A stretch of DNA of 64,000 nucleotides from Candidatus Shapirobacteria bacterium. GTDB lineage: Bacteria; Patescibacteriota; Microgenomatia; UBA12405. Location: contig JACPHO010000002.1 of assembly GCA_016188545.1 (NCBI GenBank), positions 13 through 64,012 on the forward strand. Direction: 5' to 3'. Below, in pieces: positions 1 to 64,000 of this stretch (positions are counted from its first letter, which is position 1; every line of letters starts with the position of its first letter). The notes beneath the pieces are model-generated. The model did not search any database, had not been told where the DNA came from, and worked only from the letters and a program-made list of their open reading frames with translations. Made by a program: the position numbers and the translations under genes.

Positions 1-357
1 GGAAGGCAGCTTTGCTCATCTCAAAGACAAAGTACGACTTCATAGAGGTCTAAAAACAAAGAGAAAAATGAAACTAATTAACCAAATTCTGTTGGGGAAA
101 GCACCCGAAAAGTACCATTAAGCCAAATTACAGACCTGACAGCAGGCTATTTGAAAAGTCGAATGAGATAGCTGTCAACTGGGGCTGCTGGTGTTGATGA
201 GTTTGTAGACATGACACTTTTTCCAGATGTTCAGATTTTAGAAAACCCTGAGAGCTCACCTGAAGAAAGAAGTGTAGCAATGGAACGAATTCTTACGGCT
301 GGGTTATTTGAAGAGTCTTTGTTTAAAGACTTTCCTGGACTTAGGCTAAAGTAAATG

Positions 358-429
358 TGCGCCTACCAGGAATCGAACCTGGATCAACGGTTTCGCAAAC
401 CGTCATTCTATCCATTAAACTATGGGCGC
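358..429 (-). tRNA. tRNA-Arg (anticodon GCG)
   Basis: 72 nt cloverleaf on the minus strand. Acceptor GCGCCCA/TAGGCGC (one mismatch). Anticodon stem ACGGU/ACCGU with loop UUGCGAA. T-arm CCAGG-UUCGAUU-CCUGG. No encoded CCA. Confidence 0.75.
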
Positions 430-559
430 AAATATTGCCTATATTTTAACCTAAAGTTTCGAATAACACTTCAAGTTATTCTATCCACTCGCCTCGATTG
501 GACTTCGAGTCGAAGCAGGTTAAACAATGGGCGCTAAAATTTCTTCTGATTATAACAAA

Positions 560-1144
560 TTATGCCTTTTTTTCTTGGGTTTTAGTTTTGACGGCACGAT
601 CCTCGAGCGGGAGTCTCTTGGCAAACCAAGCAGTAAGCTTATCAATGACACTAGGTGGGTTTTCGACTAAGGGGATTTTTTTGATAAGGATGTCTTTTAG
701 TTTTTCCTCATCTTTGTGGAGAATAACAAGTGAAACTAGGTTGGGAAATTTAAGAACTGTACCAAAATGAACCATTTCAGTACTGAGGCTTTTTTTGAAC
801 CAGAATTTTTCTAAAATCTCCCAATAATAGTGAGTTTCCCCGAAGTATATTCCCCGGTTTGTAATACGGTAACGTACATCAGCGGGAGGAACGGTGGAAA
901 GAACATAAAACATGAACATGAGTGACCCAAGAGCGATGATCAGGAAAAATTCTTTAATGAAGATAAAAATGACAGCAACTAAAACTAAAATAGCAACGGC
1001 AGTAATCCAAAAATCTTTTTCGCGGCGTTGGAAAGCACGTTCTGGGGCGATCCATTCGTAGAGAACTTTTTCTTCGTTGATATCTTCGAGCGTTTCTTCT
1101 ATCTTCTTTTCAATGTCGGTAGGATTCTTCTTAGTTTCGCTCAT
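560..1144 (-). CDS. hypothetical membrane protein (two TM helices followed by a soluble domain)
   Basis: 194 aa ORF with a hydrophobic core (AVAILVLVAVIFIFI...IIALGSLMFMF). No recognisable catalytic motif. Confidence 0.45.
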   Translation of the reverse strand: MSETKKNPTDIEKKIEETLEDINEEKVLYEWIAPERAFQRREKDFWITAVAILVLVAVIFIFIKEFFLIIALGSLMFMFYVLSTVPPADVRYRITNRGIYFGETHYYWEILEKFWFKKSLSTEMVHFGTVLKFPNLVSLVILHKDEEKLKDILIKKIPLVENPPSVIDKLTAWFAKRLPLEDRAVKTKTQEKKA

Positions 1145-1281
1145 TTATATCATCTTATCATAATTTTGCAGCCAAATTTGGTATACTCAGACACGAAATA
1201 TTGGGAAATATTTCTAATTACCATGAAATGTAATATCAATGAATTGATAAGCGTTTCTGTCGAAAAGCATGGCTTTTCTCG

Positions 1282-1364
1282 GGAAGGGTGCGGCGAATGG
1301 TAAGCCACGGGTTTGCTAAACCCGCGTCAGAAATGGCATGAGGGTTCGACTCCCTCCCCTTCCG
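1282..1364 (+). tRNA. tRNA-Ser (anticodon GCU), long variable arm
   Basis: Acceptor GGAAGGG/CCCUUCC. D-stem GGC/GCC. Anticodon stem CGGGU/ACCCG with loop UUGCUAA. 16 nt variable arm. T-arm GAGGG-UUCGACU-CCCUC. Confidence 0.8.
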
Positions 1365-1473
1365 CAGCGTAATAAATCGCAAAGCGATTTAAACGCTGCT
1401 AGAGACGTTTAAATTTCTGAGAAATTTATTACGTCTCGCCTACGCATTTTGCACATTGCCGCCTGTTATATAA

Positions 1474-1734
1474 TTGGTTGTGTTCTACTACACATATGTA
1501 TTGGAAAGCCTGAAAGATAATAGTTTGTATATTGGCTATACTTCTGATTTAAAGAAAAGATTCAAAAGACATAACTTAGGATTAAATAAAGCAACAAAAC
1601 CACATATTCCTTACAGACTAATTCATTTTGAAGGATTCTTGAATCGAGTTGACGCAAAAAGTCGTGAAGTTTATTTAAAATCAGGGTGGGGACTAAAGAG
1701 TGTTCATAAAATGTTGGAGAAATATTTTATATGA
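1474..1734 (+). CDS. GIY-YIG nuclease domain protein (YhbQ-like)
   Basis: N-terminal YTYVLES...LYIGYTSDLKKRFKRHN plus ...REVYLK matches the GIY-YIG signature. 86 aa. Confidence 0.7.
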   Translation: MVVFYYTYVLESLKDNSLYIGYTSDLKKRFKRHNLGLNKATKPHIPYRLIHFEGFLNRVDAKSREVYLKSGWGLKSVHKMLEKYFI

Positions 1735-1749
1735 AGTATATAATGAGGC

Positions 1750-2166
1750 ATGGAAGAAGCAGTAAAAACTTGGCATCAAAAACACAAAGAGAGACTGACT
1801 GAGGGGCAAAAAATTGCTGACAGCGTGGCTTCTCTTATGGGGAGTTGGGGATTTATAATCGGACAATCAGTACTGATATTTATTTGGATAGTCGTAAACC
1901 TGACAGCATATTTTTATCATTGGGATCCATATCCTTTTATCCTGCTAAACTTGTTCTTTTCAACCCAGGCGGCTTTTGCAGCTCCGATAATTATGATGTC
2001 GCAAAACAGACAAGGAGAAAGGGATCGAATGCAGGCACGAGATGACTACGAGACTAATGTAATAGCTAAAAGAGAAATTGAAGAACTACAAAAATCACTA
2101 TTACGAATTGAAGCTGAAAAATTGAATAAGATCATAAGCCTGTTGGAAAAACACAAAATACTTTGA
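1750..2166 (+). CDS. DUF1003 family membrane protein
   Basis: Conserved block YPFILLNL..S.QAAFAAPIIMMSQNRQ..RDR..A..DYE.N characteristic of DUF1003. Confidence 0.6.
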   Translation: MEEAVKTWHQKHKERLTEGQKIADSVASLMGSWGFIIGQSVLIFIWIVVNLTAYFYHWDPYPFILLNLFFSTQAAFAAPIIMMSQNRQGERDRMQARDDYETNVIAKREIEELQKSLLRIEAEKLNKIISLLEKHKIL

Positions 2167-2279
2167 TAATTTTGGTATTAGTTTATAAATAACAATCCGG
2201 ACATTGATTTACAAAAGTTTTCTCTAGTTGAGGTGAAACAGATTGAAAGAGAAGTAGTATGGATGCGATATAAAAAGTT

Positions 2280-3259
2280 TTAGAGTTTTGACTTGAAGAA
2301 CTCAACGTCTCTAGATAAGGCGCGGCCAAAATTTTTGGCAATATCGTGATTGTCGCCTTGGTATGAGTAAAATGTGACTGTTTTTCCGGCTTCTTTTAGC
2401 TTTTCATGGAGATAGGTACCCCAAGAAAATGGTACCGACTCATCGGCGGTGGCATGGTGAATATTCAGAGGGACTTTGACTCGAGAAATATTTTCCAGAG
2501 ATGAAATCTGGGATGTGGGGTATTGCTTTATAAATGTTTCGTATTGGGTTTTGAATTTTTCAGCTTGGCCGGGGGTGGGGCGGTTTTTGTTCATAAAATG
2601 GATAACTTGTTCGGGCAAGAGGGCAACCGCAGGTGCCCAGAGAGTGGCAGCAGTTACCCGAGGGGATGTTTCCAGAATCTGAAGGGTGACATCGCCACCC
2701 ATGGAATGACCATACATGAAGATTTTATTGGGATTGGCAGTGGGGATGGAGTCGATAGCGGCTAACAAGCTTAGTACGTCGACAGTATATTCGGATCGGG
2801 ATAGGAGTCGTCCAGAGGACTCCCCTTCAGAGCTATCGTGTCCGCGATAATCGGGTTTGAGGACCAAGAACCCTTGGGAAGCAAAAAGGTTGGAGGTGTT
2901 AATGTAGGAACGGGTAACACTATAGTCTTGTGGGGGATAAAACCATGGTTAACAATAACAACCGGCCAACCGTTGGTGGGAGGAGTACCGGATGGGGTGA
3001 TCATTAGGGCATTGAGGGTAAGATCGTCAGACAGATAGCTAACTACTTGAGTTGATGGTGATATGGTTTTGACCAATTTTAGTTTTTGAAAAGGGAAGCG
3101 ACGCATGGACAAACTTTCAATACTGAGCGGATGAATAGCGGTGCCAGTAACCGACGACGGGGCATTGGGAAGAGGGGTATTGCTCGTCGGCTGAGAGCTG
3201 GGTCGGGATATAAAATAGAAAATTAAACTTACTACTACTGCTATAGTAATTAGTTTCAT
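2280..3259 (-). pseudogene. alpha/beta-hydrolase (S9/dienelactone-hydrolase-like), split into two overlapping ORFs (frameshift)
   Basis: The upstream ORF carries a signal peptide and ...VVIVNHGF. The downstream ORF carries PDYRG...GHSMGG (GxSxG nucleophile). The two overlap at 2771-2867 in different frames. Confidence 0.5.
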
Positions 3260-3361
3260 AAATAATTATACATTAGTCATAAATAAGAGCAAAATGACTG
3301 GTAAAGTGTTGTGTTTTAGTGTACATTTATATTATCTCTTACTGTTTTAGTATCAGTTAGA

Positions 3362-4357
3362 ATGCTAATTGAAGCTTGGAATGTAGACGAAAAAGAATAC
3401 CCTACCAGAGGAGCCTTCGAAGACAAGGCAAAGTTTTTATTAAGATACGCAATATTGGCGCCGTCGGGACATAATAGCCAGCCGTGGAAATTTGAAATAT
3501 CTAAAAATAAAATAATCGTTAGACCAGACTACAACCGAGGCAGGAGTGTGGTGGATAGTGAACATCGGGAATTGTTTATTAGCTTGGGGGCAGTTTCAAA
3601 AATAATCGCCATTGCAGCTGATAGATTTGGAATGAGTTACCGCAGAAAGGTGATTAAGGACAGGGTGGAGTTTATATTTGGTGAGGAAAAGACGGTTAAG
3701 AAAAATTTGGAGTTATTTAAGGCCATAACTAAACGCAGAACTTATCGGGAAAGGTACAAGAAAAAGAAAATCCCGCTGAGACTAGTTGCCAAAATTAAAA
3801 AAATAACCAGTAAGGGACAGAGCATGGTAGCGGTAAACGACCCCGATCTAATTAAGGTGATGGCTGATTTAATCGAAAGAGCCGACTGTGTCTGGTATAA
3901 AAGTAGATCATTAATTCGGGAATTGGAGGAATGGATGAGAGATGACCTTGAGTTAACCAAGGATGGGCTACCAACCGGGATGATTAATATGTACAAAATA
4001 GCGGCAGAAACAAAATACCTATTTTCAAAAGATAGCCGGGTGGCTAAGGAAAAAGCAGAAAGAGACAGAGTTATTGCTAAAAACACTCCCCTGTTTTTAA
4101 TAATTGTTAGTAATGATAACGACATTCATAGTTGGATTGAGGCGGGGGAAATGTATGGAGAAATAATTTTAACAGCTCAAAAACTAGGTCTGGCTAGTGG
4201 GGTGCTGGGGTCGATAACTGAACTTACCGGAATGAAAAACAAAATGACAAAGTTATTCAGTATTGAGGGACACGTGCAGCTAGTACTAAGTGTGGGCTAT
4301 GCCAGAGTAAAAGTTCCAGCGACCCCGCGAAGGCCGCTTGAGGAAATGCTGGCCTGA
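3362..4357 (+). CDS. nitroreductase-family protein (tandem nitroreductase-like domains)
   Basis: APSGHNSQPW motif and nitroreductase-like architecture. 331 aa. Confidence 0.65.
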   Translation: MLIEAWNVDEKEYPTRGAFEDKAKFLLRYAILAPSGHNSQPWKFEISKNKIIVRPDYNRGRSVVDSEHRELFISLGAVSKIIAIAADRFGMSYRRKVIKDRVEFIFGEEKTVKKNLELFKAITKRRTYRERYKKKKIPLRLVAKIKKITSKGQSMVAVNDPDLIKVMADLIERADCVWYKSRSLIRELEEWMRDDLELTKDGLPTGMINMYKIAAETKYLFSKDSRVAKEKAERDRVIAKNTPLFLIIVSNDNDIHSWIEAGEMYGEIILTAQKLGLASGVLGSITELTGMKNKMTKLFSIEGHVQLVLSVGYARVKVPATPRRPLEEMLA

Positions 4358-4358
4358 C

Positions 4359-5771
4359 TTAGACAGTGGTGATTTGAAGGGCATTAGTTAGTCCGGCTTT
4401 TTGCCACTGAGAACCATGGACGACAACAACATTTTCACCTTTTTTAATTAAGCCTTTTTCAACCAATTCTCCGAGGACTTTGTCTGGGGTGGTAAAAAAC
4501 GGTTCGTGATAGTTGGTGACAAATGGGGTAACACCAAAAGAGATGGTTAGTGATTCGGCAACTTTTTTATCTCTAGTGACAGCGATGACCGGGACGCTTT
4601 GGCGATAACGAGAAATAAAACGAACAGTATGTCCGGTTTCAGTAAAGACAATTAGATGGTCGATAGGTGGTTCTATATTTGATTTGGCGATAGATACGGC
4701 TGATTTGGTTATAACTGAGGTGGCGTTATTATCTTGAAAATTAAGTTGTTCGACGGGACGGTTGGACTCGTTCCAGGAAGCGATACGAGTCATGGTCTGC
4801 ACTGTTCGAACTGGATATTTACCACCGGCGGTTTCGGCAGATAGCATGATGGCGTCGGTACCGTCATAAATTGCATTAGCAACATCGGTGGCCTCTGCGC
4901 GGGTAGGACGAGGATTGACAATCATCGATTCCAGCATTTGAGTGGCGGTGATGACTGGCTTGCCGGCGAGGCGACATTTACGGATGATGGTCTCCTGCCA
5001 ATAGGCAAGTTGTTCAATAGCTGTTTCAATACCAAGATCTCCACGGGCGACCATGACTACATCGGTTTCGGCAATTATCTCATCAATATGATTTAGAGCT
5101 ACTTGATTTTCGATCTTGGCGACTATCTGGGCGTCCATCCCCCGCTGCTGCATTTCAAGACGGAGCATGCGAATATCAGCGGCGGTACGGACGAAGGAAA
5201 GACCGACGTAATCGACCTTGTTACGGGCATTTTTCTCAATCTGAGCAATATCATTGTCGATAAGGGATGGGAAATCAATGTCGATACCGGGAAGATTGAC
5301 ACCCTTGCGGTGTTTGATAACCGCATCGTTTTTGACCTTAGTAATGAGATATGTTTCGTGGACAGAGATAATTGAAGTCTCAACAAAACCATCGTCAATG
5401 AAAAGATCATCACCTGGTTTTAGAAGTGAGAAAACTGCGGAATGGGGAATAATGACATCGATATCATCAACAAAGGAGGAACCGATTTTTATCTCCTGAC
5501 CATTTTTGACCTGAACATCGACTTTATCTCGAGTCTCAAGCCGGATTTCCGGACCCTGAAGATCGAGTAGAATACCGATAACAGCACCTTTACTATCGGC
5601 GACTTGCTGGGCTAACTTGATATGTTCATCGTGCCAATCGGGGGTGGAGTGTTTGGTGTTGAATCTGAAAACATTGACACCAGCATCGATGAGTTCGGAC
5701 ATTAAGAGGGTGGTATCAGAAGCGGGGCCGATAGTGGCGACGATTTTGGTTAGTTTAGTTTTTTTGGTCAT
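4359..5771 (-). CDS. pyk: pyruvate kinase
   Basis: MTKKTKLTKIVATIGPASDT..., ...NFSHG-like region, and MVARGDLGIE, all typical of pyruvate kinase. Start trimmed to the internal Met (MTKKTK). Confidence 0.9.
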   Translation of the reverse strand: MTKKTKLTKIVATIGPASDTTLLMSELIDAGVNVFRFNTKHSTPDWHDEHIKLAQQVADSKGAVIGILLDLQGPEIRLETRDKVDVQVKNGQEIKIGSSFVDDIDVIIPHSAVFSLLKPGDDLFIDDGFVETSIISVHETYLITKVKNDAVIKHRKGVNLPGIDIDFPSLIDNDIAQIEKNARNKVDYVGLSFVRTAADIRMLRLEMQQRGMDAQIVAKIENQVALNHIDEIIAETDVVMVARGDLGIETAIEQLAYWQETIIRKCRLAGKPVITATQMLESMIVNPRPTRAEATDVANAIYDGTDAIMLSAETAGGKYPVRTVQTMTRIASWNESNRPVEQLNFQDNNATSVITKSAVSIAKSNIEPPIDHLIVFTETGHTVRFISRYRQSVPVIAVTRDKKVAESLTISFGVTPFVTNYHEPFFTTPDKVLGELVEKGLIKKGENVVVVHGSQWQKAGLTNALQITTV

Positions 5772-5826
5772 AGACGATAGAGGATTATATTCTATATTTT
5801 TTAAGATTAAAGTGGGGAGAGTTTTG

Positions 5827-7284
5827 ATGGTAGAATGGGACATGATTTTGGGTAGGGGCGTAATTTATCGATACAGTAAAGAACCGATCTTTAATGGAGC
5901 GGAATTTTTTGTGGGTAAGGGAGAAAAAGTGGGGTTGGTGGGACAGAACGGCTCGGGTAAATCTACACTATTTAAACTGATAATGGGTGAAGAATACCCA
6001 GATGAGGGGTCGGTCAAGGTTGATGGTACAGTACTGGGGGTACCTCAGGAAGTAAAACACGACGAGCAGATGGAGAAAGCAGCATCGGTTCGGGATTATA
6101 TTGATCCAAAACACCAAAAAGAAGATTATGAACTACGAAGACTACTGGCAAAACTAGAGTTGGGAGAATATGATCTGTCGGATAAACCGGTTAAAATGAG
6201 CGGTGGTCAGAAGACTAAGCTGGCCATAGTGCGGGCGTTAGTCGCCTCCCCTGATGTATTACTTTTGGATGAGCCGACCAACTTTTTGGATACTGCCGGA
6301 AAGCAGTGGGTAATGGATTTTTTGGGTAAATACCCAAAGACACTTCTAATTATTTCCCACGACTTAAATCTTCTGGATAAATCGATTGACAAAATACTGG
6401 AGGTAAATGGTCAGTCAAAAAAACTGGATGAATATAAAGGAAACTATACTGATTACGTCAAGTTGAAAGGTGAAAAAGATGCACTCTTGGTTCGACAAAT
6501 TCATGTCCAGGAACGACATATTGTGCGAATGAAAAAGGGATGGTTAAAAATGTCGCATGTTAAGTCAGAAAAAGGTGTCCGCCAGAAACTACAGTTGGAA
6601 AAGCGTATCGTGGCGATGGAAGAAAGCCTGCCAACCATGCCATCTGAAGCTAAGAAATTCAAAATTAAATTACCAGAACCTTCATGGGTGGGATCAATCC
6701 CCCTGATGATGAGTGGGATTAACAAAGCCTATGGGACTAAAAAAGTACTGACTGGAGTTGATTTTGATATCAAACGGGGTGAGCGAATTGCCCTGGTCGG
6801 GCAAAACGGAGCCGGAAAAAGTACCTTGATCAAAATTATTATGGGGATGCAGGAGGCTGATTCGGGAGAGGTTTATAAAGATGAGAAACTGGTGATCGGA
6901 TACTATTCTCAGGAGTTTGAAACTTTTGATTTTGATAAAACACTTTTGGAGACTATAAAAGATGTGTGTTCGATGCCGGAACAGACCCTACGGGGACATT
7001 TGGGAAGGTTTTTGTTTGGGGCGGATAAAGTCAACCAAAAGGTGAAAACTTTGTCCGGTGGAGAAAAGACAAGACTGGCGATAGCCTTACTTCTGGGACA
7101 GAATTTTAACCTACTGGTACTGGACGAGCCAACAACGTACCTTGATGTACTTTCCCAACGATTAATTCTGGAAGCTTTGAAGGGTTACAGCGGGGCAATG
7201 ATATTGGTGTCACACACACCAGAATTTATTACGGAACTAAAGCCTAATCGCAAATTTTACCTACCGGAAAACCGCTGGGAATAA
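5827..7284 (+). CDS. ABC-F family ATPase (two ABC domains, no TMD)
   Basis: Two Walker A motifs (GQNGSGKST and GQNGAGKST) and two signature motifs (LSGGQKTKLA and LSGGEKTRLA). Start moved to the internal Met to avoid overlapping pyk. Confidence 0.85.
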   Translation: MVEWDMILGRGVIYRYSKEPIFNGAEFFVGKGEKVGLVGQNGSGKSTLFKLIMGEEYPDEGSVKVDGTVLGVPQEVKHDEQMEKAASVRDYIDPKHQKEDYELRRLLAKLELGEYDLSDKPVKMSGGQKTKLAIVRALVASPDVLLLDEPTNFLDTAGKQWVMDFLGKYPKTLLIISHDLNLLDKSIDKILEVNGQSKKLDEYKGNYTDYVKLKGEKDALLVRQIHVQERHIVRMKKGWLKMSHVKSEKGVRQKLQLEKRIVAMEESLPTMPSEAKKFKIKLPEPSWVGSIPLMMSGINKAYGTKKVLTGVDFDIKRGERIALVGQNGAGKSTLIKIIMGMQEADSGEVYKDEKLVIGYYSQEFETFDFDKTLLETIKDVCSMPEQTLRGHLGRFLFGADKVNQKVKTLSGGEKTRLAIALLLGQNFNLLVLDEPTTYLDVLSQRLILEALKGYSGAMILVSHTPEFITELKPNRKFYLPENRWE

Positions 7285-7329
7285 CCTAATTATTGCCAAA
7301 GAGTAGGTTATTTTGTAAAATGTAGACCC

Positions 7330-9063
7330 ATGAAAGTTGTGCGACAGTTCTTACATTTCCTAAAAGACTACAAGCTATCGATGGTCATGTTTATGACGGT
7401 CACTACTTTGTCGGTGCTGGCAGAGTCGATGAGACCATGGTCGCTGAAAATGATCCTCGATAGTGTAGGTGTTAATGATATGAATAGGGTGTACTGGTAC
7501 CTTGGACTTTTGGGGGTATCGACTATCGGGGGAAACATAATTAATTCTCTGGGGTACTTCTACGGTGACGTAGTTAAGATTCCCCTATCAAAACAGATTA
7601 GAGAAGTAGTGTTCAAAAAAGTTCTCGACCTGGATTTTGCTTACCATGTTGATAAAAATACCGGCTCGCTCATTAGCGCATTTCGGCGGGGGGATGGAGC
7701 GGTGAATTCGATATTTGATGCGGTGTTTCAGGAAATTTATTGGACGATTATATACATTGGGGTGGCACTGTGGTTTTTGTTCCAAGCCTCCCCTTCGATT
7801 GGAATGGCACTGGTGGGATTGTTTGCTATCAACATGAGCATGATTTTTTGGCTTATAAAAAAGAATCTAAAGACAAGGGTGGTGTTCAATAAAACAGAAG
7901 ATGAGATTTCGGGGATTATCGCCGATACAATGATCAACTACGACACAGTTAAGTTTTTTGCCGCCGAAAAAAGAGAAGAGAAAAGATTGGCCAACAAGTT
8001 TTCAGAGTGGACGAGAGCAGTATGGGACTATGCCAACACCTTTAGGATGATGGATGTGGGGGTAGGGACGGTATCGGCTAGTGGAATGCTACTGATGCTA
8101 TGGATAGCTGTATCAAAACTCAACAACGGGCTAACTATTGGGGATATTGTGATGATCTCTGGATTTGTGACCAGTTTGCATTTTCAATTCTTCCACTTGT
8201 TTTCACAAATTAGAAATATTGCCAAACATACCGCGGACCTGGAGGCTTATTTTGGAATTCTAGATAACGAAGTGTGTGTCAAGGAAGCCACAAGGCCAAG
8301 AAAAATTAAAAAAATGGCAGGGAAAATTGAATTTCAAAAAGTCGGATTTGTCTATCCAAAAAACAATCAGAAAGTATTGGATGATATTAACTTAGTAATA
8401 AAGTCGGGAACCAAGGTAGCGTTTGTAGGTCGGTCGGGTACCGGGAAAACAACTTTGGTTAAACTGCTTCTACGATTTTACGACCCCAGCAAGGGACGGA
8501 TATTGATCGATGGGGTGGATATTAAAAAAATGACTAAGAGCAACCTGCGGTCGATTATCTCGGTAGTGCCACAAGAACCGGTACTGTTTAATAACTCCAT
8601 CAAATTTAACCTGGCTTACGGCAAGGAAGAAGCCACCATGGAAGAGATATTGACTGTGGCGGAACAGGCCAACATCATTGATTTTATTGACAAGCTCCCC
8701 AAAGGCTGGGATACGATGGTGGGAGAACGGGGAATAAAGCTTAGCGGTGGACAGAAGCAGAGGTTAGCAATTGCCCGAGCCCTACTTACCAACCCTAAAG
8801 TTTTGATCTTTGACGAGGCAACTTCGAACCTCGACTCAGAATCGGAGAGGATGATCCAGACGGCCCTTGAGGAAGTGTCAAAAAGTCGGACAGTAATTAT
8901 TGTGGCGCATAGGTTCTCAACAGTTCGCGATGCAGATAATATTGTGGTACTGGCGGGGGGAACGATAGTCGAAAGTGGGAAGCACCAAGAACTACTGGCC
9001 AAAAAGGGCGTCTACGAAAAGCTGTGGTCGATTCAAACGAAGGGGAAGAGCAAGAAGAAATAA
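7330..9063 (+). CDS. ABC exporter, fused permease/ATPase (MsbA-like)
   Basis: N-terminal 6-TM domain. C-terminal NBD with GRSGTGKTT and LSGGQKQRLAIARAL...IFDEATSNLD. Confidence 0.85.
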   Translation: MKVVRQFLHFLKDYKLSMVMFMTVTTLSVLAESMRPWSLKMILDSVGVNDMNRVYWYLGLLGVSTIGGNIINSLGYFYGDVVKIPLSKQIREVVFKKVLDLDFAYHVDKNTGSLISAFRRGDGAVNSIFDAVFQEIYWTIIYIGVALWFLFQASPSIGMALVGLFAINMSMIFWLIKKNLKTRVVFNKTEDEISGIIADTMINYDTVKFFAAEKREEKRLANKFSEWTRAVWDYANTFRMMDVGVGTVSASGMLLMLWIAVSKLNNGLTIGDIVMISGFVTSLHFQFFHLFSQIRNIAKHTADLEAYFGILDNEVCVKEATRPRKIKKMAGKIEFQKVGFVYPKNNQKVLDDINLVIKSGTKVAFVGRSGTGKTTLVKLLLRFYDPSKGRILIDGVDIKKMTKSNLRSIISVVPQEPVLFNNSIKFNLAYGKEEATMEEILTVAEQANIIDFIDKLPKGWDTMVGERGIKLSGGQKQRLAIARALLTNPKVLIFDEATSNLDSESERMIQTALEEVSKSRTVIIVAHRFSTVRDADNIVVLAGGTIVESGKHQELLAKKGVYEKLWSIQTKGKSKKK

Positions 9064-9098
9064 TTCTTAATACGTAAACAGTAATTGGTAAATTGAGA

Positions 9099-9917
9099 CT
9101 ATGATTTTGATTTTAGATAATTTTTTGGAGATATAACCTTTGTCCCAGATTCTGATTCCAGTTTTACCCTAGCTTGACGAGCGATTTGACCACCTCGATG
9201 ACCAGCGCTGATATTTTCCGGCATTCCAGTGGCGTCAAAAGATTGGGCAATGGTTCGCGTGGAGGCTTCAGCTAAGGCAGTAAAAATTAGTTCTAATTCC
9301 GACATGTGATCACGAAGATTTTGATTTTTTAAGCCTTTAAGTTCTTTATGATTTCTAATGGTCATATCGGACCATTCCTGATGAATAATGTTGGTTAATA
9401 TGGCAAATTCCTGTTCTTTGGTTACCTCATGATTTTTCCAGTAATCGGTCAATTTATTTCGAGTCTCTTGGCCCATCATTCGTTGTTGAATCCATTTGTC
9501 ACTCCGGCCTAACTTTTGCCAGTGACTTCGGGCACGATTAACTGCCTTTTCCGGATCGCCAATTTCTTCGATTCGCTCATAACCGACTTTGGCTAACCAG
9601 CGTTTGAAGGGTTCAGCTTTGGGTGAGGGAATGGATTGGATAATTCTAAATAAACCTTCGATATTGGCACAGTCTGTTTCTCGTTTTTTGCCATCATTAG
9701 CAACTAATTTTAACCGGTGACAATTTGTCACCACTTCACTCCCTTCATCTCTAAGTCTCTGAACCAATTTATTCCAATATTTCCTTGGATCCTCACTATC
9801 TGTCAATACACCAACAACGCCAACTACCGAAAACCACCATTTATCCTTAAACCATATACGGCGAATTTCTTTTTGGTGGAAATTTATTGGTTTTGAGTTA
9901 TTTATTACTTGATTCAT
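9099..9917 (-). CDS. BRO-N (KilA-N-like) domain protein
   Basis: INFHQKEIRRIWFKDKWWFSVVGV...EGLFRII.S..PKAEPFKRWLAKV matches the Bro-N/antirepressor N-domain pattern. The long ORF (to 10139) reads through tRNA-Arg, so it is trimmed to the Met at 9917. Confidence 0.55.
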   Translation of the reverse strand: MNQVINNSKPINFHQKEIRRIWFKDKWWFSVVGVVGVLTDSEDPRKYWNKLVQRLRDEGSEVVTNCHRLKLVANDGKKRETDCANIEGLFRIIQSIPSPKAEPFKRWLAKVGYERIEEIGDPEKAVNRARSHWQKLGRSDKWIQQRMMGQETRNKLTDYWKNHEVTKEQEFAILTNIIHQEWSDMTIRNHKELKGLKNQNLRDHMSELELIFTALAEASTRTIAQSFDATGMPENISAGHRGGQIARQARVKLESESGTKVISPKNYLKSKS

Positions 9918-9985
9918 AGTAAAGAATATACCCGAATAAAACCCAAAGTCAAGATTTATAGTAATTGTGAGGTAAAATTGGACAA

Positions 9986-10057
9986 GTTCCTGTAGTCCAA
10001 TGGATAAGATGATCCCCTCCGAAGGGATTGATCCGGGTTCGACTCCCGGCGGGAACA
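9986..10057 (+). tRNA. tRNA-Arg (anticodon CCG)
   Basis: Acceptor GUUCCUG/CGGGAAC. Anticodon stem AUCCC/GGGAU with loop CUCCGAA. T-arm CCGGG-UUCGACU-CCCGG. Confidence 0.8.
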
Positions 10058-10119
10058 CAGACAAATAAGAAAAGAATTCAGGCACAATATCGTTTGAAGC
10101 TAGTAAGCTATAATAAGAG

Positions 10120-10602
10120 GTGGACCAGGAAACAAACATAACTGATAATTTGTACTACGACGAGCGATCGGCGGGAGGTATCGTGTACAAAAAGGAAGGA
10201 GAAAAAGTATTATTCCTCCTAATCAAAACTTTTGCCAACAAACGAAGGAAGACAGTCTTTAAGTTCCCCAAAGGACATCTGAATAAAGATGAAGTACTAA
10301 AGCAAGCGGCATTACGTGAGGTGGAAGAAGAAGGAAGGATTAAGAGTAAAATAATCACTAAGATAGGCTCAAATGATTATATTATCTGGGACAAATTACA
10401 GAAGAAAAAGATTATCAAGAAAGTGACTTTCTTTTTGATGGAGTATGTCGAGGAAAGCAACCTAAAGTATTTTGACTCGGAAGTGGTCTTGGATCGGATC
10501 TGGGTGAACTACAGCGATGCTCTAGGCAAGCTGGCTTTTGACTCGGAGAAGATACTACTGAAAAAAGCTAAGGTGAGGTTGGACTGGTTGAGTAAGAAAT
10601 AA
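10120..10602 (+). CDS. NUDIX hydrolase
   Basis: Nudix box GHLNKDEVLKQAALREVEEEGRI (Gx5Ex7REUxEExGU). Confidence 0.75.
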   Translation: MDQETNITDNLYYDERSAGGIVYKKEGEKVLFLLIKTFANKRRKTVFKFPKGHLNKDEVLKQAALREVEEEGRIKSKIITKIGSNDYIIWDKLQKKKIIKKVTFFLMEYVEESNLKYFDSEVVLDRIWVNYSDALGKLAFDSEKILLKKAKVRLDWLSKK

Positions 10603-10663
10603 TAATCTAAAGCTTCGTAACGTAGGTAAGTTTGATAAAATAGGAAGAATTTAATGGAGAGTT

Positions 10664-10730
10664 CCTCCTTCGCTTTGCTACGGCGGATAAACCCACCTTC
10701 GCGAAGACAACGCTTCGGCGGGTAAATCGG
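10664..10730. repeat. tandem pair of CC(N)CC...CGGCGG hairpin repeats (family also at 47005, 56886 and 60836)
   Basis: cctccttcgctttgctacggcgg followed by cccaccttcgcgaagacaacgcttcggcgggtaaatcgg. The gcgggtaaatcgg tail is identical to that at 47023-47037. Confidence 0.6.
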
Positions 10731-10786
10731 ACCAGCCTTCACTCCTTAGGAGTTACGGCTTGGCACAGTAGTAGTTTTAACAATAT

Positions 10787-10873
10787 GGAGAGGTCGGATA
10801 GTGGTTCATTCCACAGACCTGGAAAGTCTGCGCCGTAAAAAGCTCGCGGGTTCGAATCCCGCCCTCTCCGCCA
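10787..10873 (+). tRNA. tRNA-Ser (anticodon GGA), CCA encoded
   Basis: Acceptor GGAGAGG/CCUCUCC. Anticodon stem CAGAC/GUCUG with loop CUGGAAA. Long variable arm. T-arm GCGGG-UUCGAAU-CCCGC. 3' GCCA. Confidence 0.8.
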
Positions 10874-11059
10874 ATTTTCAGTTGTTCCCTACAGTTCCAT
10901 GTAATATAGGGAATGCAGCTCTCCAAACCAATAATTCGTTTGTTCCTGTTTAGCTTTTTTACCCGTAGGACGTTTTTTTAGAAATACACGTCTGACTGGT
11001 TAAAATATACCCGTAGGACGTGTATTGACAAATCTACGTCCAACGGGCATAATAGTTTT

Positions 11060-12028
11060 ATGAAGGTATTTTTGTCAAACCAGGGAAACTTAAGAAACTT
11101 TAAGAGTTTTACAGAATCCATAGACTTATCTCATCCAGATAAATTGGAAATAACAACTCACGATAAATGGGTAACAGTTCATCCAGCAAATCTGGTTTTG
11201 GCAGCTGCGTTAGCGATGAAAGTTGGCAAGGATAATACAGAAATTACAGGTAAAGTTCCTGAAACCGGACGATATTTAGACAGAATGGGACTTTATGAGT
11301 TAACTAAGACATCTTCGCCGTTTATATATAGGAAAAAGGAAGAGGCGGGAAGGTTTTTGCCGATTAAAGTGATAAAAGACTCTCAGGGTCAATCTCGTTT
11401 TATTACGGACATGGTACCTCTACTACATCTATCCGAAAAAAATGCCACAGTAGTGAAATATATTATTGGAGAGCTAGTTAGAAATGTTCTTGAACATTCT
11501 TTTGCGGATGATGGGGCAATTGTGGCCGCTCAATACTATAAAAAGACCAACCGGGTGAGTATAGGTATTTGTGACACAGGTATAGGTATCTGGAAGAGTA
11601 TGTGGAAATATTGGAGACCAAAAACTGACATTGATGCAATAAAATTAGCTTTGACTCCGGGAATTACTGGTACTACGCGAAGGGAAGGTGGTACATCCGA
11701 AAATGCAGGGGCTGGATTATTTTTTATAAAATCAATTGCAAAAATATCGCGTAACTATTTTGTAGTTTATAGTGGAAGTGCAGAATATACATTATTAAAA
11801 CATGACAAAAGAGTAAAGAATAAACCCAGGCTTTATGCTGATCCGAACCGAGATCCCCACAGTGAAACAAATACCTCTTCTGATTTTCAAGGTACTTTGG
11901 TAGCAGTAGATATTTCATTGGATGAGACTCCGGAATTTAATGATTTGTTAGCAAGTATTGGCGAGGTATACCACCAAGCAATTCGTGAACGTAAAAAAGA
12001 GAAATATAGAAAGCCAAAGTTTATATGA
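11060..12028 (+). CDS. GHKL-type (histidine-kinase-like) ATPase domain protein
   Basis: N-box ELVRNVLEHS, G1 box DTGIGI and G2 box GAGLFFIKS. There is no HisKA/DHp domain and no TM segment. Confidence 0.6.
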   Translation: MKVFLSNQGNLRNFKSFTESIDLSHPDKLEITTHDKWVTVHPANLVLAAALAMKVGKDNTEITGKVPETGRYLDRMGLYELTKTSSPFIYRKKEEAGRFLPIKVIKDSQGQSRFITDMVPLLHLSEKNATVVKYIIGELVRNVLEHSFADDGAIVAAQYYKKTNRVSIGICDTGIGIWKSMWKYWRPKTDIDAIKLALTPGITGTTRREGGTSENAGAGLFFIKSIAKISRNYFVVYSGSAEYTLLKHDKRVKNKPRLYADPNRDPHSETNTSSDFQGTLVAVDISLDETPEFNDLLASIGEVYHQAIRERKKEKYRKPKFI

Positions 12029-12336
12029 AAAAAATCATTAAAATACTAAAACAAACCGGTGACTTTGCTGAAAACAAAGATGTGGCAAAGGACTTAAGAT
12101 TGAAAAAAATTATGCCGGCTCTATTAAAGAGTAATGGAGTTATTTTGGACTTCAAGGGTGTTAATGGTGCAACACAATCTTTTATTCACGCCTTAATTAG
12201 TGATCCAATTCGTGAATTAAAAGACAGGGCTTTCGATAATCTGTCTTACAAAAACACAAATGATGCTATTCGTGAGATTATTTCCATTGTTTATCGTTAT
12301 ATGCAGGAAAGTTTAGATGGAAATGACGATAAATAA
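12025..12336 (+). CDS. STAS-like (DUF4325-like) small protein, translationally coupled to the GHKL ATPase
   Basis: 103 aa. ILDFKGVNGATQSFIHALI resembles the STAS-like DUF4325 core. Its start overlaps the upstream stop (ATGA). Confidence 0.5.
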   Translation: MKKIIKILKQTGDFAENKDVAKDLRLKKIMPALLKSNGVILDFKGVNGATQSFIHALISDPIRELKDRAFDNLSYKNTNDAIREIISIVYRYMQESLDGNDDK

Positions 12337-12338
12337 AA

Positions 12339-12390
12339 AAATAGGTTCTAACCGCATCAGTGGTTCACCACCAATTTAGAAAAGCGAGTA
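12339..12390. repeat. degenerate copy of the 'ataggttct...atggttcgccgc' intergenic repeat (full copies at 17691 and 18422)
   Basis: aaataggttctaaccgcatcagtggttcaccaccaat versus aataggttctggctgcgcact...atcaatggttcgccgctcaat. In each case a TATAAT box follows ~20-40 nt downstream. Confidence 0.45.
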
Positions 12391-12437
12391 AATCCTGCAA
12401 AAGTCATCGCAATTAGTTTCGAGAGTATAATGTTGAT

Positions 12438-13289
12438 GTGGAATATAAAATAAGACAGGCAACGAGAGAGGAATTGGACATTGCCGTAGGATGGGCTGCA
12501 AAAGAAGGGTGGAATCCGGGACTTGGAGACGCGGAGGTGTTCTGGAAAACAGATCCAGAAGGATTTGTAGCACTGGAAGTGGATGGAGAGATGGTGGGGA
12601 GCGGATCAATTGTGTCATATGGTGGGAAGTTTGGTTTTATGGGATTTTTTATCGTAAAGCCTGAATTCAGAGGTAAAGGTTGGGGGACAAAATTGTGGCA
12701 CTGGAGGCGAGATAAACTGTTGAGTCGATTGAATAAAGGAGCACCAATAGGAATGGATGGAGTTTTTGCTATGCAACCTTTTTATGCCAAAGGCGGCTTT
12801 GTATTGGCTCACCGAGATATGAGAATGGAGGGGGTGGGTAAAATAATGCAATTTAGCGAAAACGTTAAAGCAATTGAGGTTGATGATTTGGATGAAATAA
12901 GCAGCCTTGATGTCAAGTTTTTCGGGTATGAGAGAAGAACCTTTTTGCAAGGCTGGCTATTGATGAATAACAGCCAGGCTTTGAAATATGTTGATGGTGG
13001 GGAGATTAAAGGATATGGAGTAGTAAGAAAATGCCAAACAGGCTATAAGATTGGACCACTATTTGCTGATAATTATGAGGTAGCTGATGAGCTGTTTAGG
13101 GCTATGTCAACTTTTGCTGATGGTGAGCCGATTTATTTGGATGTCCCAGAGATAAATATTGATGGCATGAAACTGGCTAAAAACTACAATATGAAAGAGT
13201 GCTTTGGGTGTGCGCGGATGTATTACAGTCAAGCCCCGGCGTTACCGTACGACAAGATATTTGGGGTAACATCATTTGAGTTGGGCTAG
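12438..13289 (+). CDS. GNAT family N-acetyltransferase with a C-terminal accessory domain
   Basis: The acetyl-CoA binding region (FFIVKPEFRGKGWGTKLW) matches the GNAT Q/RxxGxG/A motif. Confidence 0.7.
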   Translation: MEYKIRQATREELDIAVGWAAKEGWNPGLGDAEVFWKTDPEGFVALEVDGEMVGSGSIVSYGGKFGFMGFFIVKPEFRGKGWGTKLWHWRRDKLLSRLNKGAPIGMDGVFAMQPFYAKGGFVLAHRDMRMEGVGKIMQFSENVKAIEVDDLDEISSLDVKFFGYERRTFLQGWLLMNNSQALKYVDGGEIKGYGVVRKCQTGYKIGPLFADNYEVADELFRAMSTFADGEPIYLDVPEINIDGMKLAKNYNMKECFGCARMYYSQAPALPYDKIFGVTSFELG

Positions 13290-13338
13290 ATCAAAGAATG
13301 CCCAAAAAGTAAACCTCAAATCGGATCAGTTCAGAAAA

Positions 13339-15570
13339 CTATAAATATTTTCCTGTCCACGATCTATCGCATTTTTTAATATCTTGGACTGTCCCCTGTG
13401 CCACTATCTCTCCGCCTTTGTCGCCACCTTCTAGCCCCATATCAATTATCCAATCGGCTTTTTTAATTACCTCTAAATTGTGCTCGATAACAAGTACAGT
13501 ATTGCCACTATCCACCAGTTTGTTTAACAATCTCATTAATTTCTCGACATCGGCAAAATGAAGGCCTGAGGTTGGTTCGTCCAAAATATAAAATTCACCT
13601 TTGTTTTGGAGTCGACTAGCCAACTTTAGTCTCTGACCTTCCCCTCCTGACAAAGTGTCCAGAGTCTGACCAAGTTCCAGATAATCTAGGCCAACATCTA
13701 GAAGCATTTTTAGGCCATCATTTATCGACTTTTGATTAAATAAATCACATGCTTCTATGGCGGTTATATCTAATATTTGGTCAATACTTTTGCTTTCAAA
13801 TTTATAATTCAAGACTTCTGGTTTATACCTTTTGCCATTACATTTATCGCACTTCATTTTGACATCTCCCAAAAAGTTCATATCCATTTCGATGAACCCC
13901 AAACCCTTACACTTGGGGCAACAGCCAGACTTGCTATTGAAACTAAATAGTGATGGGTTAACCTTGTTCTCACGGGCAAACAAATTCCTGACCTCATCAA
14001 ATATTCCCACATACGTAGCAATACATCCCCGCCGATTGTTGCCGATACTATTTTGGCCGACTAAGACTACTTTGTCTTGATGTTGAGCGACAATTTCCTC
14101 GACCAGAGAACTCTTGCCGGCACCTGACACACCAGTCAGGGCCACTAACAATCCTTTTGGGATGTCGACACTTATATTCTTTAAATTATTTCTATTGGTG
14201 GATTCGATTTTTAATAAGCCAGTGGGCTTTCTTGATTGTCTTATTGAGGTTTCTCCATTTGTCTGTCGATTCAAATACTTTGCTGTCAGCGACTTGTCAC
14301 TTTTTAACATTTCATCTTTTGTTCCGGCAAACACTATCTCTCCACCTTTCTGGCCACCACCGGGGCCAACCTCAACAATGTAGTCCGCCGCTCGGATTAC
14401 ACTTTCATCATGTTCGACAACTAAAACGCTATTGCCACTATCTCTCAATCTTTTTAAGTTGCCAACCACAAGTTCTAAATCTCTGGGGTGTAATCCAACT
14501 GTGGGCTCGTCCATGACATAAATCGTCTCTATCAAGTCACAGCCTAATTGTCGGGCTAATTTGACTCGCTGGGCTTCCCCTCCTGACAGAGTGTTGGTTG
14601 AGCGGTTGAGCGACAAATAACCGATACCAGCGTCGACTAAAAACTTTAGTTGTTCTAGTAATCTTGGCTTAATCACAATAGCATTTCGGTGGTCAATGCC
14701 TTTAATAAAATCCAAAGCTTCAGTTATGGGCATATTGGCTACTTGGCCAATATTTTTATTATTTATCAACACGGCTAGCGAATCTTTTTTGAGTCTCCAC
14801 CCCTGACACATCGGACAATCAACATAATTAAAATATTTCATTTCCTCTTCATTAACATGGCGACTAACGCTTGAACCGCGATTATTTAGATGAGTCACTA
14901 TTCCTTGATACATGGGCATGACTACCCCGTCATCATTATTGTTGGCTCTCTGCTTGGGGGCGGACATTAGCTTCTCAAATTCTTCGGGAGTATAGTCTCT
15001 GACCTTTTTATCCATGTCGAAAAAACCGGTCGACTTGATGATCTTCCAATACATCGATTTTACCCGCCAATTACTATACAAAATTGCCCCTTCATTAAGA
15101 CTTTTATTCACATCTATCAGCTTACTGGTATCTATGTCCATGGCTCTACCCAAACCCTTGCACTTGGGACAGGCACCAAGAGGATGGTTGAAAGAATAAT
15201 AGGACGAGTCAAATATCGGCCGACCAGCACGAGAATAGAGAAGACGAAGATAAGTGTAGGTTTCGGTAATGGTACCAACTGTTGACCGCTGGCTTTGATG
15301 CATTCTGTCTTGACTGATAATCACAGTTGATGAGATACCTTTTAAATCTTGCACGTCAGGACGGTTACTTTTTTGAAGATAGCGACGGGCCTGACTACTT
15401 AAACTTTCAAAGTACTGGCGCTGACCCTCGCGGGCAATGACATCAAAAGCAATGGTGGACTTACCACTCCCAGACACGCCAACAAAACAGACAACTTTGT
15501 TGCGTGGTATGGCTAAATCTATATTCTTAAGATTATTCTCTTTGGCGCCTTTGATGACGATGTTATCCAT
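13339..15570 (-). CDS. UvrA-like ABC ATPase (short UvrA paralogue, class II/drug-resistance type)
   Basis: 743 aa with two ABC modules (GVSGSGKST and GVSGAGKSS; signatures LSGGE.QR). Zn-finger CxxC pairs are present. It is shorter than canonical UvrA (~940 aa). Confidence 0.85.
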   Translation of the reverse strand: MDNIVIKGAKENNLKNIDLAIPRNKVVCFVGVSGSGKSTIAFDVIAREGQRQYFESLSSQARRYLQKSNRPDVQDLKGISSTVIISQDRMHQSQRSTVGTITETYTYLRLLYSRAGRPIFDSSYYSFNHPLGACPKCKGLGRAMDIDTSKLIDVNKSLNEGAILYSNWRVKSMYWKIIKSTGFFDMDKKVRDYTPEEFEKLMSAPKQRANNNDDGVVMPMYQGIVTHLNNRGSSVSRHVNEEEMKYFNYVDCPMCQGWRLKKDSLAVLINNKNIGQVANMPITEALDFIKGIDHRNAIVIKPRLLEQLKFLVDAGIGYLSLNRSTNTLSGGEAQRVKLARQLGCDLIETIYVMDEPTVGLHPRDLELVVGNLKRLRDSGNSVLVVEHDESVIRAADYIVEVGPGGGQKGGEIVFAGTKDEMLKSDKSLTAKYLNRQTNGETSIRQSRKPTGLLKIESTNRNNLKNISVDIPKGLLVALTGVSGAGKSSLVEEIVAQHQDKVVLVGQNSIGNNRRGCIATYVGIFDEVRNLFARENKVNPSLFSFNSKSGCCPKCKGLGFIEMDMNFLGDVKMKCDKCNGKRYKPEVLNYKFESKSIDQILDITAIEACDLFNQKSINDGLKMLLDVGLDYLELGQTLDTLSGGEGQRLKLASRLQNKGEFYILDEPTSGLHFADVEKLMRLLNKLVDSGNTVLVIEHNLEVIKKADWIIDMGLEGGDKGGEIVAQGTVQDIKKCDRSWTGKYL

Positions 15571-15614
15571 AGGTGTGATATAATAACCTATTACGTTACG
15601 TTATAGTCAATAAG

Positions 15615-16400
15615 ATGAATAACTACATCACTGCAGGAGAATTAGCCAAGCTCGCTGGCACCACCAAAAGAACTATTCTCTGGTATGACCAACTAGGAAT
15701 CCTTATGCCAGTAGAAGTGTCAACTGAGGGTTATCGTTACTACTCCGAGGCTCAGGTTTTGGAATATCAAATGATCCTTTTATTGACCACACTGGGAGTT
15801 ACCCTAAAGGAGATAAAAGATAAAAATGATTTGAGAAGTTTGTTTGAGGAGAAAAAAGCATCAATTAAATCTCAGATTGATAATCTTCAATTTGGGCTTA
15901 AGAACTTAGAAAAATTTATGCACAACCTCGACCAAAACAAAACTTTAATAAAGCCGGAAATTAAAGTATTAAAGCCGTTTGATGTTTATTATATTGAGAA
16001 GATAGGTTCTTACGTTGGCATTGGAAAGTACTGCCAAGAATTGGCGGGGATGTTTATCAACAAAGGTAAAGAATTTATCACCTTGGCTATCTTCGAGAAT
16101 CCTACATATCAACCCAAGAAGTCGTTGATAAAAATCTCTGTCATGGCTCGATCTGATATGGTTATTGATCCTAAATTTAAAGACTCAATTAAAAAGATTG
16201 AGTACAATCCCGGCAAAGTAATCACTTATACCCATAACGGAGCCGGGGAGCTGTTGTCTTTATTTTGGAAGGAACTCGAGAAATACTGTCGATTGAACAA
16301 AATAGAAGTTCGACATGAGTTACCGGATTTTGAAATATATCGGAAAGTTAATAGTGACCCACGAAAGCAATTCTTTGAAATCTATTTGCCGATTAAATAG
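15615..16400 (+). CDS. MerR-family transcriptional regulator with a GyrI-like effector-binding domain
   Basis: N-terminal MerR HTH (ELAKLAGTTKRTILWYDQLGIL), a coiled-coil linker and a C-terminal GyrI-like domain (BmrR/TipA-type architecture). Confidence 0.7.
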   Translation: MNNYITAGELAKLAGTTKRTILWYDQLGILMPVEVSTEGYRYYSEAQVLEYQMILLLTTLGVTLKEIKDKNDLRSLFEEKKASIKSQIDNLQFGLKNLEKFMHNLDQNKTLIKPEIKVLKPFDVYYIEKIGSYVGIGKYCQELAGMFINKGKEFITLAIFENPTYQPKKSLIKISVMARSDMVIDPKFKDSIKKIEYNPGKVITYTHNGAGELLSLFWKELEKYCRLNKIEVRHELPDFEIYRKVNSDPRKQFFEIYLPIK

Positions 16401-16402
16401 GA

Positions 16403-17689
16403 TTGGCATTGATGGTATATTTTGCCTGCTTTCTGATACAATTTGTTGTGATTTTGGGCAAACATGATCCTGTAAAAGTTTATTCGGCAATTCGATTTGC
16501 CTCGGCATTATTATTCTCGGTAATAGTTACTGTCAACTTGGTGTATCAAGCGACAGTAGTAGGATTAAATCCCCTACAACTGGTATTGGTAGGTACAGTG
16601 TTGGAAACCGTATCGTTTTTGTTTGAAGTGCCAACTGGGATTGTGGCTGACGTTTATAGTAGAAAGTTATCGGTGATTATTGGATTGTTATTGATTGGTT
16701 TGGGGTTTACTGTTGAGGGCCTGTTTCCATCATTTGCAGCCATCCTGGTTGCCCAAGTGATTTGGGGAATTGGGTTTACATTTGTATCAGGTGCACGAGA
16801 AGCATGGATTGCTGACGAGATAGGAGAAGATAAGGCAGGGAAAGCATTTTCAAAAGGTTCTCAGATGAGCCTGGTTGGGTCATTTATTGGAATAGCTATT
16901 AGTATGGCCTTAGCCAACATCAATATTCGACTGCCAATAATTCTTGGTGGGGTGCTTTATAGTTGCCAGTCAATATATTTGTGGCTATTTATGCCTGAGA
17001 ACAACTTTCACCCGACACCAATTGGGAAACGAGAGACTTTTGGAGTAATGAAAGAAACCCTAACTAATGGAATAAAACTAATAAAAGCTAGCCCTGTCTT
17101 ATTAACAATAATCTTAGCTGGTTTAATTTTTGGAATATTCTCAGAAGGGTTTGATAGATTGTGGACACCGTTTATGATTAATAATTTTTCATTTCCGGAG
17201 ATTTGGAATTTGAAACCGGTGATTTGGTTTGGAATTTTGGCAATGATTGCCAACGCCTTGGCAATAGTAGCGGTGAGACTTGCGGAGAAGAAAACAGACA
17301 CCAATAACCACAAGTCGACGGTAACAACTTTGTTAATTGTTAATGGAATTTTGGCGATAGTGGTAATGATCTTTGGTCTATCGGGGAATTTTGTGATGGC
17401 GGCAGTGGCTTATTGGATGGTGTCGATGTTTAGAGAAGCGCGAGGTCCAATCTATGATGCATGGACAAATCAGAATCTAGAACCAAAAGTTAGGGCGACT
17501 GTTTTCTCGATGTGCAGTCAGGCCAATGCTGTAGGACAGATTGTTGGCGGGCCCCTGTTGGGATTTATCGCAACCGCCGTATCACTGAGATTTAGTTTTG
17601 TTTTGGCTGGAATGTTTTTGATTCCATCGTTACTTCTGTATACAAATTCCATTAAAAATCACAAAATGGTTGAACCAGTGATTGTATAA
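16403..17689 (+). CDS. MFS transporter
   Basis: 12 predicted TM segments and an MFS-like loop motif after TM2. Confidence 0.7.
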   Translation: MALMVYFACFLIQFVVILGKHDPVKVYSAIRFASALLFSVIVTVNLVYQATVVGLNPLQLVLVGTVLETVSFLFEVPTGIVADVYSRKLSVIIGLLLIGLGFTVEGLFPSFAAILVAQVIWGIGFTFVSGAREAWIADEIGEDKAGKAFSKGSQMSLVGSFIGIAISMALANINIRLPIILGGVLYSCQSIYLWLFMPENNFHPTPIGKRETFGVMKETLTNGIKLIKASPVLLTIILAGLIFGIFSEGFDRLWTPFMINNFSFPEIWNLKPVIWFGILAMIANALAIVAVRLAEKKTDTNNHKSTVTTLLIVNGILAIVVMIFGLSGNFVMAAVAYWMVSMFREARGPIYDAWTNQNLEPKVRATVFSMCSQANAVGQIVGGPLLGFIATAVSLRFSFVLAGMFLIPSLLLYTNSIKNHKMVEPVIV

Positions 17690-17701
17690 AATAGGTTCTG
17701 G

Positions 17702-17758
17702 CTGCGCACTTCGACAAGCCAACATAAATCAATGGTTCGCCGCTCAATATTGTGACAA
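17702..17758 (+). repeat. 57 bp direct repeat, copy 1 (identical to 18431-18487)
   Basis: ctgcgcacttcgacaagccaacataaatcaatggttcgccgctcaatattgtgacaa, an exact match to copy 2. A TATAAT box follows 3 nt later. Confidence 0.9.
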
Positions 17759-17773
17759 GGTATAATTAGCCAG

Positions 17774-18430
17774 ATGCAAACGGTTAAGTTTGAAATTAAT
17801 CCGGAAAAAGAATACGAATATCACCAGCTTTTTTGTAACACCCGTGGTTTTGAAGGTATGTCCATTTTTTCTTTTACTCCAATCAAAAATAAAACTAAAA
17901 TCACAAAGAAGATTATTGATTTCTGGGATGATGACGATAAAGAACTAACCAAGAAAATTGAAAGCGAATGGAAGTTAATAGAGAAAGGTTGTTTTAAGCT
18001 GTTTGAAGATATTACCGAAACTTCTTGGCTGTATAAAACCTACCATGCCTACTTTTTGGCTTTTAGTCCAATAATTGGTTTTAGTAATCCATTTAATTTA
18101 AGGAGTCAGGAAATAGCATTAACCACTGGGGCAATTATTAACCCCAAGTTTTTAATAGGACATGAGTTATTTCACAGCCACTATTACTACGTGGTCGACA
18201 AAATGAAGATGACGGCGAGATTAAACAGAACTATTTTTACCGAAGGAGTAGCCGCATTGGCATTATTTGAGACAAAAGCCAAGAATTTATTTCCAGAGAC
18301 AGACACAGAAAGTAGTATAAGTTCATATCCGGAAGTACGGGCTAATTGGTCGATATTTTTAGATTATTGGCGCAAAAGACTTAGTTTTGAAGATTTTTTA
18401 ATGAAGATTGCTCAAGATAGTAGGTTCTAA
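17774..18430 (+). CDS. hypothetical protein with an HExxH motif (putative metal-dependent hydrolase)
   Basis: 218 aa carrying IGHELFHSHYYY. The gene is bracketed by perfect 57 bp direct repeats. Confidence 0.4.
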   Translation: MQTVKFEINPEKEYEYHQLFCNTRGFEGMSIFSFTPIKNKTKITKKIIDFWDDDDKELTKKIESEWKLIEKGCFKLFEDITETSWLYKTYHAYFLAFSPIIGFSNPFNLRSQEIALTTGAIINPKFLIGHELFHSHYYYVVDKMKMTARLNRTIFTEGVAALALFETKAKNLFPETDTESSISSYPEVRANWSIFLDYWRKRLSFEDFLMKIAQDSRF

Positions 18431-18487
18431 CTGCGCACTTCGACAAGCCAACATAAATCAATGGTTCGCCGCTCAATATTGTGACAA
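18431..18487 (+). repeat. 57 bp direct repeat, copy 2
   Basis: Exact duplicate of 17702-17758. It again follows ...taggttcta and is followed by gtataat. Confidence 0.9.
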
Positions 18488-18514
18488 TAGAAAGTTGTCG
18501 TATAATTTGCCTTA

Positions 18515-19234
18515 TCAAAGGTGAAAATAAATGGTATCAAAAAACATAACGCATTGCGTGATAATTAGACGATATGATTCAAAACTCATCTGGGGTAATC
18601 CTGTCGCCCTAATTGCCTTTCTGAATCCTGCAGATATGAGTCTTTGTTTCTCGTCCTCGGTAAAGTGCTGATCTGAATGATCGGCCTTATTTCTCAAGAT
18701 GCTTAAGCCATCTTTAAAAAAATTTCTACTATCGGTTTTGAATTTACTTTTTAGTCCTGGGGTATTATTAAGTACGGTGTCTAAGTAGTCGTTAAACGTT
18801 ATGTGATTTGCCCCTAATTTTAATATTTTATTAATCTCCTTTTTGAAGATCACTGCGTCAGGTAATTTTTGGGATATCTCCCCAACAACTATTTCCGCTT
18901 TATTCTTGGTGTTTATAACAGGAAAATGTTTTTTCTTAATGATTTCTCTTAGTTCGCATTCAACTGAAATCTGTATCTCATTTAAAAAAACTTTGTGCAT
19001 AACCACTTGTAGATCTTGAAACACATCTTCGTTAGCTGGTATTAGATATGAGTGTTTCCCGTCAAGATATAGACAGGTGGTGGCCATCATTATGGTTGAG
19101 ATATTAATGGCGGTAAGTAGTTCGGGGTAGACCGGGTTTTTCTTTTCGATAACCCATGACAATTTTTGCAGATCTGAAATTTCCGACTTAAGTTTGAGAT
19201 TATAACTGGCTAAATCTGCTTTAGTAAAATTCAT
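18515..19234 (-). CDS. HEPN-like / abortive-infection (Abi)-like protein
   Basis: 239 aa, predicted alpha-helical, no TM. The C-terminal SILRNKADHS fits the HEPN Rx4-6H motif. Confidence 0.4.
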   Translation of the reverse strand: MNFTKADLASYNLKLKSEISDLQKLSWVIEKKNPVYPELLTAINISTIMMATTCLYLDGKHSYLIPANEDVFQDLQVVMHKVFLNEIQISVECELREIIKKKHFPVINTKNKAEIVVGEISQKLPDAVIFKKEINKILKLGANHITFNDYLDTVLNNTPGLKSKFKTDSRNFFKDGLSILRNKADHSDQHFTEDEKQRLISAGFRKAIRATGLPQMSFESYRLIITQCVMFFDTIYFHL

Positions 19235-19464
19235 TTTGTATCGTTTGCTTGTGCTTATAACCTGGACTGCTTACTGTTGATTATAGCTACATACTTCCAC
19301 TCATCAAAAGCTTTTCTTTTGGATTACTATTAATTGGACACTATTATGCGGAGCGGTTATGTCACTTGTACAAAAGATATTGGGAAAGTAATTTTCTCTC
19401 GTCACAAAACAGACTCCAACTTTATCAATTGTTTGCCGTCAATAGTGTAGCGATATAATTAATA

Positions 19465-19611
19465 ATGGGCAAAATCAATAAAGACTGGTATGAGGCAAAC
19501 AAAATGCCAAAAAATCCAACTCAGGAGCAGAGAACGAAGTGGCACATGGAACACATCGAACACTGCCAATGCTACCCAGTGTCAGCAAAAACTACAAAAA
19601 GAGCTGGATGA
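19465..19611 (+). CDS. small ORF (48 aa) with a WHxEHxxHCxC motif, probably leaderless
   Basis: MGKINKDWYEANKMPKNPTQEQRTKWHMEHIEHCQCYP... A TATAAT box at 19454-19459 lies immediately upstream of the ATG. The ORF is below the track threshold. Confidence 0.3.
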   Translation: MGKINKDWYEANKMPKNPTQEQRTKWHMEHIEHCQCYPVSAKTTKRAG

Positions 19612-19800
19612 ATTCAAAAAATAAGAACACCCAGAAAGTAAACCTCTAGTCAGACAGTGGTCTAAAAAGAGCCCATGGTTTCTACAGTAAGTATGGATTT
19701 GAAACTAAGGCTCAAAGATTTGTAAAAAAGATTAGTCAGTAACTAATTTTTATAGTTGAGAAACACAAAGAAATATTGGGTATGATGCTAGAATTTCATA

Positions 19801-21102
19801 ATGAGATTTATTACTAAATTGGGGTGGATGACGCTGATCGCCACAAACTTGGTAACCGTTTGGCTTTGGTTGGCTTATATGGGGCTATCAGACAGGGTTG
19901 GAAACACTACTCTAGTAATGGTTAATATCGGCCGAATATCAGGGCTTTTGGGGATGGTGATGTTTTCTCAAAGTATAATTCTGAGCACCAGAGTGAAGTG
20001 GATGGAAAAATTTTTTGGAGGGATGGATAAAATATATACGTCTCATCATTTGATTGGCGGGATGTCGTTTATTCTCCTTTTAATACACCCACTGACATTG
20101 GCTTTGTCATATCTACCTGATATAAAAGGGGCGGCAAATTTTTTGATACCACAACCCAGTAATTGGCCGGTATATTTTGGAATAAGCTCACTCATGTTTA
20201 TGATGGCTTTTTTGGTGGTGACTTTCTTTGTAAAACTACCATATCAACTATGGAAACAAACACATAAATTTTTGGGGGTGGCATTTTTTATCGGTGGGAT
20301 ACATTCTTTTTTTATACCAAGCGATATAAGTAGCTACCCACCGCTTTATATTTTTATGGCAATAATAGTTGGAATTGGTCTAATCTGCTGGATATATCGG
20401 AGTGTACTGGGAGCGGTAATGGTTAAAAAGTTTCGATACGAAATAATAAAGACAGAAAAGTTGAATAATTCGGTGATGTCGGTGACAATGAAGCCTGCAG
20501 GATCACCGTTGAAATATAACCCAGGGCAATTTGTATATGTTAGTTTTGAGGATCAGGACCTAACCAAGGAGTATCACCCTTTCTCGCTAGTATCTGCACC
20601 AAAGGATGAAAATATAAGAGTGATGGTCAAATACCTGGGTGATTTTACTAAAAGTCTTGATAAATTGACCGAGGGTACCGGAGCTAAAGTTGAGGGTGCT
20701 TATGGACAATTCTATAAAATTGTTAAACCAGAATTTCCCCAAATATGGATTGCTGGAGGGATAGGCATAGCTCCATTTTTGGGAATTGCCAAAAGTTTTG
20801 ACTTGAGAGACAACACCAAGGTTGACCTGTACTACTGTGCAGCTAAGGAAAACGATCTAGTCGCTCTAAATGAATTTAATATGATTGCCGAAGCCAACCC
20901 AAATTTCCGAATTTTTCCTTTTGTATCGGAAAAGTATGGGAGGATGGATAGTGGACTGGTCGAGAAACTATCGGGGCAATTGGAAAATAAAGAAATATTT
21001 TTATGTGGACCCGGCCCGATGATGAAAGGTTTTAAAAAACAATTTGAGAGTGTGGGAATAAAACCAGAGTTGATACATTCAGAAGAATTTAGCTTTATAT
21101 GA
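19801..21102 (+). CDS. ferric-reductase/NOX-like protein (ferric reductase TM domain + FAD/NAD(P)-binding FNR domain)
   Basis: Multi-TM N-terminus with conserved His residues. YHPFSL FAD-binding motif. GGIGIAPF NAD-binding motif. Confidence 0.75.
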   Translation: MRFITKLGWMTLIATNLVTVWLWLAYMGLSDRVGNTTLVMVNIGRISGLLGMVMFSQSIILSTRVKWMEKFFGGMDKIYTSHHLIGGMSFILLLIHPLTLALSYLPDIKGAANFLIPQPSNWPVYFGISSLMFMMAFLVVTFFVKLPYQLWKQTHKFLGVAFFIGGIHSFFIPSDISSYPPLYIFMAIIVGIGLICWIYRSVLGAVMVKKFRYEIIKTEKLNNSVMSVTMKPAGSPLKYNPGQFVYVSFEDQDLTKEYHPFSLVSAPKDENIRVMVKYLGDFTKSLDKLTEGTGAKVEGAYGQFYKIVKPEFPQIWIAGGIGIAPFLGIAKSFDLRDNTKVDLYYCAAKENDLVALNEFNMIAEANPNFRIFPFVSEKYGRMDSGLVEKLSGQLENKEIFLCGPGPMMKGFKKQFESVGIKPELIHSEEFSFI

Positions 21103-21133
21103 ATAACGCAATTGCTTTGACGTTGATAATTTT

Positions 21134-22480
21134 TTGGACAATTATTATCTGTCTAGTATTTTTTGGACTGCAATGAAAAAAAAGCCAAAAATAGAGTCGA
21201 TGGGAATACAAGTAATTGCCTTGCTTTTCTTGGCAAACCTGGGTGGCTCGTATTATTGGGTAAAGACACGGACTATGGCAGCGTCGTGTATAGACAGGGC
21301 TAGCATAAGTACTGACAGTCGGTGTTTGTATATACTGACGGGAAAAGTTTTTGAAATGGGAAGTCGAAAAAGTCCACACCGGGGGCATCCCTGTGGAATG
21401 GACGTAACTTCAATTCTTCCAAGTAACCATTCGGCAAAAGTTTCTAAATATTTGGATCCTAGGTATAGGGCAGATTTATGCACAGCATCAGCGGCACCGA
21501 CAAACACACCAAGACCAACCAGTATAGCAATACCAAACCCAACGAATACACCAAAACCGACTAATACCACTGCTCCACAGGCGACCAACACTCCAGTGCC
21601 AACTAATACTGCGACACCGACAAATACTCCGATACAGAACAGAACACCGACACCAAAACCGACGATTCCTGGAGCGTCAGTAACCACAGCAACCCCCATA
21701 CCGACCAATACAGCCACCCCAAAACCAACAAGTACCCCAAGGCTAACCAATACAGCAACGCCGACAAGAACGCCAACGCCCACAACAACCCAAGCGACCA
21801 TAATTCCAACAACCACTGAGGTCTTGACGGAAGCGACTCCAACCTCATCAGTTATTGCGGTAGCCGATAAATGCGCGAATACTGATTTAAATAATGACGG
21901 ACTGGTTAATTCAATTGATCGCGTTATCTGTCTTCAGAACCAAGAAACGCCAACACCACCAGAGCCGACAATTGTGCAAGAAGTGGTGACACTAGAACCC
22001 ACAATTACACAGGAGATAGTGACACCAATCCCCACTTCTGCACCTGTAATAGAACAACCACCAAGAGGAGCTTTTGCCGACTTAGGGTTTGCTGCGTGGT
22101 GGGGATTAGTCTTGACAATGGCGTCAGCAGGAACACTGGCATCAACATTACTTTTGGGAATGCTAAGGACAATGTCAACCACAATTACGGCTAATTTGTC
22201 GGCTGGAAAGTATAAGATGACCGTGACACCGACTGAAAATAATCTGGTAATTTCTCGAGGAGATATCGTTGAAAAGCTTTTCTATGTAACCCATTTTGGA
22301 GTGATAGATGACAATACATGTTGGGTAAACCTTTCGGGGAATGAAGGATTGATTCTGGGCAAACTTAACCAACCAAAAGTCACCGAGGGGTTTTATAAGG
22401 TGTCGGGATATACGGTCACTTCCGCAGCCAATCCTTATGTAGCGATTGAAAAGATTACGCCGCTTCAGAAAAACAGCTAA
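21134..22480 (+). CDS. secreted Pro/Thr-rich protein with a dockerin-like Ca-binding repeat
   Basis: Signal peptide. A long (PTNT)n low-complexity linker. DLNNDGLVNSID matches the dockerin/EF-hand-like D.N.DG.VNS.D motif. C-terminal globular domain. Confidence 0.5.
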   Translation: MDNYYLSSIFWTAMKKKPKIESMGIQVIALLFLANLGGSYYWVKTRTMAASCIDRASISTDSRCLYILTGKVFEMGSRKSPHRGHPCGMDVTSILPSNHSAKVSKYLDPRYRADLCTASAAPTNTPRPTSIAIPNPTNTPKPTNTTAPQATNTPVPTNTATPTNTPIQNRTPTPKPTIPGASVTTATPIPTNTATPKPTSTPRLTNTATPTRTPTPTTTQATIIPTTTEVLTEATPTSSVIAVADKCANTDLNNDGLVNSIDRVICLQNQETPTPPEPTIVQEVVTLEPTITQEIVTPIPTSAPVIEQPPRGAFADLGFAAWWGLVLTMASAGTLASTLLLGMLRTMSTTITANLSAGKYKMTVTPTENNLVISRGDIVEKLFYVTHFGVIDDNTCWVNLSGNEGLILGKLNQPKVTEGFYKVSGYTVTSAANPYVAIEKITPLQKNS

Positions 22481-22498
22481 GACTTGTACAGTGTAAGC

Positions 22499-22909
22499 CT
22501 ATTTTGACTCGCAGTACTTTTTGAAATTATCGAGAATTGCTTGCCAACCAGTACGTTGTTGATCGATGGAGTTGGTAGCTTCTGTCTCAAAAGTTTCGGT
22601 AATGATAGTATTCTCATCGTCGACAGACTCGAAACTAACTGTAACCGCGCGGCCATCATCAAGCTTGGTTTCGATAAGCTCATTTGGCACTATTTTTGTA
22701 TACATCCCAGTAAAGTCAAAGCTTTGCTTATCATCGGTTGATGACATGGTGTAACTAAAGCGACCACCAGGAGTGAAGTCATTGCTGGCTTTGGGACAAT
22801 ACCAATCATCACTGGCGTGGTTCCATTTCGTAACAGCAGAGGGGTCGATCCAATTTTGCCAAACTTTTTCGAGGGGTGAACTAATTAGAGTATCGACAGT
22901 GAGCATCAT
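22499..22909 (-). CDS. SRPBCC (AHSA1/polyketide-cyclase-like) domain protein
   Basis: 136 aa beginning MMLTVDTLISSPLEKVWQNWIDPSAVTKW, typical of Activator-of-Hsp90-ATPase-like SRPBCC proteins. Confidence 0.6.
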   Translation of the reverse strand: MMLTVDTLISSPLEKVWQNWIDPSAVTKWNHASDDWYCPKASNDFTPGGRFSYTMSSTDDKQSFDFTGMYTKIVPNELIETKLDDGRAVTVSFESVDDENTIITETFETEATNSIDQQRTGWQAILDNFKKYCESK

Positions 22910-23010
22910 AGACTTTTATAGTGACTAAATAAATTAGTAACAACTTATACTATTTTAATGGGAGTTAAACTAGATTTCAATAACTGAGCAGATGTAATAA
23001 CCTATAATGT

Positions 23011-23044
23011 TGACAGGAAGAATTTCGATGCTATAATCAATCTA
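23011..23044 (+). promoter_or_regulatory. sigma70-like promoter (TTGACA, 16 nt spacer, TATAAT)
   Basis: ttgacaggaagaatttcgatgctataat. It is followed ~105 nt later by an intrinsic terminator. Confidence 0.5.
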
Positions 23045-23147
23045 TTATGATAGCAATGTCACATACCAAAGTTCGGATACGACTAATCGTCGGCCTGGTG
23101 TGTGACGTGTCAAATTTTTTATAAAAACTAATTTTTGATAGTTAACG

Positions 23148-23170
23148 CCCGGCCGAGCCGGGTTTTTTTT
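23148..23170 (+). terminator. rho-independent terminator (or attenuator)
   Basis: cccggccgagccggg followed by T8. Confidence 0.7.
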
Positions 23171-23197
23171 GGTCATCATTATTTTATTTAAATCATT

Positions 23198-24367
23198 ATG
23201 TTCATAAAATTAAAAAAAATCGGTAATGTAAAACTGTTTTCACTGTTTTACGCATTTCACAACTTTAGGCTGTATTCGGTCTTGGCAGTAATATATTTTT
23301 TTCAAATTACCCACTCATACACCTTAGCTTTGAGCATATTTTCAGTGTCTTAAATTTCACAAGGATTATTTGAAATTCCATTGGGATATTACTCGGACAA
23401 GTTCGGAAGGAGCAGCTGCCTACAGGCAGGAGCCGTCAGCAGTTTATCGGCGATAATATTTTTTGCCATAGGCCAAAATTATTGGGTTCTTTTAGTCGGT
23501 TCTGTTTTTGATGGTATTAGTTTTGCGGCGTTTTCGGGAAATAATGATGCATTGTTATTTGAGACTTTGGAAGCTGAAGACAAAAAGGATCAGTATCACC
23601 ATGAATATGGCAAAATGAATTCATGGTTAGAATTAGCCGGCTTTGCTGGAGTGTTTTTGGGAAGTTTCATGGTGACAAAATCGCTGTCGCTATTGTTTTA
23701 CATATCAATAGTCCCCCGCATGATAGCCGCCGTTTTAAGCTTTGGTTTTACTGACCCAAAAATTATTAAAAATGAAACTATAAATGTCAAACACCATTTC
23801 GCTGACTCGTGGTTGATGTATAGAAATAATTTAAAGATCAGATTGTTGAGTATTACCGATATAATTGGTGCGATGGGTGGGGTACTTTGGAATTTTCAGT
23901 CAACTTTTTATAACTTATTTTTGCCAATTTGGACGACAAATATCGTAATGTCACTAAACTTTTTGACTAGTTTTGTTAGTTTTAGACTAAGTGGAAAATT
24001 AATTAATAAGTTTGAGGCAATGAAAGTACTATTTTATTCAGAAGTTTATTGCCGATTATTGGTATTGCCAGCTTATATTTTCCCGACAATTGCCTCACCG
24101 TTTTTGGTGGCGACTGCCTCAGTGTCGTATGGCCCGAGTGTGGTGGCTAAAAGCACAATATTACAAAATGAATTTACCAACGAACAGCGAGCGACAATGA
24201 CTTCGATTAATTCGTTTGTGGGGAATATTATTTATTCAGTATCGGCAGTCTTGGTGGGGATGGCAGCGGACAGGTTTGGAGTGGCCAGATCACTGTTGGT
24301 GGTACAACTGTTGATGGTGTCGGTTTTGGTTATTTATTACAAACTACTAAAAAATAATAAAAGTTAA
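23198..24367 (+). pseudogene. MFS transporter, frameshifted near 23350
   Basis: The N-terminal 51 aa (MFIKLKKIGNV...LALSIFSVS*) in one frame and the main ORF 23381..24367 in another both align to the paralogous MFS genes at 54779 and 34849 (IFEIPTGVFSD... / NEFT..QRATM). Confidence 0.5.
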
Positions 24368-24407
24368 AAAAATAGCAGGACTGATTGTAATCATGTAAGC
24401 TAATGTA

Positions 24408-25331
24408 ATGATTACTCTAATAGTAGTCCTCATAAGTCTGCTGGTACTGGTTAAGTCGGCAGATGTATTTGTTGACCAAGCTTCTTCACTTGCCAAAAAA
24501 CTGAAAGTAAACGACTTTATAATTGGGTTTACAGTGGTGGCTTTTGGGACATCGCTGCCAGAACTGGTATCGACAGTTTTTTCGGCGATTGATGGACACA
24601 ACCAACTGGTAATGTCTAACGTGATCGGGAGTAATATAACCAATCTGTGCTTGATATTTGGAATTATTGCGGTGTTTAACGATTATAAAATCCGGAGGAG
24701 GGATATTGATATCAACATTCCAATAAACTTTGCGGCGATGATGGTGTTTTGGGCATTTTCGGCTTGGTCGGGATTTGTACTGAACTGGGCTTTTGGAATT
24801 TCGCTGATATTGATTTTCTTAATATTGATCTTGTTATCTAAAGACTATAACCACTTTTCTCACGTGAGTAATCGGGTATATGCCACATTTAGACCCTGGC
24901 TATTAATAGGGTCGCTGATATTACTGGTATTTAGTGGAAAAATTTGTATTGAAGAAACTATCTTATTGGCTAAACAACTGAAAATCGCGGAAACGATATT
25001 GGGTTACTTCATACTGTCGATAGGGACTTCGCTTCCAGAACTAGTCACCACCTGGATTGCAGTTAAGAGAAAAGATGGTGAGCTGGGGGTGGGGAATATA
25101 TTGGGATCGAATTTATTTAATTTATTATTTGCTTTGGGAGTCTCCAGCTTTATTCGTCCAGTGGTGGTGACCGGTTTTAGAACCGATTTGTTATTTTTGA
25201 CGATGGCGACTTTGGCTGTTTACGTATTTGCGATACTGGGGAAAAAATATTCTTTTAGCCGAAGGGAAGGGGCGGGGTTACTTTTTATTTACTTACTATT
25301 TGTTGTGTTTCAGGTGATAAGAGTTAATTAA
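24408..25331 (+). CDS. Na+/Ca2+ exchanger (CaCA family, YrbG-like)
   Basis: Two alpha-repeats (GTSLPELV...GSNITN and GTSLPELV...GSNLFN). Confidence 0.8.
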   Translation: MITLIVVLISLLVLVKSADVFVDQASSLAKKLKVNDFIIGFTVVAFGTSLPELVSTVFSAIDGHNQLVMSNVIGSNITNLCLIFGIIAVFNDYKIRRRDIDINIPINFAAMMVFWAFSAWSGFVLNWAFGISLILIFLILILLSKDYNHFSHVSNRVYATFRPWLLIGSLILLVFSGKICIEETILLAKQLKIAETILGYFILSIGTSLPELVTTWIAVKRKDGELGVGNILGSNLFNLLFALGVSSFIRPVVVTGFRTDLLFLTMATLAVYVFAILGKKYSFSRREGAGLLFIYLLFVVFQVIRVN

Positions 25332-25379
25332 TTAACGAAAGAAGTACTCTTTAGGTCTGTTTGGAGGCACAAACAAAAA

Positions 25380-25406
25380 CACCCCCGAAACAGGGGGTGT
25401 TTTTGT
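25380..25406. terminator. bidirectional intrinsic terminator between convergent genes
   Basis: aacacccccgaaacagggggtgtt flanked by A/T runs on both sides. Confidence 0.7.
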
Positions 25407-25417
25407 TTAACATTAAT

Positions 25418-25927
25418 TTAGAATTGTCCGCGCATCATGTTGCCGTGGCCAAAACCTCTGACCCCACGACCACCTCCAAAACCAAATCGGAGGTAACTAA
25501 TATCGATTCCTTGGTCTTTGGCCCAAGTTTCGAGATCAGTTCGACTCTTCTCCATCTGAGATTGTCGTTCGGCGATAGTTTTGGTAGACCAATCGGTAGA
25601 CTCATGAGCTTTTTGAAGTTCGGCATGTTTGGTGAGAATGGTAGTTTTTTGGGCATCAGTGATTTTGCCTTCCTTAACTAAGCCATTGAGATAAGTGGTA
25701 TAAGTTTCGGTCATTTGTTTTTGACGCTCGGAAAGTTCCTGTTGACGATAACCATCGATAGCAGTTTGGACCTTGGATTGGTCCACGCCAAGTTTTTGGG
25801 ATAAATATAAAACAAGTCCACTTTGAGGACTGGTAGAAATTGCCTGAATGAGGCTGACTCTAAACATTGTACCGACACCTAGGGCGGCGACAATGAAGGC
25901 GGGGACGAGAACTTTTTTGGAGATCAT
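25418..25927 (-). CDS. secreted hypothetical protein with a Gly-rich C-terminus
   Basis: Signal peptide, helical middle, FGFGGGRGVRGFGHGNMMRGQF tail. Confidence 0.4.
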   Translation of the reverse strand: MISKKVLVPAFIVAALGVGTMFRVSLIQAISTSPQSGLVLYLSQKLGVDQSKVQTAIDGYRQQELSERQKQMTETYTTYLNGLVKEGKITDAQKTTILTKHAELQKAHESTDWSTKTIAERQSQMEKSRTDLETWAKDQGIDISYLRFGFGGGRGVRGFGHGNMMRGQF

Positions 25928-26023
25928 AGATTTTACTTAATTTTTAATTAGGTGAGTGTACCCGCCTTTTCTGAAGGTTAGCTTAAGGACCGGCAAGGAG
26001 AATGGAGTAAAAAAGGAGTTGAA

Positions 26024-26290
26024 CTAGAATTGGTAGTAGGTGAGAAGTTCGAACATGAGTATGGCTGGCCAGAAAACTGATTTGAAGATACCGATCATCA
26101 CTTCGGAAAACGAACCGGCGGAGGATAAAAAATAGAAGAGAGCACCGATGACTCCAAGACCATAGATCGGATTGGAGTTACCACCTCGGGAGTAGTGTTT
26201 GTGAGCAGGTGAACAACAGTCTTTTAGTAAGATTTCTTCTTTTTTCATAACTGATTCTAACAGAAAATATTTGTAAGGAATGTTCATCAA
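26024..26290 (-). CDS. small hypothetical membrane protein
   Basis: 88 aa with one or two hydrophobic helices. Confidence 0.3.
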   Translation of the reverse strand: MMNIPYKYFLLESVMKKEEILLKDCCSPAHKHYSRGGNSNPIYGLGVIGALFYFLSSAGSFSEVMIGIFKSVFWPAILMFELLTYYQF

Positions 26291-26358
26291 ACAGAATTTA
26301 CTTGTCTGGTAGCTAATTGGACTTGAGGGATGCCGAGCGATAAAAACGTCGGAAGCGT

Positions 26359-27453
26359 CTATACATCATCACGCACCACAACCCTTGGCTCTTCTTCTCC
26401 TCTCCTCCGAATTTCGACAAATTTTTCAAAATCTACTTTTGCACAAATCAGATTAGAAACTTTGTTTTTACCAACACAATCAGGTTCTGTAGTTATTACA
26501 ACAGCCTTTTCGCCATCACCATCTTTAATTGGAAATGTCCCGAGACATACCATATCGGGGTGCTGGGCAAAATCATGAGGTCTGCCACTGTCCATTCTTG
26601 CTTCATACCACTCCACAAAATATCCCCTCAGTTCGTCCATTAACTTATCATCACCATTATCTACACCAAGGATAGTTGATCTGACTAAATTATTTCTAAT
26701 TTTTACAAACTCCTTACCCATGCCATAAAGTTCTTCAATTGTCATATTTGCAATCTCCTCAAAAGGTCTTATCGCCTCAATTTTTTGTGGATCATTTGTT
26801 TTCCATTTTAAATACGATTCCGTGTTCCATTCACCACCAGCTTGTTCTGTAATACTAATTCCTAACTCATCGTCAGCAACTACAGTATTTTCGGTCTTTG
26901 TATCGTCCAAAATAGTCACTAAAGTTTCTTCCCCATCAGCGTTTATTGCCTCAATGACCAACTCCTCATCACAAAACAGTCGGAACGATTCACTTGCATT
27001 ACGAATATCCATTCTGGTTGTTTTACCACCGTCTTTTGAATCATCAGGTTTAATTGTCCACACTGAAACATATTGAACATTGTTGGGGCTATCATCTACA
27101 TCTGCGGTATATCTTTCTTGAAGTTTGAATGGCACTTTTCTGCCAGTTTTTTCTGTATAACTTTTCTTCCAATCAACAAGTCTTTCCTCCATCCATTTTT
27201 GAGAATATACCCCGTTTTCTGGAAATCCGCCATTAAATGCGGATACCATACCGTCTCTAACAAAAACTAGCTCAGCTGTTTGACTTGGGGGGTTAAAATT
27301 ATTTGTCTCTCTTTTTAATTCCTTCCATGTTTTATACATTGAAGTTGTTTTTTCAGCCACAGAAACTCGATTATTATCTTGCTGATTAAATATTTTAGTC
27401 GCTTTGTTGTCTATTACCATATAACGGAAATTATAACACTCACACAATTTCAC
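26359..27453 (-). CDS. hypothetical cytoplasmic protein (orphan, 364 aa)
   Basis: Long ORF with no TM segment and no recognisable motif. Acidic. Confidence 0.4.
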   Translation of the reverse strand: MKLCECYNFRYMVIDNKATKIFNQQDNNRVSVAEKTTSMYKTWKELKRETNNFNPPSQTAELVFVRDGMVSAFNGGFPENGVYSQKWMEERLVDWKKSYTEKTGRKVPFKLQERYTADVDDSPNNVQYVSVWTIKPDDSKDGGKTTRMDIRNASESFRLFCDEELVIEAINADGEETLVTILDDTKTENTVVADDELGISITEQAGGEWNTESYLKWKTNDPQKIEAIRPFEEIANMTIEELYGMGKEFVKIRNNLVRSTILGVDNGDDKLMDELRGYFVEWYEARMDSGRPHDFAQHPDMVCLGTFPIKDGDGEKAVVITTEPDCVGKNKVSNLICAKVDFEKFVEIRRRGEEEPRVVVRDDV

Positions 27454-27482
27454 TTAGATCTCGTTTTGTTTTAAACTAGAAT

Positions 27483-28037
27483 ATGACTAAATATGTTGCA
27501 CTACTTCGGGGGATAAACGTGGGTGGGAAAAGTAAAGTAAAAATGGCGACTCTAAAAGAGTGTTTTGAGTCGCTGGGATACAAGAACGTAGCCACATACA
27601 TAAACAGTGGAAATGTGATTTTTGAGGCGGAAAGGATTGATGAAGAAGAAATGATTAAGGAGATGGAGACTAAGATGAGAGATGTTTTTGGATTTGGAAT
27701 TAGAATCGTAGTTAGAAGCTTTGAGAATATAAAGAACATATGTGAAAAGGTGCCCACGGGGTGGATGAATAATGTAGAACAAAAAACTGATGTGATATTT
27801 TTGTGGCAGGGAGTTGATACTCAGGAAGATATTGAGTCGATTAAGATAAAACCGGAGGTGGATACCCTACTCTATATTGAGAGAGCAGTGGTGTGGCACA
27901 TAGATAGAGTAAATTACTCCAAGAGTGGGATGAATAAATTTATTGGGACAAATATTTATAAAAACATGACGGCTAGAAATATTAATACGGTTAGGAAGTT
28001 GCGACAGTTGATGGAGGGTAAAAATGGCGACCGATAG
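27483..28037 (+). CDS. DUF1697 domain protein
   Basis: MTKYVALLRGINVGGKSKVKMATLKECFESLGYKNVATYINSGNVIF is the DUF1697 hallmark. Confidence 0.65.
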   Translation: MTKYVALLRGINVGGKSKVKMATLKECFESLGYKNVATYINSGNVIFEAERIDEEEMIKEMETKMRDVFGFGIRIVVRSFENIKNICEKVPTGWMNNVEQKTDVIFLWQGVDTQEDIESIKIKPEVDTLLYIERAVVWHIDRVNYSKSGMNKFIGTNIYKNMTARNINTVRKLRQLMEGKNGDR

Positions 28038-28365
28038 TTCGACTGTAGAATTTATACTGGATCAATTAGGTAGAGAAATTGAGTATCGAGCGGTAAAGAT
28101 GTTTGGAGAGTATGCGCTCTACTATGGAAACAAAGTAATAGCCTTGATTTGTGACGATAATTTGTACGTCAAAATTACTGAGCCAGGGAAAAAATATGTG
28201 GGCAAATATTATAAAGAAGGTGTGGCTTACCCGGGAGCGAAACCGTCAATGTTGATCGAGGAAAAGATTGAAGATGGGGAGTGGCTAGATAAGTTGATGA
28301 GAATTACTGCCGAAAATTTACCAGAGCCAACACCAAAGAAACCCAAGAAACTCGTACTAAAATAG
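28024..28365 (+). CDS. TfoX N-terminal domain protein
   Basis: EYRAVKMFGEYALYYGNKVIALICDDNLYVK matches TfoX_N. Confidence 0.55.
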   Translation: MATDSSTVEFILDQLGREIEYRAVKMFGEYALYYGNKVIALICDDNLYVKITEPGKKYVGKYYKEGVAYPGAKPSMLIEEKIEDGEWLDKLMRITAENLPEPTPKKPKKLVLK

Positions 28366-28379
28366 TAGTATAATTTGTT

Positions 28380-28796
28380 ATGAATATAAATTTTGGAGCG
28401 GTACTTTTGGCTACAATACTTCAATTTATATGGGGTGCGGTGTGGTATAGCGCTTTTTTTGGGAAACTCTGGGGAAAAATGCATGGATTTGATAAACTTT
28501 CGAAGGAAGTACAGGAAAAAATGATGAAGGAGATGGGGCCGATTTATGGAGTTCAGTTTTTGGTAACTCTAGTCACTACAGTTGTACTGGCCATATTTAT
28601 CGCCTACCAACCGAGTTGGAATGCTTACGCTATGGCGGGATTTTTCTGGATTGGATTTGTGGTGCCGACACAAGTAAGTGGGGTTATATTTGGAGGAACA
28701 GAAGGAAAATGGGTAACGACTAAGATCGCAATACAGGCAGGGGCTGCGCTTGGTTGCTTGGAAATTGCAGCGGGTGTACTGAAAATGATGGGCTAA
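28380..28796 (+). CDS. DUF1761 family membrane protein
   Basis: N-terminal LQFIWGAVWYSAFFGKLWGK, typical of DUF1761. Confidence 0.5.
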   Translation: MNINFGAVLLATILQFIWGAVWYSAFFGKLWGKMHGFDKLSKEVQEKMMKEMGPIYGVQFLVTLVTTVVLAIFIAYQPSWNAYAMAGFFWIGFVVPTQVSGVIFGGTEGKWVTTKIAIQAGAALGCLEIAAGVLKMMG

Positions 28797-28821
28797 TTTT
28801 CAATTATAAATTTAGCTAAAT

Positions 28822-29712
28822 ATGGACAGACAAAAAATTACAGCTCATTTGTGGTTTGATAAAGAGGCATTAGCGGCGGCAGAGTTTTATTCGAAGACAT
28901 TTAAAAACTCAAAAATACTTAATACTTCAAAACTAGATGACACACCATCTGGTAGTGTGGATATCGCCAATATATTAGTCGATGGTTACGAATTTGGGAT
29001 GATATCGGCCGGTCCCCTTTTTAAAATAAACCCATCAATATCTTTTACGATGAAGTGTGAGACTGAAAATGAAGTCGAGGAATTGTGGAAAAAACTGTCA
29101 CCCGATGGGCAGGCGCTGATGGAACTAGATAAATACCCTTTTGCTGATAAATATGGTTGGATACAGGACAAGTTTGGGGTATCTTGGCAAATTATTTATC
29201 AAGAAAAAGAAAAAATCACCCAAAGAGTAGTTCCGGCACTAATGTATGTGGGAAAAGTATGTGGAAAGGCACGTGAGGCAATTAATCATTACACATCGAT
29301 TTTTCCTAATTCTTCAAATGGAGACATTTCCACATACGAAAAAGGCGAAAGTTCTGATGAACCTGGAACAATAAAACATGCTAGGTTTACTCTGGATAGT
29401 ATGGAATTTACAGCAATGGACAGTGCCTACGATCATAAATTTGGGTTTAGTGAAGGCGTATCTTTGGTGGTTCATTGTGAGAACCAGGAAGAAATTGATG
29501 AATACTGGGAAAAACTATCGGCGGTTCCAGAATCGGAACAGTGCGGATGGCTTAAGGATAAATACGGGGTGTCTTGGCAAATAGTACCAAATGCTATGGA
29601 TAAGATGATGTCTGAAGGAACCCAAAAACAAATTACAGAGGTCACTCAAGCTTTCTTAAAGATGAAAAAATTTGATATTGCCGAGTTAGAGAGGGTCTAC
29701 AACGTGAGCTAA
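28822..29712 (+). CDS. tandem VOC/PhnB-like (glyoxalase-fold) domain protein
   Basis: Two repeats of a ~140 aa module, each ending ...DK(F/Y)GVSWQI(I/V), which is the 3-demethylubiquinone-9 methyltransferase-like / PhnB family pattern. Confidence 0.6.
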   Translation: MDRQKITAHLWFDKEALAAAEFYSKTFKNSKILNTSKLDDTPSGSVDIANILVDGYEFGMISAGPLFKINPSISFTMKCETENEVEELWKKLSPDGQALMELDKYPFADKYGWIQDKFGVSWQIIYQEKEKITQRVVPALMYVGKVCGKAREAINHYTSIFPNSSNGDISTYEKGESSDEPGTIKHARFTLDSMEFTAMDSAYDHKFGFSEGVSLVVHCENQEEIDEYWEKLSAVPESEQCGWLKDKYGVSWQIVPNAMDKMMSEGTQKQITEVTQAFLKMKKFDIAELERVYNVS

Positions 29713-29872
29713 AGGGAACGGAATAAGTTCATCAAAATATTGTAGAGCCAGGTGACTAGATAAATAAAGGTTTTGACAAACCAATCGGTGGCAGCGATAA
29801 AAAGATTCATGACTCGATCTATAACTTAAAGTATTATAGCCCTCGATGAGTCGTCTGTAGGTAAATGGACAA

Positions 29873-30982
29873 GTGTTTGTGATTGGAATAGAATTAGTTA
29901 TGAAAATAATGACAGGAATAGCAGTAATGTTGGTTATTATTTTGTTTGGTCTGCGTGGAAAAATTGTGACAGCCCAAGAGGATAGGCTAATTATGGCTCC
30001 GGAGATTAGATTACCAAAGTTTGAAGTTGGTGAAGATCGGGAAATAACCGAGCCAATAGATGGCGATTTGATTTCAGCGGGAGGACAAGTGAAAGTCTTG
30101 AGTGAAATTACTGGGGATGCTTATATAGCCGGAGGGCAAGTAGAATTTGACGGGGTGATAGACCAGGACTTAATAGTAGCGGGAGGTAACGTGATAATTC
30201 GTGGAAGAATTGGTAAAAATTTGATTGTTGTCGGTGGACAAGTAAAAATTGAAGAAACAGCGATGGTAGGCGGATATGTGCTAGCTGCTGGTGGTGAGGT
30301 AATCATAAATGGGCAAGTGGAGGGTCCAGTCAAAGCGGCAACTTCAAAATTGACTATTGGAGAAATGGCTTATATCGGTGGAAATTTGGAAGCCGATGTA
30401 GAAAAAGTAATGATAGTGGATACAGCACAAATTGCTGGGGAGCGGAGGGTAAATATTCACAAAGTTGAGTCTCCAAGGATGTCAGAAACTGGTAATGAAG
30501 CTATGAGAGGAATAGTTGCGGTTGGGAAAATAGTCTACTTTTTGAGTAAACTAGTTACTCTACTAGTATTGGTGGTTATTGGGGGGAAATTAATGGCACC
30601 TGCTGGAGCACTAATGACCAGGTTTTGGACAACTTTAGGATTGGGTATGGTAGTTACTATAGTCACACCTTTTGTAATGATGATATTGATGATGAGTGTC
30701 CTAGGGATTCCACTATCGATAATTACTTTTGGGGTTTACCTACTAGCATTGTATTTGAGCAGTTTAGTTGTAGCCATGGCACTGGGAAATGTTATTTCTA
30801 AAAACGGGTGGTTACCTATTAAAAATAATTACTTACTATCCATCATTGGATTGATTGTAATTAGTGTAATAACTAATATTCCACTAATTGGTTGGTTGAT
30901 GAGCGTAGTAGTATGCTTTTTAGGAATGGGGATTATTTTCAAATTGGCGACTGAAAGAAAAGTTGTCGCTACTAAGAAATAG
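29873..30982 (+). CDS. membrane protein with bactofilin-like beta-helical repeats
   Basis: Repeated AGGQV..GxV...I.AGG.V motifs (bactofilin/polymer-forming-like). The C-terminal half is polytopic TM. Confidence 0.4.
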   Translation: MFVIGIELVMKIMTGIAVMLVIILFGLRGKIVTAQEDRLIMAPEIRLPKFEVGEDREITEPIDGDLISAGGQVKVLSEITGDAYIAGGQVEFDGVIDQDLIVAGGNVIIRGRIGKNLIVVGGQVKIEETAMVGGYVLAAGGEVIINGQVEGPVKAATSKLTIGEMAYIGGNLEADVEKVMIVDTAQIAGERRVNIHKVESPRMSETGNEAMRGIVAVGKIVYFLSKLVTLLVLVVIGGKLMAPAGALMTRFWTTLGLGMVVTIVTPFVMMILMMSVLGIPLSIITFGVYLLALYLSSLVVAMALGNVISKNGWLPIKNNYLLSIIGLIVISVITNIPLIGWLMSVVVCFLGMGIIFKLATERKVVATKK

Positions 30983-31478
30983 GGTGATTATCTTGATAAT
31001 CACGACCTAGTCGATAAGTAATGTAGGCGAGCATGAGGCCTCCGACGATATCGATGGAATAGTGTCCATGAGAACTAATCAGGGAAGTAATTTCGACTAA
31101 TAAAAGGAAAAAAGAAGTTCGCTGGTAACGAATGTTTGGTTGATGACGGACGAGAAGGTATCCTAGGAAAGCGAAAGCGGTGTGGCCTGAGGGAAACATA
31201 CCTGAGGGCAACTTACCAAAGGAAAATAAATCTCCATACTCGACATTGCCAAAGGAATTGCCAACCGGCGTAAGTAAAATAAGGAGACTTCTGGCAAAAA
31301 GAATGGAGCTAACGGAGTAAACAACAAAGGGAATTTTGTCGGGGTATCGACGATAAGCACTAAAAATCAGTAAAGCTATAAGAATAAGGGTGACATCTGC
31401 GACATAGCCAGTCCAGTGGATACGAGGGATATAGTTGAGAAGAAGATCCCCCACTGGCTCACTGTTTAGGCTAAGCAA
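30972..31478 (-). CDS. PAP2-family phosphatase
   Basis: PSGHTAFAF and SHGHYSIDIVGG motifs (PAP2 motifs 2 and 3). Confidence 0.65.
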   Translation of the reverse strand: MLSLNSEPVGDLLLNYIPRIHWTGYVADVTLILIALLIFSAYRRYPDKIPFVVYSVSSILFARSLLILLTPVGNSFGNVEYGDLFSFGKLPSGMFPSGHTAFAFLGYLLVRHQPNIRYQRTSFFLLLVEITSLISSHGHYSIDIVGGLMLAYITYRLGRDYQDNHPIS

Positions 31479-31612
31479 GGAGAGGAGATAACTACTGATA
31501 AAGTTCGCGAAAACAGAGGAAAGTAGAATAAGGAGGCTAAAACCGATGTTGGTAGCTCTTCTTGAGGCTAGGAATTTGATTATGACCTATTTTATCAGGT
31601 TAAAAAAGTAAA

Positions 31613-32242
31613 CTAGCGTGAATTCAGGAAATCTCCAGGATTTTGCCAAAGAGAAAGAGCCGACTCTGTCGGTACATAACCTTTTAGGTTCAACTTTGAT
31701 CCTTTAATAACAGATAGGTGAAGATGTCGACGCTCACCATCAGTTTCCGGTGAGTATCCCTTACCAAGGACTCCAATTTGTTGACCAGCGACGACGTCGG
31801 TTCCAAGTGGAGCCAGAGAGGAAGGAGATAGATGTCCATAGAGGACAATATAATCTGAATCCTGATACTTTAGACTCTGGGCAACGACGCCGCCATAACC
31901 ACTTACTCTTCCAGAGTAAATTATTTTTCCAGAATGGACGGCACTGACGGAAATCTCCGTTAAAACATCCTCGTATTCGGCGTCAACTCCGGTATGGTAT
32001 CCGGTAAATTTTTCCGGTTTAACCGGAGAAGAATTTGGACTGACATGTATACCGAATGGTTTTTTGGTGACACGAGAGAAAAAATTCTGAGTAGGTAGAG
32101 TGAAGTCTGATTTGGTCAAGGGAACCATGGTGGGTAAATCGGAAACAGGCGGCGGCGGAGATGGAGTATTCAGCTTTGCCGAAGGACTGGATGGACTTAA
32201 TAATCCCAAAAATGTAAGAATGCCAATGAAAAATTCTTTCAC
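31613..32242 (-). CDS. M23 family metallopeptidase
   Basis: HTGVD...YGHLS...HLHLSV motifs (HxxxD and HxH of LytM/M23). Signal peptide. Confidence 0.7.
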   Translation of the reverse strand: MKEFFIGILTFLGLLSPSSPSAKLNTPSPPPPVSDLPTMVPLTKSDFTLPTQNFFSRVTKKPFGIHVSPNSSPVKPEKFTGYHTGVDAEYEDVLTEISVSAVHSGKIIYSGRVSGYGGVVAQSLKYQDSDYIVLYGHLSPSSLAPLGTDVVAGQQIGVLGKGYSPETDGERRHLHLSVIKGSKLNLKGYVPTESALSLWQNPGDFLNSR

Positions 32243-32244
32243 AA

Positions 32245-32559
32245 TTATTTGGTAACCCGATTGGTTTTGCGTGGTAAGACCAGAGAAATAAAAAGACGAT
32301 CAACCAGGTAGCCGATAAAAGCAAAGACAATTAGAGCAAACAGAGAAGAAAATTCGATGATGAATCCCCCCTCAATACGAGGTGAAGGAAAGGCACCGAT
32401 AAAGGGAACTAATAGTGGCTGGGTAGTTTCGTAAACCCAAGTTACAAATGGTGCGGCTGAGGAAGCTCCAAAAAGCTTGAGAATGATTCGAAGACCTAGT
32501 AAGAACTCAACAATTCCGAGAATTGTATTGGCTAAGGTATAGAATAATGGTTGGAACAT
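32245..32559 (-). CDS. YggT-family membrane protein
   Basis: 104 aa with two hydrophobic segments and a YggT-like pattern. Confidence 0.55.
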   Translation of the reverse strand: MFQPLFYTLANTILGIVEFLLGLRIILKLFGASSAAPFVTWVYETTQPLLVPFIGAFPSPRIEGGFIIEFSSLFALIVFAFIGYLVDRLFISLVLPRKTNRVTK

Positions 32560-32623
32560 AATCTATTACTAATATGATAGCAGTTTGAGATATAAAAGTC
32601 AAAAATTTTGCTAAACTTATATA

Positions 32624-33778
32624 ATGAAACCTTGGCATGTTGGACTAATACTAATAATGGTGGCATTGGTATCGACACAAGTGTTCATGGCAGTACTAAG
32701 TGAGGAAGAGCAACAGCGTTTGGGTAATGAGCAGACTTTAAATAGTAAACTATCTGAACTACAAAAATCATTGGAAGAAAAAAATAATTCTTTTGAAGAT
32801 TTTAAAAAGACCGACCAAGTACTACTTAACCAAAAGCTAGAAGCTGACCTCAAAGATATTAAGGTTGGGTACAGTGGACTCATAGGAACTTATGAACATC
32901 TAGTAGATCTACGAGGTGAGAAAAAAATATATGCAAAAGTAGACACAATGTTTGCATTGGCCCTAAATCAGTTATCGGAGAATAATTATGCTTCAGCGGC
33001 GGCAACGATAAAGGGTTTGGAAGATGAAATCAAAAAAGAACAGGAAAAGAGAGCCTTGGCGGCTGCGGCTGCAGTACCGGTGGCAACTGGAAACAGCGGG
33101 GCTACAGGAACTGTTAAAACTGAAAGTGGTGAGTTTAGAACAAATATTATTAGCGCTGATTTACGGTCAGTAAAAGTAGTTGTTGATACCGCCTCGCCAA
33201 GTGATTGTGCTGATAATTGTCCGGTACTACCACTAGCTACTTTTGCCCAAAGATCTGGGGCTTTTGCCGCGATTAATGGACCATATTTTTGTCCAGCTAG
33301 CTACCCTGCCTGTGCCAGTAAGAAAAATTCATTTGATACTTTGATGATGAATAAAAATAAAACATATTTTAATTCGGGGAATAATGTCTACAGCTCCGTA
33401 CCCGCAGCAATTTTTTCGACTAACTCTCGCTTTGTAAGACAATCTTCGGAATGGGGAAGAGATACTGGAATTGACAGTGTTATAGCCGGGCAACCACTAC
33501 TAGTATTTAATGGACAGTCGATGTTTGCTGGAGACGGTGATCCTAAAAAATCAGGAAAAGGTACTAGGGCATTTATCGGTGCGACTGATTCGACAGTTTA
33601 TATTGGGCTAGTTTATAACGTGACAGTGGCGGAAATGGCAAATGTAATCGTGTCTAAGGGAATAAAAAATGCAATTAATTTGGATAGTGGTGGCTCGATT
33701 GCCATGTGGAATAATGGCAGATATGTGGCCGGACCGGGAAGAGATTTACCCTTTGGAATAATGCTGGTTCGCCGATAA
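32624..33778 (+). CDS. secreted phosphodiester-glycosidase-like (DUF2233) protein with an N-terminal coiled coil
   Basis: C-terminal NAINLDSGGSIAMW matches the DUF2233/NAGPA-like N(A/L)DGGGS motif. Confidence 0.5.
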   Translation: MKPWHVGLILIMVALVSTQVFMAVLSEEEQQRLGNEQTLNSKLSELQKSLEEKNNSFEDFKKTDQVLLNQKLEADLKDIKVGYSGLIGTYEHLVDLRGEKKIYAKVDTMFALALNQLSENNYASAAATIKGLEDEIKKEQEKRALAAAAAVPVATGNSGATGTVKTESGEFRTNIISADLRSVKVVVDTASPSDCADNCPVLPLATFAQRSGAFAAINGPYFCPASYPACASKKNSFDTLMMNKNKTYFNSGNNVYSSVPAAIFSTNSRFVRQSSEWGRDTGIDSVIAGQPLLVFNGQSMFAGDGDPKKSGKGTRAFIGATDSTVYIGLVYNVTVAEMANVIVSKGIKNAINLDSGGSIAMWNNGRYVAGPGRDLPFGIMLVRR

Positions 33779-33791
33779 GGTAAAATAATCT

Positions 33792-34631
33792 ATGGAACTA
33801 ACCGTAGCTGATCAAAGAGTATTGATATTTGATGACCAACTAACTCCGGAAGAAGCAGAGGAAAAAGCGTGGGAGAAGAAGGTCGATTCGTTTGGAACAT
33901 TGAATAAGCTAGGGAGTTTTTTATCTAGGCCAAAAGAAGAAGATTTTGAACTAATTTATCAAGAACATCGATATCAACCGTTTTGGCACGTGATTGCCAG
34001 AGCTCACTATGTGTACGATAGAAATACTGAGTATGAAGTAAAAACGGCCGGTCCTGAGGTGAATTCGGTTAACTGCTTCAAGACAGAATTTGAAGTGAAA
34101 AACGGACATATTCACCTACCAGTGCTGGAGCATTGCACCCAGGAAGAATTGGATGAGGTGCTGGTAGATGGAGTAAATGGAAGAAATAACCCTGATCTGA
34201 AAAAATATTTATCACTATCGCCAAAGCAGATAAAGAATATTGATAAAGTGACTAAAAAAGACTCGATCATGATCCCCCCTTCGACTCGGATATCGGCAAT
34301 TATGCGAGATTCGTTGTCAAAAATGATCAAAGGAATTCAGGCTGATGCAATTTTGGAAGAAACCGTAAAAGTGGAATGTGTTGATCTCTACTACCACCCA
34401 ATCTATGCTTTTAAGTTTAGGTGGAAAACAAAAGGGAAGGAAGCCATCGTAGAAGTGGATGGACTGACCGGTGAGGTAAGACCGGGAGAGAGGGTATTTT
34501 CTGAATACTTAGGGAAAATGCTGGATACAAACTTTTTGTTTGACCTGGGGGCTGATGCGGCTGGGATGTTGATACCCGGGGGAAGTATCGCCGTGAAAAT
34601 AACCAAGAAATATTTGGATACTAAAAAATAA
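33792..34631 (+). CDS. hypothetical protein
   Basis: 279 aa, no motif recognised. Confidence 0.35.
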   Translation: MELTVADQRVLIFDDQLTPEEAEEKAWEKKVDSFGTLNKLGSFLSRPKEEDFELIYQEHRYQPFWHVIARAHYVYDRNTEYEVKTAGPEVNSVNCFKTEFEVKNGHIHLPVLEHCTQEELDEVLVDGVNGRNNPDLKKYLSLSPKQIKNIDKVTKKDSIMIPPSTRISAIMRDSLSKMIKGIQADAILEETVKVECVDLYYHPIYAFKFRWKTKGKEAIVEVDGLTGEVRPGERVFSEYLGKMLDTNFLFDLGADAAGMLIPGGSIAVKITKKYLDTKK

Positions 34632-34859
34632 ATGGCTAGTAGCAGTGATTTACTACCAAGAGCTGCCCTAATAAAAGCGTTGGCCGTGGCTTCGGGTGGC
34701 GAGAATATGAGTTTACTAACAAAGGTATTGTTGCAGGATGCGATGAAAGAGAACAGTCAAGTTACTGATGATCAGATGCAGGGCATTTTGAGGCACAAGT
34801 TAGGATTACCACTAAAAACCAAGAAGGTGGAACCGGTAGTAACCGACGATGAAAAATAA
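34632..34859 (+). CDS. small hypothetical protein
   Basis: 75 aa, immediately adjacent to the upstream ORF. Confidence 0.3.
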   Translation: MASSSDLLPRAALIKALAVASGGENMSLLTKVLLQDAMKENSQVTDDQMQGILRHKLGLPLKTKKVEPVVTDDEK

Positions 34860-36048
34860 TATTCGATTGGCATATATTCTTTCTTTTATTAGCGAGTTGT
34901 ATTTTCCAATATCGGTCTGGTTGTTTTATTACCTCCGATACTTGGACTTTTCGCAGATAGGAATATTGACAGCCGTAAAACTACTATCGTCAATTTTGTT
35001 TGAGGTTCCCACTGGAGTATTTGCTGATAAGGCGGGAAGGAAGAGGGCTATAGTAATTTCATTCTTCTTATATGGTCTAGTTATGTTTGGCTTTGCTGGA
35101 GGATCGGTATTTTGGATGTTTATTGTTCTTGATATTTTTAAAGCATTAGCGAACGCATTTTATTCGGGAAGTATGGAAGCACTAGTGTATGATTCTTTGA
35201 AAGAGGATGGTGAAGAAGAAAGCTACGATAAAGTGGTGTCGAATATGGAGAGTATTGCTTGGGTGGGGCTCTTTGTATCCTCCGTACTCGGCGGGTTTTT
35301 GTATTTTTTTTGGTTTAGGTCGCCTTATGTTATCCAAGGTTCGCTTTATATAGTCTCAGGATTCATAGCACTAGGTCTGGTTGAGCCGAAAATTGATTCT
35401 AAAAAATATTCATGGAAAGAAGCGTGGAAGGGAAATACCGCTGGTATTTCTGAGCTATTTGCCAATAATAAGGTCGCCCAAATGACGGTGGTGTTTGTAA
35501 TATTAGGTGCCGGATACTTTATCGCATCTGAGATGATGGGCATTTCACAGGCGCGTGAATATGGGATGGATTCTAGGTGGGCAGGTATATTATTCGGAGT
35601 CGGGTACATTGTGTCGGCGATGTTTTCACAGTTTTATCCAATACTTCGGAAGTTATTTGGGGCGAGAAAGCTACTTTATGTAGTGGCGGCAGTATTAATT
35701 GGATCGTTTTTACTAGCGAGATGGGTGGGGGTAATTGTCGGATCAATTTTAATCGTATCCAGAATATCGAGCTCGACAACTTTTAGAAACACCCGGTCGG
35801 GTGTAATTAACAAACTAATTGGCTCAAAAAGTCGGGCGACTTCAATATCAACTTTAGTATTACTATCACAATTGCCAATGGCTATTATGGCCTATTTTTT
35901 GGGTGATTATATAGATAAACATTCTCCAAATATGTTGGCGTGGCTGGTGGGTTGGGTGATGATCGGGGCACTGATAATACAGTGGGTGTATTTTAGGTCT
36001 AGAATAAAGTATGAACCCAACAATGCAATGGTACGTAACTCTAACTAA
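34849..36048 (+). CDS. MFS transporter (paralogue of 54779 and 23198)
   Basis: Shares EVPTGVFADKAGRK and other motifs with the other two MFS copies. Confidence 0.7.
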   Translation: MKNNIRLAYILSFISELYFPISVWLFYYLRYLDFSQIGILTAVKLLSSILFEVPTGVFADKAGRKRAIVISFFLYGLVMFGFAGGSVFWMFIVLDIFKALANAFYSGSMEALVYDSLKEDGEEESYDKVVSNMESIAWVGLFVSSVLGGFLYFFWFRSPYVIQGSLYIVSGFIALGLVEPKIDSKKYSWKEAWKGNTAGISELFANNKVAQMTVVFVILGAGYFIASEMMGISQAREYGMDSRWAGILFGVGYIVSAMFSQFYPILRKLFGARKLLYVVAAVLIGSFLLARWVGVIVGSILIVSRISSSTTFRNTRSGVINKLIGSKSRATSISTLVLLSQLPMAIMAYFLGDYIDKHSPNMLAWLVGWVMIGALIIQWVYFRSRIKYEPNNAMVRNSN

Positions 36049-36415
36049 ACCTTTTTGGGCACCACCAGCGTATTTGTTTGGACCGGTTTGGACAGTGCTT
36101 TACATTCTAATTGCCATCTCATTTGGGTTTGTTTTCAGACTGGCGTGGAGAAAAAAGTCATACAGAAAACTAGTTCTGCCATTTTTTCTTAACTTGGTTT
36201 TTAACCTGCTATTTACACCCATTCAATTTGGACTTCGAAATAACTGGCTAGCACTACTGGATATATTGTTAGTGCTGGGGACTCTAGTCTGGGCAATGAG
36301 ATCAATTTATCCGAAACAACCATTCGTTGCATATGCCCAAATCCCCTATCTACTGTGGGTTGGCTATGCCACTATACTGCAAATTTCGATAACTTTTATG
36401 AACACTGGTCTATAA
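36011..36415 (+). CDS. TspO/MBR (tryptophan-rich sensory protein) family
   Basis: KPFWAPPAYLFGPVWTVLYILIAISFGFV and a Trp-rich 5-TM pattern. Confidence 0.7.
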   Translation: MNPTMQWYVTLTKPFWAPPAYLFGPVWTVLYILIAISFGFVFRLAWRKKSYRKLVLPFFLNLVFNLLFTPIQFGLRNNWLALLDILLVLGTLVWAMRSIYPKQPFVAYAQIPYLLWVGYATILQISITFMNTGL

Positions 36416-36441
36416 TTAGTAAGTTAATAGTTTTACAAAAC

Positions 36442-36840
36442 ATGCAGGGATACAACGTCAATATTGAGGAAGCAACTATAAAAAATACTAACTTCAGGCA
36501 GGTGCTTTATAGCGGAAAACATAGCCAGTTAGTACTAATGAGCTTGCCACCAAAGGTAGAGATAGGAATGGAGGTGCATGCTGATAATGACCAGTTTTTT
36601 CGATTTGAAAGTGGATTTGGAAAAGTAATTATTGATGGAAATGAATATATTGTGACTAATGGGTCAGCAATAGTAGTGCCCTCTGGCGCCCAGCACAACG
36701 TAATTAATACCTCAGAAACTGAAGATCTAAAACTATATACGATCTATTCACCAGCACATCATAAAGACAAGATAGTTCGAGCAACAAAAGCAGAGGCAGT
36801 AGCCAACGAGGCGGAGTTTGACGGTGTAACCACAGAATAA
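36442..36840 (+). CDS. cupin domain protein
   Basis: G(X)5HxH-like region (EIGMEVHADNDQ) and a ...VPSGAQHNVIN beta-barrel motif. Start set at the internal Met. Confidence 0.5.
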   Translation: MQGYNVNIEEATIKNTNFRQVLYSGKHSQLVLMSLPPKVEIGMEVHADNDQFFRFESGFGKVIIDGNEYIVTNGSAIVVPSGAQHNVINTSETEDLKLYTIYSPAHHKDKIVRATKAEAVANEAEFDGVTTE

Positions 36841-37033
36841 TGGGAGCAATGGAGTTTGTTTATGACGAGAGTCGGTTTGACCCAACCCAGGTAAGGGCGA
36901 TGTTGGGGATTCAAGGTCAGCTGAGGATAAATCTACCCCCTGAGGAACGACTGAGGTTGGCAGACTTACTGTTGCGGACTGGAAATATTAGTACTGAGGA
37001 GCTCGCTAGTTTGCGAATGAGAACAGTAAAAAT

Positions 37034-37402
37034 ATGTCAGAAATAATTAAAAAAATATTATTAGTGGGTGCAACACTGATCTTAATTTTGGCAACAGTGA
37101 GAATGGGACGGTTACTTCAAAAACCAAAGAGAGTGGTAGTGAATAATTTGACGAGGATAATATATGTAGAAGAACTAAAGGGATATGATGGAACAGTGGA
37201 AAATAGACCGATTTATTTGGCTTATGAGGGTTATGTTTACAATGTAACTGATGGTAAAGAGTACTACCAGCCCGGAGGTGTGTATCATTCTTTAGCAGGT
37301 AGAGATGCCACGAAGGAACTTAACATTGCTGGAGGATCAATCATTAAGAGAAAGTATCCAATAGTAGGTAAGCTTAGTCAGAATATTTTAATCAAACCTT
37401 AA
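37034..37402 (+). CDS. cytochrome b5-like heme/steroid-binding (MAPR-type) domain protein, membrane-anchored
   Basis: EELKGYDG....PIYLAYEGYVYNVTDGKEYYQPGGVYHSLAGRDAT matches the MAPR/cyt-b5 family. Confidence 0.6.
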   Translation: MSEIIKKILLVGATLILILATVRMGRLLQKPKRVVVNNLTRIIYVEELKGYDGTVENRPIYLAYEGYVYNVTDGKEYYQPGGVYHSLAGRDATKELNIAGGSIIKRKYPIVGKLSQNILIKP

Positions 37403-37447
37403 TGTAGGTGGTATTAGAATGGAAAGTAATTATTAATTACTTTACAA

Positions 37448-38080
37448 ATGAACGAAACATTTTTGTCTTCAATGGGTTTTAAATTATTACTATTAGTGAC
37501 TGCGGGAGTATCTGTCGCAACTATGGGAGTAGCTGCCTCGAAGGCTACAGAGTCTTTTGGTAAAAGCAAAATTCCTAAAACTGGACTAGAAATTCCTCAA
37601 CCAAATGGAACGGTGGTAACTGAAAGTGGATCAGTTGATTTGAAATTAATTGAAGAAGTAAAAACTAAAAAAACCGAAGGTAAATGTGTGATAACACTAT
37701 TCTCAAAACAGTATGATGTAACCGAGGTAAATAAGACTGGTGGAAGTACAGATATTTTTGACTGCGGAGAAGATATGTCCAGCCAATATTCAGCTAAATA
37801 CGGTAAAGATGTAAGTAGAATGGAAAAATACTTAGTCGGTGCCACAAGTACAAACAATGAGGTAATACCAACCACGATTCCAACTAGCGGAGCCACAGTG
37901 TCGGCTATGCCAACAGCACAGCCAATACAACAGGGTGGAGACGACTCAATGGAGTTTGAAGATGACAACGACGAGAGAGAAGATAGCGAACATACAGATC
38001 GATATGAAAAGAAAGAATCCGAATCTAAGGAAATTGAAGAAAAAAGTGAAAGTCGAGAATTAGAAAGTAAAGACAATTAA
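37448..38080 (+). CDS. secreted cytochrome-b5-like domain protein with an acidic low-complexity tail
   Basis: CVITLFSKQYDVTEV.KTGG.DIFDCGEDMS parallels the b5-like core of the ORF at 39378. It lacks the first His, so heme binding is uncertain. Confidence 0.4.
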   Translation: MNETFLSSMGFKLLLLVTAGVSVATMGVAASKATESFGKSKIPKTGLEIPQPNGTVVTESGSVDLKLIEEVKTKKTEGKCVITLFSKQYDVTEVNKTGGSTDIFDCGEDMSSQYSAKYGKDVSRMEKYLVGATSTNNEVIPTTIPTSGATVSAMPTAQPIQQGGDDSMEFEDDNDEREDSEHTDRYEKKESESKEIEEKSESRELESKDN

Positions 38081-38096
38081 GTAATATAATTTACCT

Positions 38097-39381
38097 ATGA
38101 AATCGACTGGAAACTGGATTCTCTGGGTAATAATACTGATAACACTGGGAATGTTTGTAAGTTCCAAAGCAGACATGACTGAAGTTATGGCTACACCATG
38201 GCTAAGTGCATCTCAAGCATTAGCCTTGGTGGGCACTGCTTTATTGTCAATGAGTTTTGTACTTAGTAGCCGGGCGAGATTCTTAGAAAGCCTTTTTGGA
38301 GGAATGGATAAAGTAATGAAGGTACATCATATAGTAGGTGGCATATCTTTTTTGTTGATTATTAACCACCCACTTTTTTTGGCAATAGATGCGATACCAA
38401 ATTTTCAAATAGCGACTAGGTATTTTTGGTTATCAACCAATTTGAGTTATAGCTTGGGAGTGGGTGCATTATATACACTTGTTATTACTTTATTGCTGAC
38501 ACTAGTAATAAAATTGCCATATGACTTGTGGCTGAAGACACATGATTTTATGGGGCTTGCCCTGCTTCTAGGAAGTCTGCATGTCTATACAATTAGTAGC
38601 GATGTGTCGAGATATGCACCACTACGAATATGGATGTTCGGATTGTTAGGCGTAGGTTTTTTTTTCATTTATATATAAGGTATTTTTATACTCGAGTTTT
38701 GGTCCTAAATATAAATATTCAGTTAGCTCCATCAGGAGACTGAAAGATGTCTATGAGATTACCCTGTTACCGAAAGACAATAAGGTGAGTTTTCTACCGG
38801 GACAATTTGTTTTTATAAATTTTGAGGCATTAGGACTTGAGGAAAAACACCCGTTTACAATCTCCTCTGCACCAACATTTAAGGAGTTAAGAATCTCGGT
38901 TAAGGCTTTGGGCGACTATACAGTCAAGCTGAATCAACTTAAAGATGGAATGATCGCTAACGTATGGGGACCTTATGGACGGTTTTATAAAGGAATGAGT
39001 GATGAGACAAAAGACGTTGTAATGATAGCTGGTGGAATTGGAATTACTCCGTTTTTGAGCATGCTGAATAATGAGTTAACCAAGAACTTAAAAAGAAAGA
39101 TTTGGTTGTATTATGGCGCTAGTTCAACCGAAGATGCGGTATATGATACCGAAATCTCGGCAATTGAAGAAAAATTAACAAACTTAAATTACTTTAGACA
39201 TTTTGGAGGGATAAAACCGAGAGTAAGTGTGAATGTGCTAAAAGAGAAATTGGGTGAACTTTCAAATAAGCTATTTTATATTTGTGGGCCGACTATTATG
39301 ATGGAAAATTTGAGTGAACAACTAATAAAAAATGGTGTCAAAAGAAAAAATATTATTATGGAAGATTTTGCGTTCAAATGA
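38097..39381 (+). pseudogene. ferric-reductase/NOX-like gene (paralogue of 19801..21102) interrupted by a +1 frameshift at a T9 tract
   Basis: The TM domain ORF (38097..38678) and the FNR domain (HPFTISSAP, GGIGITPF; 38785..39381) are both collinear with the 19801 protein. The frame switches at the ttttttttt tract at 38657-38665. The intervening translation aligns in the second frame back to 38656. Confidence 0.6.
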
Positions 39382-39863
39382 AAATAATTAAAACAATATT
39401 TCTAATATCACTTTTTAACTTTTTGGTAGTGGGGTCTATTGTGATGGCGATGCAAAATAAAGAAGCAAAGATACCAATAGCCGTGGGAGCAATTTCCACA
39501 ATAGAACCAGATATACCAACTGTAACACCAACTATTAAACCAAAGAATAAAATTGTTCCGGCAGTAAAAAATAAAACAGTCGATCCATTTGCAATTATTT
39601 TTAGCCAGAAAGATGCGCCAGCGCCCAAAGCTACCTCAAAGCCATCACAAAATAACCAACCCGTAAATACACAAGCGCCACCACAACCAGTAGCTGACAA
39701 TAGGTGCATTATTGCAATTGATGGAGTTAGATATGATGTTAGTGTGTTTAGAAACCAACACTCTGGTGGTGATATTTTTTCTTGTGGGACTGATATGTCA
39801 GCCATTTTTCATGGACAACATCCCAACTCTTTCTTGCAGAGAATGGCGCAATATAAAATTTAG
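39378..39863 (+). CDS. secreted/anchored cytochrome b5-like heme-binding domain protein
   Basis: RCIIAIDGVRYDVSVFRNQHSGGDIFSCGTDMSAIFHGQH fits the cyt b5 pattern (HPGG-like HSGG, with a second His). Confidence 0.5.
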   Translation: MKIIKTIFLISLFNFLVVGSIVMAMQNKEAKIPIAVGAISTIEPDIPTVTPTIKPKNKIVPAVKNKTVDPFAIIFSQKDAPAPKATSKPSQNNQPVNTQAPPQPVADNRCIIAIDGVRYDVSVFRNQHSGGDIFSCGTDMSAIFHGQHPNSFLQRMAQYKI

Positions 39864-39910
39864 ATAAAGAGCTACAACAGTGGTTTTGTTTAATTGTAAT
39901 AAAATACAGT

Positions 39911-40585
39911 ATGAGAATTTTAGTGGTGGAAGATGATGAAATCCTGTTAAAAAACATCTCGATAATTTTGAAACGTGCCAGTTATGCGGTCGACACGGCC
40001 AAAGATGTTGACGAAGCCAGTAATAAGTTGGCTTCGATGGAATATGATCTGGTGCTAATGGACTGGAAACTACCTGATGGTAATGGAATTGATCTATGTA
40101 AAGAAACTCGAAAAAATAACCCTGAAGTAAAAATAATAATGCTGACCGCCAATAGCCAGGTTGAAGATAAAATTGAAGGACTGGATGCTGGAGCAGATGA
40201 TTATATTACCAAGCCGTTTGAAATGGATGAACTTTTGGCCCGAATTAGATCGGCTTTAAGAAGGAGTGGATTGTCAACTTTGAAAATGATAATAATTGAT
40301 GACTTACAGATTGATACAGCTCTGAGAATAGTTAAACGAGGTGGTAAGGAAATAGCTTTATCGACTAAAGAATATGCCTTACTGGAATACTTAGCTTTAA
40401 ATGAGGGAATGGCTGTTTCAAGAGTTGATCTGCTATCGCACGTGTGGGACGAAAATGCGAATATTTTTTCTAATACAGTAGATGTACATATACGTTATCT
40501 AAGGAATAAAATAGACAAGGGAAGAATAACAAAACTTATTAGAACAATTAAAGGAAAAGGCTATGCAATTGCGAGGGTCGATTAA
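39911..40585 (+). CDS. OmpR-family response regulator
   Basis: Receiver domain (DD...D54 in MDWKLPDGNG...K) plus a C-terminal winged-helix domain. Confidence 0.85.
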   Translation: MRILVVEDDEILLKNISIILKRASYAVDTAKDVDEASNKLASMEYDLVLMDWKLPDGNGIDLCKETRKNNPEVKIIMLTANSQVEDKIEGLDAGADDYITKPFEMDELLARIRSALRRSGLSTLKMIIIDDLQIDTALRIVKRGGKEIALSTKEYALLEYLALNEGMAVSRVDLLSHVWDENANIFSNTVDVHIRYLRNKIDKGRITKLIRTIKGKGYAIARVD

Positions 40586-41954
40586 AACTAGAGCCTGGGT
40601 GTACATCCTATCTTATTTGGGGGCGACCCTACTGGTGTCATTAACCTTTTTGGCGGGTAGTTATTTCTGGTTTGCCACTAAAGGAATGAGAAATGATTTG
40701 GATAGTGTGGCGACAGAGATGGTAACTAATAGACTTACTTTTGAGAATAATAATATTAAATTTAAACTAGATAGCGAAGGCAGGACTCTGAGTGGATATC
40801 TTAGGGATGAAAACATGTCAGCAGAGATTATCGACGCGACAGACACAGTTATTGCTGAATATGGTGTTTTTCAAAACGAAGGAGAGTTGGTAAATTATGA
40901 GAGAGATAATCAGAATGAAATATATTCTGAATTGGTGACTAAAGGTGGCGAAAAGTACATGACTTTGACAACTCCGATTCTTTATCAAGGAAATAAGGTC
41001 GGAAGACTAGTATTGGCGATACCAATGTTGATATTGGGACACTTTGGTCAGATTAGCTTATGGATATTATTGGCAGTATTGGTTTTAAGCATGGTTTTAA
41101 GCTGGCCATTATCCCACGAACTAGTAAAAGTAGTATTTAGATCTGTAGATGAATTGGTGAGTGCCATGGAAAAGGTAGAAATTGAAAATCTGAGTGACAA
41201 GATCGAGTACTACGGTAATCAAAATGATGAGGTGGGAGTGTTGGTTAAAACTTACAACAAGCTATTAGACCGACTTGCCGAGGGAGTAGGTAAACAAAAA
41301 TCTTTTATATCAAACGCATCACATGAACTAAAAACTCCTTTGGCACGAATGGTGTCGACCTTGGAAGTGATGAGAATGGATATAAAAGATAAAGAGCAAA
41401 TTAAAAAGATAGAAGAAGTTAGAAATGAGTTGATGCAAATGTCGATAAAGGTTGAGGGACTTCTACTTTTGTCAAAGTATGATCAGGTCGGGAAAAACAT
41501 TAAAAAAGAAAAATTTTCAGCTGAGGAAGTGGTGACTGAGTTAATAAAAAAACATAAAGATGAAATTACTAAGATGAATTTGAAGGTTGAAAACACAGTG
41601 GAATGTGACGGTAAAGTTTATGGAGATAAAATGGGATTTGAGGTAGTAATGTCGAATCTATTGTCAAATGCGATTAAATATAACCGAAATAATGGGACGA
41701 TAAAAATATCGATATTAAAAACAGACGGTACACTGAAGATACAAGTGGCCGATGAAGGAAAAGGTATTGAGAGTAATTACTTTGAAAAAATATTTGAAAG
41801 GTTTTCAAGAGGTGAAAAAAATGAGACGGCTGTTGACGGTTTTGGGGTAGGAATGTCACTGGTTAAACAAATTTGTGATCGAAATAATTGGAGAATAAAA
41901 TACTACCGTGAAGTCACCACGGGAACAAAGGTAGAATTGGCAATTGAAGTATGA
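40563..41954 (+). CDS. sensor histidine kinase
   Basis: Two TM segments flanking an extracytoplasmic domain. H-box SHELKTPL. N box NAIKYN. G boxes DEGKGI and GFGVGMSL. Confidence 0.8.
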   Translation: MQLRGSIKTRAWVYILSYLGATLLVSLTFLAGSYFWFATKGMRNDLDSVATEMVTNRLTFENNNIKFKLDSEGRTLSGYLRDENMSAEIIDATDTVIAEYGVFQNEGELVNYERDNQNEIYSELVTKGGEKYMTLTTPILYQGNKVGRLVLAIPMLILGHFGQISLWILLAVLVLSMVLSWPLSHELVKVVFRSVDELVSAMEKVEIENLSDKIEYYGNQNDEVGVLVKTYNKLLDRLAEGVGKQKSFISNASHELKTPLARMVSTLEVMRMDIKDKEQIKKIEEVRNELMQMSIKVEGLLLLSKYDQVGKNIKKEKFSAEEVVTELIKKHKDEITKMNLKVENTVECDGKVYGDKMGFEVVMSNLLSNAIKYNRNNGTIKISILKTDGTLKIQVADEGKGIESNYFEKIFERFSRGEKNETAVDGFGVGMSLVKQICDRNNWRIKYYREVTTGTKVELAIEV

Positions 41955-42005
41955 TTAAATTGATCAAAGGAGACCGCAAAAATTATTAACATTTGGCGGT
42001 AGAGA

Positions 42006-42174
42006 TATGACACACGGAGGATGCTGTGATTGTTTTGTTTGTAAGATAGGTAAATTTTTGGGATTAGTCGAACCTTGTGGTGACAACTGCTGTAAAACTG
42101 AAAAACCAAAAGCAAAGAAGGCAACAAAGAAAAAGAACCTGAAGAAAAAAACGGTCACTAAAAAGAAAAAATAA
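42006..42174 (+). CDS. small Cys-rich, Lys-tailed protein (56 aa)
   Basis: MTHGGCCDCFVCKIGKFLGLVEPCGDNCCKTEKPKAKKATKKK... Below the ORF-track threshold. Eight Cys in 30 residues. Confidence 0.3.
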
Positions 42175-42432
42175 CTATATTTTTCGCTCGACTTTAATAG
42201 TACATTCAGTTAGTAGCGCGGCAAGGGCACCGATAGCAGCCAATGGCGGGGCCAATACTGTTCCAACAACTCCAATAGTGAGTGGTAAGATCAGAATAGT
42301 CTTTCCGGTTTTGTCTTCTATAGAGATCTGACGGATGTTACCTTCGTGAATAATTTGCTTAACTTTTTTTAAAAGATCCTCGCCACTAACTTTGAAAGTT
42401 TCGGTTTTTGGTTTTTTTATCTTGGTGGCCAT
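42175..42432 (-). CDS. DUF4342 domain protein
   Basis: FKVSGEDLLKKVKQIIHEGNIRQISIEDKTGKTILILPLTIGVVG matches DUF4342. Confidence 0.55.
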   Translation of the reverse strand: MATKIKKPKTETFKVSGEDLLKKVKQIIHEGNIRQISIEDKTGKTILILPLTIGVVGTVLAPPLAAIGALAALLTECTIKVERKI

Positions 42433-42705
42433 GACTGATTATACTGGAGAGGACGTGTAACAGATATATATTATTAGTCGATTATGATACATTTGTGCGG
42501 AGAATACGGAAATTATTTGATAATAATTTATACATTTTGTCATATTGACTTCGGGTATTATTTGGGTATAAATCAAGTGTGAACATTATTACTCAATGGA
42601 AAACATGGGTGGTGGTAGGAGTGCTGGGGATGGACTGGTTGGTGTGGAAAGATATCGTCGCTACAATCAGTAAAATGGCGGGGAACTGATTGTATAATGA
42701 AGTGA

Positions 42706-44640
42706 ATGAATATTAGAAGGATATTGTTGTCGACTCTTGCAATAGTAAGTTTTTTATACATCGGGACGAAGGATTTGTGGGCGGCTAACAGCAAATCTTT
42801 TAAAATTACCTCGGCAAATATTGAGGCCATACTAGATATTGACGGATCCATGGAAGTAAGAGAATCAAGGCAATATAGCTTCAACGGGAGCTACACATTT
42901 GCTTATCAATATATAAATAAACGAGGTGGGAAGGGAATAGAAAACAGGAGAAGCGAAGACTATGAGTTAGATAACTTTTCACTATGCGAGGCAACAACTT
43001 GTTATCGCGGACTCCAGCAGGAGGAAATTAGAGCGGCAGATGATAACCGACCTGAAGGAACGTTTTATGTAATCGAAGAGGCTGATAGATACTATGTTAA
43101 GTGGTTTTACCGGAGTAATAGTGGGGTAAAGAATTTTGAGCTGAGATATCGGGTCGCCAACGCAATTACTCAACAAAAAGATACTGCAGAACTGTATTGG
43201 AAATTGATTGGAGATGGGTGGGAAGTAGCGACGAGTAATATGAATGCGAAAATAAAACTACCTCTAGCGGTCGATGGAAATAAGATTAAGGCTTGGGCAC
43301 ACGGACCAATAGGTGGAGTGGTGTCGATTCCGACAAACAGCCTAGTAACAGCAGCGGTGAATAGATTGCCTACAAAAACATTTTTTGAGATCCGAGTGTT
43401 GATGCCCAAAGAGACTTTTTATAAAGGAGTTAAAGGGACGATAACCACAGGTGAGATAGAGGCACAAGAAAAAAAATACATTGAGGACACAATTGCTGAT
43501 CAGAAAAGGAAAGAGATGGGAGCGCAAGCAGCGGTAGCTGGAGTGGTACTACTGACACTGTGGGCGGTGGTTAGGTTTGTAAGAAGGTTAGGACAATTTT
43601 TGAAAAATGGTTTGGAACTAAAAATGCCTAGAGTGAATCTGGCGGACAGAATTTGGGAACCGCCAAGCAATATTGACCCGGCACAAGTAGAACAGCTACT
43701 AAAAGCGGAAAAGACACTTACTCCGAAATCATTTACGGCGACGATTTTGTCACTAGTGCAACACAGAGTTTACAGGCTAACCAGAAGTGATCAAAAAATA
43801 GGTTTTTTGATATTTAAGAAATATGAATATTATCTGGAAAAACAGGTAAATGAGAAGTATGTACCATCAGGAATTGAACAAAAAACAATTGAATACCTTG
43901 ATAAAGTAGGGACGGGGAAAATTGGACTTTCTGACGTTGTTAAATACGCCAGAACCAGAAGAACAACCAGTTACAACTTCTTTAAATCCTTTGAAAAAAC
44001 GGCGCTAAGAGAGAATCTCGAAGAAGGTTATTTTGACAAGAAAGCTCATTTTTTGGTCAACAATTATGGTGGTGAGGTCGGCAACGGACTGACTTTGTTT
44101 CTAGTATTCATGGCGATACCGTTTACATCTCCGCTGCTAACAAATTCACCATGGTTTTTGATAGCTGAAATAGCATGTGTACCAATAATGGTGGTGATAA
44201 TGGCAATAAGGGGCTACATGAAGAAGTATGGTGAGAAGAGAACTGAGAAAGGGAGTGAAGAGGCAGCAAAATGGATGGCCTTTGAAAAACATATGAGTGA
44301 CTATCGGCAGACCCAAAAGTACCCGATTGATTCGATTGTCCTCTGGGAAAAATATTTGGTATATGGAACAGTGCTGGGAGTATCGATGAAAACGTTGTCA
44401 CAACTACCAGTAAAATTTAGCGCTGAAGACGCCATTTTGGGAACTACTTATTGGGGAGGGGGGCACTTTTCAGGAACCGATGGAGTTTTTGGAGGTGATT
44501 TTGGTTCTTTTTCACAAGCAATGAACTCAATTGCTTCGACTGCGAGTGCCAGTTATGGGGCCAGTGGAACAGGTTCGTCAGGTGGTGCATCGGGTGGAGG
44601 TGGCGGTGGAGGCGGAGGTGGCGGTGGAGGAGCAGGCTAA
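42706..44640 (+). CDS. DUF2207 family membrane protein with a poly-Gly C-terminus
   Basis: Signal peptide, a large extracytoplasmic domain, TM helices, and a C-terminal GGGGGGGGGGGAG tail typical of DUF2207. Confidence 0.6.
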   Translation: MNIRRILLSTLAIVSFLYIGTKDLWAANSKSFKITSANIEAILDIDGSMEVRESRQYSFNGSYTFAYQYINKRGGKGIENRRSEDYELDNFSLCEATTCYRGLQQEEIRAADDNRPEGTFYVIEEADRYYVKWFYRSNSGVKNFELRYRVANAITQQKDTAELYWKLIGDGWEVATSNMNAKIKLPLAVDGNKIKAWAHGPIGGVVSIPTNSLVTAAVNRLPTKTFFEIRVLMPKETFYKGVKGTITTGEIEAQEKKYIEDTIADQKRKEMGAQAAVAGVVLLTLWAVVRFVRRLGQFLKNGLELKMPRVNLADRIWEPPSNIDPAQVEQLLKAEKTLTPKSFTATILSLVQHRVYRLTRSDQKIGFLIFKKYEYYLEKQVNEKYVPSGIEQKTIEYLDKVGTGKIGLSDVVKYARTRRTTSYNFFKSFEKTALRENLEEGYFDKKAHFLVNNYGGEVGNGLTLFLVFMAIPFTSPLLTNSPWFLIAEIACVPIMVVIMAIRGYMKKYGEKRTEKGSEEAAKWMAFEKHMSDYRQTQKYPIDSIVLWEKYLVYGTVLGVSMKTLSQLPVKFSAEDAILGTTYWGGGHFSGTDGVFGGDFGSFSQAMNSIASTASASYGASGTGSSGGASGGGGGGGGGGGGGAG

Positions 44641-44645
44641 AAAAT

Positions 44646-45005
44646 ATGATTAACCTACTTGATATACACCAGAAAAAGATGGAGGTATTCGAGAAAACGG
44701 GTATAGGAAATTGGTGTGATTGGCTGGAAAAGAGAACATGGATACGGCCAAACCATATTACAGTAGTGAACTTGATGGTGGGGTGGGCGGCAACTATGAG
44801 TTTGTTTAATGACGTCGGTCAGACATCAGGACTAATTATACTAATGATGATGCTGGACGGGTTTGATGGATACTACGCGGTGAGAAATAACTTGAAAACA
44901 AAGATGGGTGAGGTATTGGATCATGGGGGGGGATATATGGCGATAGGAGTGGCAATGTTGTTGAAAAGCTATTGGCACTACGGTGAGTGGTGGATAGAAT
45001 ACTGA
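44646..45005 (+). CDS. small membrane protein, CDP-alcohol phosphatidyltransferase-like fragment (uncertain)
   Basis: DGFDGYYAVR...GEVLD partially fits the D-G-x2-A-R...G-x3-D motif. The ORF is only 119 aa. Confidence 0.3.
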   Translation: MINLLDIHQKKMEVFEKTGIGNWCDWLEKRTWIRPNHITVVNLMVGWAATMSLFNDVGQTSGLIILMMMLDGFDGYYAVRNNLKTKMGEVLDHGGGYMAIGVAMLLKSYWHYGEWWIEY

Positions 45006-45186
45006 TACTTAAAAATGGGTGGCAAGAAATTAAATTCCCGGAACGGGATTTTATCTATTTGTACATTTTTGGCTGGTATTGGGAGGGGTTAATAGTCCAA
45101 TTGATATTACAGCCGATGATTTTGGGGTACTTTTTATATAATCGGATGCGTGGTGCTAGAATTAGTAATTAGTTATTTGAAATAAA

Positions 45187-45735
45187 ATGAACAAAAAGTA
45201 TTTGATACTAGCGGCTACCCTACTAATACTGGGCGGATGTACTAAGCAGGGAGTGGTTTCTAATGTGGTTGATAAAGTTGAACAAAAAAAAGAAGAGGCT
45301 AAGAAATCAATTAAGGACCTAGTGGCGTCCGGAGTAAGTCAAAAGTGTTCTTGGAAGTCGGATGTTGATGGTACAACATCAGAAGGACAAATGTGGATAT
45401 CTGGCAAGAAGTTTAAACAAGAAATAACCACAGAATTGGCAGAAACAAATGTTGAAACTAAAGCTACAGTAGTATCCGATGGTAGCTACACATATATGTG
45501 GAACAGCGAAATGGGTAAGAAGGGAATTAAGATGGCCATAAAGGATGATGAAACTCAGGACTATAGTGCTGAAAACGGGAAGGTTGATTGGAACAAAGAG
45601 TTCCAATTTGAATGTAACCCGAGTACAGTCAGCGACAGTGAGTTGGCACCTCCCACCGATGTTGATTTCCAAGACCTGGGGGTGCAACTGGAACAACTCC
45701 AGCAACTACAGGAGAAATACGGGCAAGGCGAGTAA
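45187..45735 (+). CDS. lipoprotein, hypothetical
   Basis: Lipobox LILGGC at the N-terminus. Confidence 0.45.
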   Translation: MNKKYLILAATLLILGGCTKQGVVSNVVDKVEQKKEEAKKSIKDLVASGVSQKCSWKSDVDGTTSEGQMWISGKKFKQEITTELAETNVETKATVVSDGSYTYMWNSEMGKKGIKMAIKDDETQDYSAENGKVDWNKEFQFECNPSTVSDSELAPPTDVDFQDLGVQLEQLQQLQEKYGQGE

Positions 45736-45741
45736 TAAATA

Positions 45742-46320
45742 ATGGACGTTACTAACAGACAGGAAAAGTTGGATAGAGTTATCGGGCAAAGGCGTGAGGG
45801 GGTGATGGTGTTGCAAGATATTCATGACCCACATAATGCGGCTGCTGTGTGGAGGAGCATTGACGCTTTTGGGTGGCAAAAAGTATATTTGATTTTTGAA
45901 CAAGAAGAAGTGTTTAATCCTAAAAAAATGGGACGAGAGTCGTCGGCTTCGGCTAATAAATGGTTGGATTTTAAGGTGTTTAAGTCGACCAGAGAATGCA
46001 TAGAGGAATTACATCGTGAAGGATATGGCCTATGGGCGACAGTGCTTGATAGGGAGGCTAGTGAAATTTATGAGTCAAAATTTGAGGATAAAAAAATTGC
46101 GATAATGTTGGGAAATGAGCATCGGGGGTTAACAGAAGAAGCGGTGAAACTAGCTGATAGGAAGGTGTACATACCAATGAGAGGAATGGTTCAGAGCCTT
46201 AATTTATCGGTAAGTGCAGCGATATGCTTATATGAAGTTGAGAGACAAAGAGAAGAAAGTGACGGGGAGTTTGGACTAAGCGATGTGGAAAAAATAGATC
46301 TGGAAAAAAGGTGGAGATAA
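45742..46320 (+). CDS. SpoU/TrmH-family RNA 2'-O-methyltransferase
   Basis: VLQDIHDPHNAAAVWRSIDAFG..., LGNEHRGL, and SLNLSVSAAICLYE are the SPOUT motifs. Confidence 0.75.
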   Translation: MDVTNRQEKLDRVIGQRREGVMVLQDIHDPHNAAAVWRSIDAFGWQKVYLIFEQEEVFNPKKMGRESSASANKWLDFKVFKSTRECIEELHREGYGLWATVLDREASEIYESKFEDKKIAIMLGNEHRGLTEEAVKLADRKVYIPMRGMVQSLNLSVSAAICLYEVERQREESDGEFGLSDVEKIDLEKRWR

Positions 46321-46321
46321 T

Positions 46322-46948
46322 TCACTTGGCTTTTGAGATGGGGGAGAAGGAAAACCGATGAATGGGACATGGTCCATATTTTTTGATCGCTTCAAGGTGG
46401 GTTTTGGTGCCATAGCCTTTGTGGGCAGAAAAACCATAGTCTGGAAAATCTTTGTCGCACTGATCCATTTGTTGATCCCGGTCGACTTTGGCGACAATAG
46501 AGGCACTGGCAATGCTAAAACATTTTTGGTCACCTTTAATTATTGATTGCGTGTTAATAAGTTTATTAACATTATAGTTGCCATCAATAAGGCAATAATC
46601 AAAATTAGTACGATAGAACTTTAGAGCTTTGGTAATTAAAGAATAGATACAAATAGCTATCCCCTGTTTGTCTATTTCGACTGAGGTAGAAGAAAAAGTT
46701 GTAAATCGGTGACCTGAATTAAGAAAATGTTCGTGGATTTTTTGGCGTTTTTGAGCAGAAAGTAATTTGGAATCACGAACCCCAAGATTGATGAATTCCT
46801 GAGGATCAAATGTATGAAGATCAAGCAGAAAGGCACCGATGGTTACCGATCCAGCAAAAGGTCCCCTACCAACCTCATCGATACCTAGCAGATAGCGACA
46901 GTCAGATGGAAGTTGTGATTTTTCAAACTTAAAATCAGGAAGATTCAC
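46322..46948 (-). CDS. rnhB: ribonuclease HII
   Basis: LLGIDEVGRGPFAGSVTIGA and downstream RNase HII catalytic motifs. Confidence 0.85.
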   Translation of the reverse strand: MNLPDFKFEKSQLPSDCRYLLGIDEVGRGPFAGSVTIGAFLLDLHTFDPQEFINLGVRDSKLLSAQKRQKIHEHFLNSGHRFTTFSSTSVEIDKQGIAICIYSLITKALKFYRTNFDYCLIDGNYNVNKLINTQSIIKGDQKCFSIASASIVAKVDRDQQMDQCDKDFPDYGFSAHKGYGTKTHLEAIKKYGPCPIHRFSFSPISKAK

Positions 46949-47004
46949 GAGTAGAATTAATTAGTTATTAATTCAAATTATATATGGCGGTTACTAAGAC
47001 TGGA

Positions 47005-47037
47005 GCCCGCCGTCGCCATGCTACGGCGGGTAAATCG
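47005..47037. repeat. CCCGCC...GGCGGG hairpin repeat with a gtaaatcgg tail
   Basis: cccgccgtcgccatgctacggcgggtaaatcgg. Related to the elements at 10664-10730, 56886-56927 and 60836-60896. Confidence 0.6.
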
Positions 47038-47089
47038 GTGGTGGAACACTAGTTTGCTGTGGAAAAGAGATGGTACTTAAGGCAGAATA

Positions 47090-47138
47090 GTTGTTTCGCC
47101 CGAAGGCTCATCAGGTCCGATAGATTTCGGACTACAAC
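47090..47138 (-). ncRNA. hammerhead ribozyme, type III (stems I and II closed, stem III open)
   Basis: Minus strand reads GUUGUA|GUCCGA-aaucua-UCGGAC-CUGAUGA-GCC-uucg-GGC-GAAA-CAAC. All core nucleotides are present (CUGAUGA, GAAA, U16.1-A15.1, H17=A). Stem I is 6 bp, stem II 3 bp with a UUCG loop, stem III 5 bp. Confidence 0.65.
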
Positions 47139-47336
47139 ATCTTCTAGGCTCGCGAATGGGGTCAGGCTGCTGCCTGACCCCAGAAGTTTCGCGATACCCA
47201 GAAGGGAATTCAAGGTATATATAAAGCCATACATTTATAACAACTCCGAGTCGGTTTTTTATGTCCACAAGCACTGAGGCTGGACTAGATGGGAGTCGGG
47301 AATGTTCCCCTATGGCGTTGTGGGGAATAGGATAAA

Positions 47337-48098
47337 TTACTTGGCTTCGGAAGTGCCCATGTACTTGGCAACCAAGTCAGAAGCGGAAGGTGTTTCGACT
47401 TCTGTGCCCAAAGCGCGGAGCTTGGCATCTGCACGACGGCGAGCGATCTTGAGATTCGCTTCATCTTCGTAAGTCTTTGCTTCGGCTTCTGCGTTCTGAA
47501 GAATCTCTTCAGCCTTCTGCTGATTGCGCTGACTGCCAGCTTCATCGAGATCGGCGATGATACGGTAGATTTCCTTGCCGGAAGAAGCACTGGCAGCGCG
47601 AGAACGGGCTTCTGCGAGCTTGGACTTGCGGACCTTGATCTCAGTGTCGAGGGCGTCAATGTCAATATCGAGTTTCTTGACACGAGCGTCGGCAGCCTCA
47701 TAACGAGTCCGAATTTCAGCCGAGTCTTCCTGAGCAGTCTGCATCTTTTCAACAGCTTCCTTCACGGATGCTTCGTCACCCAACTTACCGGCACGTTTTG
47801 CGGCGCGGTCCATGGTGGAGATTTCGTCATCGAAGGGTTTCAACTGTTCAAGAGCGAGATTGCGGGCGGTTTTCAGCTCAAGCAGATGGGTTTCCGATCT
47901 GGACTTGGCGAGTTCTGCCGCTGCAACTGCTGCTTCTTGACGGGCGACAGCGGAGTCGAGCTTGCGGATGACGACACTGCGCATGTGAAAAAGACGGACG
48001 CGAATGACATCAGCGAGGGCATCCGGGCTGGCAAAAAGCCAAATGACGAACAGGGCAGCGAGAATGATCTGGACGGTGGGATTCATTAGGTATTGCAT
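47337..48098 (-). CDS. membrane-anchored coiled-coil protein, PspA/IM30-like (or ATP-synthase-b-like); first gene-end of the GC-rich operon
   Basis: N-terminal hydrophobic helix, then ~220 aa of heptad-rich Ala/Glu/Arg/Lys sequence. GC content is clearly higher than the surrounding sequence. Confidence 0.45.
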   Translation of the reverse strand: MQYLMNPTVQIILAALFVIWLFASPDALADVIRVRLFHMRSVVIRKLDSAVARQEAAVAAAELAKSRSETHLLELKTARNLALEQLKPFDDEISTMDRAAKRAGKLGDEASVKEAVEKMQTAQEDSAEIRTRYEAADARVKKLDIDIDALDTEIKVRKSKLAEARSRAASASSGKEIYRIIADLDEAGSQRNQQKAEEILQNAEAEAKTYEDEANLKIARRRADAKLRALGTEVETPSASDLVAKYMGTSEAK

Positions 48099-48170
48099 TT
48101 TTTCATCTCCAAAAGTTAGTTTATTTGACGATATGACATTACGACACAGAGAACTGTTTTGTTGACCTCC

Positions 48171-48788
48171 TTATGATCCGACTCTGAGAATGATGGCAAC
48201 CGCGACGAACTTGACGACGGCAACCAAGATGGCATGCGAGTCATTGTCCTTTTCAACCATCCATTCATTGAACTTGTCGAGACTGCGGATGCCTGAAAGA
48301 TAGGCAATGATGAAGGTGATGATGTCACCAATCATCTCGCCGACGGCGCCGCGAGTCAGGACAGCAAAGATGAACATGTCGGGGGTTGAGGCATCTAACA
48401 CCGTAGCAACTTGCCAGCCGGAAAGCAAAATCCCCGCGAGAATGATCACGTGGGAATTGTTGCGTGCGGCATCGAGCTGACCACGAAGTGTAATGGCACC
48501 CCTTCGGTTCCAGGGCCAGCGAAGCAGCGGGGTATCCATGACATGTTCGAAAGAGATGAAAGTCATGATCAACACATAAGCGACGAAGACCCCACCGCGA
48601 ACCTTGAGACCAATGAGAAATCCTTTGGTCAGGAACGCGAAGAGATCATTGATGGACTGTCCGCTGGGAGCGAAAAAGTACAAACCAGCAGCGAATGCAA
48701 GCGAAAGCAACACAAACTTGAGAAGTAGGTATGCCTTGCCGGAAATTCCGTTTTGTTCCATGGTTTCTCCAAACTTATGCCATAGCAC
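48171..48788 (-). CDS. polytopic membrane protein, hypothetical (GC-rich island)
   Basis: 205 aa with four or more hydrophobic segments. Confidence 0.4.
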   Translation of the reverse strand: MLWHKFGETMEQNGISGKAYLLLKFVLLSLAFAAGLYFFAPSGQSINDLFAFLTKGFLIGLKVRGGVFVAYVLIMTFISFEHVMDTPLLRWPWNRRGAITLRGQLDAARNNSHVIILAGILLSGWQVATVLDASTPDMFIFAVLTRGAVGEMIGDIITFIIAYLSGIRSLDKFNEWMVEKDNDSHAILVAVVKFVAVAIILRVGS

Positions 48789-49554
48789 GGGTCATTTCGC
48801 CAATGAATGGGTCAATCGACTCGCCTAGATAGACTCCTTCGGTCCAGAGATAATCTGTGCCGCTGAAGTGGTTGGTGAATAAGACAGTATTCCCTTGTGG
48901 ATCTTCACCCAAAAGGTACTTGACTTTCATGGCATCTGGGGAGGGTAATGTGCCACCGCGAGTCTCGACTTCAAAGTAGCCGACGTCGACCACAGTGATA
49001 TCAATTCCCAGAGTTTTGAAAGTATAGCTTCGTGCTTCCTGATCGTATGGCGGATGGCTGAATACCTCACCGGCTTTGTTGAAATCTTCGCCTCCTTGCG
49101 GGGAAACGGAGACACGCTTCTTTAGCGTAAAGCCGTAGTAGCCTTCCGGTCGGTGAATGATCATGGTGCCGTTATCAAAAACACGGACAGACCACTCTTC
49201 ACCACGACGGGAATAAATTTGGGTATTGGGGCGGCGATTGAGCCCGTGGAAAATTCCAAACGCGGAGAGAGTCACTTCGATCTTTCGACCTGACTCGCGA
49301 AGCGCAAGTTCCACCATTTCGCCAACACGCAAATCTTCAAAACGATCATTTGCCGGAGCTTCTGCGGGCACACGCTGGTCTTTTAGATCATCACGAAGAT
49401 TTTCCAGTTCTTGTGTTGATTTTGTAGCCGAGCGTATGAATGTCTGCAGGGTATCACGGAAGTTCCGTATTCGTGCAGGATTGGTCAGCAGGAATCCAAT
49501 TCCAATGATGATCAACCCGACGACTCCAGAACCAATACAAAGATTTCCTGACAT
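48775..49554 (-). CDS. membrane-anchored hypothetical protein (GC-rich island)
   Basis: N-terminal TM helix, a short coiled coil, then a ~180 aa globular domain. Confidence 0.4.
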   Translation of the reverse strand: MSGNLCIGSGVVGLIIIGIGFLLTNPARIRNFRDTLQTFIRSATKSTQELENLRDDLKDQRVPAEAPANDRFEDLRVGEMVELALRESGRKIEVTLSAFGIFHGLNRRPNTQIYSRRGEEWSVRVFDNGTMIIHRPEGYYGFTLKKRVSVSPQGGEDFNKAGEVFSHPPYDQEARSYTFKTLGIDITVVDVGYFEVETRGGTLPSPDAMKVKYLLGEDPQGNTVLFTNHFSGTDYLWTEGVYLGESIDPFIGEMTRAMA

Positions 49555-49566
49555 ATTGTTCCTCTC

Positions 49567-50760
49567 TTAGAATCCATCACCAGAATCTTGTGAATCACTT
49601 CCTCCAAAACCATCACCAGAATCTTGTGAATCGTATCCACCGAAGCCATCGTCCGAACTACCGCAACAATCACTTCCACTGTCAGACGAACCGCTATCAC
49701 CTCCATACGACGGTGATCCAGTCGAACTGGTGTCATCATCAGGAGGATCATATGGAACGGCTGTGGGTGGAGGCTCTTGGGCGTCGTCGTAACTCTGGTT
49801 GGCGTAGCTAGTGCAATTTGAAACATGCGTACTGACGCTCGAGAAATCCTGAGCGTAGCAAGCATTGAGCGCAAGCTGTTTTTCGGTCACAGCACTGTCG
49901 TAGTTACTTTGCGCTCCGTACGAATCATAGGCACCTATTAATTCTCCACCTGCTCGGGTTATGGACGCTTGACAGCTAGCAATCTCTAGAGGAGCATTGT
50001 CAGCTTCAGATGATAGATTGTCCGCTGTTGAAGACGCGTTTTGGGCGGTAATACTTGCCTGTTGCGCTTGATCATAAACGAGCGGCTTATCCACAACTCC
50101 TTCAGGGAGGGTGGTTCGGAATGTTACTTTGGCGACATTGTCGAGTTGACTTTGCGCTTGGGTTAGATACGTCATTGCGGAGGCATAAGACAAGGTTCCT
50201 TGACCGCAGAGGCTTTTTGTTGGCATTGCTGCAACGTAGAGAGTCTCTGTATCGATCACTTTCTGAACCTCGCCAATGTACCCACGATCCACAGCCTCAG
50301 ATTTTGCTTGAAGTTGTGAATAATATGACGGTGGACCCAAAATCTGGACTATGATCTGTTCGGCATTTCTTAACTTGATGTCGGCTTCTTCCCAATAGTA
50401 GCGGGCAGAGTCACGATCATCACTATCAAGAGAGCTTTGGGCTTGGGCTTGCAACGCCTGAACAGAACCTTGAAGATTTGACCTCGCTGTGGACAGCTGA
50501 GTATCAAAACCTTCACTCCAATGCCTGGCGTACTTTGGCGACTGCTCGATAAATTCCTTTTCAGCGCTGGGTAGCTGAACGTCTAGTGAGACTCTGCGGG
50601 TTTCGAGTTCGGCGATTTTTGCCGTTAGATCCCGAAGCTCTGCAGCGTCAAAGGCGTTCATAATTAAACCTGACGCGATTAAGAACAAACAGAACAGAGC
50701 GCTGTACAACCAGACACGGTCGTCAACTAGAGGTTGACTTCGTGCTAAGTTGTTTCGCAT
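49567..50760 (-). CDS. membrane-anchored coiled-coil protein with an acidic Ser/Asp/Gly-rich repetitive C-terminus (GC-rich island)
   Basis: N-terminal TM helix. Coiled coil. C-terminal (DSQDSGDGFGG)x2, encoded by a ~36 bp tandem DNA repeat at 49571-49640. Confidence 0.4.
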   Translation of the reverse strand: MRNNLARSQPLVDDRVWLYSALFCLFLIASGLIMNAFDAAELRDLTAKIAELETRRVSLDVQLPSAEKEFIEQSPKYARHWSEGFDTQLSTARSNLQGSVQALQAQAQSSLDSDDRDSARYYWEEADIKLRNAEQIIVQILGPPSYYSQLQAKSEAVDRGYIGEVQKVIDTETLYVAAMPTKSLCGQGTLSYASAMTYLTQAQSQLDNVAKVTFRTTLPEGVVDKPLVYDQAQQASITAQNASSTADNLSSEADNAPLEIASCQASITRAGGELIGAYDSYGAQSNYDSAVTEKQLALNACYAQDFSSVSTHVSNCTSYANQSYDDAQEPPPTAVPYDPPDDDTSSTGSPSYGGDSGSSDSGSDCCGSSDDGFGGYDSQDSGDGFGGSDSQDSGDGF

Positions 50761-50860
50761 ACCTTTCCTTCCTTTCAGATTTATTTTCTTACTTACGATT
50801 TATCGGTAGCACCTCCTGATGCATGGTTTGGTTTTTTTATTTCAACTACTACAAATATTG

Positions 50861-50985
50861 CTGTAGTGCGCTCAAAGCCGAAAATGGTTTCGACACTGGG
50901 TGCACTACAGCGATGTAGACTATATATATACACTTGAATTGTTAAGGTACTGTAAATATGCAAAAAACACACGCGATTGTGTGTT
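50861..50985. promoter_or_regulatory. divergent control region with two inverted repeats (candidate operators)
   Basis: ctgtagtgc-N32-gcactacag at 50861-50910 and aacacac-gcgatt-gtgtgtt at 50966-50985. The region lies between the minus-strand GC-rich operon and the plus-strand pepF-like gene. Confidence 0.4.
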
Positions 50986-51082
50986 TATTGAATTATTTAC
51001 GTTGGCGGATTATAGGATAAGCTACGTTAAAAGTCAACATTATGGGGTATGTTTTATGCTCAAAGATAAGTTACAATAAGAC

Positions 51083-52852
51083 ATGGCTAAAAATGGAGCA
51101 GAAAACTGGAACTTAAGCGAACTTGGAAAAGTGGCCGATTATGACAAATTACTGGCAGAAATAGATTCAAATATTGAAAAAGTAGAAAAATGGTGGAAGA
51201 AACTAAACCCTAAAATGAGCAAGGAGGAGTTTGCTGAATTCATGGAATACGACGAACTTCTCGACGATAAATTCTCCAGACTGATGTACCTACCGGAACT
51301 GATGGAATCGACTAACCAAAAGGATAGTCAGGCTCGTCTCATGAAGAGCAAGGCAAGTGACTTGGCTTTGAAATTTAATAAAACTAGCCGAAAGATAGGG
51401 CATTGGCTGAAGGGACTTGAGGTAGAAAACAAAGAAAAACTGGACGATGAAAACGCTAGAAGATTATTTTCGGCCATACCTGATTTGGAATATGGACTTA
51501 ACTACGGCAGATTGGCGGCGAAATATACCCTCCCCCAGAATGAAGAAGAAATCATCGATAATAAAGATGTAAATGGAATGGGGGCGGTGAGTGACCTTCG
51601 AGGACTGATTGAAGCTGATTTGGTCTACGATATGGACGGAAAAAAGATAAAAAACCAGGCTGATTTGTTGAAATATGTCCATGATGCTAATCCAAAAAAG
51701 CGCGAATCTGCATACAGAGCTTTATTCAAGGAACATCTTAAAAACATTGACAAGTTTTTTGTAATCTATCAGTCAGTAGTCAAAGATTGGGGATACGAAG
51801 CAAAGCTAAGAGGTTATAACTCGGCTATTGAAGTTAGAAACTTTGGTAATCATGTGCCAAACGAAGCCATTGAAACCCTACTACGAGTATGTAAAGAAGA
51901 GAGAAAGGTATTTTGGAGGTATTTTGAAACTAAGGCAAAACTTCTAAAAAAGAAGAAACTTAGCCGGTTTGATGTGTACGCGCCAATAGGTCTAAAATCA
52001 GGCAAAAAAATAAAATATACGGAAGCAAAGGAACTGGTACTAAAAAGTTTTGCGACCTTTTCAAAAAAATTTGCCGATATGGCTGCTAAGGTAATAAATG
52101 AAAACCATATTGATTCTCATCCCAAAACAAACAAACGTAGCGGTGCATTTTGCGCCACAGTCAACCCAAAACTAACCCCTTATGTACTTCTAAATTACAC
52201 TGATAGCCAGAGAGATGTGTCAACACTGGCTCACGAGTTGGGACATGCAGTTCATAGCTTGTATGCTAATCATCACTATTCTTCATCACAGCACGCAAAT
52301 TTACCATTGTCCGAAACAGCTTCGACTTTTGGCGAGCTAGTACTTTTTGAATATATGTTGGCGGGCGAGAAGGATAAGGGTGTCAAAAAACAAATGTTAT
52401 CCGAGAAAATTGGGGATTCATACGCAACAATTCTCCGGCAAAACTATTTTGTAATGTTTGAGCTAAAGGCTCATGAAATGATCAGTAAAGGCACGACCGC
52501 TGAAGAATTGTGCAAGACATATTGGGAAAATCTTAAAGAACAATTTGGACCTTCAGTAAAACTAGATAAGGTCTTCCGATATGAGTGGCTTTATATTAGT
52601 CACATATTTGAATCACCGTTCTATTGTTATGCTTACAACTTTGGTGAACTACTTTCATTGTCTTTGTACGCCAGATATAAAAAGGAAGGTGGGAAGTTTG
52701 CTAGCAAAATTGAAAATGTATTAGCAGATGGTGGATCAAGAGCTCCAGAAAAAGTGCTGGCTGATGTAGGGGTGGATATGAGTGATGAGAATTTTTGGAG
52801 AGGTGGGTTCGAATTGATTCGGGGTTGGCAAAACCAGCTTGAAGGGTTATAA
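51083..52852 (+). CDS. pepF: oligoendopeptidase F (M3B family)
   Basis: HELGHAVH zinc motif and length and architecture typical of PepF. Confidence 0.8.
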   Translation: MAKNGAENWNLSELGKVADYDKLLAEIDSNIEKVEKWWKKLNPKMSKEEFAEFMEYDELLDDKFSRLMYLPELMESTNQKDSQARLMKSKASDLALKFNKTSRKIGHWLKGLEVENKEKLDDENARRLFSAIPDLEYGLNYGRLAAKYTLPQNEEEIIDNKDVNGMGAVSDLRGLIEADLVYDMDGKKIKNQADLLKYVHDANPKKRESAYRALFKEHLKNIDKFFVIYQSVVKDWGYEAKLRGYNSAIEVRNFGNHVPNEAIETLLRVCKEERKVFWRYFETKAKLLKKKKLSRFDVYAPIGLKSGKKIKYTEAKELVLKSFATFSKKFADMAAKVINENHIDSHPKTNKRSGAFCATVNPKLTPYVLLNYTDSQRDVSTLAHELGHAVHSLYANHHYSSSQHANLPLSETASTFGELVLFEYMLAGEKDKGVKKQMLSEKIGDSYATILRQNYFVMFELKAHEMISKGTTAEELCKTYWENLKEQFGPSVKLDKVFRYEWLYISHIFESPFYCYAYNFGELLSLSLYARYKKEGGKFASKIENVLADGGSRAPEKVLADVGVDMSDENFWRGGFELIRGWQNQLEGL

Positions 52853-52873
52853 TAATACTACGACAGCTGTAGT

Positions 52874-53470
52874 ATGAGTATGAGAAAAATAACAAAAAAC
52901 AGTGGCCGTGAAATCATAAGATATAAAAAAGGCCAAAGAATAGTCTCTTTGGGAGACAGCGTTAACTTTATAGCATCTGTTAAATCAGGAGAGGTTAAGC
53001 TATATAAACCATTTGAAGGTCGAGATATTTGTATCCCAAACATGAGGATGTTTAAGGAATGGAGTCAGATGATGGTTTTGACTGGAGAAAAAAGCGATTA
53101 TATGGTTGAGGCAATGGGAATTGTCGAGCTAGAAAAAACCCCGAAAGATAAATTTCTAAAAGAAATCAAGGCTAATTCCCGGAAACAGATGGAGACTTTG
53201 ACTGAGTTTTCAAAACTTTTCTTGAAACAAACGAGAAGATATGTAAATATTACCGGTGCGAGTGCAATCGGGAAGGTAGCAACTGTCATCTTAGATATGT
53301 CTGGAGAGGGATATCCCCTAACTCATAAATTAGTGGCGAGTTTGACCGGTTTGACGCGAGAAACGGTAACTTTACAAATGCTTAAAATGGAAAAAATGAA
53401 ACTAATTGATAATGCGAATAGAAAGATAAAGATATTGAATAGAAAAGGTTTGGAAAAATTTTTGGTATAG
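52874..53470 (+). CDS. Crp/Fnr-family transcriptional regulator
   Basis: cNMP-binding beta-roll plus a C-terminal HTH (LTHKLVASLTGLTRETVTLQMLKME). Confidence 0.7.
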   Translation: MSMRKITKNSGREIIRYKKGQRIVSLGDSVNFIASVKSGEVKLYKPFEGRDICIPNMRMFKEWSQMMVLTGEKSDYMVEAMGIVELEKTPKDKFLKEIKANSRKQMETLTEFSKLFLKQTRRYVNITGASAIGKVATVILDMSGEGYPLTHKLVASLTGLTRETVTLQMLKMEKMKLIDNANRKIKILNRKGLEKFLV

Positions 53471-53475
53471 TAGGT

Positions 53476-54189
53476 ATGATGATTCCAGAAGAAACAATAA
53501 GCCTATTCGAGAGATTGGTGAATGATGCTAGAGAAAAAGCGAAGGATGAACATATTTTGGAGATGATCCAATGGAAGGTTGACCATACTTGGCGAGTGGT
53601 GGAAACGGGTAAAGAAATACTGGAAGGTGAAAAAGGCCAAGACTGGGATGTAGGTCGAGCAATGGGAGCTTTTTTACTTCACGATGTCGGTAGATTTGAG
53701 CAAGCACTTTTAGGAAGCTATTCTGACAAGCAGACTGGAGTGAGCCACGCGTTTTTGGGGGCGGAGATGCTAGTAAAGGCTGGGTACAAAGATAATGAAA
53801 TCATCGAAGCTGTACATGACCATAGTTTGGCGGTCTACGAGGGTTCAAATGTATACACTAAACTTATAAAAGATGCCGATCAACTGACAATTATTGGAGA
53901 AGAATACCTACTAGAGAAACACCCAGAGCAAAAAATAGCCTCAGAAGAAGTAATAAAAACCATCGAGAGAGGGGTCAAACTTGACACCTCAATCAGCGTC
54001 GGACAAATAGACCATTTGTTGTCTTATTGGAATTGGAAGAAGTTTTTATATTTCAGCACCAGTAAAGAGATATTTAGGAATCGGAAATATGATGAGATGC
54101 TATTGGGCAAACTAAGGTTATTTGACAAAAGTGGCAAGACTGAAGAGTGGCTTAGAAAAAGTACTGATTTACTCGCGACAACAGTCTAG
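53476..54189 (+). CDS. HD-domain phosphohydrolase
   Basis: H...LLHDVGR (HD motif) and a downstream His/Asp pattern. Confidence 0.6.
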   Translation: MMIPEETISLFERLVNDAREKAKDEHILEMIQWKVDHTWRVVETGKEILEGEKGQDWDVGRAMGAFLLHDVGRFEQALLGSYSDKQTGVSHAFLGAEMLVKAGYKDNEIIEAVHDHSLAVYEGSNVYTKLIKDADQLTIIGEEYLLEKHPEQKIASEEVIKTIERGVKLDTSISVGQIDHLLSYWNWKKFLYFSTSKEIFRNRKYDEMLLGKLRLFDKSGKTEEWLRKSTDLLATTV

Positions 54190-54717
54190 AATTTTACCCA
54201 TCATTCCACTGAGTTTCCCCATGACCGTGGTTTCCTTGTGAACTTCTGGTTGGGGAAGTGACTTTGCACCTTCACTTTTGTCAGCAGTTATAGCTGTCAA
54301 TTCGCCTTCTTTGACCATTCCTAGATTAATTCCCCAGAAAAGATTGTAGAGATCGTAGGATTTTTTGAACAAATCATAGGCAGTTTTGGTATCACCCTTG
54401 GTCTGATACTTGGTGCCAACTTCCATAACCCGCATGGAGGCGGCCAAAAGATGTTTACTGGTGCACCAGACTTCACCTTCGTACTTAGGTATAAGCATTT
54501 TCATGAGTACTTTACGCATTTCGCGTGCTTCGGTGAGCAGTTCAAAGTATTTGGTCTTGCCGGTTTTATTGGCATTAAAAAACATATGTTCTTCGATGGC
54601 GATGAGGTTCATGACCGCCATACTAAGGTCTTCCCCGGAAGCTAGGTCCATTTCGTGACCAGACTCGGCGCTTTTAACTTTGTCCATGAATTTTTGAAGG
54701 TCATTGTTTTTGTTCAT
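54169..54717 (-). CDS. hypothetical protein
   Basis: 182 aa from the internal Met. No motif recognised. Confidence 0.35.
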   Translation of the reverse strand: MNKNNDLQKFMDKVKSAESGHEMDLASGEDLSMAVMNLIAIEEHMFFNANKTGKTKYFELLTEAREMRKVLMKMLIPKYEGEVWCTSKHLLAASMRVMEVGTKYQTKGDTKTAYDLFKKSYDLYNLFWGINLGMVKEGELTAITADKSEGAKSLPQPEVHKETTVMGKLSGMMGKILDCCRE

Positions 54718-54778
54718 AGCTGATTGTAACAAAGTCACCTGAAAGTTGACTACTACATGTGTAAGTGGTGCTAGAATC

Positions 54779-55963
54779 ATGACAATGGATTTCTCGAGAA
54801 ATATCAGGTTATTAACGTGGCAGGGATTTTTTATTGGCTTTAGTTTGTGGTCGCCAATTGCGGCGATTTATTTTTCTCAAGTCAGTGGATCGTTCGCTTG
54901 GGGGTTGAGTATTTTTTCGGTTGCGAATATTAGTGGGGCAATTTTTGAAATTCCAACTGGTGTTTTTTCTGATTTTTCTGATAAGATAGGTCGAAAATAT
55001 ACTACTATGCTGGGTGGATTAGCTTATACTTTGTCGGGGGTAGCCTATGCGATAGGACTAAATTTTTGGTGGTTAGTATTGGGTGCAATACTGGGAGGAT
55101 TGGGCCGTTCTTTTTATAGTGGAAATAATGATGCCTACTTATATGATAGCCTGAATAAATCAGACAAGAAAGAAGAATTGGCAAAATTTATGGGTAAAAT
55201 TGGGTCAGCAGAACAATGGGCACTAGGAGCGGCGGCGATACTGGGAGGAATGCTGGCGGCAATTTCTTTTAAGTTGGTAATGTGGCTGTCAGTGATTCCC
55301 CTACTTCTGTGCTTTGTCACCAGTTGGTGGCTAATTGATATAAAAAATAAAAAAGGAGAGGAAGGAGGTAATGTTTATTCACATTTAAGCGAAGCTATAA
55401 AAAATTTCCTTGGTAATAAAAAACTACGGTTGTTAAGCTTGTCTTCGATTGTGGGATTTGGAATTGGAGAAGCAGGGTTTCATTTTAGATCGTTGTTTGT
55501 ATTGAGCCTGTGGCCACTTTGGGCTATCGGAGTGGCTAGGATGCTAAGCAATATCGGGGCAGCGATTGGATTTGGATGGAGTGGAAAGATAGTGGAAAAG
55601 TTTAAGGCGGAAAGAGTGTTGATGTTTGAGCAAATATCGTCAAAGTTGATTGATCTAGTAGCTCTATTGTGGCCAACGCCACTATCACCGGTTTTGATGT
55701 CAACAACATCGATAATGTACGGTCCAAGTACTGTAGCAGAAAACTCGATTTTTCAAAATGAATTTACCGATAAGCAAAGAGCAACCATGGGTTCTCTAAA
55801 CTCTCTAGGAAGAAGTATATCGTTGGCAATATTTATTTACGGGTTGGGCTGGGTTGCTGATAAAACAGACCCGCGAATTGCCCTATTGTGCGGGTGGACA
55901 CTAGGACTAGTATCGGTATGGTTGACGTGGAAGTTGATGCAAATGGTGAGAAAAGAAGGTTGA
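54779..55963 (+). CDS. MFS transporter (paralogue of 34849)
   Basis: IFEIPTGVFSDFSDKIGRK, NEFTDKQRATM, and 12 TM segments. Confidence 0.7.
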   Translation: MTMDFSRNIRLLTWQGFFIGFSLWSPIAAIYFSQVSGSFAWGLSIFSVANISGAIFEIPTGVFSDFSDKIGRKYTTMLGGLAYTLSGVAYAIGLNFWWLVLGAILGGLGRSFYSGNNDAYLYDSLNKSDKKEELAKFMGKIGSAEQWALGAAAILGGMLAAISFKLVMWLSVIPLLLCFVTSWWLIDIKNKKGEEGGNVYSHLSEAIKNFLGNKKLRLLSLSSIVGFGIGEAGFHFRSLFVLSLWPLWAIGVARMLSNIGAAIGFGWSGKIVEKFKAERVLMFEQISSKLIDLVALLWPTPLSPVLMSTTSIMYGPSTVAENSIFQNEFTDKQRATMGSLNSLGRSISLAIFIYGLGWVADKTDPRIALLCGWTLGLVSVWLTWKLMQMVRKEG

Positions 55964-56017
55964 GAGGAAAATAATGGTTATATTGACATTCGGGTTATAT
56001 TCGGCTTAATATTGTTT

Positions 56018-56821
56018 ATGAATAAAATTGCAGTGATAAGTAAGGACTTGGAGGGAATTAAGAAAATTAAAAACGATTTGGAATACTGGTCGGCAAGAGA
56101 TTTGATGAAGGTGTTGGGATATGAAAAGTGGCAAAAGTTTGAGATGGTGATTAAAAAGGCTAAAAGTGCTTGCACTGAAAGCAATCATGATGTTATGGGT
56201 CATTTTATCGGCACCGGTAAGAAGATAAGTACCGGAAAGACAGCACAAATGGAGATTCGTGATTTTTTATTAACTAGATACGCCTGTTATCTGATAGCTC
56301 AAAATGGCGATAGTCGAAAACCGGAAATTGCTAGAGCGCAAACATACTTTGCAGTGCAAACTCGAAAACAGGAAATGCAGCAAGATAGGGAGAAACTATT
56401 AAAAAGGATTGAAGCTCGAGAGAGACTAAAAGAAACGGAAAGAAAGATTGAGGGGACAGTTTACAAAAGAGGGATAAAACAACCAAGGGATTTTGCTGAA
56501 TTTAAAGATAAATATATTCGAGGATTGTATGGTGGAATGGGAATTACGACATTGAAGAATAAACGGAAAATACCAAAAGATAGAGCTTTGGCCGACTTTG
56601 ATTCTTTTTTGGAATTGAAAGCAAAGGATTTTGCTCTGGCTATGACAGATCATAATATCAAAGAGAAAAACTTGGTTGGTAAGCCAAAACTAAATCAGGA
56701 AGTTTATGAGAACAGTGTGGCGACTCGGAGAACTCTCCTAAAACGAGGAATATTGCCGGAAAAATTAAAACCGGAAGAAGATGTTGAGAAAGTAAAGGGT
56801 AAGCTAAGCTTAAAAGGCTAA
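56018..56821 (+). CDS. dinD: DNA-damage-inducible protein D homologue (Bro-N-like N-terminal domain)
   Basis: YWSARDLMKVLGY...W.KF..VI.KA..AC......HF...........DFLLTRYACYLIAQNGD..KPEIA.AQTYFAVQTR follows the E. coli DinD pattern closely. Confidence 0.7.
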   Translation: MNKIAVISKDLEGIKKIKNDLEYWSARDLMKVLGYEKWQKFEMVIKKAKSACTESNHDVMGHFIGTGKKISTGKTAQMEIRDFLLTRYACYLIAQNGDSRKPEIARAQTYFAVQTRKQEMQQDREKLLKRIEARERLKETERKIEGTVYKRGIKQPRDFAEFKDKYIRGLYGGMGITTLKNKRKIPKDRALADFDSFLELKAKDFALAMTDHNIKEKNLVGKPKLNQEVYENSVATRRTLLKRGILPEKLKPEEDVEKVKGKLSLKG

Positions 56822-56885
56822 CAAGATTCCAACGAGATTGCCGCGCCTGCCTGCCGGCAGGCAGGTCACTGTGATAACCGTTCCC

Positions 56886-56927
56886 CCATCCTACGCTGAA
56901 GCTTCCACCTTCACTTCGCTATGGTGG
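56886..56927. repeat. tandem hairpin repeat units of the CC(N)CC...GG(N)GG family
   Basis: ccatcctacgctgaagcttccaccttcacttcgctatggtgg. Preceded at 56849-56871 by a perfect palindrome, cctgcctgccggcaggcagg. Confidence 0.5.
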
Positions 56928-56965
56928 ACAAGTCGGACTGTCAAAGCGTAATGACGTGTGAGTTT

Positions 56966-57496
56966 TTATAGCTTAAAAATCAGCTTGAAGATGAGAGTGG
57001 TGAGAATGACGAGACCGACAGGAAAGACAACCTTGGCATATGGGAACAGGGTCTTGCCGTCATTGCGATACTTGGTAAAACCATAAATAAAGTTACCTAG
57101 AAACATCACAAACATACCCAAGGTTTGACCAAAAAGGATCTTGTCAAAGCCAAGAAATTTATTGCCAGTGACGCCAAGTTGGTCGGTGAAGTAAAAGTAG
57201 GATATGGTGGTAGCGAACATGATAAATGAGAATATCCAAGGGTTGTGCAGAAATTTTGGACGAAGGGCCTTATCTTTCATACCTGTGGCCATCCAAAAAG
57301 AAAGAGCGGTATTGAGAGCGCTAATCCAGATGCTGACTAAAAAGTCATCGACACCAAGCTTTTTGGCAATTAACATTCCTCCACCAACAGTAACAACACA
57401 GACAGGGCATTGAGCGGAGACTGGTATGGCGGAAAGTAAAAAGTAAAAAGTAAAAAGTAAAAAACTGATTAACAAATTCATAAAATATTTTAACAA
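56966..57496 (-). CDS. membrane protein with an N-terminal CPVC motif, divergent from the DsbA-like gene
   Basis: Four or five TM segments with CPVC just after TM1. Codons 10-20 are encoded by the (aagtaaa)4 repeat. Confidence 0.4.
   Translation of the reverse strand: MLKYFMNLLISFLLFTFYFLLSAIPVSAQCPVCVVTVGGGMLIAKKLGVDDFLVSIWISALNTALSFWMATGMKDKALRPKFLHNPWIFSFIMFATTISYFYFTDQLGVTGNKFLGFDKILFGQTLGMFVMFLGNFIYGFTKYRNDGKTLFPYAKVVFPVGLVILTTLIFKLIFKL
57434..57461. repeat. heptanucleotide tandem repeat (AAGTAAA)x4 inside the 5' end of a CDS
   Basis: aagtaaaaagtaaaaagtaaaaagtaaa. The unit length is 7 (not a multiple of 3), so unit gain or loss would shift the frame. Confidence 0.85.
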
Positions 57497-57533
57497 AAAT
57501 AATATAATAACTACAAGTGTAGTAAGATGGTGG

Positions 57534-58376
57534 TTGACAGAAATGAACTTGATCGGTAGAGTAATAGATAATATGACAGATAATAAAAAAACAATTGAGG
57601 TATCTCAAAGTGCGGTTTTGTTTGCAGGTGTAGTGATGATGGCAATGATGGGTTTTGGTGGATATTTGTACGGAAAAGTGAAAGGGCTCGAAAAAGCAGG
57701 CACTGCAGCAGCAGCTCCAGCAGCCCAGCAACAACAGCAACCACAAGTGACAGTGACCCGTGACCAACTTGAAGGATTGTTTGATGGAAAAACATTGGCT
57801 TTTGGTAAAAAGGATAGCAAATTGATTTTTGTAGAATTTTCTGATCCTTCATGCCCTTATTGTCATGTAGCTGCGGGTAAAAATGCATCTCTAAACAAAC
57901 AAATGGGGCAACAGTTTATGTTGAAAGCAGATGGTGGGACATACGTAGCTCCAGTACCTGAGATGAAAAAGCTTGTTGATGAAGGTAAGGCATCAATGGT
58001 GTGGGTCTATGCTAATGGACATGGAAATGGAGAACTGGGAACCGAAGCTCTATACTGTGCTAATGAGAAAGGTAAATTCTGGGAAGTTCACGACACTCTA
58101 ATGAGTGCTGAAGGCTATGAGATTCTAAATACCTCAGTCAAGAACGATAGAACACAAGCTGCTAAAATGGCTGACTTCTTGAAAAAAGCTGTTGATTCTA
58201 AATTTATGGAGTCTTGTCTTAAAGATGCCAAGTACAAAGACAGGCTGACTACCGACATGGAAACAGCTACCAAATTTGGATTTAGCGGAACCCCAAGCTT
58301 CTTTGTAAACACGCAGAACTTTGCTGGAGCTTATAGCTATACCGAAATGGAGAAGCTAGTTAATGACTCGATCTAA
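57534..58376 (+). CDS. DsbA-like thiol:disulfide oxidoreductase, membrane-anchored
   Basis: N-terminal TM helix, a Gln/Ala linker, the thioredoxin-fold CxxC active site SCPYCH, and a DsbA-like helical insertion. Confidence 0.7.
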   Translation: MTEMNLIGRVIDNMTDNKKTIEVSQSAVLFAGVVMMAMMGFGGYLYGKVKGLEKAGTAAAAPAAQQQQQPQVTVTRDQLEGLFDGKTLAFGKKDSKLIFVEFSDPSCPYCHVAAGKNASLNKQMGQQFMLKADGGTYVAPVPEMKKLVDEGKASMVWVYANGHGNGELGTEALYCANEKGKFWEVHDTLMSAEGYEILNTSVKNDRTQAAKMADFLKKAVDSKFMESCLKDAKYKDRLTTDMETATKFGFSGTPSFFVNTQNFAGAYSYTEMEKLVNDSI

Positions 58377-58395
58377 TTAAAGAGTTAACTACAAA

Positions 58396-58426
58396 CCGCT
58401 CCGAAAGCTTTCGGAGCGGTTTTTTG
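58396..58426 (+). terminator. rho-independent terminator of the DsbA-like gene
   Basis: ccgctccgaaagctttcggagcgg followed by a T-run. Confidence 0.8.
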
Positions 58427-58466
58427 TTGCTAAAAGCCCACCCGAAGTTGGTGCTATAATCGGGCT

Positions 58467-58700
58467 ATGACACCAACTCTGGACAAGTCGCAAGCTGAGC
58501 TATATGGATTAAAACCGGGTGATAGAGTGTTGGCGGTAACAAGAATGGGGGCGCAATCGTTGAATGATGACATATCGAGATTTAAATCAGGTTTTTGTCG
58601 AATTGAGCAACTCCAAGTATTAAACCCTGACGGAACTCCGGTAAGTGATAAAGCCGCAGTGGTGATTATTGGAAGAGTAAGGGCTGTGCCAACTAAGTAA
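58467..58700 (+). CDS. small hypothetical protein
   Basis: 77 aa ORF. Confidence 0.3.
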   Translation: MTPTLDKSQAELYGLKPGDRVLAVTRMGAQSLNDDISRFKSGFCRIEQLQVLNPDGTPVSDKAAVVIIGRVRAVPTK

Positions 58701-58744
58701 AGAGGACGTAATTGTTGATTGCAATTTAATCCTATAATGTGATA

Positions 58745-58915
58745 GTCTACAAACTATGATACATATTTGTTCGCTTCAATTTAGACAGTCCAAGGACGCC
58801 GTCAATGGCGGAAGCTTTGGTGCCAATTACACCAAACCCGAGGACGCATATGGAGATACTGTCTAAGAATAGGACGAATTGAATTAGATAAGCCTCCGAA
58901 AGGAGGCTTTTTTAG
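58745..58915 (+). ncRNA. candidate small structured RNA with its own promoter (TATAAT at 58733) and intrinsic terminator
   Basis: A closing stem tagacagt...actgtcta (58771/58853). Internal hairpins gccg-tcaat-ggcg and ggtg-ccaatta-cacc. Duplicated GGACGC motifs. Terminator aagcctccgaaaggaggcttttttt at 58890-58913. Confidence 0.35.
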
Positions 58916-59081
58916 TAACTTTTTCCCAATAAAAATACTTGATCCCCTTTTTCGGAGGTTTTTCCAACTCAATCCTGAGTAATCAGGAGACTGTTCTGGG
59001 AAATAGTCAGAGTTGAGAAACGTAAAACCGATGGTTAACGTTTCGTGCGCGTACGTTAAAAATTTGAAAAAGGAGAAAACG

Positions 59082-60239
59082 ATGAACAAAACAACTGAAA
59101 AAGCGTTTGTGGTCGCCAAAATTTTGGAGTCCACTTCTGCTGCCTGGTTTTTTGGAACATACATTTTGTTCCTTCAAGGACTAGGGATCGATCTACTGTC
59201 AGCTAGTCTTCTGAACAGTATCTTCATGGGACTATCATCGGTACTGGACCCTTTCACGGGAAACTTAGGTGACCGGATTGGACAAAAAAGAATCTACCTG
59301 TTTGGTTTACTAATGTGGTCACTGAGCCATATAGTCTACTGGATGTCAGGTGGATTCTGGGGGTGTGCTGTGGCTGAGATAATCGGAGCGGTGGGACTAG
59401 CTTCCCGTTCGGAAGCACTAGAAAGCTGGCTACGTAACCATAGTACCGAGGAGAAAACCCACAAAGCGATGGCTCAAGGGGCTTACTACGGTAGACTAGC
59501 AACAATTCCAACAGCAATACTAGGTGGAATAATCGGGGCTAGATGGGGATTGGAATGGCCTTGGTTGATATCTGGAGTCACTGGAATTATGGCGATGGTG
59601 ATGATTGGTATCTGGTTAAAAGATATTCCGGAAAAGCCAATAGATCACGTAGCCACAAGTTCAGATCTACAAATCTGGAATATTGCCAAGGATGCGTGGA
59701 AAGATCCTATTTTGCGAAGAACATTCATATTCACTGCACTGATGGTGGCCTGTTTTCAGCCATTTAATATGTTTTGGCCGGTGATCTTTCGGGATGCTAC
59801 CGGACAAGCACAGTGGCTGGGATCAATGTGGATTGGAATAGCCCTAGCATCAGCCTTAGGAAGTAAACTCGCCGAAAAATGGGTGATAAATTCTAAAGGA
59901 TTGGCAGTGATTGTCCTAAGTATTGGGATTCCAATGCTTCTTACACCAATTAGAGGCAGCTGGATTATTATGCTACTGATTCCGTTTGTAATTCACGAAA
60001 TTGGACGGAGTATGTGGCTACCAATACTGTGGAGTTATACCAACCGCAGAATCAGCAACCATATCAGGACATCGGTGAACTCTCTTCGGTCTAGTGCCGG
60101 TACAACAGGAGCAGTCTTAGGACTACTGGTGTCCGGAGCCCTAACCAAATTGATAACACCAACCCAAGTATGGGGAGTGTCGGCAGTAGTGCTGATATTA
60201 GTCGCCTATTGGGTTTATGGATGGAATCATGATGTGTAG
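59082..60239 (+). CDS. MFS transporter
   Basis: 12 TM segments and a GDRIGQKR loop motif. Strong SD (aaggag) 8 nt upstream of the ATG. Confidence 0.7.
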   Translation: MNKTTEKAFVVAKILESTSAAWFFGTYILFLQGLGIDLLSASLLNSIFMGLSSVLDPFTGNLGDRIGQKRIYLFGLLMWSLSHIVYWMSGGFWGCAVAEIIGAVGLASRSEALESWLRNHSTEEKTHKAMAQGAYYGRLATIPTAILGGIIGARWGLEWPWLISGVTGIMAMVMIGIWLKDIPEKPIDHVATSSDLQIWNIAKDAWKDPILRRTFIFTALMVACFQPFNMFWPVIFRDATGQAQWLGSMWIGIALASALGSKLAEKWVINSKGLAVIVLSIGIPMLLTPIRGSWIIMLLIPFVIHEIGRSMWLPILWSYTNRRISNHIRTSVNSLRSSAGTTGAVLGLLVSGALTKLITPTQVWGVSAVVLILVAYWVYGWNHDV

Positions 60240-60306
60240 TTACGAGACTGGTATCCCAGTACCAGTCTCGGGTAAGTCAAGATGATTTGTTTCCGGAACC
60301 AAAAAT

Positions 60307-60777
60307 ATGTTAGTATTGCTAAATATGGATACACTTAATAAATTCCCATTTGATGCTGATGCTGTGGCAGATTTTAGTTTTGATTTAACTAAAACTGATG
60401 CTCAGGGTAAGGCTGAGTTTAAAAACTTATTTAATAGCTTGGTTCAGGTTAGTCAAAACAAAACTGTCAGAGTAGAGAGATGGACTCATCCAGCAGGTGA
60501 AGATGGCAAATGGGATCGAGTTGGCGGTGCATACCTAGGTAATCAGGTAGAGGTTGGTCAAAACAATGATCAATTAGCGATAGTTCTACAAGATGACGGT
60601 AGTGTAACTAGAATACCTGCTGGAAGAATGGATGGTGAATCTAACTTTCAAAGCTATGGAAACGATGGTTTGGCCATTGGGTGGAATGAAGATGATGGAT
60701 CGAGAAGTGGACTGACTTTTGTACCAGAGAATTTTGCACCAGACACAAGACCAATACCCGAACCTTCCCAACAATAA
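60307..60777 (+). CDS. hypothetical protein
   Basis: 156 aa ORF followed by an intrinsic terminator. Confidence 0.4.
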   Translation: MLVLLNMDTLNKFPFDADAVADFSFDLTKTDAQGKAEFKNLFNSLVQVSQNKTVRVERWTHPAGEDGKWDRVGGAYLGNQVEVGQNNDQLAIVLQDDGSVTRIPAGRMDGESNFQSYGNDGLAIGWNEDDGSRSGLTFVPENFAPDTRPIPEPSQQ

Positions 60778-60789
60778 TTTTTAAGTTAA

Positions 60790-60818
60790 ACCCGCCGATG
60801 TGGCGGGTTTTTTTTGTT
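60790..60818 (+). terminator. rho-independent terminator
   Basis: cccgccgatgtggcggg followed by T8. Confidence 0.8.
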
Positions 60819-60835
60819 TACGTGTACCTGCTTTT

Positions 60836-60896
60836 CCACCTACGCTTTATAAAAAGACATAAGTGGACCGATCCGCCTACGCTATTGCTACGGCGG
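60836..60896. repeat. tandem hairpin repeat units (ccacctacgct...gtgg and ccgcctacgctattgctacggcgg)
   Basis: Same family as 10664, 47005 and 56886. Confidence 0.55.
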
Positions 60897-60910
60897 ACAT
60901 AGGAGAATAT

Positions 60911-61012
60911 CTATTCATCACCGCAATTGCAGTGACAGTTGCCACCACAGCAACCACCTTCAGTGGATTCTGGAGTTGTAGTGACTTTTTGATCGGTCTT
61001 TTTGTTGGTCAT
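60911..61012 (-). CDS. tiny Cys-rich ORF (33 aa), metallothionein-like or double-Gly-leader-like
   Basis: MTNKKTDQKVTTTPESTEGG|CCGGNCHCNCGDE. Below the ORF-track threshold. Its 3' end abuts the hairpin repeat. Confidence 0.3.
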   Translation of the reverse strand: MTNKKTDQKVTTTPESTEGGCCGGNCHCNCGDE

Positions 61013-61078
61013 GTTTTATTAATTAATAGTTACTACAATTGTAGTAGATATGGAATTAATGTCAAGACTTAAAAAAAA

Positions 61079-61849
61079 CTAAACCTCGTGATAGTACTCA
61101 AAAAGTTGGAAAGAATAGGCAAACCAAAGCGGGAGAAGGCGGGGAACACCGGAGCGGAAAGAATTGAACTGACTGCGATGGGCATAGACTGAACGGATGC
61201 GAGTAATAAAACTAGTATCTATGTAGACTTTTAGATTGGGCGTGGTGCGTTTTTCTAGGAAAGACTGGTCGGTGGCCATATGGGTAGGGAGATTAATCAT
61301 GGATAATAATTTTTGAGGAAGGGTGGTGTACCACAGGGCAGTGGTGGAGTACTTGTCTTTGACAAGAGCAGTAACTATCTCGGAAACAACAACATGATCT
61401 GGGTGTCCATAGAGACCTGAGAGGTCGTAGGTAATGACGAGATCGGGCTGGAGTTCGTTAATTTTATTATCGATAAAATTTGACAAGCGATTACGATCGG
61501 AGGTGAGACTGCCGTCAACAAAATCAGCATTGATAAGATGTTTGATACCGATAATATCAGCAGATTTTTGTAGTTCTTGTTCCCTAATTTGGCGTAGATC
61601 TCCGGCTTGACCACTGGCGTTTTCACCAGCACCACCGTGAGTAAGAGTAAGAAGATAACTTTCGCCCGAAAACTGGTTTAATAGACCGGAAACAGTGAGC
61701 GATTCGTCGTCAGGATGGGGTAAAATTACAAGAATTTTTCTGATGTTTTTTGGGGAGCGGGAAGGTATTGAGAGGTCATTGGCTTTGAAAAAGCCAACGA
61801 GCCAGAGACAAATAAAAAAAATTAAGATGCCGATAGGAAGATAGTTCAC
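61079..61849 (-). CDS. PIG-L/LmbE-family N-acetylglucosaminyl deacetylase, membrane-anchored
   Basis: VILPHPDDESL zinc-binding motif. Confidence 0.7.
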   Translation of the reverse strand: MNYLPIGILIFFICLWLVGFFKANDLSIPSRSPKNIRKILVILPHPDDESLTVSGLLNQFSGESYLLTLTHGGAGENASGQAGDLRQIREQELQKSADIIGIKHLINADFVDGSLTSDRNRLSNFIDNKINELQPDLVITYDLSGLYGHPDHVVVSEIVTALVKDKYSTTALWYTTLPQKLLSMINLPTHMATDQSFLEKRTTPNLKVYIDTSFITRIRSVYAHRSQFNSFRSGVPRLLPLWFAYSFQLFEYYHEV

Positions 61850-61864
61850 TTATCTATTTTAACA

Positions 61865-62458
61865 GTGGTATCTTTGGTAGTGAAGAAAAGTAAGAATAGC
61901 TACAAAGAGTGGTTGAAAAAGGGGGTGCCAGCAATATTGATCCCGGGGATAATATTTGCATCGATGTATGGAGTAAGAAATATTAATAAAATTGGAAATT
62001 ATTACGAAGATGAAAAGATATTTCCTAAAAGTGGAATGGTATTGGAAGTTGAGGATGGGGACACTTTTAGACTAGATAGCGGACAGGTGGTAAGAATGAT
62101 AGGGGTAAATGCACCCGACAGAGGAAAGGATGGCTATGAGACCGCGAAAGATGGACTCAGAAAAATAACTGAAAAACAAAAAATATGGCTGGAATATGAC
62201 AGGTACCAGGATGACAAATATGGACGGATATTGGCGTGGGTGTGGGTGGATTGTGAGACTGATATGGTTAAAATGCCACCGGCTGACTATATGCATCTAA
62301 GCGGCAAACAGTCGAGGGAATATGTGACGACAAACCCGAATGGGTGCAGCAAAGGAAAGATGGTGAACAGAGAAATGGTCAAAAATGGTAACGCTGAGAT
62401 GGTGAGTTATGAAAAAAGAGGAAGGTTGAAGTATGAACTGATATCAGAGAATGAGTAA
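61865..62458 (+). CDS. thermonuclease (SNase-like) family protein
   Basis: GDTFRLD....VRMIGVNAPD...YG and ...DRYGRILAWVW follow the staphylococcal-nuclease fold pattern. Confidence 0.7.
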   Translation: MVSLVVKKSKNSYKEWLKKGVPAILIPGIIFASMYGVRNINKIGNYYEDEKIFPKSGMVLEVEDGDTFRLDSGQVVRMIGVNAPDRGKDGYETAKDGLRKITEKQKIWLEYDRYQDDKYGRILAWVWVDCETDMVKMPPADYMHLSGKQSREYVTTNPNGCSKGKMVNREMVKNGNAEMVSYEKRGRLKYELISENE

Positions 62459-62477
62459 TCAGGGTTAAAATTAACAG

Positions 62478-63188
62478 ATGAAGATAACTGTCGCACAATA
62501 CATACACGACGAGATGGTAAAACTGGAGAACGAAAAAACCAGGGAAAGTAGTAAGCGATTTTTTAAGGAAGCAGTGAAGGTACATGGGGTGTTGTCGAGC
62601 GTGAGTAAAGAAATTTGGAAGACCGTGAAAGAAATGGCCAAGCCTCTTAGTAAGGATGAAGTGTTTGCCAATTGTGAGGAGCTATTTAAATCTGGATTTT
62701 GCGAGGAAGGATGGATGGCGGCAAATTTGGCTTATGAAAAACGAAATGAATATATTGAAAAAGATATGGATGTTTTTGAAAAATGGGTCAGTGAATATGT
62801 GGACGACTTGGCAAAATGTGATACATTGTGCAACCACACGATAGCAAGTCTCGTTGACAAATATCCAAAACTAATTAGTCGATTAAAAAGGTGGGCACAC
62901 TCCCCTAATCGCTGGGTAAAAAGGGCAGCGGCAGTGACTTTGATAATTCCAGCCAGAGAAGGGAGATATCTCTCTGACATTTTTGAAATAGCCGACACTA
63001 TGCTACTGGATAGTGATGATATGGTGCAAAAAGGCTATGGGTGGATGCTAAAAGCTGCCTCACAGTGCCACCAAAAAGAAGTGTTTGACTATGTGATGAA
63101 AAACAAGGCAGTTATGCCTCGAACGGCACTAAGATACGCGATTGAAAAGATGCCAAAGGAATTGAAAACGAAAGCTGTGGGGAAGTAA
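62478..63188 (+). CDS. DNA alkylation repair enzyme (AlkD/AlkC-like HEAT-repeat glycosylase)
   Basis: ...HSPNRWVKRAAAV...QKGYGWMLK... is characteristic of the DNA_alkylation family. Confidence 0.7.
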   Translation: MKITVAQYIHDEMVKLENEKTRESSKRFFKEAVKVHGVLSSVSKEIWKTVKEMAKPLSKDEVFANCEELFKSGFCEEGWMAANLAYEKRNEYIEKDMDVFEKWVSEYVDDLAKCDTLCNHTIASLVDKYPKLISRLKRWAHSPNRWVKRAAAVTLIIPAREGRYLSDIFEIADTMLLDSDDMVQKGYGWMLKAASQCHQKEVFDYVMKNKAVMPRTALRYAIEKMPKELKTKAVGK

Positions 63189-63232
63189 AACTGTTGTAGA
63201 ATTAGGTGACAGATTATTAAACAATAGAATCT

Positions 63233-63499
63233 ATGATAAAACACAGAGTTTTGGCGACTTCAGCATCAATTGTTATGTTCTTCTACTATCTGTTTTGCAG
63301 TGTGGTGACAATATTGCTTCCTGACTTCTCGTTTGGAATGTACGCCCTGTCTTTTCATGGTATTAGGATAAACAATTTACAGGCGTCGGTGCTGACGGTA
63401 CCGGAAATGTTGGTAGGCGCTACTTTTTATGCAGGAATGGTTTGGATACTCGTTTGTTCGGTAGGTTGGGTTTACGAGAGGCTAAGTAGTCGAAAATGA
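63233..63499 (+). CDS. small hypothetical membrane protein
   Basis: 88 aa with two hydrophobic helices. Confidence 0.3.
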   Translation: MIKHRVLATSASIVMFFYYLFCSVVTILLPDFSFGMYALSFHGIRINNLQASVLTVPEMLVGATFYAGMVWILVCSVGWVYERLSSRK

Positions 63500-63503
63500 C
63501 ATT

Positions 63504-64000
63504 GTGAATAATGAAAGATATTGGCAAATTGACGCCTTAAGAGGAGTGGCAATAGCAGGAATGGTAATATATCACTTTTTAGTGGATCTTGAGATGATAT
63601 TTCAAGTCCCAATAGGGGTATATAAATTCCCTGTGGTGATTTTGGCGAGAATTACTGCGATATTATTTATTGCTTTAGCTGGGATATCCGCAAGTGTTAA
63701 GTTTGAAAGGATTAGAAGCGTTGGATCAAGAGCGGTTTGGCTGAGTTATGGTAAAAGGGCATTAGAAATACTGTTTTGGGCTGGGATAGTTAGCGCAGTG
63801 ACTTATATAATGTTTCCTGGAGAGACTGTGGTGATGGGCATACTACATTTTTTGGGATTATCAACGTTGTTGATAGTACCCCTGTTGTATATAAAGAATA
63901 ACTTGTGGATAGGAATAATGGCTTTAGTTACATTTGTTTTGGCAATATTTATCCCAAATATAGTAGCTACACATTATTGGCTAATACCTCTTGGAATAGT
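63504..64000 (+). CDS. DUF1624 (acyltransferase-3-like) family membrane protein, 3'-truncated by the window edge, GTG start
   Basis: VNNERYWQIDALRGVAIAGMVIYHF... matches the DUF1624 N-terminus. The frame is open to the end of the window. Confidence 0.5.
   Translation, partial: MNNERYWQIDALRGVAIAGMVIYHFLVDLEMIFQVPIGVYKFPVVILARITAILFIALAGISASVKFERIRSVGSRAVWLSYGKRALEILFWAGIVSAVTYIMFPGETVVMGILHFLGLSTLLIVPLLYIKNNLWIGIMALVTFVLAIFIPNIVATHYWLIPLGI

Follow-up and report, generated by a model that had tools for sequence, protein, structure and literature searches.

The window analysed here is a 64-kb stretch (64,000 nt) from a Candidatus Shapirobacteria (CPR) MAG, in which related GC-rich imperfect palindromes occur at four dispersed loci, all on the + strand: A (10664–10763), B (47006–47038), C (56886–56936) and D (60836–60896). 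The repeat unit has the form CC(N)CC-TWC-GC-loop-GC-TWC-GG(N)GG and measures roughly 25–37 bp (individual units 23–31 bp), with a ~26-bp core. It comprises a 5–6-bp stem, CC(C)GCC/GGCGG(G), a symmetric 3×3 internal mismatch (TWC/TWC), a 2-bp GC mini-helix and a variable loop; a (G)TAAATCGG tail, often found 3′ of the unit, defines one subfamily. The first-pass annotation had described related elements at the four loci, and every sequence it quoted is indeed present at the coordinates given, with several units in the A, C and D clusters.

Locus A lies directly upstream of tRNA-Ser(GGA) (10787–10873) and contains A1 (10664–10686), A2 (10692–10722, with its TAAATCGG tail at 10723–10730) and a third, degenerate unit, A3 (10732–10763), which had been overlooked when A1 and A2 were first seen. 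Unit B, CCCGCC-GTC-GC-CAT-GC-TAC-GGCGGG (47006–47030; tail TAAATCGG at 47031–47038), resides between the genes for RNase HII (46322–46948, − strand) and a PspA-like protein (47337–48098, − strand), antisense to both. A 13-mer, gcgggtaaatcgg, is common to A and B (10718–10730 and 47026–47038). At locus C, a 5′ half-unit, C1 (56886–56905), is fused to a full unit, C2, CCACC-TTC-AC-TTC-GC-TAT-GGTGG (56905–56927; tail ACAAGTCGG at 56928–56936), whose stem, CCACC/GGTGG, represents a compensatory change with respect to CCGCC/GGCGG. Locus D consists of a degenerate unit with a long AT-rich loop, D1 (60836–60866), and D2, CCGCC-TAC-GC-TATT-GC-TAC-GGCGG (60873–60896). A fifth copy occurs in this genome about 3.9 kb outside the window, in the linker of a Cu-ATPase and antisense to the surrounding genes, giving five loci in roughly 68 kb, four of them intergenic. 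All five copies share one orientation (two-sided p ~0.06), which purely random insertion does not predict. The window loci had been placed without exception in intergenic positions at gene 3′ ends; the 3′-end placement holds for A, C and D, while B lies upstream of RNase HII, 59 nt from its start codon.

The repeat family is real, because its motifs are enriched over shuffled sequence, its members separate by covariance-model score and unrelated DNA yields no matches; the similarity first noticed by eye thus exceeds chance. Allowing at most one mismatch, GCTACGGCGG matched seven times against 0.94 expected, a count reached by none of 100 shuffles, and CCNCCTWCGC matched four times against 0.42 expected. 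The tail 10-mer alone was not enriched (4 matches, 3.9 expected). In a covariance model built from 23 sequences, the four best window copies, themselves training members, scored 37–48 bits (B, 47.9; A1, 41.1; D2, 39.4; C2, 37.3), and the next window match scored 12 bits. The model found no matches in 785 kb of unrelated metagenome contigs, and the contigs of Shapirobacteria relatives (about 50 kb) likewise gave none. Against Rfam, the window gave only tRNAs at gathering thresholds, and near-consensus copies from two other genomes (L004 and L007) remained unmatched at E values up to 5. The hairpin is maintained, as stem cells are 97% paired over 67 copies, double changes occur in four of eight pairs and both strands are predicted to fold alike. 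By RNA fold prediction, unit hairpins have energies of −14 to −20 kcal/mol each (unit B, −20.1 kcal/mol, z −3.2), and block D gives z values of −4.1 for the + strand and −5.3 for the − strand.

Related genomes (approximately 80% nucleotide identity; 78–81% for L037) lack the elements of loci A, C and D at the corresponding sites. Block A is a 123-bp insertion (10662–10784, + strand) that comprises A1, A2, A3 and 21 nt of unrelated sequence. It is flanked on the + strand by two copies of an 8-bp target-site duplication, ATGGAGAG, at 10654–10661 and 10785–10792, the last 6 nt of the right copy being the first bases of the tRNA. Two relatives have a single site between a NUDIX gene and tRNA-Ser (ATGGAGAG in L186, ATAGGGAG in L188), and alignment showed that they lack the 123 extra bp. 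Block D (D1 and D2; 60835–60902, + strand) is a 68-bp insertion and a clean indel with respect to L037, which joins ...CCTGCTTT straight to GAGAATAT... and keeps both flanks, a terminator at 60788–60810 and a small Cys-rich ORF. The proposed check for target-site duplications turned up one at A and none at D. Locus C belongs to a block of about 1 kb (~55990–56965), with a Bro-N gene and a further palindrome, that is missing from the syntenic L037. For B, no orthologous empty site was found. No "master" copy closely matching block A or D, and no related longer element, turned up in a search, and by reading we saw no terminal inverted repeats at the ends of block A (TTCCTCC... / ...TTTTAACAAT) or block D.

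Blocks of one to three units are gained or lost discretely at intergenic sites, once with an 8-bp duplication. On these comparisons the element is mobile and appears to have been recently inserted in this genome, given the insertion with duplication at A, the precise indel at D, the absence of the C block from a relative and the approximately 50 kb of kin contigs free of copies. At D and C, loss in the relative instead of gain here could strictly still account for the difference, since a single relative served for comparison.

The condition set in advance for refutation, a lack of additional copies, does not hold: the repeat recurs elsewhere in this genome, in numerous other genomes and in phage contigs. 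The tailed 19-mer GCTWCGGCGGGTAAATCGG gave 35 genome matches, 17 of which, from 13 MAGs, hold a complete hairpin. These MAGs are labelled Saprospiraceae/Chitinophagales, Chlorobiaceae, "Gammaproteobacteria" (two) and six CPR lineages, the CPR labels including Peregrini-, Beckwith-, Sacchari- and Nomurabacteria and Patescibacteria. The 26-nt core occurs in 26 IMG/VR viral contigs, at least some of which are genuine phages: genes for terminase gpA, portal and capsid lie close to the copies. Near-identical copies of 26–37 nt are found in genomes of 33–68% GC, and the element, judged by these labels, is spread across phyla. Its arrangement varies. In L020 a unit is nested within the loop of another, where the orthologue in L007 has a plain unit; L004 carries tandem half-units as well as half-sites repeated directly every 12 nt; and neighbouring units in inverted orientation appeared in just two contigs, both viral (L050 and L057). 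The palindrome beside locus C, CCTGCCTGCCGGCAGGCAGG (56846–56865, unstranded), is a perfect 20-bp repeat located 20 nt upstream of C1. It represents a second hairpin "word", likewise dispersed and found in company with the unit: its central 18-mer occurs in 37 IMG/VR contigs, and in L058 the palindrome precedes a unit by about 22 nt.

Copies also occur in frame within genes for GyrB, IF-2, PBP2, an S1-domain protein, an alcohol dehydrogenase-like protein and a PHP-domain protein, in addition to the Cu-ATPase linker, which is the only one of these hosts in the present genome. Eight of nine robust in-gene cases use the same reverse-strand reading frame, (D)LPAEALAKAG, and the in-gene copies occupy tolerant loops and linkers of the proteins. 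The copy in the S1 loop of L026 is not a clean insertion; the loop of the nearest homologue is equal in length and unrelated in sequence, and no target-site duplication is demonstrable there.

We consider it reasonably probable that the loci hold copies of a short mobile palindrome that is REP/MITE-like and non-autonomous. Its mobilising enzyme was not found: no transposase was detected by Pfam domains in the 64-kb window or in the approximately 68 kb of this genome read, a RAYT gene likewise was not seen, and the 111 ORFs that adjoin copies in viral contigs included no transposase and showed no enrichment of one. Such an element would spread as selfish DNA, relying on an enzyme that acts in trans and whose gene lies at another place in the genome or in a phage. 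What this enzyme probably recognises is the hairpin, whose asymmetric inner TWC/TWC mismatches would give the element its polarity. Existing hairpin loops may be favoured targets, with slippage subsequently adding or removing half-units. Effects on the host, such as 3′-end stabilisation of RNA or an altered pre-tRNA-Ser leader, would be secondary.

The first-pass annotation had offered REP-like elements and MITE remnants among its options. A mobile repeat of this kind is favoured by A, D, C and the extra copies, but both names hold as analogies only, because the units lie outside the GTAG-/CGTC-tagged superfamilies and the blocks lack terminal inverted repeats. In described REPs, one end of the palindrome bears an unpaired GTAG or CGTC tag; these repeats are mostly extragenic, often at gene 3′ ends or between convergent genes, with some in genes including those of replication and repair (Di Nocera et al. 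2013, PMC3733652). The present units resemble REPs, BIMEs and REPINs, which RAYT (Y1 HUH) transposases mobilise, in being imperfect GC-rich palindromes of 20–40 bp, dispersed, mostly extragenic, often located at gene 3′ ends and between convergent genes, in small mosaic clusters and occasionally within genes. They nevertheless lack the unpaired terminal tag, and we reject membership in the tagged superfamilies on this ground; G(T/A)AG appears only within the internal mismatch, on the reverse strand, and in the alignment the 5′ flanks of the stem are variable, with TAAATCGG or CAGG/CAAG on the 3′ side. Unlike REPINs, the clusters A1–A3, C1–C2 and D1–D2 run head-to-tail on the + strand rather than as inverted doublets. 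Most REP families are lineage-specific, whereas this sequence is common to several phyla. RAYT and IS200/IS605-type single-strand transposition yields no target-site duplication, and one insertion here has an 8-bp duplication. The absence of tags together with this duplication suggests a mobilising activity unlike that of RAYTs.

With MITEs, the element shares its small, non-coding, non-autonomous character, its insertion polymorphism among close relatives and the duplication at A; it differs in that the only inverted repeat is the 5–6-bp unit stem, its 26–123 bp are at or below the MITE size minimum, no parent IS is known and the duplication is absent at D. Rickettsia palindromic elements (RPEs) were reportedly described by Ogata et al. 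in 2000 as "selfish DNA in protein-coding genes". Like the units here, RPEs are palindromes found between genes and in frame in conserved genes, apparently tolerated in surface loops or linkers, and mobilisation is unexplained in both. RPE-1 is about 100–150 bp and confined to Rickettsia, whereas the present copies are about 26–37 bp (9–12 codons), unrelated in sequence and found in several phyla and phages; the resemblance is one of function only, as sequence and size differ. GC clusters of yeast and fungal mitochondria are short, GC-rich, mobile palindromes of AT-rich genomes, intergenic and sometimes in coding sequence. The likeness extends to the occasional coding sites and to a mechanism that is an open question in both, but the GC clusters belong to another domain of life and have unrelated sequences, making this too an analogy only.

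A stronger version of mobility is possible, if doubtful: a very small, autonomous-looking jumping unit, moving horizontally among CPR, Bacteroidota, Chlorobi and phages by a new mobilisation system that targets hairpin loops with variable or no target duplications. Essential genes would be open to colonisation because one frame encodes an innocuous Ala-rich peptide. If this were true, the identity across phyla would imply a broad-host-range vector or enzyme, possibly phage-borne, still to be discovered.

Readings that place the function in host RNA fare less well. A role as intrinsic terminators, raised earlier in the form of non-canonical terminators, is not supported: no T-tract follows the hairpins, whose 3′ sequences are TAAATCGG, ACAAGTCGG and ACATAGG; a terminator scan placed canonical sites at 58393, 58890 and 60788 and none at the units; D lies directly downstream of a canonical terminator conserved in the relative without D; and B is antisense to its adjacent genes. 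We regard it as improbable that the units are RNA 3′-end hairpins, transcribed where operons end and kept by the host, whatever their origin, like E. coli REPs, to protect mRNA from 3′ exonucleases or to attenuate read-through. A, C and D do lie downstream of, and co-directional with, + strand genes, C and D being between convergent genes as is typical of REPs (PMC3733652), and the hairpins are stable with conserved stem pairing. However, B, like the fifth copy, is antisense to the genes around it, A is located in a tRNA leader, the Saprospiraceae units sit between divergent genes, the relative manages without D, which in any case follows a terminator, and T-tracts are absent; a generic protective hairpin, moreover, would not need an identical sequence across phyla. 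The presence of near-identical copies in unrelated bacteria and in phages, some of them in frame within essential genes, speaks for a REP-like, probably selfish micro-element and against a terminator.

There is a similarly slim prospect that the units are protein-binding sites, another of the options in the first-pass annotation. They would be recognised by a DNA- or RNA-binding protein with sequence specificity (one acting in the nucleoid, in recombination or in partition, or a regulator encoded by a phage), and the conservation across phyla would reflect that specificity. The asymmetric TWC-GC...GC-TWC core and tail are, in the alignment, more sequence-specific than a hairpin requires, and the half-site arrays of L004 and the single-strand placement of the five copies here point the same way. 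Against this, no candidate protein was found, close relatives are entirely without the sites, and a regulatory site fits poorly with copies in coding sequences and phage structural operons. This reading and that of a mobile palindrome are compatible should the protein in question be the mobilising enzyme itself. It is very improbable that local repair or replication errors (quasi-palindrome correction, slippage, templated filler DNA) produced the likeness through a shared mutational mechanism without transposition from other copies. Such errors would suit the half-unit tandem duplications, nested hairpins, variable loops, lack of a duplication at D and failure to find identical master copies, but cannot explain near-identical 26–37-nt sequences across phyla, phages and genomes of such different GC content, or the 8-bp duplication at A.

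To our knowledge, the small genomes of CPR/Patescibacteria are not noted for dispersed repeats. A mobile micro-element common to CPR, Bacteroidota, Chlorobi and phages would mark horizontal DNA traffic among episymbionts, free-living bacteria and viruses of the same habitats. Within genomes it marks variable junctions at which gene cassettes come and go. It also creates spurious ORFs and short in-frame insertions in marker proteins (GyrB, IF-2, S1), affecting alignments and phylogenies. Finally, the element breaks short-read assemblies: the fifth copy sits at the end of a short-read contig of this genome, which terminates inside it.

The repeat is a GC-rich hairpin unit, delineated by regular-expression scanning and manual reading. 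Its stem of 5–6 bp has the form CC(N)CC…GG(N)GG, with a symmetric 3 × 3 mismatch inside it, (T/G)WC on either side, a 2-bp GC mini-helix and a loop of 3–4 nt that is longer in some copies; the tail (G)TAAATCGG often follows. Four loci in the window carry units, every one of them in + strand orientation. Locus A holds A1 (10664–10686), A2 (10692–10722, tail to 10730) and a degenerate A3 (10732–10763) that the first-pass annotation had overlooked; locus B holds a unit at 47006–47030, with its tail to 47038; locus C, a 5′ half-unit, C1 (56886–56905), and C2 (56905–56927, tail to 56936); and locus D, a degenerate D1 (60836–60866) and D2 (60873–60896). The sequences cited by that annotation were found in place on inspection of the window. 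Allowing up to one mismatch, GCTACGGCGG has 7 matches in the window against 0.94 expected, and CCNCCTWCGC has 4 against 0.42; the tail 10-mer taken alone is not enriched there. A covariance model of the unit, R1, with 23 units as its training alignment, scored four of the window units at 37–48 bits, all four being training sequences, and its best second-tier match in the window reached 12 bits. It returned no match in unrelated bacterial contigs from metagenomes (785 kb), a negative background reused from a scan for RNase HII relatives. With motif counts above expectation and R1 silent in the unrelated contigs, the presence of a dispersed family of related hairpins in excess of chance, as first noted from the sequence, is confirmed.

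Contigs of related genomes, at ~78–81% nucleotide identity, served as the comparison set for filled and empty sites. The relative L037 is collinear with the window over 51–63 kb and lacks 60835–60902, precisely the 68 bp of D1 and D2; the terminator to the left of this block and the small ORF to its right are both kept. Also missing from L037 is a block of ~1 kb (~55990–56965) in which locus C is accompanied by a Bro-N gene and a perfect palindrome of 20 bp. At locus A, the spacer between the NUDIX gene and tRNA-Ser in relatives L186 and L188 reads …AGGAAGCATTTA-ATGGAGAG-GTCGG…, with ATGGAGAG present once in L186 and ATAGGGAG at that position in L188. The window carries ATGGAGAG twice, at 10654–10661 and 10785–10792, with 123 bp between (A1, A2 and A3 plus 21 nt). 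On this alignment the pair constitutes a target-site duplication of 8 bp, and its right copy takes in the opening six bases of tRNA-Ser. The matter of target-site duplications, raised by the first-pass annotation, has a divided answer: 8 bp at A relative to L186 and L188, and none at D relative to L037. These two relatives for locus A, ABC-transporter-based, are syntenic; the UvrA-based ones (L038–L041) are not. The unit is absent from ~50 kb of related Shapirobacteria sequence, and a search for an empty B site among metagenome RNase HII relatives gave only distant homologues (≤44% identity). Sequence comparison suggests that the units at loci A, C and D are insertions.

The Bro-N gene of the ~1-kb block (56012–56821) has its own promoter-like site, and the block sits between two convergent genes that overlap in L037. 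Three further segments of the window are absent from the syntenic L037, namely 60278–60781 (a 156-aa ORF), 61066–62490 (a PIG-L and SNase gene pair) and 58429–58712 (283 bp with a small ORF), and the region 56–63 kb is therefore a hotspot for gain and loss of small gene cassettes.

In the source genome, the short-read (Logan) contig L042 runs 3.9 kb beyond the window and ends within a fifth copy (L042 10489–10519, ~window coordinate 67923), which reads CCCTCC-TTC-GC-TAAA-GC-TAC-GGCGGG-TAA… on the + strand. The contig end at this point is consistent with the repeat breaking assemblies. The copy falls in a minus-strand gene for a copper ATPase, within the linker that joins its two HMA domains; a homologue of this ATPase with 78% identity is without the motif. 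The G-rich strand, presumed to be the leading one, carries all five copies in the source genome. A general replication-strand rule, examined by GC skew, was dropped, as other CPR loci carry the unit on the C-rich strand.

Beyond the source genome, searching 185,579 species-representative genomes with the 19-mer GCTWCGGCGGGTAAATCGG gave 35 matches against ~9 by chance (an estimate assuming uniform composition), and the whole hairpin stands upstream of the 19-mer in 17 of the 35, from 13 MAGs. Seventeen full hairpins beside the 19-mer cannot be chance. The MAG labels comprise five Saprospiraceae/Chitinophagales (four with two contigs each), Chlorobiaceae, Peregrinibacteria, Beckwithbacteria, Saccharibacteria, Nomurabacteria and Patescibacteria; two more are labelled 'uncultured Gammaproteobacteria', which is doubtful because their proteins look CPR-like. 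The Saprospiraceae MAGs JANMME01, JACMMM01, CAZPTQ01 and JBBQSW01 are rich in the unit. Among viral sequences, 26 IMG/VR contigs contain the 26-nt core CCCGCCTWCGCNNNNGCTWCGGCGGG; many of them have 60–68% GC and the tail CAGG or CAAG in place of TAAATCGG. ORFs within 2.5 kb of the viral copies encode terminase gpA (5), lambda-type portal (3) and capsid (2) proteins, so at least some of the core-bearing contigs are genuine phages. A consensus 37-mer gave marginal partial matches only in PLSDB plasmids (7.3 Gb) and INPHARED cultivated phages (2.3 Gb), where it is practically absent. Additional copies thus exist outside the window, as the fifth copy, the 13 full-hairpin MAGs and the 26 IMG/VR contigs attest, and the sharing of almost identical stretches of 26–37 nt by unrelated phyla and phages appears to be new.

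Many units lie inside long ORFs at loci of lower GC, where ORF calls are reliable. The host genes encode GyrB (L031/L036; in the variable region before the conserved QRFKGLGEM motif by PDB alignment), IF-2 (L016), PBP2 (L010; ~22 extra residues after FAP), an S1-domain protein (L026), an alcohol dehydrogenase-like protein (L007), a PHP-domain protein (L033), a large repeat protein (L002) and the Cu-ATPase of the source genome (L042). The consensus has no stop codon in five of its six frames. In 8 of 9 robust independent cases, the unit is antisense to its + orientation and read in a single frame, CC-GAT-TTA-CCC-GCC-GAA-GCC-TTG-GCG-AAG-GCG-GG, giving (A)DLPAEALAKAG; with equal use of open frames, a binomial estimate puts the chance of this at ~1e-4. 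The other two reverse frames give the Arg-rich peptides RFTRRSLGEGG and PIYPPKPWRRR. Most simply, the frame bias would reflect purifying selection on which insertions survive. So strong a single-frame bias within essential genes appears to be new. No scoring match came from a protein-database search queried with the encoded peptide in synthetic tandem. The S1 case is not a clean insertion, the nearest homologue having a loop of equal length and unrelated sequence, and on the same comparison the TAAATC tail is not supported as a duplicated target. By eye, the PHP-domain protein (L033 4875–7304) seems to carry, besides its in-frame unit, a large intein-like insertion: several hundred residues with homing-endonuclease-like sequence, lacking in the conserved N- and C-terminal parts.

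Pairing holds at 97% of stem positions across 67 copies, and double changes occur in four of the eight stem pairs, such as C–G to U–A at the outer pair in 9 copies; the recurrent CCCTCC/GGCGGG variant has one mismatch. Since the model itself chose and fitted these sequences, the pairing is better evidence that the hairpin is conserved than proof of selection for it. The Saprospiraceae orthologues L007 and L020 differ by a second unit nested within the loop of the first, and loops are enlarged in A2, D1 and L021. L004 has tandem half-units, with CTTCCTCCTTCGTTAAAA present twice and the 12-nt repeat CGGCGG(A/G)TAAAT four times, and its unit number differs from that of its orthologue L030. In many copies the tail runs on as TAAATCGGCGGGTAAA, a partial repeat of the 3′ arm. 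These arrangements suggest that hairpin loops may be favoured targets, with slippage then remodelling the units. Just upstream of locus C, at 56846–56865, is the perfect 20-bp palindrome CCTGCCTGCCGGCAGGCAGG. The 18-mer at its centre was found in 37 IMG/VR contigs, one of which, of 29.5 kb, has at least 4 copies; in L058 the palindrome precedes a unit by ~22 nt, arranged as at locus C. The palindrome would appear to be a second hairpin 'word' that crosses lineages.

Dispersed palindromic repeats, intragenic ones included, are a known kind, represented by REPs and RPEs (PMC3733652). CGTC-tagged REP stems have AT at their start and a CCA tail at their end (PMC3733652); our unit has no terminal tag, and we rejected membership in the GTAG- or CGTC-tagged REP superfamily (PMC3733652). 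Unlike tagged REPs, the unit clusters in the window run head-to-tail and are not inverted. A classical MITE was rejected as well: the blocks lack terminal inverted repeats, and a search for a parent IS found none. No transposase was found in the window or among 111 ORFs near viral copies. No Rfam family corresponds to the unit. The string GGCGAAGGCGG, which we take to be common to the unit and 16S rRNA, is too short to mean anything, and this similarity was dropped. Literature searches by nucleotide strings, encoded peptides and keywords gave no account of the family: the strings and peptides brought up nothing beyond primers and unrelated matches, and the keywords led only to RPE and mitochondrial analogues. 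The unit family, and its presence in CPR genomes, appear to be new.

Our comparisons show discrete gain or loss of blocks of one to three units, with one 8-bp target duplication; a distribution across phyla and phages; survival in genes restricted by reading frame; and a conserved hairpin geometry. We propose an element that would behave as selfish DNA, its hairpin being recognised by a trans-acting enzyme. The inner motif TWC-GC/GC-TWC is direct, not inverted, and this asymmetry would give the element its polarity. Inconsistent target duplication argues against a standard DDE transposase or a RAYT/IS200-type single-strand transposase as sole mechanism. The finding would be weightier if a new mobilisation system lay behind the unit.

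Locus A lies between a NUDIX gene on its left and tRNA-Ser(GGA) on its right, B between RNase HII and a PspA-like gene, C between a Bro-N ('dinD'-like) gene and an unannotated minus-strand ORF, and D between a canonical terminator and a 33-codon Cys-rich ORF. The first-pass annotation had placed all of them at gene 3′ ends, which is true of A, C and D but not, in that sense, of B, a unit that precedes the RNase HII start codon by 59 nt and is antisense to both flanking genes. By analogy with E. coli REPs, the hairpin might stabilise RNA 3′ ends, a role we consider unlikely; a putative protein-binding site seems similarly improbable. Either role accounts less well than a selfish element for which sites are filled or empty, and for copies that are antisense or intragenic. 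Action as an intrinsic terminator was rejected, since no T-tract follows the hairpins, D stands behind a terminator conserved in a relative without D, and canonical terminators occur elsewhere in the genome (58393, 58890 and 60788).

The surroundings of the loci hold further features. The window, assigned by exact protein matches to a 129-kb contig of a Candidatus Shapirobacteria MAG (CPR/Patescibacteria), has ~40% GC and a GC skew that stays positive over the entire + strand. The minus strand at 47088–47140, downstream of the PspA-like gene and separated from unit B by 49 nt, contains a complete type III hammerhead core, with stem I GUCCGA/UCGGAC, CUGAUGAG, stem II GCC-UUC-GGGC, CGAAAC and a stem III of 5 bp. 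Rfam Hammerhead_3 scores it at 24.8 bits (local E = 0.005), below the gathering score of 48.5, and it is absent from the standard Rfam scan for that reason. Unit B and the hammerhead stand at the edge of a segment (47285–50760) of four successive minus-strand genes with 46–49% GC and flat GC skew, one with a weak PspA/IM30 match and three without a Pfam match; it may be a horizontally acquired island. The Cys-rich ORF beside locus D (60911–61012, minus strand) is conserved, being called also in L037; its metallothionein-like product is MTNKKTDQKVTTTPESTEGGCCGGNCHCNCGDE, its stop codon lies 8 nt from the end of the D1–D2 block, and a copper P-type ATPase gene is a few kb away. A second Bro-N gene (9099–10139, minus strand) adjoins locus A, and a tRNA-Arg(CCG) at 9986–10058 on the + strand falls within the 5′ part of this ORF. 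Since its Bro-N domain begins only at residue 91, the ORF as listed is probably too long and the true start codon downstream.

What the first reader, a model, noticed from the sequence alone, without database searches (positions are those of the whole stretch)
11060..12336. Translationally coupled GHKL-ATPase + STAS-like (DUF4325-like) pair without a sigma factor, next to tRNA genes
A 322 aa protein with bona fide Bergerat-fold boxes (ELVRNVLEHS, DTGIGI, GAGLFFIKS) but no DHp/HisKA domain is followed, with ATGA overlap, by a 103 aa STAS-like protein. The pairing resembles the SpoIIAB/RsbW kinase with SpoIIAA/RsbV anti-anti-sigma partner-switching logic, yet there is no sigma factor or PP2C phosphatase nearby. 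The pair lies immediately downstream of tRNA-Ser(GGA) in a tRNA-flanked accessory stretch (with a BRO-N protein, NUDIX hydrolase and hairpin repeats), a typical integration hotspot for defence or accessory cargo. It may be a stand-alone signalling or conflict module, for example an NTP-dependent switch or a phage-defence candidate.
Basis: partly seen in the sequence, partly recalled or inferred. Interest (0 to 1): 0.7.

Follow-up and report, generated by a model that had tools for sequence, protein, structure and literature searches.

The report
Self-regulating kinase–STAS switch cassette
This is a real two-gene cassette, very strongly conserved across candidate-phyla-radiation bacteria and also found in a phage contig and in restriction operons; it encodes a SpoIIAB-like protein kinase and its small STAS partner, distant relatives of the CapK/VapK DNA-damage switches described in 2026, but here the kinase itself appears to read a palindrome in its own promoter.

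Summary
A 322-aa GHKL protein (11060-12028) overlaps by ATGA a 103-aa DUF4325/STAS protein (12025-12336), and no sigma factor or PP2C lies nearby. It is not an orphan oddity. The kinase is homologous over both its N-terminal domain and its GHKL domain to the ssDNA-activated kinases VapK and CapK (hhalign 98%; EMBO J 2026, PMC13373217). The small protein's best match in the PDB is VapS. The cassette lacks VapC, the VapS C-tail, CapK's HTH and CapS's wHTH. About 100 loci (mostly CPR, one phage group) keep only these two genes. dN/dS is about 0.03-0.08, with about 80% amino-acid identity despite saturated synonymous sites. A palindrome with 12-nt arms brackets the -35 box in 78 of 83 distinct promoters. 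Its inner 3 bp co-switch with kinase loop residues 249-251 (CGT/DKR, TGC/KKR, TAC/RxD; about 11 independent switches). This implies the kinase is its own sequence-specific repressor. In at least 6 loci hsdR or a DNA methylase is coupled directly downstream. The signal, the phospho-acceptor (Gln sits at the canonical Ser position) and the output are unproven. Verdict: a new variant of a recently described kind. The tRNA-island reading is not supported.

The parts
10962..10973 (+). Operator half-site L1 (CCCGTAGGACGT), upstream tandem unit
   Evidence: Exact copy of the proximal left arm. Direct repeat D4 and inverted repeat I1. Sequence read.
10988..10999 (+). Operator half-site R1 (ACGTCTGACTGG), an imperfect inverted copy of L1. 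It is followed by a weak -10-like TAAAAT at 11001-11006.
   Evidence: Tandem units (3 or more half-sites) occur in 20 of 74 related loci.
11010..11021 (+). Operator half-site L2 (CCCGTAGGACGT), immediately upstream of the -35 box
   Evidence: A conserved proximal palindrome is present in 78 of 83 distinct upstream regions.
11025..11053 (+). Sigma-70-type promoter: TTGACA (11025-11030), 17-nt spacer, CATAAT (11048-11053). The ATG lies 6 nt after the -10 box, which implies a leaderless mRNA.
   Evidence: Best promoter-like site in the region, 11 of 12 matches. The same layout is seen in all CPR loci.
11036..11047 (+). Operator half-site R2 (ACGTCCAACGGG). It is the inverted copy of L2 with 1 mismatch and fills the -35/-10 spacer.
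   Evidence: The position implies repression by promoter occlusion (inference).
11060..12028 (+). Gene A: STAS-like N-terminal domain (about residues 1-120), SpoIIAB-type GHKL Ser/Thr kinase domain, and a C-terminal basic helix (293-316). It is a CapK/VapK homologue.
11471..11497 (+). N-box (E138-L-V-R-N142-V-L-E145-H146), which holds the Mg-ATP ligands
   Evidence: N142 and E145 are invariant. E138, R141 and H146 are at least 90% conserved.
11573..11587 (+). G1 box (D172-T-G174-I-G176)
   Evidence: Invariant in 43 family members
11795..11857 (+). Basic loop at residues 246-266 (KHDKRVKNKPRLYADPNRDPH), an insertion absent from VapK. Residues D249-K250-R251 (11804-11812) co-vary with operator positions 10-12.
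12025..12336 (+). Gene B: a DUF4325 STAS-fold protein and VapS homologue. It lacks the VapS C-terminal inhibitory helix and the CapS wHTH.
12172..12180 (+). Invariant T50-Q51-S52 at the N-terminus of helix alpha-2. Q51 aligns with VapS Ser48. T50 or S52 are the candidate phospho-acceptors.

Best explanation
The locus is an autonomous, autoregulated two-gene switch of the CapK/VapK class.

Gene A encodes a SpoIIAB-type GHKL Ser/Thr protein kinase preceded by a STAS-like sensor domain. Gene B encodes its STAS (DUF4325) partner or substrate.

Shown by comparison:
- A is homologous to VapK and CapK across both domains.
- B is homologous to VapS.
- The ATP-binding residues of A are invariant.
- A and B are always adjacent, are usually translationally coupled, and are sometimes fused.
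- No third gene is conserved.
- The operon has its own promoter, whose -35 box is bracketed by a palindrome with 12-13-nt arms.
- The inner 3 bp of both arms switch together with residues 249-251 of a basic loop in A.

Inferred:
- A dimer of A binds the palindrome, with one loop per arm, and occludes the promoter. DNA would then occupy the place that the sigma factor has in classical partner switching.
- A DNA-derived stress signal (ssDNA, by analogy with CapK/VapK) activates the kinase.
- A phosphorylates or engages B at the T50-Q51-S52 cap of helix alpha-2.
- The A-B interaction changes A's occupancy of the operator and de-represses the operon.

Output: whatever is transcribed from this promoter. 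In at least 6 loci that includes a tightly coupled hsdR or DNA methylase gene. In most loci, including this window, it is only A and B themselves. In those loci the downstream target of A or B, if any, is unlinked and unknown.
For: Homology:
- A-family profile against VapK: hhalign 98.1%, E 7e-14, 242 columns, A 20-288 aligned to VapK 36-292.
- A-family profile against CapK: 97.9%, E 6e-13, A 25-287 aligned to CapK 88-365.
- VapS is itself DUF4325 at 62.7 bits.
- A VapS-free B profile finds VapS (9Z7O) as the best hit in the whole PDB, E 0.002. hhalign gives 82% over 87 columns.

A-B coupling: adjacent in 99 of 99 loci. Fusion proteins exist.

Autonomy: no neighbour family occurs in more than 7 of 89 non-redundant loci. 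Neighbourhoods are housekeeping or otherwise unrelated between loci, R-M operons and a phage structural module.

Operator:
- 78 of 83 distinct upstream regions have at least 9 of 12 complementary positions, against about 5% of shuffles.
- The motif occurs only upstream of A in the 64-kb window.
- A.C and G.T mismatches are equal in number (32 vs 29), which argues for a DNA palindrome and against an RNA hairpin.

Recognition code:
- CGT with D-x-R in 27 of 27 loci, TAC with R-x-D in 19 of 19, TGC with K/R-K-R in 10 of 10.
- About 11 loop-class and 14 operator-class switches on the tree, 56 of 63 concordant, and 0 of 10,000 permutations reach that.
- L027 and L028 are 94.7% identical, yet K249D accompanies a change of every half-site.

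Coupled downstream genes: hsdR or the methylase starts -26 to +5 nt from the B stop codon.

Experimental precedent for ssDNA-activated kinase to STAS phosphorylation to derepression or toxin release: PMC13373217.
Against: - No experiment exists on this clade. Kinase activity, the ssDNA trigger and DNA binding by A are all inferences.
- The residue aligned with the phospho-Ser of VapS (S48) and SpoIIAA (S58) is an invariant Gln (Q51). Phosphorylation would have to use the flanking T50 or S52, or it may not occur at all.
- The aromatic residue equated with VapK F54 (W37) depends on an alignment that is ambiguous by 1-2 residues. CapK W68 does not align with it in sequence.
- No phosphatase is present to reset the switch.
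- The arm centres are about 26 bp apart, which is unusual for a simple dimeric repressor.
- The co-variation shows that the loop and the operator are functionally coupled. It cannot exclude that an A-B complex, or a hairpin or cruciform DNA form, is what is recognised.
- In about 90% of loci nothing is coupled downstream, so a pure 'controller' role leaves most copies without an output.
- dN/dS of 0.03-0.08 is atypical for defence-associated genes.
Confidence: 0.55

Rival explanations
1. Toxin-antitoxin-like or abortive-infection module. The kinase (or the STAS protein) is growth-inhibitory, its partner neutralises it, and the palindrome provides the usual TA-type autoregulation. Phage infection or DNA damage tips the balance and arrests the cell.
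For: - The layout is a two-gene, translationally coupled operon autoregulated by a palindrome in its promoter.
- The cassette sits in unrelated contexts, including a phage moron position, R-M operons and, for distant relatives, defence islands.
- The sister system VapKSC is a bona fide TA-like anti-phage system in which the DUF4325 protein is the antitoxin.
- A Francisella prophage carries a 293-aa protein plus DUF4325 pair next to its repressor and integrase.
Against: - No PIN or other recognisable toxin domain is present.
- B lacks the VapS C-terminal helix that inhibits VapC.
- I know of no GHKL anti-sigma-type kinase that acts as a TA toxin (own knowledge).
- Very strong purifying selection and zero indels across CPR are unlike most TA or defence loci.
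- The PADLOC library reports only a partial hit, to the N-terminus of a DrmA model.
Confidence: 0.2
2. Lineage-wide housekeeping stress regulator of CPR bacteria, for example a DNA-damage or replication-stress switch. It would be inherited mostly vertically, and its targets would be conserved cellular components encoded elsewhere.
For: - About 80% identity between named Shapirobacteria, Moranbacteria, Pacebacteria and Microgenomates copies, with random fourfold-site identity.
- A is more conserved than its flanking orthologues: 79% against 56-60%, and 86% against 73-78%.
- dN/dS is 0.03-0.08.
- Many loci have housekeeping neighbours.
Against: - Identity does not track taxonomy. Moranbacteria copies at 81-82% are as close to the window as Microgenomates copies at 78-80%.
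- There is no conserved synteny.
- Copies occur inside a phage contig and inside R-M operons.
- Operator specificity switches repeatedly. That would break any fixed chromosomal regulon.
- The operator motif is absent from the rest of the 64-kb window.
Confidence: 0.12
3. The promoter inverted repeat acts as a nucleic-acid structure (a DNA cruciform or ssDNA hairpin, or an RNA hairpin in read-through transcripts), or is bound by B or by a host factor. The kinase would not be a DNA-binding protein.
For: - Arms of 12-13 nt stay complementary while their sequence changes, which is classically a signature of base-pairing.
- Tandem units allow alternative pairings.
- In CapKS it is the STAS protein, not the kinase, that binds DNA.
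Against: - A.C and G.T mismatches are equally frequent, so no strand-specific wobble tolerance is seen.
- The right arm lies between the -35 and -10 boxes, upstream of the predicted start of transcription.
- B has no wHTH and is a bare STAS fold.
- The strongest co-variation with arm positions 10-12 maps to three consecutive residues of A. The best B column reaches only about half that value.
- A structure-only model does not predict the 249-251 correspondence.
Confidence: 0.1
4. Ordinary anti-sigma / anti-anti-sigma partner switch whose sigma factor and phosphatase are simply encoded elsewhere in the genome.
For: - The best structural matches are SpoIIAB/RsbW and SpoIIAA/RsbV.
- There are weak NCBIfam hits to SpoIIAB and RsbW.
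- JGI annotates homologues as 'anti-sigma regulatory factor'.
Against: - No sigma factor or PP2C occurs near the pair in the window or in 89 non-redundant loci.
- The cassette occurs in a phage contig and in R-M operons.
- A carries an extra STAS-like N-terminal domain and a DNA-co-varying loop that SpoIIAB lacks.
- Its closest sequence relatives, CapK and VapK, act without sigma factors.
Confidence: 0.03

Closest known systems
VapKSC (VapK STAS-GHKL kinase, VapS DUF4325 STAS antitoxin, VapC PIN toxin), Chambers et al., EMBO J 2026, PMC13373217
   Same: - A has the same two-domain architecture as VapK (STAS-like plus GHKL, about 300 aa, no HTH) and is homologous across both domains.
- B and VapS are both Pfam DUF4325, and VapS is B's best PDB relative.
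- The gene order is kinase then STAS.
- Both are associated with defence loci and with phage.
   Different: - There is no vapC or any third gene.
- B lacks the C-terminal helix (VapS 94-116) that blocks VapC.
- Gln replaces the phospho-Ser48 position.
- A has a 246-266 loop insertion and a C-terminal basic helix that VapK lacks.
- Identity is only 16%.
- The promoter palindrome, and its coupling to the kinase, are not described for VapKSC.
CapK + CapS (controller of adjacent pathways), same paper
   Same: - The kinase is homologous over STAS plus GHKL.
- CapK K237, a predicted ssDNA contact, aligns with K161, next to the family-conserved K162.
- Palindromes overlap the promoter and give autoregulation.
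- Both are often placed next to R-M systems and directly upstream of another gene that they would control.
   Different: - CapK's N-terminal HTH is absent.
- CapS's wHTH is absent, and B shows no detectable similarity to CapS.
- Here the DNA-reading element appears to be in the kinase, not in the STAS protein.
- The half-sites are about 12 bp (CCCGTAG plus variable inner positions), not TTAA.
- Most copies have no adjacent pathway to control.
SpoIIAB/SpoIIAA and RsbW/RsbV partner-switching modules
   Same: - N-box of the form E-x-x-x-N-x-x-x-H, and G1 and G2 boxes.
- It has a single-domain STAS partner.
- The adjacent genes overlap.
   Different: - There is no sigma factor and no PP2C phosphatase.
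- The kinase carries an extra N-terminal STAS-like domain.
- The canonical phospho-Ser position is Gln.
- DNA is proposed to take the place of the sigma factor.
SiaB/SiaC (Pseudomonas aeruginosa), a partner switch with a non-sigma output
   Same: - It is a precedent for outputs other than a sigma factor (own knowledge).
   Different: The Sia system has a dedicated PP2C phosphatase (SiaA) and an enzyme output (the SiaD cyclase) in the same operon. Neither is present here.
C-protein (controller) genes of type II restriction-modification systems, and autoregulated type II toxin-antitoxin operons
   Same: - It is a small mobile unit that binds a palindrome in its own promoter.
- In the R-M-embedded copies it would gate expression of the restriction subunit.
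   Different: - The proteins are unrelated (HTH or RHH repressors rather than a GHKL kinase).
- This is an analogy of circuit logic only.

Membership tests
VapKSC | Kinase with a STAS-like N-terminal domain plus a GHKL domain, homologous to VapK | tested here: met
   hhalign of the A family against VapK gives 98.1%, E 7e-14, across both domains. The model shows a beta-alpha-repeat N-terminal domain plus GHKL. The N-terminal fold was not confirmed by a separate fold search.
VapKSC | DUF4325 STAS protein (VapS) encoded immediately after the kinase | tested here: met
   B is DUF4325 at 36.6 bits and VapS at 62.7 bits. A VapS-free profile finds 9Z7O first in the PDB.
VapKSC | VapS C-terminal helix that reaches the VapC active site | tested here: not met
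   B ends about 10 residues after the conserved YMQES motif and has no equivalent of VapS 94-116.
VapKSC | VapC (PIN) toxin gene in the operon | tested here: not met
   No conserved third gene in 89 non-redundant loci. The window neighbours are a GNAT gene and a tRNA.
VapKSC / CapKS / SpoIIAA | Absolutely conserved Ser/Thr at the start of STAS helix alpha-2 (VapS S48, CapS S54, SpoIIAA S58) | tested here: inconclusive
   HMMER, hhalign and MAFFT all place S48 opposite the invariant Q51. The invariant T50 (N-cap in the model) and S52 flank it.
VapKSC / CapKS | ssDNA-binding groove residues (CapK W68, K237, K239; VapK F54) and activation by ssDNA | tested here: inconclusive
   CapK K237 aligns with K161, next to the family-conserved K162. 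W37 may match VapK F54, but the alignment is ambiguous by 1-2 residues. Activation itself cannot be tested with these tools.
CapK + CapS | CapK N-terminal HTH domain | tested here: not met
   The alignment starts at CapK residue 88. A has no equivalent of residues 1-60.
CapK + CapS | CapS = STAS plus C-terminal wHTH DNA-binding domain | tested here: not met
   B is a 103-aa single STAS fold. hhalign against CapS gives probability 0.15%.
CapK + CapS | Palindromic operator(s) overlapping the promoter, giving autoregulation | tested here: met
   The palindrome brackets the -35 box in 78 of 83 distinct promoters. The half-site sequence and the inferred reader (the kinase) differ from CapS. Binding itself was not tested.
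CapK + CapS | Located directly upstream of an immune operon that it controls | tested here: not met
   In the window nothing is coupled downstream, and the GNAT gene has its own -10 box. In at least 6 other loci, hsdR or a methylase starts within -26 to +5 nt of the B stop codon.
SpoIIAB/RsbW-type anti-sigma partner switch | GHKL Ser/Thr kinase with N, G1 and G2 boxes | tested here: met
   [not shown]
SpoIIAB/RsbW-type anti-sigma partner switch | Cognate sigma factor and PP2C phosphatase in the locus | tested here: not met
   None within about 9 kb in the window. No recurrent neighbour family in 89 loci.
DISARM (DrmA) | DrmA helicase core and partner genes drmB/drmC | tested here: not met
   Only positions 27-248 of a 1750-position PADLOC DrmA model match A. 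No helicase or DUF1998 gene is nearby.
Type II toxin-antitoxin module | One product is toxic and the other neutralises it | not testable with these tools
   The operon layout and autoregulation are compatible. Toxicity needs an experiment.

The most novel reading that the evidence does not exclude
A GHKL protein kinase that is itself a sequence-specific DNA-binding repressor. It would read its operator with an inserted basic loop through a simple, evolvable code (residue 249-251 triplet to base triplet: DKR/CGT, KKR/TGC, RxD/TAC). Promoter DNA would then replace the sigma factor as the partner displaced in a STAS-driven partner switch. This minimal two-gene stress switch would be one of the most conserved accessory modules of CPR/Patescibacteria. 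It would be exchanged between chromosomes, type I R-M operons and CPR phages, and it would gate restriction-subunit expression where it is embedded.
Probability: 0.4. Interest if true: 0.75.

Novelty: new variant of a known kind. Interest (0 to 1): 0.62.

Why it matters
1. It extends the CapK/VapK kinase-STAS signalling class, described only in 2026, to a very large clade dominated by uncultivated bacteria: at least 518 metagenomic relatives and 3,013 protein clusters. It defines a minimal, effector-less form of that class.

2. The operator-loop co-variation gives a concrete, cheaply testable prediction. A SpoIIAB-type kinase would bind duplex DNA sequence-specifically, and single substitutions at residue 249 would re-programme it. 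To my knowledge this would be a new DNA-recognition mode for the GHKL superfamily.

3. CPR bacteria have few recognisable regulators. A module under housekeeping-grade constraint that also occurs in a phage contig and in R-M operons is a good entry point into how these organisms sense DNA stress or infection.

4. The hsdS-[A-B]-hsdR arrangement suggests a controller of type I restriction. That bears on restriction alleviation and on how R-M systems establish themselves in a new host.

Tried and rejected
- Recent horizontal spread as the cause of the roughly 80% identity. Rejected: fourfold-degenerate sites are at random identity, 0.20-0.35.
- A link to the neighbouring UvrA-like gene, which was tempting because CapK induction needs UvrA/B. 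The '7-locus' cluster was generic ABC-ATPase similarity, and only the window has this gene next to the pair.
- An integrated island bounded by the tRNA. There are no att-like repeats. The only strong repeats are the operator units. tRNA adjacency is weak, about 6 of 58 loci.
- An RNA element in the leader or intergenic DNA. Rfam found only the two tRNAs. The mismatch spectrum is symmetric.
- My first profile hit of B to VapS was circular, because the alignment contained VapS. I repeated it with a VapS-free alignment.
- Single-sequence PDB searches for A and B found nothing useful.
- The leaderless start as a special feature of the cassette. It is general in this genome: 15 of 41 long ORFs.
- Annotated phage and plasmid collections gave only remote, uninformative hits.
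- Membership of DISARM on the basis of the PADLOC DrmA hit. Only the N-terminal 220 positions of the model match.
- Structure prediction of an A-B or A-DNA complex was not possible with the tools on offer.
Full report
**1. The observation**

A is 11060-12028 (322 aa). B is 12025-12336 (103 aa). Both are on the + strand and share an ATGA stop/start overlap. tRNA-Ser(GGA) ends 186 nt upstream of A.

Pfam gives A only sub-threshold HATPase_c and HATPase_c_2 hits. B passes the DUF4325 ('STAS-like') threshold. The weak score for A is a matter of divergence, not decay:
- In an alignment of 43 family members down to 29% identity, the Mg-ATP residues N142 and E145 (N-box), D172/G174/G176 (G1) and G217/G219/L220 (G2) are invariant.

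The model of B (pLDDT 92.8) matches STAS domains in the fold search. No sigma factor or PP2C gene lies within about 9 kb. The neighbours are pyruvate kinase, a nitroreductase, two ABC ATPases, a BRO-N protein, NUDIX, GNAT, a UvrA-like ATPase, a MerR/GyrI-like regulator and an MFS transporter.

**2. Distribution and selection**

A has 3,013 relatives in the 90%-clustered protein collection. The best 120 are all 77-92% identical and nearly all are 322 aa. Those with names come from Pacebacteria, Moranbacteria, Gottesmanbacteria and Microgenomates. B has 1,022 relatives. One is 100% identical and comes from a Candidatus Shapirobacteria contig, presumably the host of this window.

Sixteen GTDB species representatives and 80 metagenomic loci (at least 518 relatives found) were fetched. 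In the 99 loci analysed, A is 320-324 aa in 98; the remaining one runs off the end of its contig. B always follows directly, with the 4-nt overlap in 53 loci. Nothing else is shared between the window and the 16 GTDB loci.

The high identity is not recent transfer. Fourfold-degenerate sites between the window and the other loci are 20-35% identical, which is random. dN/dS on unsaturated pairs is about 0.03-0.08. Where two loci share flanking orthologues, A is more conserved than they are: 79% against 56-60%, and 86% against 73-78%.

Identity does not follow taxonomy, and there is no synteny. The picture is therefore an old, mobile, very strongly constrained cassette.

**3. Context**

No neighbour family occurs in more than 7 of 89 non-redundant loci. 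Three kinds of context recur and are informative:
- **Type I R-M operons.** The arrangement is hsdM-hsdS-[A-B]-hsdR in L041, L080 and L088.
- **A DNA methylase.** RadC-[A-B]-N6_N4 methylase is seen in L015, L056 and L058; L054 shares the downstream methylase. In the six loci checked (these three plus the three hsdR loci), the downstream gene starts -26 to +5 nt from the B stop codon. It must therefore be co-transcribed.
- **A phage contig.** Three related IMG/VR contigs carry the pair at 62% identity with its own promoter. In L104 it lies between portal/protease-capsid genes and the tape-measure/tail genes, a classical moron position.

In this window itself there are no att-like repeats and no integrase. 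tRNA adjacency across loci is only a weak trend.

**4. The closest known system**

A full-text search led to Chambers et al., EMBO J 2026 (PMC13373217).
- **CapK/CapS.** CapK (HTH-STAS-GHKL) is activated by ssDNA and phosphorylates Ser54 of CapS (STAS-wHTH). This dissolves the CapS dimer and de-represses adjacent immune operons.
- **VapKSC.** In this related three-gene system, VapK (STAS-GHKL) phosphorylates VapS (STAS plus a C-terminal helix), which releases the PIN toxin VapC.

I extracted the VapK, VapS, CapK and CapS sequences from the paper's source data. The comparisons gave:
- VapS is itself DUF4325.
- The A-family profile matches VapK (98.1%, E 7e-14) and CapK (97.9%, E 6e-13) over about 242 columns. 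These columns cover both the N-terminal domain and the GHKL domain.
- A VapS-free B profile finds VapS (9Z7O) as the top hit in the whole PDB.
- B shows no similarity to CapS.

The window pair is therefore a distant member of this kinase-STAS class (16-22% identity to VapK and CapK in the profile alignments). It fails defining features of both named systems:
- There is no VapC.
- B lacks the VapS C-terminal helix.
- A lacks the CapK HTH.
- B lacks the CapS wHTH.

All three aligners place the phospho-serine of VapS opposite an invariant Gln (Q51). Invariant T50 (the helix N-cap in the model) and S52 flank it. The acceptor is unresolved.

The paper reports only loci that contain all three vap genes. 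It does not mention DUF4325 or CPR, and no later paper does either.

**5. The promoter palindrome**

Upstream of A lies a near-consensus promoter: TTGACA, 17 nt, CATAAT, at 11025-11053. It is the best promoter-like site in the region. The ATG lies 6 nt after the -10 box.

The -35 box is bracketed by an inverted repeat: CCCGTAGGACGT at 11010-11021 and ACGTCCAACGGG at 11036-11047. The right arm fills the -35/-10 spacer. A second, weaker unit lies at 10962-10999.

The same layout is present in essentially every CPR locus:
- 78 of 83 distinct upstream regions have at least 9 of 12 complementary positions, against about 5% of shuffled controls.
- The loop is 14-15 nt.
- The distance from the right arm to the ATG is 12-13 nt.
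- 20 of 74 loci have three or more half-sites.

The outer positions (CCyGTAG) are conserved. Positions 3 and 10-12 vary between loci but almost never mismatch. A.C and G.T mismatches are equally frequent (32 vs 29), which argues against a strand-specific RNA hairpin. The motif occurs nowhere else in the 64-kb window, so it is a cassette-specific, presumably autoregulatory, operator.

**6. What reads the palindrome**

I computed mutual information between the operator positions and every column of the A and B alignments. Three consecutive residues of A stand out for arm positions 10-12: D249, K250 and R251 (normalised MI 0.54-0.62, next best about 0.3). They lie in a basic loop (residues 246-266, KHDKRVKNKPR...) that VapK lacks.

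Among loci in alignment register the correspondence is exact:

| Operator positions 10-12 | Loop residues 249-251 | Loci |
|---|---|---|
| CGT | D-x-R | 27 of 27 |
| TAC | R-x-D | 19 of 19 |
| TGC | K/R-K-R | 10 of 10 |

This is not phylogenetic inertia:
- On a neighbour-joining tree built without the loop, parsimony needs about 11 loop-class switches and 14 operator-class switches. Concordance is 56 of 63, and no permutation out of 10,000 reaches it. Most of the seven exceptions are alignment-register offsets or single-base variants.
- L027 and L028 are 94.7% identical (dS 0.65). Their only charge-reversing difference is K249D, 6 of their 17 differences fall in residues 249-266, and every half-site in both tandem units has changed.

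I infer that the kinase itself binds the operator, one loop per arm. A recombinational explanation, in which promoter and loop are swapped together, would equally imply functional coupling.

**7. Mechanism**

*Shown by comparison:*
- A is an ATP-binding SpoIIAB-type kinase with a CapK/VapK-like sensor domain.
- B is an obligatory STAS partner. A-like proteins fused to DUF4325 also exist.
- The operon has its own promoter and operator, and the operator is coupled to a loop of the kinase.
- In some loci a restriction subunit or a methylase is transcribed from the same promoter.

*Inferred:*
- A2 represses by promoter occlusion.
- A DNA-derived signal (ssDNA, by analogy) activates A. CapK K237 aligns with K161, next to the family-conserved K162, and W37 may match VapK F54.
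- A engages or phosphorylates B at T50 or S52, and this changes operator occupancy. That would be a partner switch in which DNA replaces the sigma factor.

*Unknown:*
- The physiological output in the roughly 90% of loci, including this one, where nothing is coupled downstream.
- How the switch is reset without a phosphatase.
- Why the constraint is so strong.

The main rival is a TA/abortive-infection module. A lineage-wide housekeeping regulator comes next. A structure-only role for the palindrome, and a classical anti-sigma switch, are less likely.

**8. Verdict**

The system belongs to a kind first described in 2026, but it is a clearly distinct variant:
- It has two genes and no effector.
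- The DNA-reading function appears to have moved into the kinase.
- It is dominated by CPR lineages and is under housekeeping-grade constraint.

The operator-loop 'code' is the most novel result and the most directly testable one.

Noticed in passing
whole window, e.g. 12425-12440 (GNAT), 7315-7332, 17760-17776, 42690-42708: A -10-like TAnnnT hexamer lies 5-8 nt before the start codon of 15 of 41 long ORFs, while only 4 have a Shine-Dalgarno-like motif. Leaderless mRNAs therefore seem to be the norm in this (Shapirobacteria-like) genome.
   Followed up: partly
window 9099-10139 (-) and 9986-10058 (+): The mechanically listed 346-aa BRO-N ORF runs across tRNA-Arg(CCG) on the opposite strand. 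The Bro-N domain is at residues 91-184, so the real start is probably downstream of the tRNA. A BRO-N homologue also lies near the pair in L008, and an ORF6N protein lies near the pair in L021.
   Followed up: no
window 13339-15570 (-): A 743-aa UvrA-like double ABC ATPase, shorter than canonical UvrA, with only a weak UvrA_DNA-bind match. It may be a UvrA paralogue. Its adjacency to the pair is not recurrent.
   Followed up: partly
gene A residues 22-246 (window 11123-11797): The N-terminal 220 positions of a 1750-position PADLOC 'DrmA' model match A (E 2e-15). This suggests that some DISARM DrmA helicases carry an N-terminal A-like STAS-GHKL sensor module.
   Followed up: no
P0258, P0347, P0365, P0385 (representative proteins, 400-451 aa): Natural single-chain fusions of an A-like GHKL protein with a C-terminal DUF4325 domain.
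   Followed up: partly
L104:173-2050 (phage contig IMGVR_UViG_3300008474_000007): The portal/Mu-F-like head protein of the phage that carries the pair ends in a CdiA_C toxin-like domain (Pfam 26.6 bits, exactly at threshold).
   Followed up: no
L001 (Moranbacteria contig JAAXWW010000007.1), 509-1063 and 11365-12111: A PycTM (Pycsar effector-like) gene and an AbiEii gene lie within 8 kb of the pair, among housekeeping genes.
   Followed up: no
literature: PMC5499597 and PMC7924643: The 2017 PIN-domain catalogue already noted a VapC group ('PIN.4') that is transcriptionally coupled to DUF4325 genes. That is probably vapSC before it was named. The Francisella prophage KIRK carries a 293-aa hypothetical protein plus a DUF4325 gene next to its repressor and integrase.
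   Followed up: partly
P0083 / P0196 (448-kb contig labelled Candidatus Gracilibacteria): A copy of the pair is reported from a lineage that is usually said to read UGA as glycine. If that label is right, the ATGA (TGA stop) overlap could not terminate gene A there.
   Followed up: no

Follow-up and report, generated by a model that had tools for sequence, protein, structure and literature searches.

The DNA considered here ('the window') is a 64-kb stretch from a Candidatus Shapirobacteria MAG, in which two tRNA genes are followed by a series of gene-bearing units. The tRNA genes, tRNA-Arg(CCG) (9986-10058, + strand, called by both ARAGORN and Rfam) and tRNA-Ser(GGA) (10787-10873, +, with a 3' end reading ...GGGTTCGAATCCCGCCCTCTCCGCCA), enclose a NUDIX hydrolase gene (10120-10602, +; Pfam PF00293, E 2.9e-13). 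Unit 1 (10874-12371, +) begins directly after tRNA-Ser(GGA), carries a HATPase_c-like gene (11060-12028) and a STAS-like DUF4325 gene (12025-12336; both assigned by Pfam), and ends in a 36-nt site that is here termed 'type A' (12336-12371, +; AAAAAATAGGTTCTAACCGCATCAGTGGTTCACCAC), which was recovered both by nhmmer (38 bits) and by pattern searches. Unit 2 is a 5.4-kb island (12372-17743, +) made up, according to Pfam, of a GNAT gene (12438-13289, +), a UvrA-like ABC ATPase gene on the opposite strand (13339-15570, -), a MerR/GyrI-like gene (15615-16400, +) and an MFS gene (16403-17689, +); its type A site (17686-17743, +) overlaps the MFS stop codon and harbors a 22-nt insert. Unit 3, of 729 bp (17744-18472, +), consists of its own promoter (GTGACAAGG-TATAAT, with the TATAAT at 17761-17766, 7 nt ahead of the ATG), a single gene for an HExxH protein (17774-18430), and a second insert-bearing type A copy (18415-18472), which contains the last three codons of that gene and its stop (AGT AGG TTC TAA). 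A probable Unit 4 (18473-19439) starts with a sigma-70-like promoter on the + strand (TTGTGA-16-TATAAT, 18479-18506), holds a 239-aa gene on the opposite strand (18515-19234), and ends in a degenerate A-like sequence (19404-19439; ACAAAACAGACTCCAACTTTATCAATTGTTTGCCGT). The latter matches the type A consensus at 25 of 36 positions, with a weak nhmmer E value of about 4, and is probably a fourth copy of the family.

A sequence-only reading of this stretch had described perfect 57-bp direct repeats on either side of the HExxH gene. The exact 57-mer was re-found by sequence search at 17702-17758 and 18431-18487, both on the + strand, and a search of the whole window gave no further match at three or fewer mismatches (with none expected in shuffled sequence). 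The near-identical lead-in reported ahead of each copy is real, and extends the repeat to 67 nt at 97% identity (17692-17758 versus 18421-18487), the sole difference being TTCTGG versus TTCTAA. As had also been described, only a 657-bp ORF (17774-18430, encoding GHELFHSH) lies between the copies, a third, degenerate copy is present (at 12336-12371), and a TATAAT box stands behind each of the three (17761-17766, 18501-18506 and about 55 nt past the third copy). The 57-bp repeat can be decomposed into a local variant of the 36-nt type A site, the 22-nt insert, and 15 nt of the next promoter: copy 1 comprises the distal part of an A site with its insert, the CCGC terminus (17740-17743) and the first 15 nt of the HExxH unit (TCAATATTGTGACAA), and copy 2 the distal part of the HExxH unit's own A site followed by the first 15 nt of the next unit. 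The insert (17707-17728 and 18436-18457) is private to the two perfect copies, and the third copy is nearer to the family consensus than either of them. The exact insert-bearing variant, searched as a 40-mer, was absent from 185,579 species-representative genomes. Because the first 12 nt of the insert (ACTTCGACAAGC) are identical to the start of a GIY-YIG unit in another locus (L005), it was considered that the insert is possibly the remnant of a gene-less 'mini-unit'.

The product of the bracketed gene is a metalloprotease-like protein of 218 aa with a gluzincin-like HExxH...E arrangement, in which residues H130, E131, H134 and E157 are invariant across 17 homologues. The protein has no sequence match in Pfam, NCBIfam or the PDB. 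An AF2 model (pLDDT 93.8) found its best Foldseek matches, which are weak, among the catalytic domains of M1 and M4 peptidases of the thermolysin-type MA clan (E 0.15-1, TM about 0.3).

Beyond the window, the type A consensus is the 36-nt site ATAAAATAGGTTCTAACTGCGTCAATGGTTCGCCGC, near-identical copies of which were found in 33 metagenome contigs and in 12 GTDB species-representative contigs (10 of them CPR-like). A second type of site, 'type B', occurs alongside type A within the same arrays, and the two together were located on about 45 contigs of Microgenomates-like MAGs and metagenomes, spanning Shapirobacteria, Woesebacteria and other MAGs. Type B agrees with the 3' end of tRNA-Ser(GGA) at 18 of 24 positions, ungapped and with CCCTCTCCGC at the end, and is clearly a pseudo-copy of that end. 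The likeness of type A to a tRNA is loose, and consists of two GGTTC boxes and the CCGC(CA) end; its conservation stops sharply at CCGC, which corresponds to the tRNA terminus (acceptor end, discriminator G and first C of CCA).

In the 20 loci that contain at least two A or B sites, 59 of 59 sites are co-oriented and none is inverted (a probability of 2^-39 under random orientation), at spacings of mostly 230-1450 bp. Wherever a tRNA gene is visible (16 of 16 loci, the window included), every A and B site is found 3' of that gene and in the orientation of the gene; these anchors comprise 10 tRNA-Ser(GGA), two tRNA-Ser(TGA), one tRNA-Ser(CGA) and three tRNA-Asp genes. The window array is anchored by tRNA-Ser(GGA), 7 kb upstream of the repeat pair, and the synteny to which it belongs, tRNA-Arg(CCG)-NUDIX-tRNA-Ser(GGA), also precedes arrays in loci L003, L005, L028, L029, L047 and L048. 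NUDIX genes form the most recurrent neighbor family (9-10 loci), and the cargo of the arrays further includes GNAT, MFS, ABC-F, APH-like, cytidine deaminase, small nuclease and HExxH genes. In 37 of 49 cases the preceding gene is co-oriented, and its stop codon overlaps the site or lies 0-20 nt before it. In the other 12 the preceding gene runs against the sites, which keep their common orientation, and for that reason the boundary of a unit, as judged from these arrangements, is one that acts at the level of DNA. Reversed genes within otherwise co-oriented arrays are found in L014 (a NUDIX gene), L038, L028 and L044.

The junctions between units allow the ownership of site and promoter to be assigned. 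Across 89 junctions the sequence reads ...CCGC|, and in 17 of these a GTGACA promoter box is positioned exactly +8 or +9 after CCGC, including at the tRNA ends of L003 and L027. Type A is interchangeable at junctions with type B and with a genuine tRNA end: the tRNA junction of L034 matches a B junction of L015, and that of the window matches A junctions of L049, L040 and L014, where the cassette starts resemble the sequence after CCGCCA of the window tRNA (attttcagttgttccctacagttccatgtaat). The type of the downstream site is constant for a given gene family (type A in five of six HExxH contexts, with a degenerate site in the sixth, L055, and 3/3 or 2/2 in three other families), and the upstream partner varies (A, B, none or a tRNA). 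Read in this way, a site belongs to the unit upstream, as its 3' end, and the promoter behind the site to the unit that comes next. The earlier suggestion of a gene cassette inserted at a recurring promoter-proximal site stands as regards the cassette, but the site is not primarily promoter-proximal. Its alternative, the duplication of a regulatory module, has no support as the chief explanation, given that one and the same promoter module works behind sites of type A or B and behind a genuine tRNA end alike; and a conserved 3' UTR shared by a single multi-copy gene family is excluded as the nature of the repeat, because the site follows many unrelated genes. An UP-element or activator site serving the downstream promoter was also considered and rejected, given that the distance to TATAAT ranges from 6 to 40 nt and that the type of site tracks the upstream gene.

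Comparison with relatives bore out the cassette reading of the HExxH unit itself. Orthologues that are 82-87% identical occur in six different neighborhoods with the same 3' site, and in four genomes the left boundary of the unit lies exactly after CCGC, behind either an A or a B site. Five independent assemblies of a sibling lineage have the order MerR-[HExxH]-MFS, versus MerR-MFS-[HExxH] in the window, and the order of cassettes is likewise swapped between L016 and L040. The C-termini of the HExxH proteins, ...D(S/T/N)R(F/L) followed by the stop, are kept down to about 58% identity. It is uncertain whether the copy after the MFS gene pre-dated insertion of the HExxH unit, because no site follows the MFS orthologues (83-88% identical) of L055 and L028; MFS-like genes with similar C-termini on two short contigs (L043, 74% over the last 23 residues, and L042) are followed by a canonical, insert-free A site. 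A sequence at the L055 insertion, TATTAC(C)AAC, was considered as a short target duplication and is ambiguous.

The explanation that is probably correct, in our judgment, is that the 57-bp repeats represent att-type boundary sites (of type A) of small, integrase-less cassettes, which form a co-oriented array behind tRNA-Ser(GGA). In each unit, one or a few genes would stand between the unit's own promoter and a 3' site of 36-40 bp, which terminates at CCGC and is either a pseudo-copy of the tRNA-Ser 3' end or related to it. A recombinase acting in trans would join the site of a free circular unit either to the genuine tRNA 3' end (with tRNA-Ser(GGA) as the proposed primary attachment site and head of the array) or to the site of a resident unit. 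Were the crossover to occur at or beside CCGC, the incoming unit would land directly after an existing site and bring its own site behind it, and repeated rounds would build and shuffle the array. For the window, this would mean that the HExxH unit (17744-18472) landed behind the site that closes the MerR-MFS island. A site-specific crossover alone cannot account for the perfect identity of the two flanking copies, which takes in the private 22-nt insert and 15 nt of promoter; this identity most likely results from later gene conversion between copies 729 bp apart, or from integration by homologous recombination over the whole shared segment. The 'recent duplication' that had been deduced from it is plausible, yet gene conversion fits equally well. 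A considerably more tentative proposal, to which we give somewhat less than even odds, is that CPR bacteria of the Microgenomates possess a dedicated system of cassette capture, with tRNA-Ser as primary site, double-stranded pseudo-tRNA sites A and B on promoter-bearing single-gene cassettes, and a recombinase that acts in trans from a gene elsewhere, perhaps one of the large serine type, and that inserts, excises and shuffles them at CCGC; such a system would be analogous to integrons in function and unrelated to them in mechanism.

Several other explanations have to be weighed against that of att-type cassette boundaries. The pattern could arise without any dedicated recombinase if A and B sites were conserved intergenic modules (insulators or factor-dependent terminators) that stand before the next promoter, and if units were shuffled by RecA-dependent recombination over the 36-40-bp sites after DNA uptake, with the 57-bp identity as its footprint. 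CPR bacteria probably depend on DNA uptake, no recombinase linked to the arrays was found, and the private variants shared by flanking copies, in the window and also in L055 (TTCTGATA), fit homologous recombination or gene conversion and not a site-specific crossover. However, one and the same unit joins precisely at CCGC behind an A site, a B site or a genuine tRNA end, where the shared sequence is too short for such recombination; the sites occur only 3' of tRNA-Ser or tRNA-Asp genes; and their copy number is very low for an insulator or terminator (one exact 23-mer in a contig of 949 kb). Purely passive shuffling is on this balance unlikely. It is less likely still that the sites function in RNA, as pseudo-tRNA 3' ends that follow stop codons and serve as signals of mRNA 3'-end processing, stability or termination (for example, for tRNA-processing enzymes), with the array pattern simply mirroring gene order. 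The position of most sites at or just behind a co-oriented stop codon, their relatedness to tRNA, and small alterations to the GGTTCG box in the third copy of the window that improve a 4-bp stem are all in keeping with a role in RNA. Against it, the 57/67-mer and the A and B consensus sequences fold no better than shuffled sequence on either strand, as RNA or as DNA (z -0.7 to +1.1), the acceptor 5' strand is absent and the T-stem destroyed in both types, differences among copies are not compensatory, Rfam gave no match for the sites, and they remain co-oriented with the tRNA even where the neighboring gene is antisense.

An artefact of assembly had also been raised as a concern. Contigs of the independent Logan assemblies of two runs (SRR12113420 and SRR12113422) end precisely at the repeat (R), at its k=31 boundaries, so that it has two entries and two exits in the reads; these breaks alone leave the linear order MFS-R-HExxH-R unproven. 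Either pairing is permitted by such a repeat, and the chromosome might instead read MFS-R-239aa, with the 729-bp HExxH segment being a separate molecule or variant that shares R and was threaded in as a loop. The ends of the k=31 contigs on either side of R would agree with this, as would the absence of the exact HExxH protein from a Logan-based index in which both of its neighbors are present, although failure of a contig of about 760 bp to appear in an index is not evidence of its absence. The repeat, at 57 bp, is below ordinary read length, and orthologous HExxH units are chromosomal, with flanking sites, in independent assemblies (L003 and L004; L005-L007; L055-L059), including one Logan contig among L005-L007 that runs through both sites; misassembly accordingly ranks as the most improbable of these explanations. 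Other candidates were rejected as well. An origin from a transposon, IS or MITE is at odds with flanks that are direct rather than inverted repeats of 57-67 bp, and no transposase family was present among the neighbors. A phage or plasmid origin found no support, the A and B cores having no match in IMG/VR and a 90-nt region none in INPHARED or PLSDB. A DNA uptake sequence or a REP-type dispersed repeat would be expected in hundreds of copies throughout the genome, whereas the window has three or four, none of them more than 9 kb past a single tRNA gene; copy number likewise told against a general terminator. Both-strand folding and Rfam speak against a classical attC, a hairpin or an RNA motif, no inverted repeat was reported at the sites, and an intrinsic terminator or 3' UTR element is opposed by the lack of a stable hairpin, the antisense upstream genes (12/49) and the absence both of an Rfam match and of any terminator call at the sites.

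The search for the enzyme responsible gave two leads. Pfam identified no recombinase gene in the first 34 kb of the window, and all-against-all clustering combined with Pfam on 150 neighbor ORFs revealed neither a recurrent Phage_integrase nor any other recombinase that recurs near the arrays; phmmer with a XerD seed detected no tyrosine recombinase in the whole window or in the loci, in what is a weak test. Just two large serine recombinases were seen near arrays, both near tRNA-Ser genes: that of L035 (L035:7488-9344) adjoins the 3' end of tRNA-Ser(GGA), with its gene in reverse orientation, and that of L011 (L011:4734-6056) lies 1.1 kb from the 3' end of tRNA-Ser(GCT). They are candidates for the cassette recombinase. 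No excised circle was observed, and no empty-site allele was recovered by way of the flanking 239-aa protein (only three homologues, of which one has no DNA record and another belongs to an unrelated type I restriction-modification locus).

The sequence of the sites was not found in the literature, nor was an account of cassette arrays in CPR bacteria, and several known systems share some of the features described here. An accretion model exists for cis-mobilizable elements (CIMEs). A parallel in layout is provided by Dehalococcoides, whose tandem islands carry 20-bp repeats of the ssrA 3' end, have a serine recombinase next to attL, and include integrase-less units (PMC3146451). There, as here, the array starts at the 3' end of a small-RNA gene and runs downstream, direct repeats related to that 3' end (clearly so for type B, only loosely for type A) delimit the units, and some units are without integration genes; the reversed orientation of the L035 recombinase against the tRNA end recalls that of DsiB beside attL (PMC3146451). 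In contrast to the known islands, which span 10-30 kb, most units described here hold one gene in 0.2-1.5 kb and have a promoter of their own, their repeats fall into two conserved types of 36-40 nt that extend past the tRNA-like part, and in most arrays, the window included, no integrase was found. Prochlorococcus tycheposons are likewise islands at tRNA genes that are flanked by partial tRNAs (bioRxiv 10.1101/2020.12.28.424599). They resemble the present arrays in that a streamlined genome keeps flexible genes beside specific tRNA genes, including tRNA-Ser, that partial tRNA copies flank and litter the islands, and that newer arrivals push older ones further in. They differ in carrying a tyrosine recombinase, replication genes and several kb of cargo, whereas most units here are without mobility genes, the search for a tyrosine recombinase was negative, and the sites, unlike plain fragments of a tRNA, are stereotyped.

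Integron gene cassettes and attC sites (as defined in PMC1382264) offer a further comparison. The arrays share with integrons their co-oriented sites, a single ORF per unit, a 3' site that often overlaps the stop codon, units that recur in different orders and contexts, now and then a reversed gene, and cargo of an accessory or resistance-like kind. Unlike attC, however, the sites described here are not imperfect palindromes (R''-L''...L'-R') and form no single-strand hairpin, and they lack GTTRRRY and RYYYAAC cores (the TTCTAAC of type A merely resembles RYYYAAC, and has no complementary GTTRRRY); moreover, no intI, attI or Pc was found, the head of the array is a tRNA gene, and the units have their own promoters. 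Short conserved sites also bracket small modules, or follow stop codons, in Xer-dependent dif/pdif modules and REP/MITE-type repeats. The sites described here have neither the inverted binding arms around a 6-8-bp spacer nor the alternating orientation of the former, and, unlike the latter, they are not palindromic, have no terminal inverted repeats or short target duplications, and are present in very low copy number.

Uncultured CPR bacteria have genomes of approximately 1 Mb, and their acquisition of genes is poorly understood. The present analysis points to a recurrent hot spot, in which tRNA-Arg(CCG)-NUDIX-tRNA-Ser(GGA) is followed by an array of single accessory genes (efflux pumps, acetyltransferases, ABC-F-like ATPases, NUDIX hydrolases, deaminases, small nucleases and the new HExxH protein), each with its own promoter and a stereotyped site. 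Should the proposal of a dedicated cassette platform hold true, it would constitute a second and independent solution to the problem that integrons solve. The A/B consensus supplies a concrete substrate with which to find the recombinase, as well as a simple handle for mining this flexible gene pool from metagenomes. Several of the MAGs with site matches are labelled 'Gammaproteobacteria' or 'Eubacteriales'; their GC content of 26-36%, together with one protein that is 64% identical to a protein of the window, suggests that they are CPR relatives.

The perfect 57-bp repeat that brackets the HExxH gene (CTGCGCACTTCGACAAGCCAACATAAATCAATGGTTCGCCGCTCAATATTGTGACAA) is found twice on the plus strand of the window (17702-17758 and 18431-18487), with no third match at up to three mismatches and a chance expectation of none. 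The sequence-only reading of its surroundings stood up to inspection: the two lead-ins are near-identical, differing only in the base that precedes TAGG and in TTCTGG versus TTCTAA (repeat and lead-in together span 67 nt at 97% identity); the sole ORF between the copies, at 17774-18430, encodes 218 amino acids with the motif GHELFHSH; TATAAT boxes follow both copies (17761-17766 and 18501-18506); and the third copy, behind a STAS-like gene, is real, at 12336-12371. Copy 1 begins on the TAA stop (17687-17689) of a gene for an MFS transporter, and the final codons and stop of the HExxH gene lie inside copy 2 (AGT AGG TTC TAA, stop at 18428-18430). Two independent Logan assemblies stop exactly one k-mer (31 nt) inside the repeat, from each side, and the raw data of other runs therefore hold a repeat with two entries and two exits.

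Orthologues of the HExxH gene in other genomes (82-87% identity) carry TAGGTTCTAACTGCGTCAATGGTTCGCCGC directly 3'. A 21-nt degenerate core, searched against one genome for each GTDB species, matched 12 times; ten of the matches fall in AT-rich MAGs, either of Shapirobacteria and Woesebacteria or bearing the label Gammaproteobacteria or Eubacteriales. A 23-mer matched 33 metagenome contigs. The resulting 36-nt ‘type A’ site has the consensus ATAAAATAGGTTCTAACTGCGTCAATGGTTCGCCGC (42 distinct copies), and its conservation ends sharply after CCGC. In the two 57-bp copies, and in no other type A copy, 22 nt (CACTTCGACAAGCCAACATAAA) are inserted after CTGCG and before TCAATGG; they are missing from the third window copy too. 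A second stereotyped site, ‘type B’ (GTTATAGRGATAGAAAGGTTCCAGACTCACCYNCTCCGC), shares contigs with type A. Neither type was found in IMG/VR, the 90-nt repeat region had no match in phage or plasmid collections, and the site sequence is absent from the searchable literature. Six of the loci compared with the window (L009, L011, L014-L016 and L019) belong to site-bearing MAGs titled ‘uncultured Gammaproteobacteria’ or ‘Eubacteriales’, with 28-36% GC and one protein 64% identical to a protein of the window; either these MAGs are mislabelled or units pass between phyla.

The sites are DNA-level boundaries of units that mostly hold one gene each. All 59 sites in the 20 loci with at least two are co-oriented, at spacings of mostly 230-1450 bp, the length of one gene. 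In 37 of 49 cases the gene 5' of a site runs in the direction of the site and stops a few bases from it at most; in the other 12 it lies on the opposite strand with site orientation unchanged. L014 gives an example, a NUDIX unit with a reversed promoter of its own. The site moves with the 3' end of its unit: the downstream site type is constant within a gene family (A in five of six HExxH contexts, with only a degenerate copy in the sixth, L055; A three times each for a 121-aa family and a deaminase family; B twice each for two further families), and the upstream partner may be A, B, nothing or a tRNA. Whichever site precedes, a unit begins precisely behind CCGC. Thus CCGC is followed by TCAATATTGTGACAAGG (window) and TCAATGTCGTGACAAGG (L005) where the HExxH unit stands behind A, and by TCGTATGTTGACAAGG (L003) and TCAGTATTGTGACAAGA (L054) where it stands behind B, and another unit begins CAAGATTT.AATATTCCC whether A (L029) or B (L026) precedes it. 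Many units share one promoter form: at 17 of 89 junctions CCGC is followed, at a distance of exactly 8-9 nt, by a (G/A/T)TGACA box, then by TATAAT and, another 6-8 nt on, by ATG, which suggests transcripts with little or no leader.

Units are present in differing places and orders. L016 and L040 have cassettes in swapped order, and the HExxH unit itself (window 17744-18472) occupies several settings. In the window it follows a UvrA-like gene (minus strand), MerR and MFS, is flanked on both sides by the insert-bearing site, and precedes a 239-aa gene (minus strand); in five assemblies (L055-L059) it lies, between two site copies of their own, after UvrA-like (minus strand) and MerR and before an MFS gene whose product is 88% identical to that of the window. 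Elsewhere the order is adh_short, B, HExxH, A and a 108-aa gene, in an array headed by tRNA-Ser(GGA) (L003); HTH_26, A, HExxH, A and GIY-YIG, behind tRNA-Ser(GGA) (L005); GIY-YIG, HExxH, A and DUF1697 (L053); and DUF5677 (minus strand), B, HExxH, A and HTH (L054). A canonical A site stands behind MFS-like genes with similar C-terminal ends on two short contigs (L043 and L042), and there is no site behind the MFS orthologues (83-88% identical) of L055 and L028. The copy behind the window's MFS gene may therefore, but need not, be older than the HExxH unit. The site-supplied C-terminal codons (D-S/T/N-R-F/L-stop) are kept in the HExxH family down to about 58% identity, and the association of gene and site is therefore old.

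Two observations concern the neighbouring genes. The drug-resistance-like block (window 13339-17689, L055 616-5684) is conserved: its UvrA-like double ABC ATPase (740 aa, a small size for UvrA) is divergent from the MerR/GyrI-like regulator and MFS transporter; in the window array it is carried within one 5.4-kb unit. Small GIY-YIG genes (about 85-90 aa) recur as units adjoining A sites (L005 8715-8990, L013 3623-3883, L025 2582-2854, L053 5741-5992, window 1474-1734), and the L005 unit opens with ACTTCGACAAGC, 12 nt that are also found at the start of the window's 22-nt insert, behind its first base.

The arrays are anchored at tRNA 3' ends. ARAGORN showed a tRNA of this kind at 16 loci, and at every one the array begins at its 3' end and is co-oriented with it, the anchor being tRNA-Ser(GGA) at ten loci, Ser(TGA) at two, Ser(CGA) at one and tRNA-Asp at three. 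The Ser(GGA) anchor mostly stands in the synteny tRNA-Arg(CCG)-NUDIX-tRNA-Ser(GGA), as in the window (9986-10058, 10120-10602 and 10787-10873), where sites follow at 12336, 17686 and 18415. A type A-like site at 19404-19439, which matches at 25 of 36 positions and has TATAAT and a small ORF behind it, is probably a fourth, degenerate one, and would make the 239-aa gene (18515-19234, minus strand) a probable reversed-gene unit. The end of type B, AGGTTCCAGACTCACCCTCTCCGC, matches the tRNA-Ser(GGA) 3' end, GGGTTCGAATCCCGCCCTCTCCGC(CA), at 18 of 24 ungapped positions, terminal CCCTCTCCGC included, and CCGC therefore corresponds to the acceptor end, the discriminator G and the initial C of CCA. 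Type A resembles the tRNA less closely: it has a pair of GGTTC (T-loop-like) boxes and shares the CCGC(CA) end. Ends of genuine tRNAs, A and B are interchangeable as left junction partners, because the same unit starts are found behind all three: ACTTATTATGACATTGTATAAT (L003) and ..AATGTCGTGACAATTAATATTGACTGTATAAT (L027) behind a tRNA; TGAATCCGGAGAAATCCG behind a tRNA in L034 versus TGAATCCGAAGGAATCCG behind B in L015; and ..ATTTTCAGTTGTTCCCTACAGTTCCATGTAAT behind the window tRNA versus units behind A in L049, L040 and L014.

A mechanism may be proposed in which a unit would integrate as a circle, by site-specific recombination between its own site and a tRNA end or resident site, with the crossover at or beside CCGC and the recombinase supplied in trans. 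No recombinase was found in the window between 0 and 34 kb. The only ones among 150 neighbour ORFs are two large serine recombinases, both beside tRNA-Ser 3' ends: one, in L035, is reverse-oriented, runs into the tRNA-Ser(GGA) gene and heads a 7.8-kb element ending in an A site, and the other, in L011, lies 1.1 kb from tRNA-Ser(GCT). DsiB holds a similar position in the Dehalococcoides ssrA islands (PMC3146451), an analogy that makes these enzymes candidates, as a lead rather than a demonstration. The L035 frame (7488-9344, plus strand) extends across the tRNA gene (9200-9284, minus strand) in antisense and contains, on the tRNA strand about 60 nt from the tRNA end, the A-site core AGGTTCTAAC. 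Site-specific crossover is insufficient to explain the private variants common to both flanks of the HExxH unit (in the window, the 22-nt insert and 15 nt past CCGC; in L055, TTCTGATA), because it exchanges flanks only and copies no variant into both products; the sharing is most simply explained by gene conversion between the copies, which are 729 bp apart, or by a unit that integrated through homologous recombination over the entire segment in common.

The closest known kind of system is the tandem accretion of integrative islands at tRNA or tmRNA 3' ends, integrase-less cis-mobilizable units included, as in the Dehalococcoides ssrA-GIs (PMC3146451) and Prochlorococcus tycheposon islands (bioRxiv 10.1101/2020.12.28.424599). 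In contrast to those, the units described here are smaller and mostly single genes, each has its own promoter, two stereotyped site types are common to several lineages, and most arrays have no integrase. The array logic is like that of an integron, but each defining molecular feature (attC hairpin, GTTRRRY core, intI/attI) is missing. The arrays bear on the organisation of flexible genes in CPR bacteria, with mechanism and enzyme as proposals.

A Candidatus Shapirobacteria MAG (CPR, Microgenomates) encodes the HExxH protein, at 100% identity, as HYV64_03370. Nothing in Pfam, NCBIfam or PDB matched its sequence, and only about 20 relatives, none with Pfam domains, were found among 5.8 billion clustered proteins. 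H130, E131, H134 and E157 are invariant in 17 homologues, and the confident AlphaFold model (pLDDT 93.8) has as top structural neighbours the catalytic domains of M1 and M4 zinc peptidases, at weak scores (E 0.15-1); the protein is read here as a putative small gluzincin-like metallopeptidase. The exact protein is absent from a gene-position index that holds both flanking proteins, in two Logan runs; the index may filter contigs by length, or these samples may have a variant that differs at one residue or be polymorphic for presence or absence of the unit.

Several other elements stand out. Two tandem 40-nt copies (window 10960-10999 and 11008-11047) are 78% identical and have one inverted repeat apiece inside them (CCCGTAGGACGT...ACGTC..ACNGG); they stand just 5' of the HATPase_c-like gene that is first past tRNA-Ser, and look like paired operator sites. 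A 32-nt direct repeat (13294-13325 and 19623-19654, 81% identical; AAGAAYRCCCARAAAGTAAACCTC...), directly past the stop codons of two plus-strand genes (GNAT and a small ORF at about 19465-19625), could be a third kind of junction element in the window array. A GC-rich hairpin module (...CTTCGGCGGATAAATCCGCC...) that recurs between genes (window 10664-10691, 47007-47034 and 56905-56932; L025, L031 and L044), sometimes immediately 3' of an A site, is probably the real type of intrinsic terminator in these genomes. The Bro-N domain ORF (9099-10139, minus strand), with homologues near arrays in L044 and L051, probably starts further downstream than listed, because its 5' part overlaps tRNA-Arg(CCG). 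The product of a 448-aa ORF (21134-22480, plus strand) is rich in Pro/Thr over a long low-complexity stretch (PTNTP... repeats) and is probably a surface protein. The L003 array ends at a long, structured-looking leader (9043-9263) before a SAM synthetase gene; this leader may be a SAM riboswitch.
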